In this document: positions 1-64,000 of the stretch, piece by piece
How the letters are laid out: each line of letters starts with the position of its first letter
Numbering within the stretch: position 1 is the first letter of the stretch
NCBI GenBank assembly: GCA_002269645.1
Contig: NIVC01001416.1
Coordinates: forward strand, 62,001-126,000
Direction of reading: 5' to 3'
Source: Macrostomum lignano
Lineage: Eukaryota
Length of the DNA: 64,000 bases
The notes under the pieces: model-generated
Told to the model about the DNA's origin: nothing
The model's database searches: none
The model's input: the letters and a program-made list of their open reading frames with translations, nothing else
Made by a program: the position numbers and the translations under genes

Positions 1-290
1 TCATTTATTTCTACTACCCTAACCCTATCAAATCAATAGCTCCAATGGTCTTTCAATTCTCAATTGAGTGCTATTACTAGATATGGGAAATATATGTTCT
101 AGTAACCATATCCACTGTATCCATATGCTTTGCCAAAAAACCTCCATATCTGTAACTTCCCATAGCAGTATCTATAGCTACAGTGGAACTCTAATAATTA
201 ATATATATATAAAAAAGTATGTTTATAGAGAAAAAAGACTTTACATAATATATATATGTAATTATGTATATGTAATTATATGTAATTATG

Positions 291-295
<5 letters not shown>

Positions 296-329
<34 letters not shown>
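296..329. repeat. (TA)n microsatellite
   Basis: About 17 TA units read directly. Confidence 0.95.
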
Positions 330-331
<2 letters not shown>

Positions 332-1171
332 GGCTTTCATTAGGATAATAATAAACTATGCCATATTTTCTTTGAAAACACAAGTAAGAAAGTATACTTT
401 AAATTTTAACAAAATTATTATTCTTTTTTTCAACATATTAGCTTTGTTCTCATTAGTTAGAAAGCAACCTTTTAACAGGTTAAATTATGTTTAGTTACAA
501 GATAATAGAAATAAAAAATAATAATAATATAAATAATGACTAAAATGTTTTTTATAGTCTTCTCTACACATTTTAGGCTTAAGGCTAACTTTTATATGTA
601 GTGTTACAAAGATTCAGGCTATTGTGCTTATGCTTATATTAATTAGACTTTTTTATCAGTATAGATAAAGGATAAAAAGCTTTAAAATGTTATATTAGGC
701 TAGGCATGCACATTGGTTAAATAAAGAAAATTTACTTTATTTATATACATATATATATATATATAAGTATATAATGGACAAAGTATGTTCCAAAAAGTTG
801 AAATTTAGATAAAAAAGTTTTATAACTTTTTATTATTTGACCAATTGTCAAAAGTAAGGTGTATTCTACTTAGGCACATGAAATTCATAAAATAGAATTA
901 AAAAATACAAAAAAACTTAAAATCTCATCAGATTTGTTACCTTTGTCTTATTCTTATTTGTTTTAATTATTGAGTCTTATAGCAACTATAAGTTGTATTT
1001 TTCCTGTTTTAGATGCTAAAATTTCTGGTGTCATTCATGCTATTGTTTTTATTGCAACAAATAAACCATTAACTAAGATAGTTATGATTTTCCTGGACTT
1101 ATAACTAATTTGCATTGTGTTAGCAGTATACAACCATACAATTTGCTGCTAAAAGATAGTAAAATTTCACC

Positions 1172-1529
1172 ATGAGTGCTGACAGTCATGTGCACTTTGA
1201 CCCGAGCCAACTTCCTCATCACAATCTGGAGATTATAGTTGAGCAAAACAGCATCGACGACGCCATGGATGTTCACCTTGGCTTCCTGCAGGTTGATCAC
1301 ATTTATAGCATTGAAGTGCCAATCAGCCACAGCCTTGGCCAAAATGTGCAGTGTAGTCAGAATTTATTTGTCCGACTGTTGAATGTGCAAGCCTCATCTG
1401 AGCCTGACTTGGACACATTCACCTTTGAGTTGTTTGCTCATAAAGAGAGACTTATGCAAGAGGTGGCTGTGCTTGAAAATCCTGACACTGGCAAGAGTAT
1501 GGCGGTGAAATTTCACGCCAGAGTGCTTG
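1172..1529 (+). CDS. ADISSP: ADISSP/C20orf27 (UPF0687) ortholog, coding exon 1
   Basis: Motifs SHVHFD, LGFLQVDHIYSI, AHKE and HARVL match the family from memory. Phase-1 donor G|GTGAGT at 1530. Confidence 0.85.
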
Positions 1530-2695
1530 GTGAGTATCGCTTTTACTGTAATATTGTGAGGAAGTAAAGAATGAGAACAATAGTTTAACCTATCACTCAT
1601 TAACAGTGTCTTACTTATTTATTACATAAGAAGAATGGCTGGGGCTGCATTCATCTTAACTTAAGCCCCCACCCATAAAAATAAAGGCTCCAATGGTCTT
1701 TCAAGTCTTTTAAGTCTCAGATATGGGGAACTAGATATGTTACATAATCTGTATGTTATCTGTCTTAAAAATCTGCTGTGTCCATAACTTCCTATATAGT
1801 TGTATCTGTATTATTTAGCACCTTAACTCTAGTAGGTAGGTAGCTAGGCGTAGTAGAAGTGGTCGATACAAAGAACTGTCTATGGCTAAAACTCTATTAA
1901 CTGTCTGGAACTTTCTGAAGTTTATTTATAGAAAAATAGTCTATGGTAGTTGGTGGGGGCTCCGCCCATTTATGAAGGAGTAGCAAGGACCCAAGTGTCT
2001 ATGGTCAGCGTTCTGAAATTTACCCCCGTACTAAAGCTATTGGCTGATGAAATTCATAGTGACAAATTACGAGTTTGACTGGGTGCTGAGTGTACATTAA
2101 AAGAACGCGGGTGAAGATTGAAACCATGAAATTTTGAACTCTTGGATTTCACTTTCTGACAAAATCACGGCATCTAGGAATTCCCTAAGACCATACGATT
2201 ACGGCTTAGCCTTGACAGAGACCAGATGATGTAAAATAACATTTTGAAGATTGAAGATTGCAGACGGGGAGCTCAGCGGCAACGAGGCGCTCCATGCTGA
2301 CTGAATTAATAATAGCGACTGATACCTGTCACATTTCTCACTCTCTAAGTGTAGCTTAGACAGCAATGTTATGGTAAGAGTGCCTACACATGAGTCAAGG
2401 AGTCAGTCATCAGGCAATCAAGGTTGCAGCAAACGTAGTACAGGCCTTGGTGACAATGCCCTGATAGTCTATAGGCAGTACGACACTTTCGATGTGGAAG
2501 AAGTGAAAAACCAACCCAAGGTAGCAGGTCACGCAGACAGACTCCTGTTTGGCTCCTCGTCAGGCCAAAAAAATGTGTTTTAAACTTGCGTGACGTCACG
2601 ATGAACCAAAGCAAAAAATACTTGTTGAAAATTTCCTTTTTCGAATGCTAATTGCAAGGTATGACATCTAATCCTCTTACAAAAAACTAAATCAG

Positions 2696-2796
2696 GCAAG
2701 CACAAAGGCACTCCGGCATTGAAGAATGGTATTCGATCGATCGGGATTCGATCTGAGGACGAGAGCGAGTGCAGCGACTGGCAGGGTTTCGAATAG
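2696..2796 (+). CDS. ADISSP: ADISSP/C20orf27 ortholog, coding exon 2 (152 aa total)
   Basis: CAG| acceptor at 2693-2695, phase compatible. Encodes GKHKGTPALKNGIRSIG...SECSDWQGFE*, matching the family C-terminus (GTPML..G...SDWHGF). Confidence 0.85.
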
Positions 2797-3333
2797 CTAC
2801 ATCGTTGAGTAGTTTTTTGTTAGAACTGGTAAAATTATACTTTCTCTCAAGTTTCTAACCCGCTTCTGTTTCTATAGTTTTTTTTAATAATTTTATCCAA
2901 ATATTCGAATGCTCGAGTTAGTGACTACTGTAGAGCTGGTGCCAAAGTAGTATTTGATCAGGAACAGAAAGTCCGATTATTTCGTCATTAAAATCCTGTT
3001 CATTATTGCTTATAAAAATTATTCAAAAGCATTTTTAACCCTTCATTTTCTCCATTTTCATATATTATGATATTGGCAAGTTTTTGAATTGCCTTTAGTC
3101 TGTTTTTGTGTGCTTTACTACTAAAGAAAATATATAATAGGTTGTGTTTTTGTAGTTCATTGAATAATTTTTGCATTGTGCATGCTCTGACTCATTGATA
3201 TTTGATTGCTTATCTCAGTTATTTCAGTTTTTTCAACTGCAAAGCAATTTAAACATACGGCAAGGCAAGGGGCCATATTATGCTTTTGACTGTAACTTGA
3301 CCATCGCGTTTGTCAAAGGTTGGGCTTACCGAA

Positions 3334-4385
3334 GCTGCTGGGCCAGCCTCCCAGATCCTCAGTAGCTGGGCCAGCCTCTTAAAGTGTCAGTTGCTGGACC
3401 AGCCTCCCAGATCCTCAGTTGCTGTGCCAGCCTCCCAGATCCTCAGTAGCTGGGCCAGCTTCTTAAAGTGTCAGTTGCTGGACCAGCCTCCCAGATCCTC
3501 AGTAGCTGGGCCAGCCTCTTAAAGTGTCAGTTGCTGGACCAGCCTCCCAGATCCTCAGTAGCTGGGCCAGCCTCTTAAAGTGTCAGTTGCTGGACCAGCC
3601 TCCCAGATCCTCAGTTGCTGTGCCAGCCTCTTAAAGTGTCAGTTGCTGGACCAGCCTCCCAGATCCTCAGTAGCTGGGCCAGCCTCTTAAAGTGTCAGTT
3701 GCTGGACCAGCCTCCCAGATCCTCAGTTGCTGTGCCAGCCTCCCAGATCCTCAGTTGCTGTGCCAGCCTCCCAGAGTGTCAGTTGCTGTGCCGGCCTCCC
3801 AGATCCTCAGTTGCTGTGCCAGCCTCCCAGATCCTCAGTAGCTGGGCCAGCTTCTTAAAGTGTCAGTTGTTGGACCAGCCTCCCAGATCCTCAGTTGCTG
3901 TGCCAGCCTCCCAGAGTGTCAGTTGCTGTGCCGGCCTCCCAGATCCTCGGTTGCTGTGCCAGCCTCCCAGATCCTCAGTAGCTGGGCCAGCCTCCCAGAT
4001 CCTCAGTTGCTGTGCCGGCCTCCCAGATCCTCAGTTGCTGTGCCAGCCTCCCAGATCCTCAGTAGCTGGGCCAGCCTCTTAAAGTGTCAGTTGCTGGACC
4101 AGCCTCCCAGATCCTCAGTTGCTGTGCCAGCCTCCCAGAGTGTCAGTTTGTGTTGCCTGCCTCCCAGATCCTCGGTTGCTGTGCCAGCCTCCCAGATCCT
4201 CAGTAGCTGGGCCAGCCTCCCAGATCCTCAGTAGCTGGGCCAGCCTCTTAAAGTGTCAGTTCCTGGGCCAGCCTCCCAGAGCGTCAGTTGCTGGGCGAGC
4301 CACCCAGAGTGTCAGTTGCTGTGCCGGCCTCCCAGATCCTCGGTTGCTGTGCCAGCCTCCCAGATCCTCAGTAGCTGTTGGGCCA
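3334..4385. repeat. 28-bp minisatellite with two alternating unit variants (~37 copies)
   Basis: Units ccagcctcccagatcctcagt(a/t)gctg(g/t)g and ccagcctcttaaagtgtcagttgctgga. Confidence 0.95.
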
Positions 4386-5149
4386 TCCTCTTGGATGATT
4401 TCATAAAGTTTTCAGCGATTTTTGTTTAGTTACATATTTTATATATTAAAGCCCTTTTTCATCTATGAATCAGCGTGTTTCCAGTTGTTAGTCTTAATCT
4501 ACTTCGCAGTCCTAAGTTAATTTGTGAGTCATCACATTTTTGCGTAGAAACTAAAGTTTTGTTTTGTCAAAAAGTGAATGGAAGTACTTATTTTATTAAA
4601 TAATCTAATTTATTTGTGCCTATATAATCGAGCGTAATATACCAGGTACCTAGCACTGTTTTTAATAGAAATGCTTCTCTATTTAAGCTTGAAGCGAATT
4701 AAAGTGGTAAAAGATTTTATGAATACTTTTACCGAATTATTTTTTTATCTTAGTGAGAAAATTCAAGTGAGAATCAAATAATAAATGTTAGGTCTCTTAG
4801 AAAATAAATTCTAAAATTGTTTTGTATTTAATACTTATAAAATTAGTTCAACGAAAATAGTAGATACGAGCTACATTACTTAGGCACTTACAATTCAAGA
4901 TTTTATCATTTTGGCACTGTAAAACAAAATAATATAGAATATAACATGTCATCTAATTGTCGTATGGTTATTAGAAAGCTACAATCGATGCTACATGTGT
5001 GATACACGTGCTATATAATGCTTGTATTTTAACAATAATTTAAATAGAACTAAATTTTAGTAATGTTGGTCCACCTTTTAAACGAAAACCATCGCAACAA
5101 TCTTGGATAAAATGATCGTCTTGAATGTCGCTCTTCGGGTCACTAAGTA

Positions 5150-5288
5150 TTACTGTTGAGCACCATTGGAGCTTGAGCACTGCTGCAGCTCCTTGGAGTA
5201 CTTGGCCAGCAGTTCGTCAGCGTATCGTCTGGCGCTGGCGCCCAGCTCTCTGGCTGTCACATAGTCATCCAGAGCTCCTGTTAGGCTT
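5150..5288 (-). CDS. Coiled-coil gene, terminal exon 3
   Basis: TTGCAG| acceptor, phase 2. Encodes SLTGALDDYVTARELGASARRYADELLAKYSKELQQ...*. Not in the ORF track; joins the donor at 6514 in frame. Confidence 0.75.
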
Positions 5289-5951
5289 CTGCAATTGTTT
5301 AGTTAGATATCATATTAATTTCCGAAATTCTAAAGTGCTAGAAAGTCACGGTATGTAACTATGCGTGTGCTTGTTTTTAACTTTTGCTGTTATAACCAAG
5401 CATCGTGGGTGAACTTACATGTATTCCCTCTTACCCATCTTTTTAAGATTCGAATTTTAAGGGGCTGTGTGCACCCTGGCGCACTTTAAGCGACATTGTC
5501 ACACAACCGGCGAGAGGCATCATTGCCCATTACACCGACTCCCGGCCTGAGCGGACACACAAGCGCGCGGATACGTACGCAGTCATACGCACAGACACAC
5601 ACAGGAGTGTACGGCGGCCCTTACTTTATTTATAGTTAAGCATGTACACTTCACTATGCCTTGGGGGTTGGGCCTCAAGGGCGCTAACTGCACGAGCAAA
5701 GCCAAGCCGAGATTTTAATTTAGTCTGGGCCGCTTGCACATCAGAGCGACGCGCTATACCACTAGACATATACTCAGCAACATTGAAAAGTCGCCACCCT
5801 TTGCCCCAGTGAGCAGTGTCTTTCGACCAGCGTCTATCACCTGGCCAATCATTTTGATGCGAAAAAAATGCTTGAAAAGCAATAAACACGCGGAAGCTTC
5901 AATCCATTCAATCTTCGCTTTCCACTCTTCACAATCCCCGGATTCCCCGCA

Positions 5952-6276
5952 CAACCAATCAGACGTTGGTGCGGACGTCCTCCTTTAAACGTCTGTGTGG
6001 TATTGAAGTTTAACATAGGGCAAAACGTCTGATGGACGTCTATTAATTGAACTCCACTTTGGACTTTTGAACGTCGGACTCTTAAGTCTGTTTTTTTAAG
6101 ATACACATGTACGCTTAGTTGAACGAAAGTAGTTGCCAGGCAAACGTCAGTTTGGAATAAGTCCGTGAAAAATACTTAGGTCTGCATTAGACGTCCATCA
6201 GACTTTTTACCCTATGTTAAACTTGAATTACTACACGGACATTTAATGGACGCCGGCACCAACGTTCGATTGGTTG
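5952..6276. mobile_element. MITE/foldback element in intron 2 of the coiled-coil gene
   Basis: Imperfect ~90-bp inverted arms (caaccaatcagacgttggtgc... / ...gcaccaacgttcgattggttg). No TSD seen. Confidence 0.75.
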
Positions 6277-6514
6277 AGAGATCCCTCCTCACCCAGCCCA
6301 ACTCTGCGTCGCGTGGCGCAAGTTGCGGCACTCAAAAGTCTATACTGAGCTAGAATTTACTGCGCACTTTTAAAGGTGGCGACTTTTTAATGCTGTTGAG
6401 TATACATGTATATTCTCTGCCTAGGAGGTTGTCTCGAGAATCCGAACTCAGGTACGAGAGTTCGACAAGTTACCGCTGCTACTCAGTCTCACGATAATCG
6501 CAATCAGCTCGTAC

Positions 6515-7269
6515 CTCTCTAGAGCCCGTTGCTTAGGAACCGAATCTTCCCCAGACCGGCTGCGGAAGCTGTTCAAAGCCTCGTAGCCCTGCCAGATACT
6601 CGACGCGGTGGCGGCTGAGCTGCGGAATCGATCGTAGTTGTAATTGCTGGCTGGCTCGTTGGCACTGACAGCTCCGTAGACTGACTGTGGCTGCATTGGC
6701 GTCTGATGGGTTCTTCGAATTCTGGCTAGGAATGATGGCTGATGCTGAGTCGGCTGCTGCTGCTGCTGCGGTGGTTGCGGCTTTGGAAGCGGAAACTGCA
6801 GGGCTCGTTGCAGTCGACTCATCGGCGCTCCGGTTCCGGCTTGCTGTTGATAAGCTCCCGTCTGTAGGTCCGATGAAAATGCCTGCGGCAGCTGCGCTTT
6901 CTGCTGCTGACTGTTCAGCTCTGCCTTCAGCCGCTGATTGACGGCTTCTCGTCGGAGTCGCGCCGTTTCGGCTGAGGCTGAGCCGACAAAATATCCGCCG
7001 CCTATGCTATAATCATCATTGAAGTAGACGCCAGACTGCGGCTGCTGCTGCCTATCCAGACGAGCTGATGTCGCTTGCAGCTGTTGGGCCAACCGGCGGT
7101 TCTCCTGCTGCACCGACTGCAGCAGCTGCTCCAGCTCGCCGAGCCGACTCTCCAAGCCGGCGATGTCGCGAGAATCCGATTCGACACGGGAGCGCAACTC
7201 AAGATTTTCTTGGCGAGTCGCTTGCAGCACTGCTCGGTCCTCCTCCATGATCTGCATGAGTTCGCTAGC
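6515..7269 (-). CDS. Coiled-coil gene, exon 2
   Basis: ACACAG| acceptor in frame with ORF 6448..7257. Heptad-rich segment (LESRLGELEQLLQSVQQENRRLAQQL). Donor AG|GTACGA at 6514. Confidence 0.8.
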
Positions 7270-7376
7270 CTGTGTTGGGGTTAATATATATCGTGTATTT
7301 CAGAGGCTTTTGCATGCGAAATCTTGAATAGAAGCATTTTGAAAGTTGCTATGTAGGTGGGTAGATAAATACTTAC

Positions 7377-7841
7377 CTGGCTTTCGCCCTTCTCGAGTGC
7401 CGCAACCAGGTAAGCCTTCGTCTGGACATTCTGCCTCTGCAACCTGTCCAGACTATTGTGCAATCGGTCAACGTCCACTTGTCGGCGATGCAGCTCCTGT
7501 CGTAGCTCGGCGTCGGCTTCTCGACCAGCTCGTTCGCTTTCTAGCTTTGCTCGAACCTCATGAGCAACTCCAAGCGGCTGCTGCTGCTGCTGCTGTTGCT
7601 GCGACTGAAGCCGTGGCGATGCCGTCGAGGTTGGAGGTCGGAAGTGCGGCAGTTGGTTGCCGAAACTGGGCGCGAAGGCGGTCATCCGGGATGTGCCGCC
7701 GCCTCTGGGGCTGGAGGCAGCCATGGCGGCGCCGGCGGCAACCGCGGTTGCCATGGCTTCGCGCTCCTCCTCGTCGTAGACCGTGTAGTCTTCGTTGGCA
7801 GCTGGCGTAGGCTGAAATCGTGTTGGAATGGTGTTGGACAT
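7377..7841 (-). CDS. Coiled-coil gene of unknown family, exon 1 (452 aa total)
   Basis: ATG at 7841; donor CAG|GTAAGT, phase 0; 107-bp intron to exon 2. Confidence 0.8.
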
Positions 7842-8095
7842 TGGTTAATTTTCCGTGATAGTGATATCCATTGTAAATTACGAGTAGGAACCCTGCGTTG
7901 CTTTGAATCGCAAGACTTAACGATATCAAGATATTAAACAAAAACTTTTAAGGTGTCATGTTTTTACGAGCTATTTTATTATTGCCGAAAGTCTGGCTTC
8001 TAAAACGCGTCGATCGACATCGACATTTGTGGACCTCCTGCTTGTCAACTACTGTTAAGGGACTTAAGGGACTTAGACTTAACTTTAAATACGCT

Positions 8096-9751
8096 TCATA
8101 CCTGGCTGTTGGCCAAATTCGCCCGCATCTTGGCAATCAGATCTCTTGACGAACTGGAATAGGTGGGCAGCGGTCCCAACGCCTGACCTCCCGTAAGTCG
8201 AGGCGATCTTGGCGATGCGGCCGGCTGATACCTCGCGGAGCTCAGCCTCCATGCTTCATCAGAATCCGTATCTGCTGCCCTATCCTCGCTCTCCTCTTCA
8301 ATTGTGGCCACCTCTTCAATAGGTCGTCTTTGTAGCTCTCTTCTAGCAGGTGACTCGACGACTTGAATCGGTGGTTTCTGACTAACTTTGACAGCTGGAG
8401 GCTTCGGTGACGAGTCGTTTGAACTGGTTTTTGTCCCCACTGACTGTTTGGTAGACTCTATTTGCTTTTCTGAAGTGCTCTTTGTCATTTTTGAAGTCTT
8501 TGTCACTGATTCTTTGTCTTCTGACGTGACAGTCTGGGAAACTTTCGGTCCTTCATCGGCCTTGGGCTTCTCTTTTTTGATCAGCTGGCTCGGTTCTGGC
8601 AATGAAGATTTAGTTGAGGCCTCAGTTACCTCTTTCAAAGAGGTGTCGAAGTTGACATTTTCAGTTTTCTTGGGAGTCTCTGCTTCTGCTGACACCCGTT
8701 CAGCCGTTGACCCTTTCGTCTTCTTTGGAAGCTCCGTCGGGTCCTGTCCGTCAGTCAACTGTTGGTCCTTCTCTACTGGACTGGGTTCCATTGAAATGTC
8801 TGAGGTCTTTGTCTCTACTATTGGAGCCTTCTCGGCTGACGATCCTTTGCGCTTCTTCAGCAGCTCAGTCGGATCGGGCAACCCAGATCGTGACGTTTTA
8901 GAAGACTCTGTGTCGACTTGATTCTTTATTGTTATCTCAGAATCGCCTTTTGCGGCTAGATCTACTGGCTTTTCTGCTTTGTTAGTTGCTTCTGCAGAGG
9001 ACTGTAAACTCTGTTGCTGAGTTACTTTCTCATCAGGTGGCTTCGAAGGTTCCCTTTTTGACTGCAAACGCTTTTTGAGCATCGCTTCCGGATCAAGCAA
9101 GTCGAATGATGACGGCTTTTGCTGAGTCTGTGATTCTCTGGTGCTGCTCAGTTCTACTTGACCCTTCTTTGGCTGTCCCGAGGGCGGGTTTGGAAAGTCT
9201 CTCTTGCTTCCTTTCTCCGCCGGAAGTGGCGGATCTGGGAAGTCGCTCTTGCTTCCTTTCGCCGCCGGAAGTGGCGGATCTGGGAAGTCGCTCTTGCTTC
9301 CTTTCGCCGCCGGAAGTGGCGGATCTGGGAAGTCGCTCTTGCCTCCTTTCGCCGCCGGAAGTGGCGGATCTGGGAAGTCGCTCTTGCCTCCTTTCGCCGC
9401 CGGAAGTGGCGGATCTGGGAAGTCGCTCTTGCCTCCTTTCTCCGCCGGAAGTGGCGGATCTGGGAAGTCGCTCTTGCCTCCTTTCGCCGCTGGAAGTGGA
9501 GGATCTGGGAAATCCCTCTTCCCACCTACTGCAGGAAGTGGTGGATCTGGGAAGTCCTTCTTTCCACTTTTTGATTGTTGCAGCTTCTCTGGATCCGGGA
9601 AGTCCTGCTTGGCTTTTGATAGCAGATCGTCAATGTCTAGTTGCGCTGGCGGCTTCTGCTGTTCCTGTTGTTGCTGTTGCTGCTGCTGTTGTTGTTGTTG
9701 TTTCTGCTTCTTTCGCAAAAGGAACAGCTCCGGATCAAGCATATCAGTCAT
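8096..9751 (-). CDS. Intronless 551-aa low-complexity protein with polyQ and 15-aa DFPDPPLPAAKGGKS repeats
   Basis: Long ORF that stays open well beyond the repeat. In-frame 45-bp repeat. AATAAA at 7975-7980 (- strand). Confidence 0.8.
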   Translation of the reverse strand: MTDMLDPELFLLRKKQKQQQQQQQQQQQQEQQKPPAQLDIDDLLSKAKQDFPDPEKLQQSKSGKKDFPDPPLPAVGGKRDFPDPPLPAAKGGKSDFPDPPLPAEKGGKSDFPDPPLPAAKGGKSDFPDPPLPAAKGGKSDFPDPPLPAAKGSKSDFPDPPLPAAKGSKSDFPDPPLPAEKGSKRDFPNPPSGQPKKGQVELSSTRESQTQQKPSSFDLLDPEAMLKKRLQSKREPSKPPDEKVTQQQSLQSSAEATNKAEKPVDLAAKGDSEITIKNQVDTESSKTSRSGLPDPTELLKKRKGSSAEKAPIVETKTSDISMEPSPVEKDQQLTDGQDPTELPKKTKGSTAERVSAEAETPKKTENVNFDTSLKEVTEASTKSSLPEPSQLIKKEKPKADEGPKVSQTVTSEDKESVTKTSKMTKSTSEKQIESTKQSVGTKTSSNDSSPKPPAVKVSQKPPIQVVESPARRELQRRPIEEVATIEEESEDRAADTDSDEAWRLSSARYQPAASPRSPRLTGGQALGPLPTYSSSSRDLIAKMRANLANSQV

Positions 9752-11106
9752 TATTGGATATTATTTGAGCTCCTCGCTGAAGACCAAATAATTGCTGTCT
9801 TACAAAATTAGAAGGTGTGTATATAAACACAGTTAGGCAACGAAGCGAGGCTTCACTTGAGCACGGCGAGGGTTCTGCCGTCTGCAGTGCCACCTGACAG
9901 CTTCTTTTTTTATGCAGAGCTTAGAAATGCGCGCATAAAGACCGTTGTAGTTGGCCTGCGGGACGAGACTTATAGAGGCGGGTATATGCAGCACAACTCT
10001 CTGTCCCACCTTTTCTCTGCTTTTTCTCTGGCAGGTCTGCTTTTCGATAGGCTTAAGCAGCGAGCGCATTTCGTCAACTCCATTGTGCCCAGGTTGGCAT
10101 GAGAAGGCACCGAAGCGAAGGCTTTGTTGACGATGCTTGTGTTTGCCCTTTATACCGTTTTTCCAGCTCCCGAGCTGCAGATGCAAAATGAATAAACAGA
10201 AAGTTGAGAAGCCCCATGAGTGAAGCTTTCCTCTCTGGGACAACAGCTGCTGGCACTAGGGCTCAAGGCGTCCTCGAACCAGAGTTTCTGGGTTCAATTT
10301 ACACTGATGAGAACCAAATTATCAAACCATCATTCTCGTCTCTAGCTTCTAGAAAAGCTTTTTTCAGCATATTTAAAAGCGAAAATTTGGGGTAGCTGGA
10401 AGATAGAAGGCCGTTTGACTTACAAATTGTTGTCAGATTGAACTTTTTCGTAACTATGGCTTATAAAACATCCCCATCTCTGCGAGTTCAGCAATTTTTC
10501 TACATTGTGCTCTGACTGTCCCTACTATGCCTACTTATCACCAGTAGTATCGGTGTCTCACAATAAACTAAACAATTTATTATCCAGCTAGTGCGTCACC
10601 TTCAATGCATATGCTTAGTTTAGTAGTAGTAATTTTCACGCACCTCGAGTAACTCATGGAAAATAACATGTTCAGTAGCCCACAAGTTGTCACGTGTGTA
10701 ATTATGCTCACCTGGGACCATTGCTCATTCATTTCCAAAAAACACACTCGTCGCCCTGGTCACGCGTGTTTCTGTTGCGCGTGTTAATTAAAAAGCGGCT
10801 TCTGAGCAACTCTCTCTGTCTCTCTCTCTTGTTATTTTTGTTCGCTTATCTTCAGGCCGGCATCGCCAATGTCCGGCAAAAATAATTAAAAGCTATAAGC
10901 TAAAATTGCGCTTGTTGGTTAAAGATTTTAAATAGTTTTTTTCTCTGAAGCCCCGTGCTACTGTTGATCAGCTGCTAATCAATGCTTGACCACCTGTAAG
11001 GTAAACTATTTAATCTCCTCACTTGACCCATAAAATCTAGTAACCTTTCGACTTAATTAGCTTGATTCCTTTATGTTGTGCCCGTTTTAAACCCGTAAAG
11101 GCAAAT

Positions 11107-11154
11107 ACTTCGCAAATAAACAAGCTAAGCATTCGGCAATTTGACGACACGACA
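11107..11154 (+). repeat. Truncated 5' LTR (last 48 bp only)
   Basis: Identical to 14806-14853 and followed by AA plus the PBS. Confidence 0.85.
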
Positions 11155-12045
11155 AATGGCGTCGCAAGCAGGTGAATTGCCACTGGACAACCCAGCTATG
11201 ACTGAGGCCTGGCTCCGTAGCTTTTCAGCACTCAGTCGGAGCAAAAAGCTGACAGACAAACCGGAGGACAGGCAAATCACCGACTATCCTTTCAAAGGCA
11301 GGAGTGGACGCTATTCGGAGAATCTGCGTAATGGCACGGCCGGGAGAGCTCGAGTCAATGGACTTCAAGGACATACGGACCCTCATTATGGAGAAGGTGG
11401 CCCCCAAGAAGCGGCTTGCAATCGCTGAGCGCTCCAACTTTATGTCAGCCAGCAATTCGCCCAGCGGCTCCGTGATGCCGCTCGCAACTGCAAATTCAGC
11501 AAGCTGAATGCCGTAGACTCGAATCAGACTGCTGAAGATGAACTCATCCAGACCCTCATGATCAGCGGCCTGCAGAACGTAGAGCAGCGCACCAAGACCT
11601 TGGAGTTCACCCAGAGCGCTACAGCACAAGTGAGACTGCAGAGCTGCGTGGAGTACATCCAGCAGCTCGAGCTGATCCAGCATTACAGCAGAACCAGTAA
11701 AGCTGCCGAAGCCATCCCAGCAGCGGAGCCAGCCGGCCCAGCCGCCATCGCCAGCATTGACAAAAATCGTCGGGCCGAGAAGTCCTGCAAGTTCTGCGGC
11801 CAGCGGCACCAGAGCGGCCGATGCCCTCCCTGATTGGTGCAAGACATGCGCGAAGTGAGGGCGCCGAAATCACTTCGCCGCCGTGTGCCGAGGTGGCGCC
11901 CAGAACTCAAGGTCAGCACATGAGCTGGAAGTGGAGGAGTTGCCTGACGCATCGGGGCCAGCAACCAGCGGAGGCTTCACGGTCAGCAGCGCACACAGCG
12001 TGAAAACCAGCAGCATCAAGAATTTGAGGCTGGACAGCAAGCTGC

Positions 12046-14250
12046 TTGCTATGCAGCTGGACTCTGGATCCGACGCTAGCGTCATCCCGAGAAACTTTTG
12101 AATGGCTTTGGGAGAACCAAAGCTCAAGCACGGCCGTGGTGGAGCTCAGCCACAGAGTCTGCTGCATCGAAGTCACGGTGGTCGCCTGTGAAAAGAGCCA
12201 TGGATTACTAGGCACTGACGCCCTTGACTTCAAGCTGGATGGAGTCTCCATCAATCATGCTGAGGAGACTGCACCCCCACTAGCCAAGCTGCGAGGCTTT
12301 CAGGTCAGTATCCTACTGAAGAACAATGTGCAGTCCAGCTACTACGAGGCGCGCCCGGTGCCGATCCTGGTGATAGACAAGCTGCACAAGATCGTAAAAA
12401 GCGGCGTTCTAGAGCACGTCCCACCTGGAGGCAGCCAGTGGGCGTTGCCCATCGTCGTGGTGCGCAAGCTGAACAACGATCTGCGGCTCTGCTCGGAATA
12501 TAAAGTCGGCGTCAACCCGAAGATCTGTGCGGACTCCTACCCTCTGCCCAACATCTTGTCCGCCTTCTGCGCCCTGGCTACTATCGACCTGACCAACGCA
12601 TACAACCAGATCGAGCTAGATGAGAGCGCCAGAGAGGTTCTCACCATCAACACGCTGATTGGCCTGCTGCGGTGGACAAGGATGCCCTGTGGAGTCAAGA
12701 TGGCCAGCGCCCAGTTTCAAGCAGCCATGGATGCCACCATCGGCGATGCAGTGCCGAACATGGTGATCTACCAGGACGACATTTGCGTAGGCGCTCCATC
12801 GGAGGCCCAGCTGGATACAACGGTGGCGCAGCTGCTCAGCATCTTGGAGGCCGGCATGGAGATCAACCCAGGCAAGTGCGCCTTTAGGAGCACCGAGATC
12901 TCCTTCCTGGGCTACCGCGTCTCCGTAGACGGTGTCCGGCCTGACGCCAAGCTAGTCGAGAAGATTCAGAAGGTTACGCAGCCAACAACTAGGAAGGAGC
13001 TCGAGTCCTTTCTCGGGCTCACCAACTACTACGCACGCTACACCCAGGCCTAATCCGGGAGGATCGAGCCTTTGACGGCGCTGCGAAGTCGGAAGGTCAG
13101 TTTCGAGTGGGCCCGGAACAACAGAAAGTCTTTGACGACCTCAAGAAGGCCCTCGCAGCGTACCGAATCTTTGACCCCAAGAAGCTGACGATCCTGACGA
13201 CCGACGGGAGTAAACTAGCGGTCTCCGGCATTCTCACCCAGGACGGCCACCCGGTGCTGTACCTGTCCAGGCGCCTGACCCCCACCGAACGCAACTATTC
13301 GAACATCGAGCGGGAAGCTCTGGCCGTGGTCTGGGCAATCCAGCGTGCGAGGCACTTCCTGCTAGGAAAGAAGTTCCTGCTCCAGTGCGACCATCAGCCG
13401 CTGGAGTTCATCTTCGGCCCCAGCCGGGAGCTGCCTAAGGTGACTTCGGCCCGGATCATGCGGTGGGTGATCCAGATGGCCGCGTTCGACTACGACATCG
13501 CCTACGTCCGGGGCAACACCATTACGAAGATCAATTCATCCACTGGACAGAAACTAACGTGCTAAAGCTGGATGAGATCTCCCGGGCTACGGAAAATGAC
13601 CCGGTCCTGATGAAGATTAAGCACCGAACCCGGCACAATGTTTGGTCCAAGTGCTCGGCAGCAGAGAGACCGCTCAAGGCTGTGCGGCAGTGCCAGAGAT
13701 GCGCCGAGATCCGACGGCTGCCGGACCGCTCCCGACACACTTGGCCAGCAGAGGACGCTGCCTGGAAGAGGGTGCACATGGACCACGCGCACGTCCCCGG
13801 AGTCGGCCTAATCCTCGTGCTGGTCGATGCCTTCTCCGGCTGGCCGGAGGCAGTGCCCGTTGCCGACAAGAGCGCTAAGACGGTGGTTCGAGTGCTACGA
13901 GCGATATTCGCCAGGCAGGGCGTGCCCAACACGCTCGTGTCCGACAACACGCCGGAGTTCCACGACCAGGAGCTGCATAACTGGCTGGAGAGGATCGGCT
14001 GCGCCCAGCTGTTCACGCCGCCGTACCATCGGCAGTCCAACGGGTGCGCAGAGCGAATGGTGCAGACCGTCAAGCATGGACTTCGGGCGTTTGTTGCTCA
14101 CCAAGGACCCTTCGATGCATACCTCGCAAAGCTGCTGTTGAACTACCGCGCGACTCCACGAAGCGACGGTCGGGGCAGCCCGTCAGCGCTGATGGGCCGT
14201 CAGCTGAGAAGCCCCTTGATGCTAACGTTCGAGATAGACGCCCCGGTCAT
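12046..14250 (+). pseudogene. Gypsy pol remnant (RT, RNase H, integrase), frameshifted
   Basis: ORF pieces carry TRMPCG...FQ, YQDD, TDGS...YSNIEREALA, WKRVHMD, LVSDN and SNGCAER. Confidence 0.9.
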
Positions 14251-14597
14251 TTACCAAGCCCGTCATGGTACGCCGGCTGAGCATGCCCGGTTCGTCGTGC
14301 AGGCGGGGCACAACACGGCGATCATTACCAAGGGCAAGTTTGACCGGCCCTGCTGGCGCACCGGGACCAACTGCGCATGCTGCCTGCCGCGCCCTCGACC
14401 ACAGCAGCTGAGCCTGATAAGGCAGAGGCGGCGGAGGCTGATGGCGAGGCGGCGGAAACCGACCCAGAAGAACCGCAGGCCCTCGAACCGCCTCGACACG
14501 ACCGAGTTGGCGAGCTGGCGGATTCGCCGCCAAGGAGGAGCGAGCGCTGCACCAAGGGCCCCACCTGACCGCCTGGCTCCTTGTTGGTGAAAGGGGA

Positions 14598-14853
14598 TGT
14601 GGTGTCGGGGCGCTGAGCCCTGGCACACTGTTGTGACTGACGGACTCACTCGCTCTGCATATAGCGTAATTGCCACCCCCAGTTTTAAACTCGTGACTTC
14701 TCTGTCTCGCGCTCTCACTTCTACGTACGTTGTGACTCATTTGTATGCGTGTACGTACGCTCATACATGTACGCTCTGTTCCAGTTTTATACCCCTCGCC
14801 TTCGCACTTCGCAAATAAACAAGCTAAGCATTCGGCAATTTGACGACACGACA
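14598..14853 (+). repeat. 3' LTR (256 bp)
   Basis: Begins TGTGGTGTC right after the PPT, ends GACACGACA, contains AATAAA. Confidence 0.9.
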
Positions 14854-14899
14854 CTTTAACATCAAGATATCTCTGACTCATACATGTATTATCCTGACT

Positions 14900-15030
14900 C
14901 ATTAACTATAGTACTCTGACCCTTTAACTAGTACCTTGACCCATTAACTAGTACCCTGACCCATTAGCTAGTTCCCTGACCCTTTAACTATAGTACTCTG
15001 ACCCTTTAACTATAGTACTCTGACCCAATA
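14900..15030. repeat. ~22-bp minisatellite (ctgaccctttaactatagtact), ~6 copies
   Basis: Read directly. Confidence 0.85.
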
Positions 15031-15569
15031 GCTAACATGTTTACAACAGCTACCTGTAGTACCCAGGTTGAATTAGTCAGACACCTGCGCTTCATAGTTA
15101 TAGCTAAGCGCGTTTCTACCCCTCAGGTGGCTAAGACCTGACTTTGCATATAGTTCAGACAAAATTGCACGAGTTCCAGTAGAGCAGTATAGTACTACGG
15201 TCTGGTCTGTAGAATAATAAAATTGCTACTGGAAAATAGTATCAGTTTTATCTCAGCCTTCACCTCCTGTTAATAGTTAATCAATTTCGTCATGCTCGAT
15301 ACTACGAGATATGAGCATCGAGGCACGAAGCGGTTGCTATAAGGCCTTCGATTAATTGATGCCGCGGTCGACCGGCAAAAACTGCATGAGCACAAATTTG
15401 TAATAGTCACATCAGTGAGTCAGCGCCTCCCCTCCCCCGCTCGTGCCAGTTTCACACGGGAGTAATTACCCTGGTATGCATGACGTGCTTGCATTGTGCT
15501 TGCGTCTGACTGAGGCTTGAGAAGCTACGGGAGTAGTCAGCCTAACGAACTCAGTGGTGAAGATGGTGA

Positions 15570-15810
15570 AGATGTCTGCAGGAAGCCAAGAAGACTGCAA
15601 CTACTTTACTATGACAAAGTTGGAACTAATCTTTTGTGAGCATTCTTTTGTTGCCAACAAGAGTTTAACTTAATAGTTCGTGTACATTCTTCCAAAAGAA
15701 CTCAAGCGACTCAATTAATTGAAATACACTACTCAACACTCAAATGGATACATAAAAAGGCACATGCCCACACAGGGTGTACAGCATCGATTAATTTCCA
15801 TGCTTGAAGC

Positions 15811-15843
<33 letters not shown>

Positions 15844-15874
15844 GCCTGTCTGTGTGTCTGTCTGTCTGTCTGTG

Positions 15875-15909
<35 letters not shown>

Positions 15910-15910
15910 G

Positions 15911-15945
<35 letters not shown>

Positions 15946-15946
15946 G

Positions 15947-15989
<43 letters not shown>

Positions 15990-15990
15990 G

Positions 15991-16050
<60 letters not shown>

Positions 16051-16100
16051 GGTCTGTCTGTCTGTTTGTCTGTCTGTCTGTGTGTCTGTCTGTCTGTCTA

Positions 16101-16139
<39 letters not shown>

Positions 16140-16490
16140 GCCCGTCTCTTGCTGAGGCCTTTTGCCGTCCCGCAAAGCTACCCTGCCCTTCTATTGCAGC
16201 TGGATGTACTTTTGTAAAAAGTAAAATGCTCGAGCCATACGAGCTACATGTAATTAACTTACAGATCTGCGCTGAAAAGTTCTCTTGCTTTGAAAAAGAA
16301 GACGAACTGTCTAAAAAACTTGCGCCCTGAGCAACTGTGAGCAGCTTTTCCCCTACAATAATGAGCTGCAAAATTCTCACGAACTTCCCTGTGAGGCCCT
16401 AGCATCTGCAGCAGACGATGGACTCTATAATGGTCTTGAACTTCAGAGTTATATCCAAATAGCTAGCAAATCTTTCCCGATCACTTGACT
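15570..16490 (+). pseudogene. Possible decayed RING plus TRAF/SINA-type zinc-finger gene interrupted by a microsatellite
   Basis: Fragments in shifting frames: [44 protein letters not shown]...[13 protein letters not shown]...LQNSHELPC. Confidence 0.4.
15811..16141. repeat. (TCTG)n microsatellite with TGTG/TTTG variants
   Basis: Read directly, ~330 bp. Confidence 0.97.
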
Positions 16491-17041
16491 ATCGAATTAC
16501 AGCAAACTGTGCATCCGCAGTAATCGGCAAAGCTCATCACGTGAGCAGATTTGATCAATCAGATGAGATTAAGACCCAGCTAAGTCTCATCGCCTTTGAC
16601 ACAGAGAACCTGCAGACAAATATAAGATGGTCAATCCGCAGGTGAATCGGACGATTTTGCGAGCAGCTCTCCATTCAAAACTTAATCTGACTAGTTCGAA
16701 TATCGATTTTCGCACCTGCCTGCCTGCCTACAGGGACCCCAGCTCGCAGGGCTCAATGACATATCGTTGCCTCGCGCTGTGTAAACACGGGGCCAGTGCT
16801 AGGAAATAACTTAAGTTACCTGGAAAGTCCCGAAGAGCGAAGGTCATTCGGCCTAGATTTATGTATTCTTATATAGCTGTTGGCAAGGTTAGATACCTGT
16901 AAAACTGAGCAAAGTTACACTTCTAATAAAGAGATAGATTTTTTCCAGAACGTGTTGCGCTTTGCAATGCTCTATTGCCAAGTTTTAAACTTTGGATGCC
17001 TTTAGCATAAATAAAAATATAGATCTTCTTTACTTTCTCGG

Positions 17042-17198
17042 AGTTTTCTGCAGCACCAGTGGGTTTCTAAAGGATTAGTCTCTTAACAAAGCTTTCAGGA
17101 AATTAAAAAACTGACTCCTACATAGCTTGTTGACCAGTGTCACCTCAGGTGAGAGAACCGGAATTCTCTAAACAGACCGGTTGCGGCTGCAGAAAACT
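17042..17198. mobile_element. Small degenerate inverted-repeat element (possible MITE)
   Basis: agttttctgcagc ... gctgcagaaaact, with weaker pairing inward. No TSD. Confidence 0.35.
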
Positions 17199-18859
17199 AC
17201 CCGTGAAGGCCGGAAGCAAGTTCGAACTCTCCTCCACATTCTTCATCTTTTTGAACTCACCTGCCAAGATCTACGTTTTGATCTTTAGTGCCGGGTGATT
17301 TACATTCGAGCTGGGTAAGGTAGGGTAGGGCCTTGGATTCGCACACCTAACGTTATGGCCTTTATCTTAGCACTCTGCAGTCTTCGGTGAAGTCGAGGTT
17401 CCTCGGTGATCCGAGGTTTATTTGCAAACTATTCTAAGAAAGGTAAATATTTTTAGCTATTCAAATTTCTACTTACTGCATACTTGTAATCCTGCTAATC
17501 AAAACAACACATCTTTGTTTCTTTTCTATTTGCTTTTTTCTTTCGTTGTTTGACGCTACATGATCATCATTATAATCAACAACAAAAGACTCCTGCGGTC
17601 AGGGTGCGTCAGATGGCGCGCCAAGGCGCGAGCGAGCAGACGAAATCGCCGCCAGCGGTGCCTTTGTGTGCATAGTAAGCCTCAGGGGTCCCAGCTCGAG
17701 TGGTTCCCTGACAACACGTGGAATCAGGGGCAGCGGCCAAGGGGCCGAGGCCAGAAGTGCAACTCCGTGAGGCAGCAGCGGAAGAGATGGCGAGTGTCGT
17801 GACTCACGTCCCCGGGACCTCAAGCTCTGAAGCTCAACCTCTCCTCTCATCGTTGCTAGCGGCGCCCCAGCGTCCTGTAGATGCTGCGGGCAGTAGCACT
17901 CGGCGTGGATCACGTGGACGTGGCCTGCCAATTAAAGTCGTCGCCGACGCAGGATGTCAGAAGAGCGTTGTAGCTGAGCCTCCGTCCGCTCTGCACGCTT
18001 CACGCTGTTCAGCAGGACGGTCTCGACCACCGGCTGTCGCAGCTGAGCCCTCTGGCGATCGGGCAGCGCTTCGAACCGAAGGACAGCCCGGATATAAATT
18101 GGTAGGCCGCGTCCAGGAGTGAAAGAAGTGAACGCACGAAGGTCATGATGGCCTGCTGGAGACCTGTGGAGTGTCAGATTGAGCTGCTGCTTCTCAGTTT
18201 GGTTGATGGTGAATCTGAAATACTGAAGTAGTACGAAAGAATGATCTAGTTTCGTAGAAAGCCCTATTGGGCCTGATGTGTGTCTCGAATTGTTTTTATT
18301 TCTAGAGCTGCCACTGTTTTGTCTCAGCTCTCTGCAAGTCAGAAACACGCCATGCAGTGTTCCAAACCATGAGGTTTGCCTCGACCAAAATAACCGAAAC
18401 GAGTTCACAAAGAAGCGGACTCAAAAATGGACAAGAAACTCTGCTCTAGTTCTAGCTCAGAGCGGTAACGCATCGGGCTCTCGAGGTTAGATTCCTTGTG
18501 TGACTTTTTTTTCCTTGTGTAATTTTTAGTTCGCACATGGAAAAGTTTCCCCGTTCATTGTTGTTCATTGTAAAGACTAAATAGAGATGAGTATATTTAT
18601 TGCATTCAGTATTGCAAACAACAGACAGGCAGACAGTATGATACTATACTAACACTAACGATCTTTCTTAGAAATGATCAACGAAATGAACCAGGTTAAT
18701 TATTATGACAGGGGCCATGTATTATTTACACTCGGTGCATCAAAGGAAGCCACTATGGTTGCAGTGGCTATTCAGTGTTGTTGTTCTGATGTGACACAAA
18801 CGCTCGAACGCAATATCCGGAAAAGTCATTGACCCAATTCCCTGGCTCAAAGCTGCCAG

Positions 18860-19915
18860 CTACTGGTTATTGATTGCAGCCACCACGCCCAGGTCTTCCA
18901 CGGTGTCGCGGCGGCGACCTGCAGCCGCTCTGCCTTCGTCTTTGCCGCCGAGAAAGTCGCCGCCGGCATCGGCGGCTGCTGCGTCGTCTTGGTCGTCGTC
19001 GGCAGACGAAGATTTGCCGCAGCCGAGCAGCGTGAAGGCGGCCGATGCCAGCTGCTGGTGCTGGCTTGGCTGCTGCTGCCGCCGGCGCCGCTGCCGCAGC
19101 TGCTGGTTGGCGCTGCCCGCTCTCGGGCGGTAGCTGCCGCCGCTGCCGCCCCCGCCGACGCCGCTGCGACCGCCGGAGCTGTCGCGACTTTCAACGCTGC
19201 CACCGCGAGACGTCGCCAGCTCCGGCCGGTTGCGTCGACGCTCCCGATGGTGCGCGTCCGTCACCAGCGACATCGCCGAGGCCAGCGGCGGCGACAGCTG
19301 CGTTGGCGACGCCGGCGCCGGCGGCTTCATCTGCACCTCGTCGATGCCGTAGACGGCGAACAGTCGACGAAGTCCTCGACTGGACAGGCCGCAGAAGATG
19401 TTGGCGAAGGCGTTGCGACGTCCGCGGTCGTAGAAATGGTCGAACAGCACCTTCTCATCGGCTTTCACCTCCTCGCCGAGAAGCCTGACGAGCTTGGCAC
19501 TGCCGCCGACGCTCAGCTGCTGGACAACCGAAGCCTCGAATGAGCGGCTCATCTCCGCCGAAGAGTCCCGAGACGTCTGGCAGCGGCGGAAACCTTCGCG
19601 AGCTCGTCGGCCAAGCGCCGAGAGGCCCAGCTGCTGCTTCAGGCTGCCCTGCCTGCCCGCGTGCCCGACAGCCGCTGCCGCTGCGACTCCGCCGGCTCCG
19701 GGCGGCGTCTCGCCCCAGCGCGACTCCATCTCGTCGAAGAAGACAGACACCGGGGAGCTGCCGCTGCCGCAGGCGCTGCAGTTGGCGCCGCTGGTTGACG
19801 GAGAAGAAGACGGCAGCTGGTGCTGACTTTGTTGATGGTGATGATGGTGATTGTGATGCTGACCAGACTGTTGATGGTGATGGTCGCGGCTGTAGCGATA
19901 ATTTGAACGCAGCAT
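18860..19915 (-). CDS. Intronless 351-aa His/Gln/Ala/Gly-rich protein of unknown function
   Basis: ATG-initiated GC-rich ORF with an ordered-looking core (LVRLLGEEVKADEKVLFDHFYDRGRRNAFANIFCGLS). Confidence 0.7.
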   Translation of the reverse strand: MLRSNYRYSRDHHHQQSGQHHNHHHHHQQSQHQLPSSSPSTSGANCSACGSGSSPVSVFFDEMESRWGETPPGAGGVAAAAAVGHAGRQGSLKQQLGLSALGRRAREGFRRCQTSRDSSAEMSRSFEASVVQQLSVGGSAKLVRLLGEEVKADEKVLFDHFYDRGRRNAFANIFCGLSSRGLRRLFAVYGIDEVQMKPPAPASPTQLSPPLASAMSLVTDAHHRERRRNRPELATSRGGSVESRDSSGGRSGVGGGGSGGSYRPRAGSANQQLRQRRRRQQQPSQHQQLASAAFTLLGCGKSSSADDDQDDAAAADAGGDFLGGKDEGRAAAGRRRDTVEDLGVVAAINNQ

Positions 19916-20589
19916 GACGGATCGTGCTGTTTACTGTGCACTTTAAAACCTAGGCTTGGACCCTGGGTAACTCTCGATGAGGCAGGGCGCTAGGGAGTGA
20001 GAGTTAGCTGGAAGAGTCAGTCAGACTTTGCAGCTCCTGGGTGTAATCTAGATAGTTATTCCGCATCGCTTGCCTCATTTATAAACCCATGCCGCCACCT
20101 GCTCAGCCCGTGGTCGACGACTGGGAAGGCGCAGGGGGGGGGGGGGGGTTGCCGGGGAAGACCTGCCAGGCCAGTCAGGAGTGCCCGGAACGTCGGAACA
20201 AACTGGAATGGCCGGGGGGGGGGGGCGAAGGAAAGAAGAAGGCGGGGAAAAAGAGGTGAGCAGAAGAGGATGAGTAATAGGAGATGGGGGGCGGAACCTC
20301 ATTGGGAAATGGGGATGCAGGCGGCTGTAGGCGAACAACGCTTTCTCTCTTTCTCTCTCCCCCTCTCTCCAAAAAACTGCTTTAAAAACTTTTGAAAAAT
20401 TTATTTTTTCAAAGTGTGCCAGTTTTTCAAAGCCCCATACTTTAATTAGAAGGTGAGGTATGAGCATGGTTAATCTTTTGGTTAATTTTGCTTACTAAAT
20501 GCTGGTTCTGAATTGTGAAAATTACAGTTATGATTTTTATAATGCGAATTTATGGATAAACAAGAATCCGTAAAAAATATATCCGTGAT

Positions 20590-20810
20590 TGTAAAAAATG
20601 GAACAGAGATTGTAAACAATGGAACATAGATTGTAAACAATGGAACATAGATTGTAAACAAGGAAATGAAGATTGTAAACAATGGAACATAGATTGTAAA
20701 CAAGGAAATGAAGATTGTAAACAATGGAACAGAGATTGTAAACAAGGAAATGAAGATTGTAAACAATGGAATAAAGATAGTAAACAATGCAACAGAGATC
20801 GTAAACAATG
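20590..20810. repeat. 21-bp minisatellite (agattgtaaacaatggaacat / agattgtaaacaaggaaatga)
   Basis: Read directly, ~10 copies. Confidence 0.92.
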
Positions 20811-21794
20811 AAACTCGCTAAGCTCGCTAATGACCATTAGAAGGCTCCCTGTTCAAATGCATTTACAGAGATTTGCTTGGCACCCTCGCCTACAGCTGAC
20901 GCAAATCAGGCCATTCAATCAAGCCAACAGAAAAACTGTTTTGGGAGGCGACTTTGTCGAGCTTTAAAGAAGACTTAACTGAAGATTACTCATCCTCGTC
21001 TGCTCAAGTTGCTACCCGCATGACGGCAATGTCTCAGCTATAAGCTGGACTCGAACAGGGAATTAATTCTCCATTAAAGCAGATTGGCATGCAGATTCGC
21101 TCTCTGTCTGCCTCCCCCTGCATCTGGACTTCATCTGAGCGCATTGCATCGGATTCCCAATTCCTTTGCTGGGATTCAGACGTGTCTTTAGTAGCTGTGG
21201 GATCTGCACGGGATTCGATCAGTTGAGGAGAGCCTTCAGCAGCGTTTTGTTTTTGTCTTTTTTGCCTTTGCCTCGCTCTACACACGTGGCTGCACTTAAA
21301 TGTAGGACACAGGCGAAAACGCGGACACTCGGACACGAACGCGTACAGGGAGACGCTTCCCCAGTGCATGTGGTGACTGTCCATGTATAGGCAAATTCCA
21401 ATACCTTTTTACCTGTGCGGCTATAATAAGCCCTGGTGCAAAACAATGATGAAAACACGCGCGAATATCACGCGCGACCTCGAATGAGTCTCTCTTTGGA
21501 CTGAAGTTCCACGAAGCTATATAATTATAAATTATTTATGTGTAGACATTTCTGCCTGGTGCACGCAGCAATTATGAATTGCACCTTTCATTGGCGAACA
21601 AGTTCAAGCAGTTCTCTATAGTTAATAAATGCTCATTTTTCTTATTTCGGGTAACAAATTATTGACATTTTGCTAACACCGAGGCTTAACTCATCTCTTG
21701 AAAAAAATGAAACCTTCTTAGAGCAGATATTTTATCTATTTATAGTAGCCTAAGATACCGACAGACCATTTTTAGTATATGGATGTGTTATCTT

Positions 21795-22340
21795 CTTTTA
21801 CATCTCCACCTGTCTACTTTATCTACTCTAACGTCTCTACCCTGTCTACTTTATCTACTCTTCCATCTCTACCCTGTCTACTTTATCTACTCTTCCATTT
21901 CTACCCCGTCTACTTTATCTACTCTTCCATCTCTACCGTGTCAACTTTATCTACTCTTCCATCTCTACCGTGTCAACTTTATCTACTCTTCCATCTCTAC
22001 CCTGTCTACTTTATCTACTCTACCATCTCTACCCTATCTACTTTATCTACTCTTCCATCTCTACCCTGTCTACTTTAGCTACTCTTCCATATCTACCCTG
22101 TCTACTTTATCAACTTTTTCATCTGTACCCTGTCTACTTTATCTACTCTTCCATATCTACCCTATCTACTTTATCTACTCTTCCATCTCTACCCTGTCTA
22201 CTTAATCTACTATTCCATCTCTACCCTATCTACTTTATCTACTCTTCCACCTCTACCCTGTTTACTTTAGCTACTCTTCCATCTCTACTTTATCTACTTT
22301 ATCTACTCTTCCATATCTACCCTATCTACTTCATCTACTC
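21795..22340. repeat. 32-bp minisatellite (tctactttatctactcttccatctctaccctg), ~17 copies
   Basis: Read directly. Confidence 0.95.
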
Positions 22341-23023
22341 TACACGCTCCGTCGTCACAAAATTCACAAGAAAACACAACACAAAAACATTATTTTAGGA
22401 AGAGAATGCATGGCTCAGCTCATAACCACAGCAACTTGTAGTACAAAACCTAACGTAGAAAATCTGTTAACACGAAAATATTCCCCAGCATCAATCTTTT
22501 TTCTCAGAATTTCATGTTTGATACACCATCATCAAAAGCTGCTCGACCAAGGCGGAACTGTCACTGCCTGAAGCTACATTTTCAGCATTGCAACTTTCTA
22601 AATATGATCCTAGACTCCTTTACAGGAATTTAGAAAAAAATATTTGCTTTTCCTTGGTTTCTTCCGGCGAATTTCCTACTTAAAACAAATCTTTAATTGA
22701 GTGCACAGTCTAATGAAATTTTATTATTAACGTCAGACTTGAACAAACAACAATTATCAATTATTTTACATAAAAATGGTTTTGGTTATTAGTGATGAGA
22801 TTAAAAGGCTCAGGTATGTTTAGGTTCTTTCATAGAAACTTAGAACAATCATTTAAACAAATAAATCGAAAAAAATGAGTTTGATTTTCTTTAATCTCTT
22901 AAAGAATTTGTGAGTAAAAAGCACGTCAAACTACTTCTAGTGTACACTATCGGACTATATCAGTAGCAATAGACGCTTTTTAAGTTCAAATTTGCAAAAG
23001 CCAACCAGTCACGTGGCTAAGTA

Positions 23024-23159
23024 TTAAGCACCATCCTTTGTGCCGACAACTTCTACATATTCTGAGCTTGTGGGAACAGCTGGTGTCACCACAATGGCAT
23101 ATTCATGGACACTGGCTCTCGCTGAGCTGCTGCTGGTGTCACCTGATGACTGCTGAGAC
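23024..23159 (-). CDS. FN3 receptor gene A, exon 7 (cytoplasmic tail and stop)
   Basis: ACTGCAG| acceptor, phase 2. Encodes SQQSSGD...HEYAIV...SEYVEVVGTKDGA*. Confidence 0.75.
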
Positions 23160-23214
23160 CTGCAGTATGATGGAGTGATGGAATGATGGAGAGAGAGGGG
23201 GTCATGTGCTGATG

Positions 23215-23358
23215 CTGTGATGTGGGTGATTGGGTGATGGGGTGGGTGATTGGGTGGGTGATTTGGTGAGATGGGGTGGGTGATGAGGTGGTTGATGGGG
23301 TGGGTGATGGGGTGGTTGATGGGGTGGGTGATGGGGTGGTTGATGGGGTGGGTGATGC
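23215..23358. repeat. ~12-bp GT-rich minisatellite (tgatggggtggg) in gene A intron 6
   Basis: Read directly. Confidence 0.85.
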
Positions 23359-23482
23359 TGGTAACATACATGTGCGGAGGGTTCTAAACTTTATGATATT
23401 TTCCAAGAAACCTACTATATAAAGATTATACAGAACTGGACAATGGTCCTTTAGGTGTAAACACAAAACTGTCAAAACTTAC

Positions 23483-23602
23483 ACGAGGTTTGAATCATTT
23501 TTCAACGAGTTTCCTGACCGACGTTCCTTTTGAAGTCCTTGGTTGGACAATCCTTTCGAAATTTTCTCCATGGATGTCGACTGTTGATTCTGGTCGGTAC
23601 GT
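23483..23602 (-). CDS. FN3 receptor gene A, exon 6 (cytoplasmic)
   Basis: TTTTCCAG| acceptor and |GTAAGT donor; 120 bp, phase 2-2, open frame RTDQNQQSTSMEK...; absent from the ORF track. Confidence 0.75.
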
Positions 23603-23869
23603 CTGGAAAAGTTTTTGAAAAATGAAACTTTTCGCAATTAAACTGGTTAAATGAAAGCCACAGTTAGCTAAAATCTGGGATTGGTTTCCACAACAGGTTA
23701 AACATGGCCTTCCTCAATGGGATTCCTTGGTGCTTTATTTTTTATCGACTACAAAATAAAATTGATTCATCAAATTTTGCACACTCAAACTAACTACTAA
23801 CGACAGTGGTATCAGGGGGAAGGGCTTGCTTGCTGGCTTCCTCAGGGAATCCCAGTTATGAAAGGCCCC

Positions 23870-24200
23870 CAGTCAGAGAAATCCCTATCAGGGGAACCCA
23901 TGTCAGGGAAATCCACGTCAGGGGAACCCATATCAGGGGAATCCATGTCAGGGGAATCCCAGTAAGGGAAACCCTAGTTAAGGGAATCCCGGTCAGGGAA
24001 ATACCAGTCAGAAGTATCCCAATCAGGGAGGGGGAGTCAGTGAAATCCCAGTTAGGGGAATACCAGTCAGGGGAATCCCAGACAGGGGAATCCCAGACAG
24101 TGGAAATCCCAGCAGGGAAATTCCGGTCAGGGGAATCCCAGTAAGGGAAATCCCAGTAGGGCGAATCCCAGTCAGGGGATTTCCAGTCAGTGGAATCCAA
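23870..24200. repeat. Degenerate 15-bp minisatellite (gggaatcccagtcag) in gene A intron 5
   Basis: Read directly. Confidence 0.9.
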
Positions 24201-24223
24201 TCAAAAGTCACGACAAGCCGTAC

Positions 24224-24636
24224 CTGCTGCGCCTGCGGTGCCACACCCAGCCCAACAGGCCAGCCGCAATCGCCATGGCAACCAGCACCGACACCGCAAC
24301 CGCCACCACGATGGTCATCGAGCCGCCGCCTCCGCCTCCGGTTGTGACGAATTTGAGCTGAGCTGGAGTTCCTGTGAGAGTCTGGCTCACGGGAATCACC
24401 TTCACTGAGTACTCTGAGCCTGGCTGCAGGTGTTCCAGCCTCACTGTGTGTTGGGTGGAGCCGTTGCTAGGGGCGCCAGTCCGCATGGCAACCAGCGGAT
24501 TGACAAGAGCGGAGCCGCACTCGGCAGCGAGTTCATTCAGCAGCTCATTGGTGCTGCAGTTGAGCAGCTGGCAGCCAGGAGCTGAGCTTGAGTTCAGCAC
24601 CAGCATCTGGGAGCAGCCTGAGGATGAGTTCAGCAC
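24224..24636 (-). CDS. FN3 receptor gene A, exon 5 (end of last FN3 plus transmembrane helix)
   Basis: CCCCAG| acceptor, phase 0. LEHLQPGSEYSVKV, then TM IVVAVAVSVLVAMAIAAGLLGWVW and stop-transfer HRRRS. Donor AG|GTACGG. Confidence 0.85.
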
Positions 24637-25827
24637 CTGGGGAGTTCGGGGAAATTCGCCTGTCTAGTGACTGACATTGGCAGATGCAGTTTCAAGCTGG
24701 ATGCAACTTAAGGCTGCTGGAACACCTTGATGGGGCTTTTAGCAGCAGTTTGAGTTCTTAAGTTCTCAAGTTCACTTCTCTGTGCTCTCCATCTTTTTCT
24801 CATTCTCTCCCTCACTCCCTCACTCTCCATCACTCTCCATCACTCCGCATCACTCTCCCCATCACTCTCCCTAACAACTCTGTTATCTGTGGATCTCTAT
24901 CGATCTCATCTCCTATAATGCATTTTACCCACCCATCAACCTCATCATAACAAACCATCTCTCCGCGCCTTCCTTTGGATCAGAGAATACGAAGATCGGC
25001 ATAAAAAGCCGAGAAAAAAATTGACAGAGCAAGCCATAAACAATTCAGTTTGTCATGCTAAATGGAACGATAAGCGAGAATAGAAGGCACGATTTGAGAG
25101 CTTTTCACAACAAGACGTATTCATTTTCTTCAGTCTGACCGACTAAAGCTATAATGGCACCGTGGATTTCATTTTTTGCAACATCTCATAAAGTGCAGAA
25201 ATAACTCGCTACCAAAAGGAACCATTTGGCGGTAGCCGACATGGTTGAGGATGAGCTCAACTGAAGGTTCCACCTTGCAGCGAAAGAAGCGAAGATTCAT
25301 GAGACGAGGCAGTGGAAAAATATGCAAGCCTCTTCAACATGCAAACTTTTTAGGCAAAATCTGATTGGTTTTCAGCAACGACTTTTTCGGTTAGGAGCCA
25401 GATAATGAGAGGCACAGCGAGAGAGGCAATGCACAGTCAGTCAAGTCCTCCAAAGCTATCATAATCTACCCTGTTATCAACCATTAGCATAGCACTAAAT
25501 GTGCACACTCAATTAAAGCGGTTGCTGCATAAGGAATAAAAATAACCCGGATACTGGCATACAGCTCAGATATCAATGCATGCGCACTGCTGCTTTCTTA
25601 TCGATTCGCCAACTCCACACAAACAAAATCTGGCCAACCCAGAGCATCGTGCCGACTGTGTGAGAATCTCAACAGAAGGCGAGTCAGGACTGAAACTCTG
25701 AGTGAGCAAAGGGTCTATGAAAATTCACTAATATCTGCCACTGGGTAACTTTTAGCATAAGTATAATGTGCTTGACAATGCCACTTAGGTCACTGCATTG
25801 AGTCATCAGTCACTTCCTGTCCATGGG

Positions 25828-26108
25828 TTCCTCCGCTGTCCCTTCAGTCCCTCCGCTGCACCTTCAGTCCCTCCGCTGTCCCTTCAGTCCCTCCGCTGTC
25901 CCTTCAGTTCCTCCGCTGTCCCTTCAGTCCCTCCGATGTCCCTTCAGTCCCTCCGCTGCCCCTTCAGTCCCTCCGCTGCCCCTTCAGTCCCTCCGCTGTC
26001 CCTTCAGTCCCTCCGCTGTCCCTTCAGTCCCTCCGCTGCCCCTTCAGTCCCTCCGCTGTCCCTTCAGTCCCTCCGCTGTCCCTTCAGTCCCTCCGCTGCC
26101 CCTTCAGT
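25828..26108. repeat. 20-bp minisatellite (ccttcagtccctccgctgtc), ~14 copies, gene A intron 4
   Basis: Read directly. Confidence 0.95.
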
Positions 26109-26154
26109 GCCTCTCATGCCTCGCAATGGAGCTCCCAGTTGCAGGCGGCCTCAC

Positions 26155-27278
26155 CTGCACAGCGAACGCCTGCAGCAGGCCGTTTGGCAGCCGCGGCTCC
26201 TCGAACTCCACCAGCGCCTCCGCCTCCGATGGCGTCGCCCGCAGACCACCGACGGCGCCGCTGCGAGTCTCCGGGCTGCGGAAGGAGGCGGAGGCGGCGG
26301 CACCGGGCCCCGCGAGGTTCACCGGCCACAGCGAGGCGCCGTACTCGGTCCAGGGCAGCAGCGAGCTCGGCGAGGCGCCCTCGGAGCTGACGGCGACCTC
26401 CGCAGACAGCGAGGCGTCGCCGAACTCGAAGGTCCGCACGAGCACCGGCGCTGAGCAGTCGGCCGTCAGGGCCTCGAGCCGCTGCCGGGCCTCCTCCGAC
26501 TGCAGCTGGAGGCGGTGGCGGCCGCAGTCGGAGCAGTTCAGCCGCCGGGCCGCCGCGCAGCCGCCCGGACCGTCCAGTCGCAGCTCGAACTCGAACACGA
26601 CGCCCCGGCCGAGCTCGGGGCTGAGCGGCTTCCAGCTGAGGCGGACGGGACCGCCAGGGACCGCCAGCGGCTGCAGGCCGCCGGACACCGCGGGCGCCTC
26701 ACCGTCGGGCAGCCGCCGCTCCGCCCTGTCACTGCCGCGGCTGCAGCCGCCGCCCGTGCAGGCGCCGACGCGGCAGAAGCCGACGTGGCCCGGCAGCGGC
26801 GGCGGCTCGAGCTGCAGGCGGGTCGTGTCGGCCGCCGCCTCCTTGGCTCCGACGCGAATCTCAGCGCCGTCCGGGAAGCTCAACGAGCCCCAGGCCACCG
26901 AGTAGTTGCGGATGACGCCGTTCGGCTCGCTGGGAGCCCGCCAGTCGCATAGCAACTGCGATGACGCATCGTCCAGCCTCACCGACTGCGGCTGCGACGG
27001 CGCGTCCTCCAGCGTTCGAACCTCCGACCTCTGGGGCAGCGAGGCCATGCCTGACAGCTCGGCGACCGCCTCCACCAAGTAGTTGGTGAACGGCCTCAGC
27101 GGCTGCAGAGCCACGGTGCACCTGCCGGAGTCCGGGCGGCAGCTGTTGGTAGCAGCAGCGAAGCTCCCGCTGTCTGCGTGGGCGGCCGCCGTCAGCAGCT
27201 CGGAGCCGGAGCTGGCAGTCAGCGACACCTCGACGGCGCGCCTGTCAGGCAGAAGCGACACCAAAGGGCGGCCGGGCG
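26155..27278 (-). CDS. FN3 receptor gene A, exon 4 (about 3.5 FN3 domains)
   Basis: CCCGCAG| acceptor, phase 1. LQPLRPFTNYLVE, EDAPSQP...WRAPSEPNGVIRNYSV, LLPWTEYGASL. Donor CAG|GTGAGG, phase 0. Confidence 0.88.
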
Positions 27279-27304
27279 CTGCGGGACGGCGGCGGGGAAA
27301 CCGG

Positions 27305-27870
27305 GCTCAGAACCAAGACTCACTCAGAACCAAGACTCACTCAGAACCAACACTCACTCAGAACCAACACTCACTCAGAACCAACACTCACTCAGAACCA
27401 ACACTCACTCAGAACCAAGACTCACTCAGAACCAAGACTCACTCAGAACCAAGACTCACTCAGAACCAAGACTCACTCAGAACTAAGACTCACTCAGAAC
27501 CAACACTCACTCAGAACCAACACTCACTCAGAACCAACACTCACTCAGAACCAACACTCACTCAGAACCGACACTCACTCAGAACCAACACTCACTCAGA
27601 ACCAAGACTCACTCAGAACCAACACTCACTCAGAACCAAGACTCACTCGGAACCAATACTCTCACACAACCAACACTCACTCAGAACCAACACTCACTCA
27701 GAACCAACACTCACTCAGAACCAACACTCACTCAGAACCGACACTCACTCGGAACCAAGACTCACTCGGAAACAAGACTCACTCAGAACCAACACTCACT
27801 AAGAACCAAGACTCACTCAGAACCAAGACTCACTTAGAACCAACACTCACTCAGAACCAACACTCACTCA
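27305..27870. repeat. 17-bp minisatellite (tcagaaccaacactcac), ~33 copies, filling gene A intron 3
   Basis: Read directly. Confidence 0.96.
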
Positions 27871-27896
27871 CAACAAAGACTCTGAGCTGAACTCAC

Positions 27897-28229
27897 GCAT
27901 CTGCAGCTGCTCAGCGATGACGATCTCCGAGCCCTCCTGCCTCAGCCCGGATTTGTTGGCCACGGCAGCCACCGCCACCGTCAGCTTCAGCGAGAGCAGC
28001 TCCGCCTCCGCCAGGCTCAGCAGCAGCCTCATCGAGTTGAACGCAGCCTCCCTCAGCAAGTCGGGCTTCGAGGCGCTGCTCACGCGGAACTGCAGCAGGT
28101 CGGCACCCTTGGCAGCGCTGGACGTCCAGTTGAGCAGCAGCACCGCCTCGGCGGGCTGCGACTCGCTCGGCTGCGACTCCGCGGCAGCGGCTGAGGGTCG
28201 GCTGGCGGGGTCCGCGATGAGCAACGGCC
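27897..28229 (-). CDS. FN3 receptor gene A, exon 3 (divergent FN3-like)
   Basis: CTCCCCAG| acceptor and C|GTGAGT donor; 333 bp, phase 1-1. Confidence 0.78.
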
Positions 28230-28267
28230 CTGGGGAGGGCGGGGAGATGGGAATTGAGATTGAGCGG

Positions 28268-28600
28268 AGTGACACTGTGAGCTGAGTGACACTGTGAGCG
28301 GAGTGAAATTGAGATGAGTGACAATGTCACCTGAGTGACACTGTGAGCTGAGTGACACTGTGAGCTGAGTGACACTGTGAGCTGAGCTGAGTGACACTGT
28401 GAGCTGAGTGACACTGTGAGCTGAGTGACACTGTGAGCTGAGTGACACTGTGAGCTGAGTGACACTGTGAGCTGAGTGACACTGTGAGCTGAGTGACACT
28501 GTGAGCAGAGTGACACTGTGAGCTGAGTGACACTGTGAGCTGAGTGACACTGTGAGCTGAGTGACACTGTGAGCTGAGTGACACTGTGAGCTGAGTGACA
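28268..28600. repeat. 17-bp minisatellite (gagctgagtgacactgt), ~19 copies, gene A intron 2
   Basis: Read directly. Confidence 0.95.
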
Positions 28601-28689
28601 GCATGGGCTGCAGAGCTAGGAGGCAAGCAAAGAGGTGAAAGTATTTTTTAATGTATTACTAATACGTATTAAATATTGTTGAAGCTCAC

Positions 28690-28911
28690 TGGTCAAAGCT
28701 GTACCATATATGTAAGCCCCGCTTGGAAACCCAGTCTTGACAGGTTTCACTGTGACAGTGACAGAGGCTCCGGATGGCTGGCCTGTGCACACAGCGGTTG
28801 TGTCTGGCACTCTGCCAGCGCAGCTCACTTCATACTCGACTCCGACATCGGGAGAGACCGCCCACCGGGCTCTGAAGCTCGTTTCCGTCACATCCGAGAT
28901 GTGCACTGGTC
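28690..28911 (-). CDS. FN3 receptor gene A, exon 2 (short FN3 module)
   Basis: 222 bp, phase 1-1. ISDVTETSFRARW...VEYEVSC. Donor A|GTGAGC. Confidence 0.85.
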
Positions 28912-29456
28912 CTGAGATATTGATGAGTGCTGAAATTGTGTTGGGACTTGCTCAACAGATGTTGTGAAGTTTCGCGAGCTGGTTTTGTATTTAAAAATCA
29001 TAAAAATAGTAATGAAGTCCATGAGATTTGCCCTCAGACGAAGTACATGACGAGTTTCGCCCGCAATGCTTTGCTTGCAAAGACTTGCTAAGCCTAAAAT
29101 ACTTGCTAAGCATTGGGGGGCAATGCAGACAAAATCTGCCGCGTGTCTAAATGCACTGCAGGAAAAAAGCATTGGGGGTAAACCTCGGCGGGAACAAACA
29201 AGGCGGAAAACTCGCTCGTGGGCAAATGCTTTTCGGGAAAATCTCGGCGGGCAGTTCTTCTGCGTGCTTAATCATTGCTGGTAATAAAATGTGTAATACA
29301 AACAGAACTCATCGAATAATCAAATTCAGTTCAGTTAGAGAGTGAGAAATGCTATGAATTCATTTAGAAATCCCAGTAGCCAGGTGTGGCAGCCGACGGC
29401 GCACCTGAGGCTGCGTGCATTCTGCACTGAATGACCCGCACAGTTTTCATTCTCAC

Positions 29457-29862
29457 CTGTCCTTCCAGAAAGATGGAATGCAGGGCTGAGTCTGCAATTC
29501 CGAAGTCCAGCCTGAATGGAGACGTTGTACTCAGTAGCTCCATTGAGTCCTCGAAATGTGTACGTCTCATCTGTAGTGTTGTGTTGCTGAGTGGGACAGC
29601 TGGGGCAGTTTACTATGTAAAAGTACCCTGTGATGCCACGGTCTGGTGACTGCCAATCAACTGTTGTTGATGAAATTGTAGTAGAGCGAACAGCAGCCAC
29701 TGTCACAGGATCCACCTGACCCGGCACCAGTTTTCCACACGACGTGCCTTGAGCAGCCGCCTCATCGCACAGCAGCAGAGCAGCTGCAGCAGCAACCAGA
29801 AGCAGCCAATAGAAGCAACTGCAGCGGAAGAGACGTCGGGCTCCAGCAGACACGCAGTGCAT
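29457..29862 (-). CDS. FN3 receptor gene A, exon 1 (signal peptide plus FN3); 917 aa in total
   Basis: Hydrophobic LLLVAAAAALLL signal, FN3 signature RGLNGATEYNVSI, donor G|GTGAGA. Seven exons sum to 2754 nt with no internal stop. Start ATG is inferred. Confidence 0.82.
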
Positions 29863-30588
29863 TTGGCGAGTTTGTGCCAATCTGATTTTATCCAGTCAAA
29901 ATTAACGCGGACTTTCGCTTTTGAGAATAAGTAAAACTCTCGCACGCTGAGCCGACCACAGGGCTTAAAGTAAGAAAGCAATTTTTTTCTCGAAAAGTCG
30001 CTATCGCGTGTTTTGCGTCTGCCATGATAAGTAGAGCTTGTGCGCACCTGCTCTTATCTGCCGCAAAGCAGAGCTACCTGGAAAGCCGCTATGAAGTCAT
30101 GGATTTGGAGCTAGCTGCTGTGCTTTTGACAAAGTGCAAAGTGCTGGTCAAGTAGCAATTTAAAACACAAGGAGCCTCTACTCAGTAAACCTAATAGTCT
30201 GACTCTTCTCTTTGCTGGCTTTTTTTTCAATCGTGAGGGAATTTCAAAAGGCTTTTTTAGGGTTTTTATGCATTTTTTCTGAATCTTGATCAATATTTAA
30301 TAAAAAGGAACAGAACTGAGGTAGAATTCTGAGATCACTGCATAAGTTTGAATCACAAGTTACCTAAAAAAATTAAGCCCAGTATCAATAATTATTATAT
30401 TTTTTGACAGCGCCTTACAGTGACCCTGCCGAACGAAGACGGATTCTCTCAGTGCGAGGACTTCAGGTAGCTCGACTTCCATGGTGCTGAGTCTTGACTC
30501 CATTGTCTCCGACAGGAGGTCCCGGACCTGGCGAGCAGCGCACCAGCTCAGCATCATCTTCAAGTCCGTCGCGAGGGGTGACCTGACC

Positions 30589-30965
30589 CAGAAGCGTCAC
30601 CATGGATTTTATGGTGGGGCGTAGCCAAGAATTTTACACGTACATGTACACGACTTAATTCTCACATGTAAATTATTTTCAGAATCAGTGTTGTCAGCAC
30701 GCATTTTAGCGCCGCAGGCACTCATTTTAGCGCCACAGGCACTTATTTTAGCGCCACAGGCACTCATTTTAGCGCTACAGGCACTCATTTTAGCGCTACA
30801 GGCACTCATTTTAGCGCTACAGGCACTCATTTTAGCGCTACAGGCACTCATTTTAGCGCCACAGGCACTCATTTTAGCGCCACAGGCACTCATTTTAGCG
30901 CCACAGGCACTTATTTTAGCGCCGCAGGCACTCATTTTAGCGCTACAGGCACTCATTTTAGAGCC
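30589..30965 (+). mobile_element. Truncated MITE (same family as 49859-51748) with internal 21-bp repeat
   Basis: Left end cagaagcgtcaccatggattttatg...tagccaagaattttaca matches 49859 onward. Repeat unit gcactcattttagcgc(c/t)acag, ~12 copies. Confidence 0.8.
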
Positions 30966-31589
30966 CCGCCTGAATTGGTTACCAGGGGATTTAGGCTAAC
31001 AGGGGAGACGCATTCAGCCGAGTACAGGGACTCTGCTTGGGGCATGATCGGGAACTCTGGGCTCAATCTGGAGGATTTCTCAGCAGGGGATCCTTTGTGG
31101 CTGTGAGCGAGGCTGACTTGCGGCTTTAATTACTAAGAGTAGAGTGAGATGAACATGTACTGTCTATAGTTTAGATTGCTCAGAGCGAAGGGACGCGTCA
31201 GCATGGGGTTGCAACCTTCCTACTGCCATTCTGTGCCAAGACTCGCTAATCCCCTCTACTGCACGCATACTCGGCCCGCAGCACGCGCACACAGCCGTTA
31301 GCTTACCCAAACTTCCTTATGCTTTGCCACCCAGGGAGAAAGGCTTCAGCAAGCCATGAGTGAAATGATGGTGAAAGAGTGAATAATGATGAGGTTAGTT
31401 AATAGTTAATAATTAGGCCCTTAGGCAAATAATTAGGCAATTACGCGGCTTCACTATTGAATAAAGTACAGCAAAAGATACGGTATCACAATCGGCTCAG
31501 CTCTCTAATCAAGCAATGGAAAATAGGCAAACCCCGGATAAGCAAAGGCAATTAGAGCACAAATTAGTAACAGGAACTTACCGGCAGCT

Positions 31590-31593
<4 letters not shown>

Positions 31594-31624
<31 letters not shown>

Positions 31625-31981
31625 CGGAGTGACCGTGGGCGGCTGTTGGCTGTAGACAGGCAGGCTGTAAAGTGGCGATGCGCTAAAGCGACGAGGCGCT
31701 GATGTAGTTTAGGCGATGCTGAAGATGCTTGGCGGTAACAGACCGCGGGCCGGCAGGGGTTCGTCCTATAGACGAATGGGTCAGATCGGTGTCTGACAGC
31801 GAGTCCACAGTAGGACGAGAAGGGACGCGTAGTAACGCTTCTGAGGATTCTCATTGCCGAAAACCGATTCCTTAAATAGCCTTCCCAGCCGCCGCTCCAA
31901 GGTCGTTTCCATGACTCTCTCTCTCTCTCTCTCTCCGCAGGCGATGGCGCCATCGGCAGGAAGCTCTTGCTGAATACGCCT

Positions 31982-32036
<55 letters not shown>
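31594..32036. repeat. Cluster of (AG)n, (CT)n and (TG)n microsatellites
   Basis: Approximately 31594-31622, 31912-31934 and 31983-32036. Confidence 0.92.
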
Positions 32037-32040
<4 letters not shown>

Positions 32041-32448
32041 TTTGTTTGTGTACATTGTGTACATTTGCGTACATGTGGTCCTATATACCGGAAATTGCGT
32101 ACATTTATGCGTACAATTATGTCTATGCGCTACATTGTGTGTAGTTCGTTGCCCTGCGTTTGTAAATACAGTTTAGTCCGTGCACTGCATTGATGCCTAC
32201 TTTTGTGTTAGGTACCTGCTTTTTATTAAATACACTGCACCAAAAGCAACTTTAATCGGTACATACTGTGTTTTTGTAGAGGTGCCGGTATGCTTTTTAA
32301 TACATATGTCTTTAGTGTAATTTGGTGTGCTTCAACTTGGCTCGCGAATCTTGCACTATAGCTCTCTAGTGGAAAGTACTCTTACTTGTGCTGGCTGCGG
32401 GTGATAGTAAGGCTTTCTGCTTGACTTCTTTAGTTTACTTGATGGTTA

Positions 32449-32750
32449 AATGAGGAGTGGGAGCTGACGCGCCTACCTCAGGGGAGGAATGCAGCCCCAC
32501 GGTCTGGTGCAGTGCAGCGCTTTCTGTTATCCCTCTCCGTCCGCACTGTACTTGGTCTCCGCTAGGATCACCCCTTGGGGTTAAGAGTGGGCGGGTCCTT
32601 TGTACTCGACCCTGGGTTAAAAACTCGCATTTGGAGGCTCTGGGGAGAGTTGCAGTGGAGTTCAACAAATTTCTGATAAGATCTCTTGCGGGGGCATGAC
32701 ACTCGTCTCGAAATAATAAAAACCTGAACAAGTGCTGGATGCCCTTACTA
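32449..32750 (+). mobile_element. Possible highly decayed reverse transcriptase fragment
   Basis: EEWELTRLPQGRNAAP resembles RT motif B. The downstream YxDD position is disrupted. Confidence 0.33.
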
Positions 32751-33344
32751 GTTGGCGGGTTGTTACCTCTACAATTGTGTACTATTTCTGTCAATATTTT
32801 CCCCTGCATTATGTCAATATGTGCTACAGCGTGTCATAATATGATACTTTACGCACTAATATGTATCATAATTTTCCTGCATTATGCCTGCTTCTGTCTC
32901 TACGATGTGTGTATTTTAGCCTATGCATCTACATAATTCGAATCTACAGTGTGTGCATATGCACCTGCATTATACTTGTATCTACTGTGCGTATGTGTAT
33001 TTCAACCTATGTTTTACAATATACTAGCATCTACAAGCGCCTACTACACTAATGAGTAGGTTCTGTGTATTATACCTACTATTTTGTCTATTTCACCTAC
33101 TTTTCTGCCAAAATATCGATAAAATGCACCTACATTGTGTGTTTTTTGCTGCCCATATGCTTAATTCTATATGTCCGTACGCCTATATGTTTCGTAATAT
33201 GTATTATGCCCTGATATTTACACCTACTGATGTGATTAATATGTGTTTTGCTTACTTTTTACGTAAATATACGCAATTTCACCTACTATAAGTAGTTTTC
33301 ACTAGCCTAATTTTGTGTTAATAGGTATTGTTGACTACAAATCG

Positions 33345-33720
33345 ATGTACACTCATATCGGGAGAGTGTACACTCATATTGGGAGAGTGTACACTCATAT
33401 TGGGAGAGTGTACACTTGTATTGGGAGAGTGTACACTCATATTGGAAGAGTGTACCTTCGGCTCGGGAGGGGGGCGCCCGCGGCGTACATTTCGGGGGGC
33501 CGCTTGGCACCTGTGGCTCGAGTGCCATAAGGTAGGGTGTACATGTCGGGGTACATGTCGGTGGGGTCGCCTGCGACATACATGTTGGGTACATGTCGGG
33601 AGGGTCGCCTGCGGCATACATGTCGGGAGGGTTGCCTGCGTCATACATATCGGGGCGCATGGACAGGTCTCGAGTGGTGTACTCTTTGTGTGAATGCATT
33701 CTTGGTGTGTAACTCTTGAC
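33345..33720. repeat. Composite repeat block (gggagagtgtacactcatat; gggtcgcctgcg)
   Basis: Read directly; related to 35960-36290. Confidence 0.85.
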
Positions 33721-35652
33721 CATCCCTTCCCTCCAGGAGCACTGCAAGTAGACTAGTATGGCTTGGTATTCGGAGTTGGCGTGTGTACACAATATACTCT
33801 TTGTAATATTTACCTGACCTGGGTTTGTAAGGTCTAATAACATATAAATGACTACTGTTGACCCGTTGACGCATCTGGATGGTGTGATAAAAACTAATAA
33901 CGTACCGCGATTTCGAGAGAAATCCTAGCACAATACTGTTCTGTCTGGCATGTGGAAAAGTATTTACCCCGCCTTCGCTTACTCATACTGCCTACCGACA
34001 AAGCTTATCTCTATTAGCAATCTGTTCGTGGTGGTTTAGAAGGATACTGTCTTCCTGTATATAGCTCTCTATCCCTTCATCACTCGTAATAACTTCATAA
34101 ATGCTCGCTTGACCAATGGCTGGTGCTGAACTAATAATTCATACGATACATATTGGCTAATACTTTCTAACTCCGTACAGCTCACAAGTTTCTACTCTCT
34201 ACCTTATCAGTAACATTAAAATGAAAAAGGTAAAATTTGCTGGTTTTGTGCTTTGTTTGCTTACTTTTCTATTAAAATACTGGCGGTTTATAATTGAAAA
34301 TGTCTGCTTTTTATTCAATTTTATGTGGTTTGAAGGTTTATTTTTGCTAAAATGCATGGTTTCTTATAAAAATTTCTACTCTCGACAATGATTGTGTCTG
34401 CAGCTATTTCATTAAAATAACCTACTTTTGAATAAAACGTTGTATTTAAGCCCCTAGTTTTTTTTCAAAACATAATGGAAACCCTCACAACGCCCTTGGA
34501 ACCTCCTCAAGCAGCTTACATAGAGCATGCAGACCCCGAAACCCCCTCTAGTGTGCCCTGATTTCAGCGGTCTGACGGTTAAGATCTGTATTTTTACACT
34601 ATATTTTCCTTCATACAGCAATACAGGAGGGTTTGGAAGAGTGAGTCTGGCAGGAGAGGGGGCTTGTGGGGTGATGAGGATGCGTACACACAGTTTAGCC
34701 TGTTTTAGCCTACCTTTTGGGCTAATATACTTACTATTATTACTACTATTATACCTACTATGTACATACTATTATACTAACCACTATTAAATATGCTGCA
34801 CTAAAACCAACTTTTGATAATACATAGCGTGTTTTGGTCGATTCTCCCTCACGTCTCTGCCCCTACACATGTGCTCTGCTCGCTTTGTTCTCTGTTTGTG
34901 TACCTCTCTGTAACGTCTCTGTACGCTCAGACTGGTTTCTCCGTCCCCACACGCCATCTACTATTGTTTGCTGTTACCTACCCCTACACACTGCTCTCTG
35001 TCTCCCTCCGCGCACACATCTCTGGCCTTGCATGCAACTCCCCTGTCCTGCCCTCGCGTGGGTCCTTGTCTATACATAGCTACCGGACCCTACCTCTCTG
35101 TGCCTTGCTCGGAACTCTGTCCCAGGCCCCCCTTCACGCTTCTCTGTCCCGGGCTGCAACTGGCTGACACGCGCCTCTCTGTTCCCCTGCCTGCGTGGCT
35201 GCCTACCCCTGCACACTGCTCTCTGTCCCCTCCTCTCCGCGCCTCTCTATCATCCTATTCCTGCAGCTGACCATGCCGTTCAGCTCTGTCCACGCACGGC
35301 TCCACCCCTGCCCGTGTCTCACTGTACCGCCCTGTGTGGCTCCCTTACCCAGCGCGTTTGCTCCCTATCTCCCTCCTGCTCCATATGTTTCTGTTCCCTC
35401 ACACTACGCACCAGTGGCCAGCTCTCTGTCCATACACATCTCTGCTCCTCCACTCTATCCTCGCGTGGTCCTTGACTGTTCGCGTGCCCCTGCATACCCT
35501 GCCTGCCTCTCTGTCCCCTGCAACTGGGGAGGGAGCTCTCTATCCTCTGTACGGCTCTCTCTGTGGGGTGTGTGTGACTCACACTGTCTCTCTGTCCTAG
35601 CATGCGCCTCTCTATCCGGCTCCTGCAGCAGGCTGTGTTATTCACATCTCTT

Positions 35653-35851
35653 TCCGCCCCACCCCTCTCTGCCCGTACACGCTCACTGTACAGGGCTGCG
35701 TCAGCATCGGGGTTAAAACTTCTCGCTCCCTATGCTTCAACAGTATAACAACCTAGTGGCTGGTTCTCTGTCCGCCCCACCCCTCTCTGCCCGTACACGC
35801 TCACTGTACAGGGCTGCGTCAACATCAGGGTTAAAACTTCTCGCTCCCTAT
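35653..35851. repeat. 81-bp direct duplication (35653-35733 and 35771-35851)
   Basis: Near-identical copies, read directly. Confidence 0.9.
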
Positions 35852-35959
35852 ACCCCCAAACCGTGTAGTGGCCTAGTATGGGCGCGACCTGGGTTCGATT
35901 TCGCTAGTTGAGATGTGGGTGAGAGAGGGGAAGAGGCTAGGTGGGGCAGGGCGTGAGGT

Positions 35960-36290
35960 ATAGGGTGCCTGCGGGGTACGTATCGTTGACTACATATCGG
36001 TGTACACACATATCGGGAGAGTGTACTAGGGAGAGTGTACTGGGGAGAGTGTACTTGGGAGAGTGTACTGAGGAGAGTGTACACTCGGGGTGCCTGCGGC
36101 ATGGAAGAGTGTACACCCGGGTGCCTGCGGCTTGGGAGAGTGTACACTCGGGGTGCCTGCGGTTTGGGCGCCTGCTGCATACATATCGGGGTACATATCG
36201 GGAGGGTGTACATGTCGGTAGGGTGAGCATACATATCGGTACATGCCGGTAGGGTCGCCTGCGGCTGGGGAGGGTCGCCTGCGGCTGGAT
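35960..36290. repeat. Composite repeat block (gggagagtgtac; gggtgcctgcgg; acatatcgg)
   Basis: Same motifs and orientation as 33345-33720. Confidence 0.85.
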
Positions 36291-38099
36291 GGCGCTTGGC
36301 GCCACGCGCCTGCGGCGCGCGCGCGCCGAGCGCCGATATCGATACGCGTATCGATCACCTCGGGGCGCCAGCCAATGAGAGGCGAGGAGGGTTGACACCC
36401 ACCCCACCTCCAAAACGCCCGGATCTGCCGGCCCTTAGTAGTGGGGATAATTGGCACAGCGGGAGGTCGAGAAAGTGTTGCGCAAGCAAAATTGAGAACA
36501 ATAGGGCTGGGATCGGGAACAAAGGAAATGGAAATCGGGTGAAGAGTTGATTCGGGAGGTGATCAGTCACCCGAAAACTCCCACTTCCAGACCCTAAGCC
36601 TGGGAACAAAATCAGTGATCACTTACTGTTGCGGGCTCCTCTTCTTTGTCGTGCGCGTCTGTAGAACTCGTCTCCGTAGAGCGGTTCCTCCCGGGGTGGT
36701 CTTCTTGAAGTCTAGAGTCGGCCGAAGGTGAGAGCGTAACAATTAAATCGACGTCGCAGTATTTCTCGAACGCAAATCAATATAGGCCTTAAACTCAGTA
36801 ATGAATATCAACGATGCGCCCTTATAACAAAATCAACTTTCTGTAATAACAACGAGGTCCTCCAAGAAGGGCGTCTTCTTCTAGATCTAACGGAATCGGA
36901 GTCGTGTGCTCCTATCGGTTAATCTAGGATAACCAAAATCAATCAATCGATAATCCTCTAAGGGTATCGGAATCGGTCCGCAGATCCTATCCAATCCCTT
37001 AGGAAAATAGGAGGCCTCAAATTCAATGAACTCAGTCAAATCGACTGGACAGTAGCGGCCGGCAATAAATCGCTCTCAAAATCAATAACAAAGGCTCGAG
37101 CAACGGCTCACCAATTGGTTTATCTCTCTCTCAGAGATATAGCCTCGCTTAGCTGTTCCAGCAAGCTCCAAGACCTTTAGAGGCTGCTCCGAGTCTGAGA
37201 TTTTTAGCTCGGATTTTAGCTTGTATTTATAGTAAAATTTTGGGGTAAACAGGTTATTTTGGGAAGGTGACTCATTTGCTTTTTGGAATTTTGACCTCTC
37301 GATAATTGAATAGAATACAACAGGTTTGCGCATCAATACCATATTTAGAATTCTATTTTTAGATGTTACATAAGATGATTACTCGTTGTTTTCGTGGTCT
37401 TCTAAAATAGTGTATGACAACTCGGAATTTTTAGATTCGCATTTTCGCATTTTTACGTTACTACTTATAGTAGTTTACTCTGTATCTTATTTGGAGATCT
37501 GTACACTGGGATAATTTGGGAAAATCGAGAACAATCGAAAAGTAAACATTGGAGAAAAGGTGCCAATTGGGTGCGAAAACGAGAACAAAAGCGAGAGAAA
37601 ATCCGGGAAATGTGATAATTGGGTGCGAAAAGGAGAACAAAAGAACCAAAAACGAGAACAATAGAAGCGGAGGTGGGGTTGGTGTCGCATGAGAAATTTG
37701 GGGAGGAGAACAATAGCATAAGAAAGGTTGCGCAAGAGGGGTGGTGAGTCATCGATGAGTCATCGAGGGGAAAGAGAGGTCACAAGGCTTGCGTCACCGT
37801 TTGGGAGTTTACTAAGGGTTGGGAGGCGGTGAGCGCACAAAGTACTGTGAGTAGGCACGGGAAGAAGGGGGGACAGCGCAGGAAAAACAGTCCAAAAGGA
37901 AAGAAAAAGAGGGATTTGGGGGAAAAGTACATAATAGATAGGCTAGAGCGCATAGGAAATAGAGTAGCGGGTGAGGGAGCAGAGGGGGATAGGGGCTCCG
38001 GAAAGGCTCGTGTGGTGGGGTGGGAGACGGAGCCGAGGCAGCAGGAGGCGCAGCAGAGCGGGAGTCAGCAGGCCTGGTCAAAGACCTGGCCCAGTCTCG

Positions 38100-38330
38100 A
38101 CAGCTCTGCTCAAGGGCTGCACCGAGATCGGAGGTACTTTTGAAAAATTTCCCCTGCCATATCCCGCGACCAGAGCGTGGTTACATCATTATTTCCATAG
38201 CGGGTCTCAGGGTGTGGTGGTAGACTGTAGGGACAAAGCATTGGCATGTCCCCATATCTTTTACTGGGAAGACAGGTTCCCCTTGACCTAACCGAAGGCG
38301 CGCCTTTTCCGCCTTCGAGCATCGTGTACG
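38100..38330 (+). mobile_element. Possible decayed Gypsy-type integrase C-terminal fragment
   Basis: SIGMSPYLLLGRQVPLDL at 38237-38290 resembles integrase STGxSPxxLLFGRxxxLPL. Stops nearby. Confidence 0.33.
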
Positions 38331-40881
38331 GGAAGCCGTGCCCGTGACTAGCACGAGAGCAGTCGATGGACGCACTGTACAGGTCCCTGCTGCGGTACGC
38401 GGGCTCGAGTAACCGGCCCTTAGCGTCACCCTGCTCCAGAGACGCCAGATGTTGCTGGGCAGCTGCCTGAGGAGCCACGAGGGCGGTGATCAGAACCCGC
38501 TGGCGCTGACTCCCTTGCCAAGGGTGAACTTTGCTTTTGTTCAAAGCTTTTCATGCTAACCTGAAAGCTGTCAAACTTTACCCCCACAGTCCGTTGGCAC
38601 ATCTCCCTCTCGTGTGCGCTCAAGGGCCGTGTCTTCTGCGAATATCTACTATTTATTAGCCATTGTGATGGTAGTGCTAAACAGCAATACATTTGGTGCT
38701 AATGAAGTTCCGGCTTTTTATGTCCTTGAACTTGAGACCAGGTATCCATGTGAAGTTTCAGGTACCTATCGATCTCCCTCGATAACTACACACAAAGGTG
38801 ACCGCAATGCCTTGGATGCCAAGTTTCGAGTGTATTGTAAGACATAAGCACAAAATATTTGCATGAGTCCCAGATGGTCCTTGGCGATGGCGAAGCGCTA
38901 GCGGTGAGGCGTTATAAACATTATATTGCATATTCGCAGGCACACCTCAAACACACTCTCACACATCCTCATCATCTCAGGCATGTACACTGGGTTTTTT
39001 GCATTCTGAGTCCAGAATCAGGCTGCTAAATTGAAAACCAGGATGCCAGCAGGCATCAGTCGAAAAAGTTCAAAATCTAATAAAACACCAACATCTCTAC
39101 CTTACCCTTTACACTGTTGAGCCTCTCTGACCCACAGAAGCGGCAGACATCTGCCAACTCCCATGTCTACAGATTGCTCAAATTTGAAAATTGATAGACA
39201 TCTTTTGTAGCAATACTAAGAGTCCCAATTAATACAAAATTAAGGGTATTACATGTACAAAATCCTAGCATGTACTCTCCGTTGTTCAAGGACCACTAGA
39301 AGTTACCGTCACCGTACCTTCTAGTGGTCCTTGTCCGAGTCCCTTGGGATTGGCTCTCATGGGTATTACTTGCACTACAGAATCCCGGCCACATTTTGAG
39401 AACGCAAACCTGAAATGATGTGGCTTGAAGTGGTGACTGACACGAAATATATCAGACTGCCTTCCTTAAAACATTTAATGAGACATTGCCTTTCTGTTAT
39501 GACTTTGTAAATCGACTTAGCATTTTAATCAATCTTGTGAATACACCCACAAGAGGTTTGAAAAGCTTTCAGATAGCTATCAGGTAGCTTTGTAGATAAA
39601 TCTACTAAAAGAGCCTTCCAAACAAATCTACTTTTATGCAAACACAAGAAACGAAAAAAAACGCTGAAACCTTTTCATATTAGACATAATCATAATTTAA
39701 ATTGAAGATCGGTTATTAAATTTTTATTGAATAGTATAAAATTTGGAATCAATGACAAGAAGCAGTTTTAAGTCTGATTCATTTTTAAAATCAACCAACG
39801 AAGTCGAATAGACAATATTTTTGAAGTCTTGCAGTTGTGCTCCTCAACTGTCGCTCTTGCCTGTCTTCTTGCCGATGTAGCAGACGTGCAAAAACAGAAT
39901 TCTTCGATCAAATCTGAAAAGGTAAAAACGTAGGAGATTTCGAAATTTTGTTATTTACGAAATATCTCTGCATAAGGCAATTGAATAGCTTTTCATTGAC
40001 CATACTCATAAATAGTGATTATCCCATTCAAAAATAAATTCACACGGTTTTTCACTCTTGGGTTAAACTTAAGGACTACTAAAGTCCAACGGTGCAAGGG
40101 TAACTTCTCAGTGATCCTGGGTTCAAATCTCTCAAGGGTCTGTAGGGGTGATAATTACTAGCTTCTGAATGTGAGATTGAAGCGTTGAAGCGTTCTTGAA
40201 GCAGAGATTCGAACTTGGGGTAGGCAGTAACTTTAAATCAATGTGTCATGCTGTTGAAACATTCGAATAGCATTATTAGGAAGCTCTATGTATACTACTT
40301 TCTGGTTTTATCTTTAGTAGTATAAGCGACCTCCTACTGATATGATAGACGGTACATGTAAAATTATATATTATTCTTATTTCAACGACATACATTCCAA
40401 AATAATTATATTTACTGTAGGCATGATTACATTGCAAGTAGCAATTGTTACTTTGAAGAAGGGCTTTGAGCAATTCCCCAAAATCAAAGACCACAGAAGG
40501 CACGCAGTGGTTCATTATGGGTTCAGTAGTGGTTCAGAACAATCCTTCTGTGGACCACAGAAGACCACAGAAGGCACCCATTCACCTGCCCCAGTACGCA
40601 GGCATGCAATCACAGAGGGTGTAAAGAGGACTTGACTTTATCACCGTCCTAAAACTGACCTGACGATTTTCATTTAAGATTCAATTCAGACTACTGAGAA
40701 AAGTAGACAAATAAAGATTTGAGTTGTAAAATTCCTCAAAAAGCCATTAAAGAACATCCTGCGCACACTAAGCTTGGCGGGAGAGAACGGTGTGTGGCTG
40801 TGGCTGACTGACGACAGACATTTTAGCGTGTCACAGTCAAGAAGTACACAGAAACTAAGAGCATTCCTACAGCTCGCTCAC

Positions 40882-41247
40882 CGAGACAATCCGTGCAGAC
40901 TTCTGGCCGGAAGAATGTCAGCATTGGGCGCCCATCTGCGGCATTCCTCTCGAGCTTGAGGAAAACTTCCTGGATAGATTTTCGTGTAGCACATCTGTAG
41001 GCTGGCACCGGGACCTCTGGAAATCGGCGACCAGGCGGCTGATGGACATCTGGTCCTGACGGTTTTCTCTTGAGCAGCATCAGCTGCATCATTCTTAGCT
41101 GTCTCCGGCTGCTGGACTCGCACTGGCGCCTTGCAAAAGTGAAAATGGCGCGCCTCAGGCTGGTAGGTGCGCCACAGCAGACGGGTCTCGGCGTCGACCA
41201 GCAAGCCGAAGTTCATGGGCGGGCGGCTGGGACCGACAAGCCAGCTT
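40882..41247 (-). CDS. Gene B exon 6 (end of CTLD-1, linker, start of CTLD-2)
   Basis: ACTGCAG| acceptor, phase 2. SWLVGPS...LLW...FHFCKAP, then CPSAAW...CY...SFPQAREEC. Donor CG|GTGAGC. Later exons unresolved. Confidence 0.7.
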
Positions 41248-41430
41248 CTGCAGTGCCGGCAGGAATGGAAATCACGCTTTAGTCAATCGTGAAGCATTCA
41301 CATGTAAGGCGTATGACCCAACTATGACAGAAGAGAGTGTTTGAATTCATGTCACACGGATTTGGGTTTCGGCCGGAAGGGATGGGGCTGCCTCACAATC
41401 CCACTTCAGGGAAATGGGGCCTATGGTTCT

Positions 41431-42840
41431 GGCGCCCCTGGTGCTAAAGCCCCTGGTGCTAAAGCCCCTGGTGCTAAAGCCCCTGGTGCTAAAGCCCCTG
41501 GTGCTAAAGCCCCTGGTGCTAAAGCCCCTGGTGCTAAAGCCCCTGGTGCTAAAGCCCCTGGTGCTAAAGCCCCTGGTGCTAAAGCCCCTGGTGCTAAAGC
41601 CCCTGGTGCTAAAGCCCCTGGTGCTAAAGCCCCTGGTGCTAAAGCCCCTGGTGCTAAAGCCCCTGGTGCTAAAGCCCCTGGTGCTAAAGCCCCTGGTGCT
41701 AAAGCCCCTGGTGCTAAAGCCCCTGGTGCTAAAGCCCCTGGTGCTAAAGCCCCTGGTGCTAAAGCCCCTGGTGCTAAAGCCCCTGGTGCTAAAGCCCCTG
41801 GTGCTAAAGCCCCTGGTGCTAAAGCCCCTGGTGCTAAAGCCCCTGGTGCTAAAGCCCCTGGTGCTAAAGCCCCTGGTGCTAAAGCCCCTGGTGCTAAAGC
41901 CCCTGGTGCTAAAGCCCCTGGTGCTAAAGCCCCTGGTGCTAAAGCCCCTGGTGCTAAAGCCCCTGGTGCTAAAGCCCCTGGTGCTAAAGCCCCTGGTGCT
42001 AAAGCCCCTGGTGCTAAAGCCCCTGGTGCTAAAGCCCCTGGTGCTAAAGCCCCTGGTGCTAAAGCCCCTGGTGCTAAAGCCCCTGGTGCTAAAGCCCCTG
42101 GTGCTAAAGCCCCTGGTGCTAAAGCCCCTGGTGCTAAAGCCCCTGGTGCTAAAGCCCCTGGTGCTAAAGCCCCTGGTGCTAAAGCCCCTGGTGCTAAAGC
42201 CCCTGGTGCTAAAGCCCCTGGTGCTAAAGCCCCTGGTGCTAAAGCCCCTGGTGCTAAAGCCCCTGGTGCTAAAGCCCCTGGTGCTAAAGCCCCTGGTGCT
42301 AAAGCCCCTGGTGCTAAAGCCCCTGGTGCTGAAGCCCCTGTTGCTAAAGCCCCTGTTGCTAAAGCCCCTGGTGCTAAAGCCCCTGGTGCTAAAGCCCCTG
42401 GTGCTAAAGCCCCTGGTGCTAAAGCCCCTGGTGCTAAAGCCCCTGGTGCTAAAGCCCCTGGTGCTAAAGCCCCTGGTGCTAAAGCCCCTGGTGCTAAAGC
42501 CCCTGGTGCTAAAGCCCCTGGTGCTAAAGCCCCTGGTGCTAAAGCCCCTGGTGCTAAAGCCCCTGGTGCTAAAGCCCCTGGTGCTAAAGCCCCTGGTGCT
42601 AAAGCCCCTGGTGCTAAAGCCCCTGGTGCTAAAGCCCCTGGTGCTAAAGCCCCTGGTGCTAAAGCCCCTGGTGCTAAAGCCCCTGGTGCTAAAGCCCCTG
42701 GTGCTAAAGCCCCTGGTGCTAAAGCCCCTGGTGCTAAAGCCCCTGGTGCTAAAGCCCCTGGTGCTAAAGCCCCTGGTGCTGAAGCCCCTGTTGCTAAAGC
42801 CCCTGTTGCTAAAGCCCCTGGTGCTAAAGCCCCTGGTGCT
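41431..42840. repeat. Near-perfect 15-bp minisatellite (aaagcccctggtgct), 93 units plus one variant, gene B intron 5
   Basis: Read directly. Confidence 0.98.
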
Positions 42841-43076
42841 GGCGCTCCTTAGATGAGGAAGGCAACTTTTGAAGGCAACGAATACCTGACTTCCCAAACC
42901 TATCCATGCCTTGATGAATAAAGTTCAGCTTTCGTAGCTTTCAAAAACGCGAAACAAATCAAATGTCTCAACTGCAGCTACTCGTAGGGAATAACTGAAT
43001 AGTCGCTAACTGAATAGGACTGGTATGTCCCAGTAGCTTCCCAGAGTGTCCCAGGCCACCTGCAACCAGAGCTCAC

Positions 43077-43434
43077 ACGCTGACGTTGATGCCGGAGTTG
43101 TCTCTGAGCCACTTGAACTTCCCTCCGTCTGCCTCGTCTCTGTACAGTCCGGTCCACGCCGCGTCTCCTTGAAACCTGCAGTCTCTGCACTGAGCTCTGT
43201 AGTCTTCTCTGAGTCTCCAGTTCCTTGCTGAGTAGTCCATCACCCAGTTCATCTCCGACTGAGATGTGATCCACAGCAGGTGAGCAGACGGGTCTCGTCT
43301 CTGACAGTCAGAAACTGCCGCTGTGAGGTTTCGTCCGTTGGATCCCTTGACCAGGAGGTAGCAGAAGCCATTGAATTGCAGCCAGTCTGCTGTCGCACAT
43401 GAACCTCTGTTTCCATCTGTGGGTAGGGCAGCCC
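43077..43434 (-). CDS. Gene B exon 5 (C-type lectin-like domain, N-terminal part)
   Basis: CATADWLQFNGFCYLL...AVSDCQ...AHLLWITSQSEMNWV...AWTGL...FKW; phase 1-2. Confidence 0.85.
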
Positions 43435-43790
43435 CTGACTTATAGTCCCAAATTTTTGCCAAAATTATCATCCGATACAGAGACCTCCTACTGCCTGATA
43501 AATTTATAATGACTGCAAATATCAGTCGCTTTTAAGAAGGCCTGCAATCAATTTACTGAGTCAGAAGTAAGAAGAAGAGTAAGAAGTCAAGGAAACTCAG
43601 TCAGTCAGTCACTGATATGTGATATAATTCCGACAAGTTAAAAATTTCGACATTGTGGAAGTCAAAAACGTTTGCCACAACTGCTCTGCCCTTCGAGTAT
43701 TTATCTGCATCAATGATTATGCTCAGGTAAATATTGTTTAATAAGATGCATGCAGGAAAACCGGTGGCACCGCAGCAGCCGAGCACTCAC

Positions 43791-44060
43791 TGGTCAGCTG
43801 ATTTGATAAAGCCGTGATGACGTCATCAAAGCCGCCTGCCTTCTTCACAGCCACCCGCAGCTCATATTCCTGTCCAGACTGCAGGGAGCCGCAGGTGGCA
43901 GACGGAGTGGGTGAAGACGCGGTCGAGACTTCACCTGAGCCGACTCGCTTGCAGGTGAGCTGGTACGAGACGCCAGAAGTGCTGGATGGCTGCCAAGTCA
44001 CGGAGATGGCGGTCTCATTGGAGCTGTACTGAGCTGAGCTGGGGTCAATGCCGAACAGCT
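43791..44060 (-). CDS. Gene B exon 4 (FN3 module)
   Basis: TTGCAG| acceptor and A|GTGAGT donor; 270 bp, phase 1-1. SVTW...YQLTC...LQSGQEYELRV. Confidence 0.85.
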
Positions 44061-44140
44061 CTGCAATGAAACGGACCCAATAGAAGCGAGCTGTGCCTCA
44101 TATGAGAGAAGCTGCAATGATTTACTGAGCTCCAACTCAC

Positions 44141-44413
44141 TGGTCAGCTGGATTGGCAGCCAGGTGACAACTTCATGGAAGCCGCCCTTCTTAGTGACAG
44201 CCACACTCAGGTTATAGGCCTCTCCTGACTGCACATTGCTGAAGGTGGCACTCAGATACTTTGATGGAGGCAGAGATGTTGAATTCTCTGTGCTGACTCG
44301 CCTGCAGGTCACCCGGTACAGAACTCCTTCAGTGATGGACGCCGCCCAAGTCAGGTGGATGGAAGTCTCCCTGACGCTTAAACTCACTAAGCTGGCGTCA
44401 ATCGGGAAGAGCT
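44141..44413 (-). CDS. Gene B exon 3 (FN3 module)
   Basis: CCGCAG| acceptor and A|GTGAGT donor; 273 bp, phase 1-1. HLTW...YRVTC...VQSGEAYNLSV. Confidence 0.85.
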
Positions 44414-45999
44414 CTGCGGTAGCGAGGTGGGTGGGCAGCTCCTGACTTTAAAGTCCCAATTTTTGTCTTATTATCATTTTACACCGGGACATGCCTGCCT
44501 GATAAATATCTAATGACTGCAAATGTTTGTTTTATAGCAAGTATAGAAATATAAGTGTTTCTCAAAATCAGTGAGCATTTCGAATCAATAATTTATTTCA
44601 TGTCGTGTGGTCTGTGGTGTGATATAATGTTAGCTAGTTAAACCAAAACTTGTTCTCAGTATTAGCAGCTACAAGAAAAAAACTTTAATGTGCAGTTTTC
44701 AAAACTGTATAAAATTGTAGACAAAAGTGGAAATGTTGCTGGAGACGTCATGAAAATTGGAAGGCTTTACTAACTCGAAGAATTCACCGTAGCTAATGGA
44801 GCAGCGACTGCTAATGGAGAGCAAGCTCTGAAATCACTGTAAAGACGGTCTCTGACTGTTTTTACCCTGGTTGCCTCTCTGGTAGCTCGTCTAAGGGTTG
44901 TGCGCAATCCGATTGGCCTAGCTTCGGCTAGCCCAATAACTAAGGGTCCGCCCCGGAGGGGCTGTGCCCATGCTAAAAATAAACCCTATTCTTTTTTCTA
45001 ACCAATAGAATTTCGGCCCTCGGCCTTGGTTTAGGGGGGGGGGGTGCCCGGAGTGAGTAGGTACTCTGGACTGCAGTGTGGCTAGGACGGAACTGAGCCC
45101 CCCGGTCGTACCCGCCCTGCAGGAAAGAAAATGACCAATTTACAAAGGTGCACGGTAGACCCAGTAGACTGCCAGCCCTGAGGCTGAGCCCTTTTTGGAG
45201 GCCTGCGTGGGTTCAGGTGCTCCTCCAGTTATGTTTTAGTCCTATTACAGTATTGGTTTTATCTAACCCCGGCCTATGTAGCCATCCAATCTTTCGGAGT
45301 AATGAGCTCTGCCCACTGCCCGGTCCACCCTGCTCTGTCCTTGGGTCCATCTACTGGCTCCTGCTGACGGTCCCTGCCCGCGTGTCTCTGGCTCTCATCC
45401 TGACAGTGGATTGGTGTCCTGGGAAGGATGTTCGTCCCGTACCGGGGACAACCGGCTGAGTCCGGTGTCATCTTGCCCCTGGTGCCTCTTCCCGACCCCT
45501 TGGCCTGGCCCCCAATAATGAGCTGGATAGGCGATGCCCTTGGGTTGGTAGCAATAGAGGTGTTGCGATATCCGCCTAGAGTCTCCCCCTCGGATACAAG
45601 CCTTCCAGACTCGCTCCAATAGTTAGCCCTTTCCAAGACTTCTGGGTTTCCCCGCTCTTGGACGGCTTTAAGTAGTATATATCCAATTCTGTTTTACGCG
45701 CACTCCCGAGGACTTGTCTGCTGGGGGGGGGGGTAGCCTGGGTGGACTCGGTCCTAGCACCGTCCCTGATTCCACTGTTGGTTTGGCGGTGTCTTGTACC
45801 GTAGGCTTGGGTCAACTTCGCCCTCCCGCGCTTTATGCCGGGCCAAATCTCCATCTCTTCGGGGTATCTCGGGCTCTAAAAACAGCTAATGCTGTGCCCC
45901 TGGCAGTGCCCCTCGCGGCAGAGCACTTCCATGTGGCTGATCCGCGGGTCCCCCTTAGGACCCTTTCGTTTAACAAACAAACAAAACTGTTTCGTTTCG

Positions 46000-46175
46000 A
46001 GTCACTGTTTCGAGGAAGCATAGTCGAAGGAATCGCAATGGATAAAAGCAGCGTGCAGGCTGACGGCATCTCATTTTGTAAGGCATGCGTGGAAGGCAAA
46101 ATGCACAAAAAACCATTTGGGAAAGGTGAGAGTTCAATGTGCAACGAATTGGTGTCTCTGATTCACAGCGGTGCA
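46000..46175 (+). mobile_element. Ty1/Copia fragment (GAG-pre-integrase region and integrase start)
   Basis: CKACVEGKMHKKPF...LVSLIHS matches the Copia CxxCxxGKxxRxPF...LxLIHSD pattern. Confidence 0.75.
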
Positions 46176-46194
46176 AATAAAGGAAACCACATCG

Positions 46195-46330
46195 ATTGGA
46201 GCTGGCGTCGATGCCAACAGCTCTGCAATGAAACGGACCCAATAGACCACATCAAAGCAACCTCATGAGAGCAGCTGCAATCATTTAATGAGCTCTATAT
46301 CACTCGTCAGATGGATTGGCTGAGTGACAC
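46195..46330 (-). pseudogene. Relic FN3 exon-intron-exon junction inside gene B intron 2
   Basis: Similar to 44045-44170 (cagctctgcaatgaaacggacccaataga...cactcgtcagatggattggc); frameshifted LF-GIDAS start. Confidence 0.7.
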
Positions 46331-46491
46331 TGGACTGAGTGCACTTACGATTTATTTTCAAAAGGCTGATAAACTCCTCTAGTGATTTAATATCAACCAA
46401 AGAAGCCTAGAGGTCACACATGGATGACTGAGTGTTGTAAATACTTTATAAAACATATCATTAAAAGGTAATTAATATTTTTGGAGCTCAC

Positions 46492-46713
46492 TGGTCAAAG
46501 CTGTGCCATGAATGAAAGGTGCAGGCGGGAACCCAGTCTTGACGGGTCTCACTGTGACAGTGACAGAGGCTCCGGATGGCTGGCCTGTGCACACAGCGGT
46601 TGTGTCTGGCACTCTGCCAGCGCAGCTGACTTCATACTCGACTCCGACATCGGGAGAGGCCGCCCACCGGGCTCTGAAGCTCGTCTCCGTCACATCCGAG
46701 ATGTGCACTCGTC
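46492..46713 (-). CDS. Gene B exon 2 (short FN3 module, paralog of gene A exon 2)
   Basis: 222 bp, phase 1-1, near-identical to 28690-28911. Confidence 0.75.
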
Positions 46714-46985
46714 CTGGGACTTTGTTGAGATCTGCAATTGTGTTGGGACTTGCTAAACTGATGTTTTAAAGTTTCGCGAGGTTTGGTACTTAAGCAGTAT
46801 TAAATTAGCAACAATTTTTATTTTTAATAGTAACTGAATCATCTAATAATCAAATTAAGATTAGTTAGAGTCAAAATTCAAAATGAATTTATTCAGAAAT
46901 CCAGGTGGCCAGGTGTGGCAGCCAATGGCGCACCCGAGGCTGCGTGCATTTTGCACTGAATGACCCGCACAGTTTTCATTCTCAC

Positions 46986-47382
46986 ATGTAATTCCAGAAA
47001 GATGGAATGCAGGGCTGAGTCTGCAGTTCCGAAGTCCAGCCTGAATGGAAAAGCTGTACTCAGTAGCTCCGTTGAGATCTCGAAATGTGAATGTCTCATC
47101 TGTAGTGTTGTGCTGCTGAGTGGGACAGCTGGGGCAGCTCAGTGTGTAAAAGTACCCTGTGATGCCACGGTCTGGTGGCAGCCAATCAACTGTTATTGAT
47201 GAATTTGTGGCAGAGCGAACAGCAGCCACTGTCACAGGATCCACCTGACCCGGCAACAGTTTTCCACACGACGTGCCTTGAGCAGCCGCCTCATCGCACA
47301 GCAGTAGAGCAGCTGCAGCAGCAACCAGAAGCAGCCTGTAGAAGCAGAAGAGAGACCGACCTCTGTCTGCTTGAGAACTCAT
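46986..47382 (-). CDS. Gene B exon 1 (signal peptide plus FN3); junction to exon 2 creates TGA, so possibly truncated or a pseudogene
   Basis: ATG at 47382; paralog of gene A exon 1; donor T|GTGAGA. Confidence 0.7.
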
Positions 47383-48169
47383 TTAGTAGTTTTGTTTAAT
47401 TCGTTTTTAAAACTCTACCGGGTAGTTAAGGTATATTCAGTCAGTAGATGTATGGCTTGCTTTGAAAACTTATTTTTTCAGCTCGACTTTCAGTACTATT
47501 TATAGGCGATTAATGATTACCCATGACTAATGCTTTATCAGACTATTCGTAACTCACTCGTTTACCATGAGCTCGCTCTTATCTGTAGTTTTCTACTGTA
47601 TCATGCAACCTATGGCTATAGGCCTTGCCTTGTGTAGCGAAGCGTACGATTTGTACAGACAAACCCGTATATATGTATGAGTACATGTAGATTAAATAGA
47701 AAATCTAGCTGGAAAAAGAGTCAGGACTCAGTACTCATAAAGTCAAGAAATTTCGAAAAAAACTGTTCTTATCGAGCTCGTGTTTTTTATCTGGACCCGG
47801 ATGAGTCCATACAGTATTTCACTGGTTAGCTGAGTTCATTTGAAAATTTTGAGTCTTCTTTTGCGGCATGCCTAAATGTATTCAGTTCAGAATTGATAAG
47901 GCATGCATATCCGTTTTGTTTGTTTTTTTAAATATTGCATCGCAAACAAGAGAAAAATAGCAAATCTAAGGATTTTGTTAATCTAATTAGTTCCAACATT
48001 TTCCGCTCAAGTTTGCTTGTTGATTTAGAAAACTTGTCAGAGTACAGGTATAGAGGTGGCACCTTCTCAGCACAATTAGTGCAAAGGAAACTGCCGCCCC
48101 CTCACCTCCGAAGCACAGCTAGCGACCATTGCAACGCCCCTCGTATGGCACCCTTTGCAAGGCGCCCCC

Positions 48170-49552
48170 CCAATGTTACCCCCAGTGTGTTGCCCCCAGT
48201 GTGTTGCCCCCAGTGTGTTGCCCCCAGTGTGTTGCCCCCAGTGTGTTGCCCCCAGTGTGTGTTGCCCCCAATGTGCTGCCCCCAGTGTGTGTTGCCCCCA
48301 GTGTGTTGCCCCCCCCAATGTGTTGCCCCCCAACGTGTTGCCCCCAGTGTTTTCCCCCAGTGTGTTGCCCCCAGTGTGTTGCCCCCCGTGTGTTGCCCCC
48401 TAGTGTGTTGCCCCCAGTGTGTTGCCCGCAGTGTGTTGCCCCCAGTGTGTTGCCCGCAGTGTGTTGCCCCCAGTGTGTTGCCCCCAGTGTGTTGCCCGCA
48501 GTGTGTTGCCCCAGTGTGTTGCCCGCAGTGTGTTGCCCGCAGTGTGTTGCCCCCAGTGTGTTGCCCCCCAGTGTGTTGCCCCCAGTGTGTTGCCCCCAGT
48601 GTGTTGCCCCCAGTGTGTTGCCCCCAGTGTGTTGCCCGCAGTGTGTTGCCCGCAGTGTGTTGCCCCCAGTGTGTTGCCCCCCAGTGTGTTGCCCGCAGTG
48701 TGTTGCCCCCAGTGTGTTGCCCGCAGTGTGTTGCCCCAGTGTGTTGCCCCCCAGTGTGTTGCCCCCAGTGTGTTGCCCCCCAGTGTGTTGCCCCCAGTGT
48801 GTTGCCCCCCAGTGTGTTGCCCCCAGTGTGTTGCCCCCAGTGTGTTGCCCCCAGTGTGTTGCCCCCAGTGTGTTGCCCCCAGTGTGTTGCCCCCAGTGTG
48901 TTGCCCCCAGTGTGTTGCCCCCAGTGTGTTGCCCCCCAGTGTGTTGCCCCCCGTGTGTTGCCCCCAGTGTGTTGCCCCAGTGTGTTGCCCCCAGTGTGTT
49001 GCCCCCAGTGTGTTGCCCCAGTGTGTTGCCCCCCGTGTGTTGCCCCCTAGTGTGTTGCCCCCAGTGTGTTGCCCGCAGTGTGTTGCCCCCAGTGTGTTGC
49101 CCGCAGTGTGTTGCCCCCAGTGTGTTGCCCCCCAGTGTGTTGCCCGCAGTGTGTTGCCCCCAGTGTGTTGCCCGCAGTGTGTTGCCCGCAGTGTGTTGCC
49201 CCCAGTGTGTTGCCCCCAGTGTGTTGCCCCCAGTGTGTTGCCCCCAGTGTGTTGCCCCCAGTGTGTTGCCCCCAGTGTGTTGCCCCCAGTGTGTTGCCCC
49301 CAGTGTGTTGCCCCCAGTGTGTTGCCCCCAGTGTGTTGCCCCCAGTGTGTTGCTCCCAGTGTGTTGCCCCCAGTGTGTTGCCCCCCAGTGTGTTGCCCCC
49401 AGTGTGTTGCCCCCAGTGTGTTGCCCCCAGTGTGTTGCCCCCAGTGTGTTGCCCCCAGTGTGTTGCCCCCAGTGTGTTGCCCCCAGTGTGTTGCCCCCAG
49501 TGTGTTGCCCCCCAGTGTGTTGCCCCCAGTGTGTTGCCCCCAGTGTGTTGCC
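48170..49552. repeat. ~15-bp minisatellite (cagtgtgttgccccc) with variable C-run, ~90 copies
   Basis: Read directly. Confidence 0.97.
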
Positions 49553-49858
49553 TCATATATCTCATTGTTTTTATTTACCTTCGAATTATTTGTAATCGAT
49601 CTTTCCCCTGAGGAGAATTGTAGAGAGTATTGCAGGGTTTCAGGGTTGCTATTGTACAGCATGTATGACATACTTTTCACTCGCTCTCTGCCCCTCCCTT
49701 TTATTCCCAGTAATTTACCATTAGCGATAGTTAATTATATTTAATAAATCCTAAGAGGCTTCGTCAACTCTCATTCAAATCTCTCTGAGCTTTTTGAATT
49801 TAAACTACGACTTTATAGGTAAGAACTTTGGGATGATTTTACATTGCAACCTGTGCTT

Positions 49859-51748
49859 CAGGGGCGTCGCCATGGATTTTATGATGGTTAGGGGCGGACT
49901 TAGCCAAGAATTTTACATGACTAAATTCCTAAATTACTTCGGTAATCAGTGCTTTTAGCAATCATTATTGCGCCGCAGACATTCGTTTTGGCGCCGCAGG
50001 CAGTCACTTACACATGTATTGGCACCGCAGGCAGACACTTATTTTGGCGCCGCAGGCACTCATTTTGGCGCCGCAGACACTCGTTTTGGCGCCGCAGACA
50101 GGCACTCATTCTGGCGCCGCAGACAGGCACTCATTCTGGCGCCGCAGGTAGGCACTCATTTTGGCGCCGCAGGCAGGCACTCATTCTGGCGCCGCAGGTA
50201 GGCATTCAATCTGGCGCCGCAGGCAGGCACTCATTCTGGCGCCGCAGGTAGGCACTCATTCTGGCCCCGCAGGTAGGCACTCATTCTAGCGCTGCAGACA
50301 GGCACTCATTTTGGCGCCGCAGGCAGGCACTCATTCTGGCGCCGCAGGTAGGCACTCATTTTGGCGCCGCAGGTAGGCACTCATTCTGGCCCCGCAGGCA
50401 GGCACTCATTCTAGCGCTGCAGACAGGCACTCATTTTGGCGCCGCAGGCAGGCATTCAATCTGGCGCCGCAGGTAGGCATTCATTCTGGCGCCGCAGGTA
50501 GGCATTCAATCTGGCGCCGCAGGTAGGCACTCATTCTAGCGCTGCAGACAGGCACTCATTTTGGCGCCGCAGGCAGGCACTCATTCTGGCGCCGCAGGTA
50601 GGCACTCATTTTGGCGCCGCAGGCAGGCACTCATTCTGGCGCCGCAGGTAGGCACTCATTCTGGCCCCGCAGGCAGGCACTCATTCTGGCGCCGCAGGTA
50701 GGCACTCATTCTGGCCCCGCAGGCAGGCACTCATTCTAGCGCTGCAGACAGGCACTCATTTTGGCGCCGCAGGCAGGCACTCATTTTGGCGCCGCAGGCA
50801 GGCACTCATTCTGGCGCCGCAGGTAGGCATTCAATCTGGCGCCGCAGGCAGGCACTCATTCTGGCGCCGCAGGTAGGCACTCATTCTGGCCCCGCAGGTA
50901 GGCACTCATTCTAGCGCTGCAGACAGGCACTCATTTTGGCGCCGCAGGCAGGCACTCATTCTGGCGCCGCAGGTAGGCACTCATTTTGGCGCCGCAGGCA
51001 GGCACTCATTCTGGCGCCGCAGGTAGGCACTCATTCTGGCCCCGCAGGCAGGCACTCATTCTAGCGCTGCAGACAGGCACTCATTTTGGCGCCGCAGGCA
51101 GGCATTCAATCTGGCGCCGCAGGTAGGCATTCATTCTGGCGCCGCAGGTAGGCATTCAATCTGGCGCCGCAGGTAGGCACTCATTCTAGCGCTGCAGACA
51201 GGCACTCATTTTGGCGCCGCAGGCAGGCACTCATTCTGGCGCCGCAGGTAGGCACTCATTTTGGCGCCGCAGGCAGGCACTCATTCTGGCGCCGCAGGTA
51301 GGCACTCATTCTGGCCCCGCAGGCAGGCACTCATTCTAGCGCTGCAGACAGGCACTCATTTTGGCGCCGCAGGCAGGCATTCAATCTGGCGCCGCAGGTA
51401 GGCATTCATTCTGGCGCCGCAGGTAGGCATTCAATCTGGCGCCGCAGGTAGGCACTCATTCTGGCGCCGCAGACAGGCACTCATTTTGGCGCCGCAGGCA
51501 GGCACTCATTCTGGCGCCGCAGGTAGGCATTCAATCTGGCGCCGCAGGTAGGCACTCATTCTGGCGCCGCAGACAGGCATTCATTTTGGGGCCGCAGGTA
51601 GGCACTCATTCTGGCGCCGCAGGCAGGCTCTCGATTGATTTTGGCGCCAACAGAGTCGCTATACCTTGGCGCCTTGAAGAAAAATTATTGCTTTCTAAAA
51701 CAAAACAAAACATTGACATGCCCCCATGCCCCCTACGCGACGCCCCTG
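49859..51748 (+). mobile_element. Non-autonomous DNA transposon with 12-bp TIRs (caggggcgtcgc/gcgacgcccctg) and ~1.6-kb internal 25-bp minisatellite
   Basis: Perfect TIRs; unit aggcactcatt(c/t)tggcgccgcagg(t/c). No exact TSD. Confidence 0.85.
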
Positions 51749-53099
51749 TCGTGCGCTATGTCTCTGCTGGCGTCAACAACTTCGGGTTGCTCTGGCACTG
51801 ATGTGTACAGCGGGTGCAAGGCCATGCTATCTAAGACCAAGACCTTGGCTGACTGAAGTTTGATAGCTTGTGGTGTGTCGGAGTGGCCAAGGGATCCCGT
51901 ATGCTGCACTAGCGGCCACATTCACCCGCACAGTGGGACCAGTCACCTGCACAAAAGTACACCCTACCCTAGGGAAACTCAAGCAAAGAAGACAGACTCC
52001 CAGCAGCCTACGGGCAAAGCTCAGGGACTGAGGGAACTCTTTCGTCTGGTGAGTGGAATCACTTGACTTTCCTAAAAAATGATTTCCCCTGGAACTGCGG
52101 TGTTGTGCGACAATCAAGATGACGCTAATGACTACGTTTCCTGGCCTATATTAAGTATCCATATTTTTACTTACGCATAGCATATTAATGGCAATGTATT
52201 AGTTCCTTACATTGATTGAATTGCAGTTTCACTTTTACGTCTCCTGAAATGATGATCCGAATACCTTGATTTGACACGGCAGGCAGGTGAGGTCACTCGG
52301 CGCTGGATAGATCCAGGTAGTTCAGGCTGATGCCTGAAGGATGATGTTGCTGACGTAAACGACCGTTGATGCTCTGGGCTTTGATCTCTTGGTTGAAGTT
52401 TGGGTGGCCATAGGTTAGGAGGAATTGAAAACAAACCGCTCATATGTATACTATAGAGCTATAATCACGAATCATGAGCTGCCCGGGCTAAGCCTACATT
52501 GCCTAGCGTTCGAGAGAAATCACCTGTCTATAGCCTTGCTGTGATTGAATACTAAAATGGGGTGGATCGCGGCTTAGGAGAAAATTAAAATCGGGAGGTC
52601 ACATGACTGGAAGAAAAACTAGCCTTGCGGGAATGGGGGAGTTTTTGATTGATGGTTTCGAAGGTTCAGGTTGGGTGTAGGGAAGGATAGGGGCGTAGGG
52701 AATGAGTCTTCGAATGAGCCGTTGGGAGTAGGGACCTATAGATATCTACGATTGGGATCGAGCATGCATGGGTGAAAATGTACACAAAGGGACATCGATA
52801 TTATCATCAGAATTTTTGCAGGGCCGGGCAGCTGTAACATCATTTATTGAAGCAGCTACTTACATGTAAGATGACATTAGTGATGAAGTAAGGACTTAAA
52901 GGGCAAATTATAATTTACGCAGCTTGCAGCCTTGACGCGCATTTTCTGGCTCTAAATTGTGTTAAAAGAATGCTGATACATTTCCTCAGTTTTTTATGTT
53001 GTCCAGATTAATTTTCACGTTCACAAATTTTCGCAAACTATATGAAAATCCTGCAAACTCGCGGTACATGCGGAGAGGTCTGCTTCCCTAGATGCGATG

Positions 53100-53915
53100 T
53101 GTCTTCTCGCTGTAAGAGGTGTCCATCAGGGCCGACCCGGGTTTTCATTGTGAGGACCTGGGCGCTGGTTGGACCCTCTGGTACACATCGGCGGACCAAC
53201 GAGGCCGTAGAGCGTGTTGGAGCGCTGAATGGACACGGCTACTACGGGTCGACGTCCGACAATCGCAGCCACCTTTGCCGGGAGAAGGAAGAGTTTCAGT
53301 GTAGCCCACGTCGATCGTGCTCTGCGTGCCGGATGACATCGAGGCTGGAAGTTTCTGCCGAGGAGCTGACGGGCAGGTGACGAAGTTGCAGCACTGTCAG
53401 CAGTTCTGGTGCCTGACGACGTCTCCGTGCAGAGGCCATGTAACCGCCAAAGGGGGAGGCCTCGCTGTTTCAGCGGTGATCGATACCGTCCTGTTGTACA
53501 TGTACAACGCTGAGACCTGGACGCTGGAGGGTTCACTTGAACAGCAGGTCGATGCGGCTAAGCAAAATTTGGCTACGAGCGAGTCACCAAATGCGGCACT
53601 CTATCGCCGCACCAGCCTGTCTGTCACAGCCAACTGTTGCGCCTTCGGAAACTCCAGCTGGCAAGCCATCATACAAACGAGTCGTAGTAACTGCCCGCAA
53701 TCGGTGCATGAGGTGCGCTGCTGCTGACGCTACGGGCACCCTACCGGCGGGAACAGACGCACACTCGGCGTTTCGTCGACTGCCTGCTGGCTGATGCCGG
53801 CGCCCTGAACACTGCCGGAGGTGCGGCTTAGTTTGCGCCCAGGCCCCGAAAAGCGCCCTGTGAAGTTGGCGATCACGCTTGACTGGCTCTTACAGCGTAT
53901 GCGTGTATAGTTTGT
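53100..53915 (+). mobile_element. Decayed 3' fragment of an RTE-like non-LTR retrotransposon
   Basis: VIDTVLLYMYNAETWTL...QVDA resembles the RTE C-terminal LLYGxETWTL motif. Ends in a (TTTG)n-like tail. Confidence 0.65.
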
Positions 53916-55089
53916 TTGTTTGTATTTTTTCATCGTTTTTTTCAACAAAACTGAAGCAAAAAAATCAAGCACACTGTGACGTTCTTAGTTGCAGGTTCCC
54001 AAAAGGATGGTGAACTCAACAATGGCGGAGTAGATTTGTAGCGGTAGCACTTGGCAATTCAGCGGCAAGATAAATAAAGGCCGCAACTTAGGGCACTACT
54101 TACAGTAAACGTGAGAATACGGAACTGGTAATGTTTTAAAGTTGGTACCGTATGTCAAAACGGCCCTTGGCGGGGCTACTGAAGTTGGCAACGTCACACA
54201 CACCGAATATCCCAAATTTTCGGCAGTCAAATTTCATCGGCAACTACATGCCATAAGATCCAAACAGGCTTAACAAGGAAATTAAGGGTGCATTGTCTTA
54301 CATAGCACTGTAACTTTTTATTGGCCGTGATTGTAAACACAAACACAAAAAAACAGTTGAGGCAACATGTACTTGGACTAAGGAGATACCCAGAACTCCT
54401 TGAGACGCAACCTGTCCTTGACAAGTACATGTACTGACATGTTTGCCTGAATTATTGTATGGCACATAAATTGTATGGCACATATCACACATGTACAATC
54501 CGGTCACACAATTAGGCTTAGTTGTCTACTGTGAGTAGGTTGTTAATGCGCTAGTAATGAAAAGTGTTTTGCGACAAATCTAGTTTTAGATTGACTAATT
54601 CTTACAATTTTCTTAATGTATAAAGATTATTATCATGCTGAAGTCCGCGGAAATTAACGAGCGTAAATGCTTTCTTAGAAACTTTCCGCGCCAGCTTAAC
54701 AGTGATAGGTGCTTGCAGTTAATTTTTAATCCATTAAAGTAATATAGAAATGGGTATGCATGCCTACATTTAACTTTAACTTTATCTTTAACTCTACATT
54801 TTAACTTTAACTTTATTTTCAACTATTATCCTTTCTTTTCAGCTACACTTACCTATTGTCATAACCCAAGTATAGGATAGTGTTGATGGTTGTTCTTTTA
54901 TGCAAAAAATAAACGTGTTGAATCTCAATCTCAATAAAAATGACTAGGCCTAAGGCCTATAGATATTGTAGCTCATAAATGTCATAGTCCAGATCATGCT
55001 AGGTGCATGCCTGATCAAAAATCTAATAATTACAAATGCACAGTGCACCAAAAAATTGAGTGCATACCCGTGATACCTATTCTCCAAAC

Positions 55090-55379
55090 AGCAATGGCTA
55101 GAGTTCTGGCACTGGAACCCGTTTTCTAACAGCTAGGGATCCGGCAGTGCCATATAGAAGCATATAAAGACTGCTAAGAACATATCTTAAGAAGTCTGAA
55201 TATTAGAAGCATCTTGTCCCGAATCTTATCATATCGTCTTAAATTTTAATCTAGAACAAAATCTCAATATCAGCCACCTGTAGAAAGAAAAATATAATGT
55301 TCCATCTATATTATAATGGCATTGCCAGATCCGTAGCCATTAGAAAATGGGTTCCAGTGCCAGAACTCTAGCCATTGCC
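55090..55379. mobile_element. Mutator-like MITE
   Basis: ~65-bp TIRs ((g/a)gcaatggctagagttctggcactggaaccc...) and exact 9-bp TSD tctccaaac at 55081-55089 and 55380-55388. Confidence 0.88.
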
Positions 55380-56114
55380 TCTCCAAACTATGTTGGTATT
55401 GCAACAATAAATGACCTTTTTAAATTGTGTAATAAACCCTTTTTGGCAAATAATTTAAATTTGGTTAATTTTTCTACTTTTTTGGTGATATCATTTATAG
55501 TAGAAAATTGATATAGGCCTATGTGAAGATATGTTCAAATGCTTTATTACAAGCTTAAAAAACTAACAAAAGCTTGAAATTTATGCTTTAAAATGAATTT
55601 TTTATCTTTTTTTAATGACTATTCCATATGATTTTATAAAGTGCATGCTAAGTGTGCATGCACACTATTTTCTTAAGAGTGATGCATGCCAACTATGCAT
55701 GTCTAGGCCCTACTTTTGGCATGCAAGGTCAATACATGCCTAAATTTTTGGGCATATATTACATGATCTGGAGTATAGCATAAATGAAAGGAAGGAATTA
55801 GGGAATCTTGGACTAAAAAGTTTGCATTTGAACAGTTAAGAGTTTTAGGGGTTGTAGGTAGAGATGCTAATACCAGGATCCTAGTATCTACACTCTCGAA
55901 TCTACTACATGGTACACCAGAAAAAATGACCCCCTACGCCATAAATTCAAGTTTATGTCAGAAAAAAAATGTTGCACATGATATGTATGCTGGAAAAAAT
56001 TGCAACGCTACACCAAATTCTAACTCAAATTTTGGGTCCCTTTTGTGTTGAATGTTGAGGCAGCCGGCAGGTAGGTAGGCTGTAGATGGGCAGGTGGAGC
56101 AGGTAGCACTGCCA

Positions 56115-57461
56115 CTACTCATCATCAACATCGTCAGCATCGTCGGCATTGGAGAACAACCTAACGTATGATGGGCAACGAGGTGAAAGGAACCTGCAAC
56201 CAGAAATGATGCTGCTGGTCCCTAAATTTTTTGCCCAGCTAAATGGCCCAAAAAAGGGCACATGGTGCGCCTGTATGCCACGCACCTCATCACCGGTGTA
56301 AAACACCTTAACCACCTGCTTTACAAAATGCTTGCCGGCATTGTTATCCATGGCAGGTAGCATCCAGCAAAGCTTCATCTGCCACTCTAGCATTTCATTC
56401 TTCTGGCCACCATGCTTCTGTTGAGAGCATATTGTCAAGTAGAATGACTCAATGATGGCCTTTGATGGAGGAAGGCAGGGTAGTAAGACAACTGTAAATG
56501 CTTTGTCAAATAGCATTTTAGTGGCTGCAAAGTGGCTATGATTAGGTTGGTATGGAATGTGTTTCTTACCAGTGCCAGAGCAATGTAGCGCAAAATCCAG
56601 CAGTGTGCAAACCTGCTGGCCGGCATGCTGGTAGACAGTGGGCTCTGTGTAGAATGACCGGTAGAGCGCCGCCTTGTCCACTGTTGCCGTGAAATTGATG
56701 CCAGAAATTGTGATGCCTATAATCCATAGTGCCAGCTTAGCAGGATATTGTGGTAGTGTAATCAAAAAGTGCGCAATGCTGCCAGTGATGGGCGGCTGCA
56801 GCCAGGTTTGACACCCTTTGCCCAAAAGAAGCACCTAGAAATTGTTACATTTATGCTATTTTGTAACGTTATAATCAACTTCTGACAGTAAGATCATGAA
56901 TACTTTATCCCCCTTCCCAAAAAATTCAATTCACTTGGTACTTAAACTTTGAACTTATGTGTTTGACTGTCTCAACGAAGCCTGAGGCAAGCTTGCCCAA
57001 TATTATTAGATTGAGGTCGTGCAGATGCTTATGCATGACAGCTGCTTGTGTCAGGTTTACGGCTTCCTGCGCAAACCAATCCACATCCAACCTGCGCATG
57101 CCCAATGAGGCCGACAGAAGGCGTATGGCACGCTCAGTGTCCAGGACAAAGCAGTCAACAAGGCATGGTTGCATGCACCGCCTGATCCGGATGACAAAAG
57201 AGCAATGGAAGGAAGCCGCCAGCTCCTTGATCTTGGCCTTAATGTCCTGTTAAAAATGAAAGGCTTTATATTTTTCACATGTACTTTCAGTATACTTTTC
57301 TGGTGCCACGGAACTACAGTAGGGAACAAAAGTACAAATTTGAAAAGTGCTGCATAATCTGCATCTTTCTGGCCCCTAGGAAGGTACCACACCTTCTTGT
57401 GAAGGAGCCACAGGTCTCCAATGTCTGCCCCAATTGAGGTTGCAGCCAAGTGAGCCGCCAA
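56115..57461 (-). mobile_element. Spliced hAT-like transposase remnant (exons ~57461-57285, 57246-56935, 56834-56115)
   Basis: Phase-0 GT-AG introns of 38 and 100 nt join ~400 stop-free codons. PPSKAIIESFYLTI...EMLEWQMKLCWMLP resembles the hAT dimerization domain. 5' part not recovered. Confidence 0.42.
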
Positions 57462-60400
57462 ACCCGCAGGTACTTGCAGCCAGCCCTCAAGCAGTTACGC
57501 CATTGTACCTGCCTCTTGGATGGATTTTGTCTGCAACCCGGTCGTAGCTTGGGTAGTCCTACCGGCAGAATTTCTCACCACGTTTCTGAAGAAACTCTGC
57601 GATGCGCTCCCACAAAGTGGCCAGCTAGGCCAGTATTGAGAAATATCAGTTTTGGGCCTTTTTTAGTATTACCAATACTGGTATTAGGGTCCATGTCCAG
57701 TATTGGTCTAAAATTATGTCTGTATTTTTACAAATTTGCAATTTTTTGTTTAAATTGCATTTTCCTAGAAATAAAATAATGCTTTAGCTTCAGCTTTTTA
57801 GATTTTTGGGTCCATACATGAGCAACCTCCAAAATTAGGAGGGAGGAGCTATACACTCTTTGTAGAGGAAAAGGGGAAATAGAGAAAAGACTGTATGTTT
57901 CTAAATGAACAAGGCTGACTCAGTTGCTATTTTTAGACTATGATTAGTGCTAAGGCCTAATAGCAATCGCCAGAACAGGGCAGTCAAGCACAAGTTGTTC
58001 TTTCTCACAGTATATTAGCTCATATTTATCATAATTTTACTAAATATGGCAGGCAATTATTAATAAAATTTAAGCAATAGTATATATTTAGTAAGCATAA
58101 TAAAGCAAAGCAACATATTTAACCAATTAATAAGGAAAAATAGAATTAAAACTATGAGTAAAAGATACATTATTTTTTATGATCTATTTAATGAACAATA
58201 TAACTATATTAAGGCAAATATGATAAGGCAATCAATAAGGTAAGGCTAGTAAAAATGCTACTAAACTGATAACTACTATACAAACAATTACTATTATTCC
58301 ATAAATTGATTAGATTTAAAAGTCATGACAATTTAGTAAATGATTTACAATGCATTCAAAAGATAGACAATAAGAAAATAATAGGAAAAATGCAATAAAA
58401 TTTGACTTTTTGAAATTTGAAAGCCAAAATATGAAAAAAGCTATTAAATACTAGTATTCAAAACCAATATTGGCAAAATTCTGGTATTGAATAGCGGGAT
58501 CCTGGTTTTGGGCAAGTCTGGTATTTTAGCATCCATAGTTATGGGATTATAGGATTATGGCTCATAAATGAAAAAGGCAATTTAGGATGGGATAACATAT
58601 GGCACATCTTGAAGAAAAGCAGGGGTGCTTGAGCAGTTGTAAGCACATTGCACTTAAATAAGTTAGATTGAGGCTTTAGGAGACTTTGAGGCTTTAGAAG
58701 AAGTGGAGCATTAAGAATTGAGTTTATAGAACATGGGTTGGGGCACTAATTCCTATAAACTCAGAAGGGTAGGGTTGACATTTGGTCTTGGTTGCATTTG
58801 ATTGGACAAGAAATAAAGATGCAGGCCTATTAGCCAAAGGCTACTAGCTGATTGACAAGCAGTAAGGTATGCATATTGTTACTAAAATATTTATACTTGG
58901 TATTTGAATCAGTTTTGTCAGATATTTGAATTGAATTAAATCAATTAAAAAATCTCATTTCATCCCATTTCTAGGCCTACTGTTAACTTTTATAGGGCCT
59001 ATTGTATAATTTATATCTGGCAAGTTCTATTTGGAGACATATTGCCTAATAGAACTTTCTATTATAGGACTAAAGAACAATATTGCCTATTGGATATAAA
59101 TCAAATTCAACAGCTAGGCCTACCATAGTCAGGAAGGTATATATTGTGTACCAAAGTCAATTTTCCCTATATAGGCAACTAGTTTTGGTAAAAGGTTTGG
59201 CAATAATATAATCTATTATATAATCAATTATAAAAGTAAATATTATATATATTCACATTGTTTAAGATAGTCATTAGTTATATATAGTCTAAAGGCTATA
59301 GTTTGGAATGACATATATACTAGAATTTCCTAGTGTACAACAAGAGTACTTGCCATTTTTAGCATAAATCAATATATATCTTGGCATATATGACATGTAC
59401 ATGTATACATGATACCCCTTTAAATATATTTAACCTTGACCTATATAAGGAAAACATTTTTTAGTCCCAGGCATACAAACAAAGCCCCATACTTTTTTCC
59501 TAATATATACTAATATACAATCTAAACTATGGTCTAAAGGTTGTAAATGTCAGTTAGGGTCCTACATGTCAAAAGGTCAAATTTTGTTTTAATTTTTTTA
59601 AATGTCATCTTTATTATTAAATACTATCATTATGCAAAATAGTGCTAACATGTTTGTAAATTGCATAGATATTATAAGGGGTATCCAAATAGTCTTAAGA
59701 CTTTTTCACATTACTCTTTTTAATAGTCAGCAAGAGTAACAGCAACTGGTTTATTTCATAGCAGCTTTATTTACTAATAAACTCAATGAAAACATTTCAA
59801 AAATATCATAAACTTTAAAAGTTATGCTTCCTTAACTGCAATGGGCTACTGCATTTCAATATATGAATAAGAACTGAAACTGAACTACAATTTTGAAATC
59901 TCAGACATTAAGCAAATTCAAACTTGTGTGAAAAATCTCTAGCGTATGCCATATCATCACTCTCTATATCTATGGTACAAGCTTCATATGCTTACTGCTA
60001 GTGTGGCAATTTGAAAATGAAAGGCAGTTTTCATGCCAACTATGATTGCATTGAGCAGGAAGTGCAATGGGTTCTTGTCCACAAAATGCTAAGACAAGCA
60101 TATGCAGATGCCATTGATGGCATGCTTACCCTATGGAAGAAATGCATCCAACAGAGAGTGACAAATTGAAAAGTTTTTTTGAAAGACAACTGACTTACTG
60201 TTTCATGGTGCTCCATATGCAGCATCCAAGTTGCTGTTCATATATTAAGATGAAATATCCCACTGCAGTTAAAGAGGCATAAATTTTGAAAAGTTTGTAT
60301 ATTTTCAAAATTCTTTCATTGTGTCATTAGTAAATAAAGCCACTATGAAATAAACCAGTTGCTGTTACTCTTGCTGACTATTAAAAAGAGTAATGTGAAA

Positions 60401-60727
60401 AAAGTATTTTTGCACTTTTTGACTTTTTGGATGCCCCTCATGCAGTCTAAACATGCAGTCGAAAGAGTCATGCAACATGTAGTCAAGCATCATCCTGTCA
60501 GGCTCTAGCTTTGACTGCAATTTTCCTGGGCTTGTTGCATACCCTACAGACATTCAATGTTTTAAGTCTGACTTTTAAGTGAGTTTTTCTTGTAGCCAGT
60601 TTTTAGTAGCTATTTTGTTAATGGCCATTTTTGATTTAATTGTAAAATTATGGAATAATAGCTATTTTAGCAGAGTTATAGCTTAAACAATAATACTTTT
60701 GTTCCATTCAAAGTATATATAGACCAA

Positions 60728-61036
60728 CATACATGTGCAACAGTCGGCCAATTCAGCCAAGTTGGCCAATCTGGCCGACTGATTTAGTGGCCAACCAAGT
60801 AAGTTGCAAAAATGCCCACCTGAAAAAACACCCAAGTAATAGTACTAAGTAGCTGATAAGGCATTTTGGCTTAATAAGACAGTCATAGTTACTTCTGCCA
60901 TTTACCCAAAGTTGTGTTGATTTCACTTTAGGGTTTTTTTTTACATATAAGTGACATTTTTGGCCAAAAACTATGTCGCATTTTTGTTAAAACTAAGTTG
61001 CATGGCCAACCAAATTTTGGAGATTGGGCATGTATG
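60728..61036 (+). mobile_element. hAT-type MITE, copy 1
   Basis: TIR catacatg...catgtatg; exact 8-bp TSD tagaccaa. Confidence 0.9.
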
Positions 61037-61370
61037 TAGACCAATTTTTTTTAGAGCTAAGAGTATATAGTTATTATACCCCCTAGGACTAAAAACTTAA
61101 GAAATGGCTATGGATTAATAGGTCAACAATGAATAAATAAGTATTCTATTGGGTTAAAAAATATTTGTATATCCTAGCTTGTAAGGGGAATGGTTTTGTG
61201 GAGCCACAGTGTAGAATGTTGCTAATGCAAAGTAAATATAAAAAATTAAAGAGTTAGTTAAAATGGAGAAAAGAAGAAGAAGAAAAAGCCCATTTATTGT
61301 AGGGTTTTTCTAGATAATAGGGGGGCTCTTCATAATAGACAAGGTATTTTGGTATCTGGAATAAGCTAAA

Positions 61371-61665
61371 CATACATGTGCCACCTCCAAGATTTGGTTG
61401 GCCATGCAACTTAGTTTTAACAAAAAATGTGACAGTTTTTGGCCAATAATGTGGCTTACATGTAAAAAAACCCTAATGCAGAATTAACGCAACTTTAGGT
61501 GAACAGCAGGAGTAACTATGACTATCCTATTAAGGTAAAATGCCTCATTATCTACTTAGTACTACTTGGGTATTTATTTGGGTGGGCATTTTTGTGACTT
61601 ACCTTGGTTGGCCACCAAATCGGTCAGCCAGATTGGCTGACTTGGCCGACTGTTGCGCATGTATG
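61371..61665 (-). mobile_element. hAT-type MITE, copy 2 (inverted relative to copy 1)
   Basis: Same TIR and body in reverse orientation; exact 8-bp TSD aagctaaa. Confidence 0.9.
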
Positions 61666-64000
61666 AAGCTAAAGGTAATAGGCATTGGGGCAAGGAGGAT
61701 TAGGTATAGTAAAAGGATCAGGGGTCTATTTGCTAGATGATCTAGGTCTAGGTATAGAATGATATGTTTAATCAGTTTCATTAGTAGCCCAATTACTTTA
61801 TATATAGAGAGCCCTAACAAAAAGTTAAAACAGTCTATTGATTTCAATTGTGCATTCCTTTGCATCAGGTGTCAATGGCAGCTAGCAGCTTGGCCTCTAT
61901 GTCTTGTAAGGCAAGCACCATATTGAGCTCTAGCTGTGGCATCTTGGGCTAGTATCATTGTTTGGCTAGCTTTAGCCTTGGTATTATGGTAGGGCAGCTC
62001 CAGGGCTAGGGACAACCACTAGTTATGGGTGGCCATTAGCATACAGAATAGCTCTAGTTGCAGGCTGGCCAATGGCCTTCTGGCATAGAAAAATGGCATA
62101 GAGGTGATCTTTGACTATTGAAATTTCTATAGTATAAGCAGCAGTCAAAGCTTTATATCATCTAGTAAGCTAGGTCTTACTATAAACAGTCACTTGGTAT
62201 TTTGTTGGTCTTCTAACTGGCCTCCAGCTCCTATAGCAGTAGTTAGACTAGCTGTTAGGCAGGAATGGATGTAGGCAATTGAAGCACCTAGACTGGGTCT
62301 TATCTGTGAGAGCCCCCCCCCCTGTTGTACTCTTTCCTGTTGTACTAGAGTTAGGAATTAGTGGCATGCAATATAGCATTACAGGTATACTATGCTTGGC
62401 TCAGAGTCTATAGGGGTCTATTAAGTCAGGCTAGACTATGGTTGGCTAATCTATAGTAGTCTACCTGCTGGGTCTAGTCGAGGCGGTTGAAAAATAAGTT
62501 CTTATAGGTCTAAGTGATGAAGTGGTGGTTTTTTTGGTTGGACCCTCTAATAAAATAATTTGACCATTGATAGATCTCTCTGATTGAATCAAAGTCCAAT
62601 GAAAAGAATATTACATACATAGGAATAAATGTAAATTGAAATAAATAATAAAATACAATACATAGTGGTAGCTCTACTATGATATAACAATATATTGGCT
62701 TCTTAGCTTTTTCTTAGAAGAGAATCCTATATACTAAAAATGAGTTGTAATAATTTCACTAAAAGGCTATCAAAAGTTGTCCTAGGGTTTGGTTTTATCT
62801 AGTGTACACTTATATTCTATTGTTGCTACCATGCTAGAGGTTATTTTTTCTATCTCTGAAATACTCATCACTGTTGACACTAAATATTATTGACACCAAT
62901 ACAATTCAATTTTCACAAGCTGATGCTAGACTGGCTGAGCGGCTTGACTATCAATAAGCCATCTAACTACCTAGTATGTTTCACTAGACACCAGCTATTC
63001 AGTCTGATATTGCAGCCTGACTATATCAATATATAAACTATATAAATATCAACAATATATATAAAACTTGTTTTGTTTAAAACTCTTATTTTTGAGACAT
63101 TTATTGAGTTAAGATAACTTGTTTATAACCATAATCAACTTTTAACTTTAAGATTATACATTAACAGATGAATGTGGCATTTTCAGATTTTTTCTAGCTG
63201 TAAAATATTTCATATTTTAGTGGCAGATACTTTTGACAAAAAAGTCTTAAGCTAAAGGGCTAAAGTCAAGATGAATACTGTCTTATTCAAAGTCAGTGAA
63301 GCCATTTAAACATAGGCCTACCGTTTCCAACCCCTAGGGAATGAAAAACAGTTATTTGCTATAGATATTATTTACTATAGCCTGTTTTATAAACTATGTG
63401 GCAATTTTTCAATAGGATTATTCACAAAAATTTCTTTTTCTTTGGTGCTTTCGAAATATTATTGAAATTGCATTACATTTCTTTATACAGCAGCTTTATA
63501 AAGCTCCTTCAATCAGAGTCAGAACAAGGGTCTTGCACCTCCCAGAAGCAGCTCCGAAGGGGTAGTGTCTCATTTGCCTTTGGCTTTGTCTCTGTGTGCC
63601 CTGCGATGTCCACAAAACAACAGGCGAGTCTCCTCTTTGATGATACAGTGTAGTGCAAGGATTTGCATCTGTTTCTGGGTAGAAATGGGTCCAGCATACG
63701 TAGGTTCCAATTGTGCTAACAGCACTCTTATAAACAACTTCATGGCATATGACACAAGGAAGATCCCATGATGCTCCTATTTCTATGTAGTCATAGCACT
63801 TTGATGGGTAACTTGTCTAGGTTAGTGGCGTGACCACCAGGCTAGTGCGATGCAAGTGAACTGCACTATGTTTAGTTGCTGGTCGCTTGGCTGGGTCACT
63901 TGGCTTGTACTTTTTGTGTACTTTTGTGTACTTTTAGCTTGAAAGTATCGGGTTAAAGTTAAATAATGATCAGGCCACAATTTATCTGAAAAAGATCTAC

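What the first reader, a model, noticed from the sequence alone, without database searches (positions are those of the whole stretch)
28640..47382. Two tandem surface-protein genes share one N-terminal cassette but have unrelated bodies: candidate modular FN3/lectin recognition family
28640-29830 and 46440-47350 are close paralogs (signal h-region, FN3 exon, intron ends, 222-bp FN3 exon; roughly 85-90% identity by eye). The first ~12-15 codons and everything after exon 2 differ: A continues with FN3 domains, TM and Tyr tail; B with FN3 x2 and C-type lectin domains. Phase-1 exon boundaries make the modules interchangeable. Inference: a mix-and-match receptor family, possibly immune or adhesive, diversifying by exon shuffling or gene conversion.
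Basis: partly seen in the sequence, partly recalled or inferred. Interest (0 to 1): 0.72.

Follow-up and report, generated by a model that had tools for sequence, protein, structure and literature searches.

The report
Flatworm FN3 surface-protein gene cluster
Two neighbouring genes of the flatworm Macrostomum lignano really do share a 90%-identical start, but they belong to a larger tandem family of fibronectin-type surface proteins that gains and loses exon modules by unequal recombination, which is an ordinary way for such families to evolve.

Summary
Window 28668-28978 and 29294-29817 match 46471-46780 and 46825-47346 at about 90% identity. The match covers a signal peptide plus FN3 exon, an intron and a 240-bp FN3 exon.

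The window is Macrostomum lignano contig NIVC01001416.1:62001-126000, and both genes lie on the minus strand.
- Gene B (47382-39844) is the annotated 651-aa protein PAA68155.1. It has the head, two FN3 domains and a divergent C-type-lectin-like domain, with no membrane anchor.
- Gene A (29862-23024) is unannotated. It is an intact six-exon, 883-aa reading frame with the head, an FN3-rich body, one transmembrane helix and a two-tyrosine tail.

The bodies are only partly "unrelated". Full-length paralogues PAA68156.1 (about 19 kb away) and PAA75074.1 carry the head, B-type FN3 exons and the A-type body in one protein.

At least nine head copies lie on three homeologous contigs, with at least five downstream architectures joined at phase-1 exon borders. 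Gene A has the 5' flank of one paralogue type and the 3' flank of another, so it looks like an unequal-crossover product.

The verdict is a lineage-specific tandem multigene family. The modular reading is supported on an evolutionary timescale, and the immune or adhesive function is untested.

The parts
46986..47382 (-). Gene B exon 1 (397 nt). Start codon, signal peptide (MSSQADRGRSLFCFYRLLLVAAAAALLLC) and the first FN3 domain. Ends in phase 1 with donor GTGAGA.
   Evidence: Splicing the seven B exons reproduces PAA68155.1 (P0013) exactly. Pfam fn3 hit.
46492..46731 (-). Gene B exon 2 (240 nt, phase 1-1). Second FN3 of the shared head.
44141..44413 (-). Gene B exon 3 (273 nt, phase 1-1). FN3 of the 'Fc' type, also present in PAA68156.1 and PAA75074.1.
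   Evidence: Pfam fn3 E 7e-6.
43791..44060 (-). Gene B exon 4 (270 nt, phase 1-1). FN3 of the 'Fd' type, 93% identical to the equivalent exon of PAA68156.1.
   Evidence: Pfam fn3 E 8e-8.
43077..43416 (-). Gene B exon 5 (340 nt, phase 1 to 2). N-terminal two thirds of a divergent C-type-lectin-like domain.
40882..41247 (-). Gene B exon 6 (366 nt). C-terminal third of the lectin-like domain (...WRTYQPEARHFHFCK), a linker, and the start of a second, truncated lectin-like domain.
39844..39913 (-). Gene B exon 7 (70 nt). Last 22 codons and the stop. No transmembrane segment anywhere in B.
41434..42840 (.). 15-bp minisatellite (about 94 copies, 99% alike) inside the B intron that splits the lectin-like domain. 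The aligned array spans are shorter in the homeologous contigs.
29457..29862 (-). Gene A exon 1 (406 nt). Start codon, signal peptide (MHCVSAGARRLFRCSCFYW...) and the first FN3. Ends in phase 1.
   Evidence: The leader is identical in type to PAA75074.1. Pfam fn3.
28979..29293 (.). Insert of about 315 bp in A intron 1, absent from the six other head copies examined.
28690..28929 (-). Gene A exon 2 (240 nt, phase 1-1). Second FN3 of the shared head.
27897..28229 (-). Gene A exon 3 ('A3', 333 nt, phase 1-1). 96.7% identical to the same exon of PAA68156.1. Flanked on both sides by 17-bp minisatellites (28261-28600 and 27306-27882).
26155..27278 (-). Gene A exon 4 ('A4', 1124 nt, phase 1 to 0). 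FN3-type repeats. dN/dS 0.18-0.21 against paralogues.
24224..24636 (-). Gene A exon 5 ('A5', 413 nt). Membrane-proximal domain and the transmembrane helix (residues about 802-834).
23024..23159 (-). Gene A exon 6 (predicted). Cytoplasmic tail RSQQSS...HEYAIVV...SSEYVEVVGTKDGA and the stop.
   Evidence: Canonical AG acceptor and frame. Motif resemblance to the PAA75074.1 tail. No transcript evidence.
29863..30200 (-). Gene A 5' flank. Homeologous to the 5' flank of PAA75074.1 (93%) and of the gene downstream of the B homeologue on the third contig.
31927..37607 (.). 5.7-kb stretch of the B-A intergenic region. Present here and in contig NIVC01000551.1, missing from NIVC01000905.1.

Best explanation
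A and B are two members of a Macrostomum-specific, tandemly arrayed family of secreted and membrane FN3-repeat proteins. The family has one basic layout: a signal peptide and two FN3 domains (the 'head'), a variable run of one-exon FN3 modules, then an FN3-rich body, a transmembrane helix and a short tyrosine-bearing tail.

The head is shared because all members descend from one gene by tandem duplication. The parts after it differ because phase-1 one-domain exons, many of them directly flanked by minisatellites, are lost, duplicated or swapped by unequal recombination between neighbouring copies.

Gene A is a short membrane form in which the head joins directly to the body. Its 5' flank comes from a 'long-type' paralogue and its 3' flank from a 'short-type' paralogue. 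It is therefore most likely the product of an unequal crossover inside the head cassette that deleted what lay between.

Gene B keeps the head and two FN3 modules but ends in a divergent, probably non-sugar-binding, C-type-lectin-like domain and has no anchor, so it is predicted to be secreted.

Shown: the sequence relationships, the gene models, the domain folds, the family size and architectures, and the flank switch. Inferred: the crossover itself, the use of the A exon 2 to exon 3 splice, secretion and membrane topology, and any function. I regard cell-surface recognition or adhesion with tyrosine-based signalling or sorting as the most likely function, and it is untested.
For: Origin of the window:
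- All protein relatives are from M. lignano.
- Window 56312-64000 is 100% identical to NIVC01001416.1:118312-126000.
- B maps to contig 109382-101844.

Gene models:
- B is seven GT-AG exons that give PAA68155.1 exactly.
- A is six GT-AG exons, 883 aa, with no stop or frameshift.

Full-length paralogues unite both 'bodies':
- PAA68156.1 (1310 aa) reads head, Fa, Fb, Fc, Fd, Fe, A3, A4, A5. PAA75074.1 (940 aa) reads head, Fa, Fb, Fc, Fd, half of A4, A5, tail.
- The PAA68156.1 gene starts about 19 kb from B on the opposite strand of the same contig.

Nine heads on three contigs:
- This contig has A, B and PAA68156.1.
- NIVC01000905.1 has the B homeologue, PAA75074.1, G3 and G4.
- NIVC01000551.1 has the B homeologue and the next gene.
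- Further, unsampled copies are implied by UniRef fragments that match no sampled locus exactly.

Signature of descent:
- Head exons are 89-95% identical all-against-all, and intron 1 is 72-85%.
- A quartet test gives 40 sites for positional orthology and 4 for an A=B grouping.

Recombinant A:
- At sites that distinguish PAA75074.1 from G4, A matches the former 45:3 upstream, the latter 22:3 downstream of exon 2, and about 50:50 inside the head.
- A's 90-bp exon 2 to minisatellite intron matches G4.
- The B-to-A interval is collinear with two other contigs up to A exon 1.

Selection:
- A4 dN/dS is 0.18-0.21.
- The three B homeologues are all 651 aa, with overall dN/dS 0.43-0.60.

Domains:
- FN3 by Pfam and by PDB sequence search, with LAR/PTPRF at 3.6e-9.
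- The lectin-like fold has an AlphaFold pLDDT of 89.6, and the 50 best Foldseek matches listed are all C-type lectin domains. HMMER links it to canonical CTLD proteins.

Topology:
- A has a signal-like segment and one transmembrane segment. B has only the signal-like segment.
Against: - No transcript or protein in the searchable data joins A exon 2 to A exon 3.
- A is absent from the GenBank gene table that lists B.
- The structurally similar copy G3 on the homeologous contig is frameshifted, so A might be silent.
- The flank switch in A is also what a mis-join inside the 1.2-kb head would produce. 36% of the scaffolds, by assembly length, are reported chimeric between subgenomes (PMC10733133).
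- The third contig ends in exon 1 of the gene downstream of B, so the ancestral arrangement (deletion here versus duplication there) is not fixed.
- Head dS (0.07-0.19) is lower than intron divergence, and head dN/dS is high (0.34-0.96). Simple descent without some gene conversion or selection does not fully explain this.
Confidence: 0.78

Rival explanations
1. One reading: a mobile head cassette was shuffled onto two otherwise unrelated genes, one FN3/TM gene and one FN3/lectin gene.
For: B's lectin-like end does belong to another lineage. CTLD-repeat membrane proteins such as PAA84928.1 have no head. A distant paralogue, A0A1I8JDX3, shares B's architecture with its CTLD 75-87% identical but its head only 44-54%. 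That pattern fits a recent module transfer. Borders are phase 1.
Against: B's exons 3-4 and A's exons 3-5 occur together, in that order, behind the same head in PAA68156.1 and PAA75074.1. Most of both bodies is therefore family property, not unrelated. The homology includes intron 1 in all copies, which points to gene duplication and not to insertion of an exon cassette.
Confidence: 0.2
2. Assembly artefact: gene A is a chimeric join, inside the repeated head, between a long-type gene and a short-type gene of the same or another subgenome.
For: The flank switch happens exactly across the head. Mlig_3_7 contains many subgenome-chimeric scaffolds (PMC10733133). A is not annotated.
Against: A's head is 6-10% different from every other sampled head and carries a private insert of about 315 bp, so it is not a copy of either putative parent in the sample. 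The assembly is long-read based and the head is only about 1.2 kb. The short architecture (head to A3) exists independently in G3 and, from its exon-2-downstream intron, probably in G4.
Confidence: 0.07
3. One transcription unit with alternative 5' cassettes. B's exons 1-4 and A's exons 1-2 would be alternative variable starts, each with its own promoter, spliced to shared constant exons A3-A5. This is the layout of clustered protocadherins and UGT1A.
For: B exon 4 ends and A3 begins in phase 1, and both splices would give the same Arg codon (A|GG). The UniRef fragment A0A1I8FJF4 joins an Fd-type FN3 directly to A3 through Arg (...SNQLT-R-PLLIADPAS).
Against: B has its own downstream coding exons and stop, in a transcript-based model conserved at 651 aa in three homeologues. 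The Fd end of A0A1I8FJF4 matches no sampled locus above 92%, so it comes from another gene. The required intron would be 15.5 kb, against a reported mean of 1.1-1.4 kb.
Confidence: 0.06
4. Gene A is a silent relic. The head duplicate plus body is an unexpressed by-product of recombination on its way to decay, and only B (and PAA68156.1) are working genes here.
For: A is not in the GenBank annotation. The homeologous short copy G3 is frameshifted. A intron 1 carries a private insertion.
Against: A keeps an uninterrupted 883-codon frame over six exons with all-canonical splice sites. A4 dN/dS is 0.18-0.21. The annotation pipeline discarded transcripts overlapping repeats and collapsed near-identical copies (PMC5730564), so absence from it is weak evidence.
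Confidence: 0.2

Closest known systems
Tandem immune-receptor clusters shaped by unequal crossing-over (primate KIR/LILR, rodent Ly49). This comparison is from general knowledge, not tested here.
   Same: Same-orientation tandem paralogues share a highly similar leader and first-domain region including introns. They differ in the number of one-exon extracellular domains and in tail type. Recombinant genes have the flanks of two different neighbours. Copy content differs between haplotypes or homeologues, and pseudogenes are interspersed.
   Different: The domains are FN3, not Ig. The animal is a flatworm with no known counterpart of these systems. No ligand, expression pattern or signalling partner is known. 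The tail motifs (YAIV, SEYVEV) only resemble ITIM/YxxPhi consensus.
FN3-array ectodomains of receptor-type tyrosine phosphatases (LAR/PTPRF, PTP-delta, DEP-1/CD148) and of DCC and IGF1R
   Same: These are the best sequence matches in the PDB for A's body (PTPRF 3.6e-9). There are weak Pfam Fn3_Dep-1 hits. UniProt auto-names some family members 'Protein-tyrosine-phosphatase'.
   Different: No phosphatase or kinase domain is present. The cytoplasmic tail is about 50 residues.
C-type lectin-like domains without the sugar site (NK-receptor CTLDs, CD302 and similar)
   Same: The predicted fold of B residues about 397-547 matches DCIR, dectin-2, MCL, DC-SIGNR, mincle and NKR-P1B, with TM scores up to 0.84 normalised by target length. 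HMMER reaches canonical CTLD proteins.
   Different: It is below Pfam Lectin_C detection. It has no EPN/QPD or WND motif and carries an extra CxxC-containing insert (alignment A1). It belongs to a Macrostomum-specific subfamily that also forms 6-10-repeat membrane proteins.
Clustered protocadherin / UGT1A variable-constant loci
   Same: Repeated promoter-bearing 5' cassettes lie upstream of exons that they could all splice to in frame.
   Different: No transcript evidence exists. B terminates in its own exons, and other family members are complete stand-alone genes.

Membership tests
Fibronectin type III domain proteins (Pfam PF00041) | Sequence match above the Pfam gathering score | tested here: met
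   Against a cut-off of 25 bits: head of A 35.2, head of B 44.3, B exon 3 26.6, B exon 4 32.8, A exon 4 29.4, whole B 84.
C-type lectin-like domain (CTLD) superfamily | CTLD fold (two helices, two sheets, long loop region, conserved Cys/Trp core) | tested here: met
   AlphaFold model from a 9-sequence alignment has pLDDT 89.6 and pTM 0.85. Foldseek against the PDB gives 447 matches at E<=0.001, and the 50 best listed are all CTLDs with probability 1.00.
C-type lectin-like domain (CTLD) superfamily | Pfam Lectin_C (PF00059) match | tested here: not met
   No hit even at E<=10 for the exon, the whole domain, whole B or the 6-repeat relative PAA84928.1. phmmer does reach canonical CTLDs: DEC-205 4.5e-7 and CLEC4D 0.006 in the PDB, and mannose-receptor-like proteins around 1e-5 to 1e-6 in the 1.8-billion-protein library.
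Ca2+-dependent carbohydrate-binding C-type lectins | EPN or QPD tripeptide plus the WND motif that ligate Ca2+ and sugar | tested here: not met
   Neither EPN, QPD nor WND occurs anywhere in B's domain or its eight aligned relatives. The C-terminal part of B's domain reads ...GPSRPP... and ...HFHFCK (alignment A1). The domain should therefore be called lectin-like, not a lectin.
Receptor-type protein tyrosine phosphatases (name given by UniProt to some members) | Cytoplasmic PTP catalytic domain | tested here: not met
   No phosphatase family in Pfam scans of B or of A's body and tail. A's tail is about 50 residues.
Type I single-pass membrane receptor (gene A) | N-terminal signal peptide, one transmembrane helix, short cytoplasmic tail | tested here: met
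   Kyte-Doolittle scan gives hydrophobic segments at 11-38 and 802-834, plus one borderline 19-residue window (284-302, score 1.63 against a threshold of 1.6). This is by hydropathy only, with no dedicated predictor, and the tail exon is predicted only.
ITIM/ITSM-type inhibitory receptors | [S/I/V/L]xYxx[I/V/L] motif in the tail that recruits SH2 phosphatases | tested here: inconclusive
   One consensus match (SEYVEV) plus YAIV in A's predicted tail. PAA75074.1 has YATV and YVEI, and PAA68156.1's annotated tail has none. Phosphorylation and recruitment are not testable here.
Tandem multigene family evolving by unequal crossing-over | Several same-orientation neighbours sharing homology that includes introns | tested here: met
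   B and A here; four heads in 29 kb of NIVC01000905.1; two in NIVC01000551.1. Intron 1 is alignable in all seven compared copies.
Tandem multigene family evolving by unequal crossing-over | Recombinant member whose two flanks belong to different paralogues, and gene-content differences between homologous chromosomes | tested here: met
   A matches PAA75074.1-type markers 45:3 upstream and G4-type markers 22:3 downstream. The homeologous contig has the PAA75074.1 body and G3, then G4, where this contig has only A. A mis-assembly could mimic this.
Variable/constant alternative-first-exon loci (protocadherin-like) | Transcripts from each variable cassette spliced to the same constant exons | not testable with these tools
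   No RNA reads are available. Only phase compatibility could be shown.

The most novel reading that the evidence does not exclude
The cluster could be a flatworm self/non-self or partner-recognition repertoire.
- The membrane-distal two-FN3 head would be the ligand-binding part. It is kept diverse by ectopic gene conversion and selection. Head dN/dS is 0.34-0.96 against 0.2 for the membrane-proximal body. Exons 1 and 3 of B are 7-10% diverged between homeologues whose flanking introns are 97% identical.
- Minisatellites abutting phase-1 exons would act as recombination hot spots that reshuffle modules.
- The same head would be displayed both on tyrosine-motif membrane receptors (A type) and on a secreted lectin-like form (B type), giving paired receptor and soluble versions.
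Probability: 0.1. Interest if true: 0.65.

Novelty: new member of a known kind. Interest (0 to 1): 0.33.

Why it matters
For M. lignano, a transgenic regeneration and stem-cell model, this work does four things:
- It documents an unannotated but intact receptor-like gene.
- It corrects the picture of three "hypothetical proteins" into one family with defined modules.
- It gives a concrete example of how the three subgenomes differ in gene content through recombination between tandem copies.
- It flags a Macrostomum-specific branch of C-type-lectin-like domains that standard Pfam annotation misses.

In general terms it is a textbook case of domain-exon modularity, not a new principle. It would become more interesting only if expression or binding data tied the variable head to recognition.

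Tried and rejected
- **Pfam Lectin_C.** Scans of the B lectin-like exon, of 3-frame translations of 39700-43600 and of whole proteins found no Lectin_C. The domain was only established by PDB phmmer, the exhaustive HMMER search and structure prediction.
- **Word-indexed protein search with the lectin-like exon.** It found nothing, although the exact protein is in the collection. That was a miss of the index or clustering, not true absence.
- **Head search.** It returned only one fragment because the long family members are hidden in clusters whose representatives lack the head. They were recovered through the listing of cluster members.
- **The look-up of encoding contigs.** It had no record for the UniRef-only fragments P0001 and P0003.
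- **My first guess for the acceptor of B exon 5** (tcag|GG) was wrong. The annotated protein shows cacag|AT, 18 nt downstream.
- **One 24-kb gene with an internal head duplicate.** This early idea was dropped once B's own terminal exons and its 651-aa homeologues were found.
- **Recent gene conversion between A and B.** The quartet test gave only three adjacent supporting sites against 40 for orthology, so I treat it as a hint only.
- **Pinning the crossover point inside A's head.** This failed because markers are mixed about 50:50 through exon 1, intron 1 and exon 2.
- **Literature search for the four locus tags.** It found no paper.

Full report
**Where the window comes from.** The sequence is eukaryotic, rich in minisatellites, and its genes of interest lie on the minus strand. 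Every protein relative found is from the free-living flatworm Macrostomum lignano. Window 56312-64000 is 100% identical to the first 7689 bases of a locus fetched from GenBank assembly GCA_002269645.1 (Mlig_3_7), contig NIVC01001416.1:118312-147196. Gene B maps to contig positions 109382-101844. The window is therefore NIVC01001416.1:62001-126000, with window coordinate + 62000 = contig coordinate.

**The observation.** Self-blastn gives 28668-28978 vs 46471-46780 (89.7%, 312 nt) and 29294-29817 vs 46825-47346 (90.1%, 526 nt). In a multiple alignment the A/B identities by part are:
- first ~20 codons: 66%, with a 9-nt indel
- rest of exon 1: 92.6%
- intron 1: 79%, plus an insert of about 315 bp private to A
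- exon 2 (240 bp, not 222): 90.0%

Similarity ends about 30 nt after the exon-2 donor. Both heads contain FN3 by Pfam.

**Gene models.** B has seven exons, all GT-AG: 47382-46986, 46731-46492, 44413-44141, 44060-43791, 43416-43077, 41247-40882 and 39913-39844. Their translation equals GenBank PAA68155.1 (BOX15_Mlig022912g1, 651 aa) residue for residue. According to PMC5730564, that annotation was built from genome-guided transcript assemblies and then filtered. B is therefore a transcript-supported model.

A has six exons, all GT-AG: 29862-29457, 28929-28690, 28229-27897, 27278-26155, 24636-24224 and 23159-23024. They give an open 883-codon frame. Exons 3-5 are confirmed by alignment to database proteins. 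The exon 2 to exon 3 junction and the tail exon are predictions. A is not in the gene table returned for the region that lists B. Exon 1 of both genes ends in phase 1. Exon 2, B exons 3-4 and A exon 3 are all phase 1-1.

**What the proteins are.** A has an N-terminal hydrophobic signal-like segment, the two-FN3 head and a 620-residue body. The best PDB sequence matches for that body are the FN3 arrays of LAR/PTPRF (3.6e-9), IGF1R, PTP-delta and DCC. A also has one transmembrane segment (about 802-834) and a tail of about 50 residues with YAIV and SEYVEV.

B has the head, two further FN3 domains and then a 150-residue domain split over exons 5 and 6 by an intron that holds a 15-bp minisatellite of about 94 copies. 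Pfam does not recognise this domain. Other evidence does identify it:
- phmmer links it to DEC-205 and CLEC4D.
- An exhaustive HMMER search links it to canonical mannose-receptor-like CTLD proteins.
- An AlphaFold model from nine family sequences is confident (pLDDT 89.6).
- The 50 best Foldseek matches listed are all C-type lectin domains (DCIR, dectin-2, MCL, DC-SIGNR, mincle).

The Ca2+/sugar motifs (EPN/QPD, WND) are absent. It is therefore a lectin-like domain, and not demonstrably a lectin. B then starts a second such domain, breaks off after about 55 residues and ends without a transmembrane segment. B is thus predicted to be secreted.

**The bodies are not unrelated.** Looking inside the database clusters gave two long GenBank proteins.
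- PAA68156.1 (1310 aa, N-terminally partial) reads head, four FN3 exons of the B exon-3/4 types, one more FN3, A3, A4, A5 with the transmembrane helix, and a tail.
- PAA75074.1 (940 aa, complete, starting MHCVSAGARRLFRCSC like gene A) reads head, four such FN3 exons, the second half of A4, a different A5/TM type and a tail with YATV and YVEI.

Exon mapping shows that B's FN3 exons and A's body are consecutive parts of one family layout. Only the lectin-like end of B lies outside it. That end is shared with head-less CTLD-repeat membrane proteins (PAA84928.1 and relatives). It is also shared with a distant head-FN3-CTLD paralogue, A0A1I8JDX3, whose CTLD is 75-87% identical to B's while its head is only 44-54% identical.

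**Family size and arrangement.**
- The PAA68156.1 gene begins about 19 kb from B's start, just beyond the window's right end and on the opposite strand.
- Contig NIVC01000905.1 (locus L001) is collinear with the window at 97-98.7% through B and most of the intergenic region. There the B homeologue (PAA75075.1) is followed by PAA75074.1, then a short head-A3-A4-A5 gene (G3), then a fourth head (G4).
- Contig NIVC01000551.1 (L004) is collinear with the window from 58130 to 29613. It carries the third B homeologue (PAA81093.1) followed 9.7 kb later by an MHCVS-type head.

That makes nine heads on three contigs. These contigs plausibly represent the three subgenomes described for this neopolyploid (about 2% SNP divergence, PMC10733133). 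UniRef fragments with other junctions (head to Fc, Fd to A3) match no sampled locus exactly, so more copies exist. G3 has a 17-nt duplication in the signal-peptide region that breaks the frame, so the family also contains pseudogenes.

**How the copies relate.** Head exons are 89-95% identical in all pairwise comparisons, and intron 1 is 72-85%, except between positional homeologues (97%). A and B are not each other's nearest relatives. In the quartet A, PAA75074.1, B and B homeologue, 40 informative sites support positional orthology. Only four support A=B, and three of those are adjacent in exon 1. At most this is a micro-conversion.

Selection estimates are as follows.

| Comparison | dN/dS | dS |
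|---|---|---|
| Heads, all pairs | 0.34-0.96 | 0.07-0.19 |
| A4 vs paralogues | 0.18-0.21 | 0.07-0.08 |
| B homeologues, whole CDS | 0.43-0.60 | 0.065-0.069 |
| B exon 3, window copy vs homeologues | 1.1-1.7 | 0.05-0.07 |

The head is thus the faster-evolving end of the protein. Some exons differ more between homeologues than their introns do. That is compatible with ectopic conversion or with selection, and I could not separate the two.

**Origin of gene A.** A's 5' flank and leader are homeologous to those of PAA75074.1 and of the gene after B on the third contig. A's short intron after exon 2 matches that of G4. At sites that distinguish PAA75074.1 from G4, A agrees with the former 45:3 upstream and with the latter 22:3 downstream. 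It is mixed inside the head.

The simplest reading is an unequal crossover within the head cassette between a long-type and a short-type neighbour, which deleted the intervening genes in this contig. The reciprocal event, a duplication in the other lineage, is equally allowed. The same pattern would also arise from a mis-join inside the head. I think that unlikely, because A's head is distinct from all other sampled heads and carries a private insertion. Only long reads can exclude it.

**Assessment.** The idea of a modular family is borne out at the level of evolution:
- at least five architectures
- at least six kinds of phase-1 junction
- two A5/TM types only about 50% identical behind A4 exons that are 96-97% identical
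- three tail types

The "unrelated bodies" claim, A-B gene conversion and an immune or adhesive role are not established. This is a lineage-specific tandem multigene family of FN3 surface proteins, with a secreted lectin-like variant, evolving by duplication and unequal recombination. That is a known kind of system. One of the two genes is already annotated as a hypothetical protein.

Noticed in passing
window 28261-28600, 27306-27882, 25830-26113, 23868-24198, 41434-42840: Minisatellites sit directly against exon ends. A3 is flanked on both sides by 17-bp arrays. The array downstream of A3 has a unit containing a GTGAGT donor-like motif and starts about 15 nt after the real donor. A4 and A5 are each followed by an array, and B's lectin-like domain is split by a 15-bp array. 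The arrays flanking A3 recur at the same places in the paralogues on L001 and L002.
   Followed up: partly
window 12028-14587 (+): LTR-retrotransposon pol remnants in three overlapping frames: reverse transcriptase (RVT_1), RNase H and integrase core.
   Followed up: partly
L001 20811-21260 (NIVC01000905.1): The short head-A3-A4-A5 copy G3 has a 17-nt tandem duplication inside the signal-peptide coding region, which puts the MHCVS start out of frame. It is probably a pseudogene and is not annotated.
   Followed up: yes
L002 9953 (NIVC01001416.1:128264, just beyond the window's right end): PAA68156.1 is annotated as N-terminally partial, but an in-frame upstream ATG gives MSSGMSAGIPRLFHCSCCCWLLL..., a complete signal peptide. 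The gene lies head-to-head with B about 19 kb away.
   Followed up: partly
window 31927-37607 and 30201-30323: A 5.7-kb stretch of the B-A intergenic region is present here and in NIVC01000551.1 but absent from NIVC01000905.1. A 113-bp insert just upstream of gene A is private to this contig. Its content was not analysed.
   Followed up: no
window 44141-44413 (B exon 3) and 46986-47154 (3' part of B exon 1): These exons are 7-10% diverged from the homeologous copies, although the neighbouring introns are about 97% identical. Exon 3 has dN/dS 1.1-1.7 on the window lineage, and some window-specific residues (SATFSN) occur in the Fc exon of PAA75074.1. This suggests ectopic gene conversion or positive selection.
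   Followed up: partly
window 8099-9760 (-) and 6451-7299 (-): Long open frames with no Pfam match. The first contains a 45-bp coding tandem repeat (9183-9556) giving KSDFPDPPLPAAKGG repeats. The second is glutamine-rich and may be a coiled coil, judged by eye.
   Followed up: no
window 1163-1564 (+): An open frame matching Pfam DUF4517 (E 3e-21), probably an exon of an unrelated conserved gene.
   Followed up: no
window 59702-59867 / 60237-60402 and 60756-61037 / 61370-61646: Two pairs of inverted repeats (83-87% identical) in an AT-rich stretch, possibly terminal repeats of small transposable elements.
   Followed up: no
protein collection: Long GenBank proteins of this family are filed in 90% clusters under short fragments as representatives. 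As a result, a head query missed PAA68156.1 and PAA75074.1. The lectin-exon query also missed PAA68155.1, even though it is its cluster's representative. This is worth remembering when a search of this collection comes back nearly empty.
   Followed up: yes
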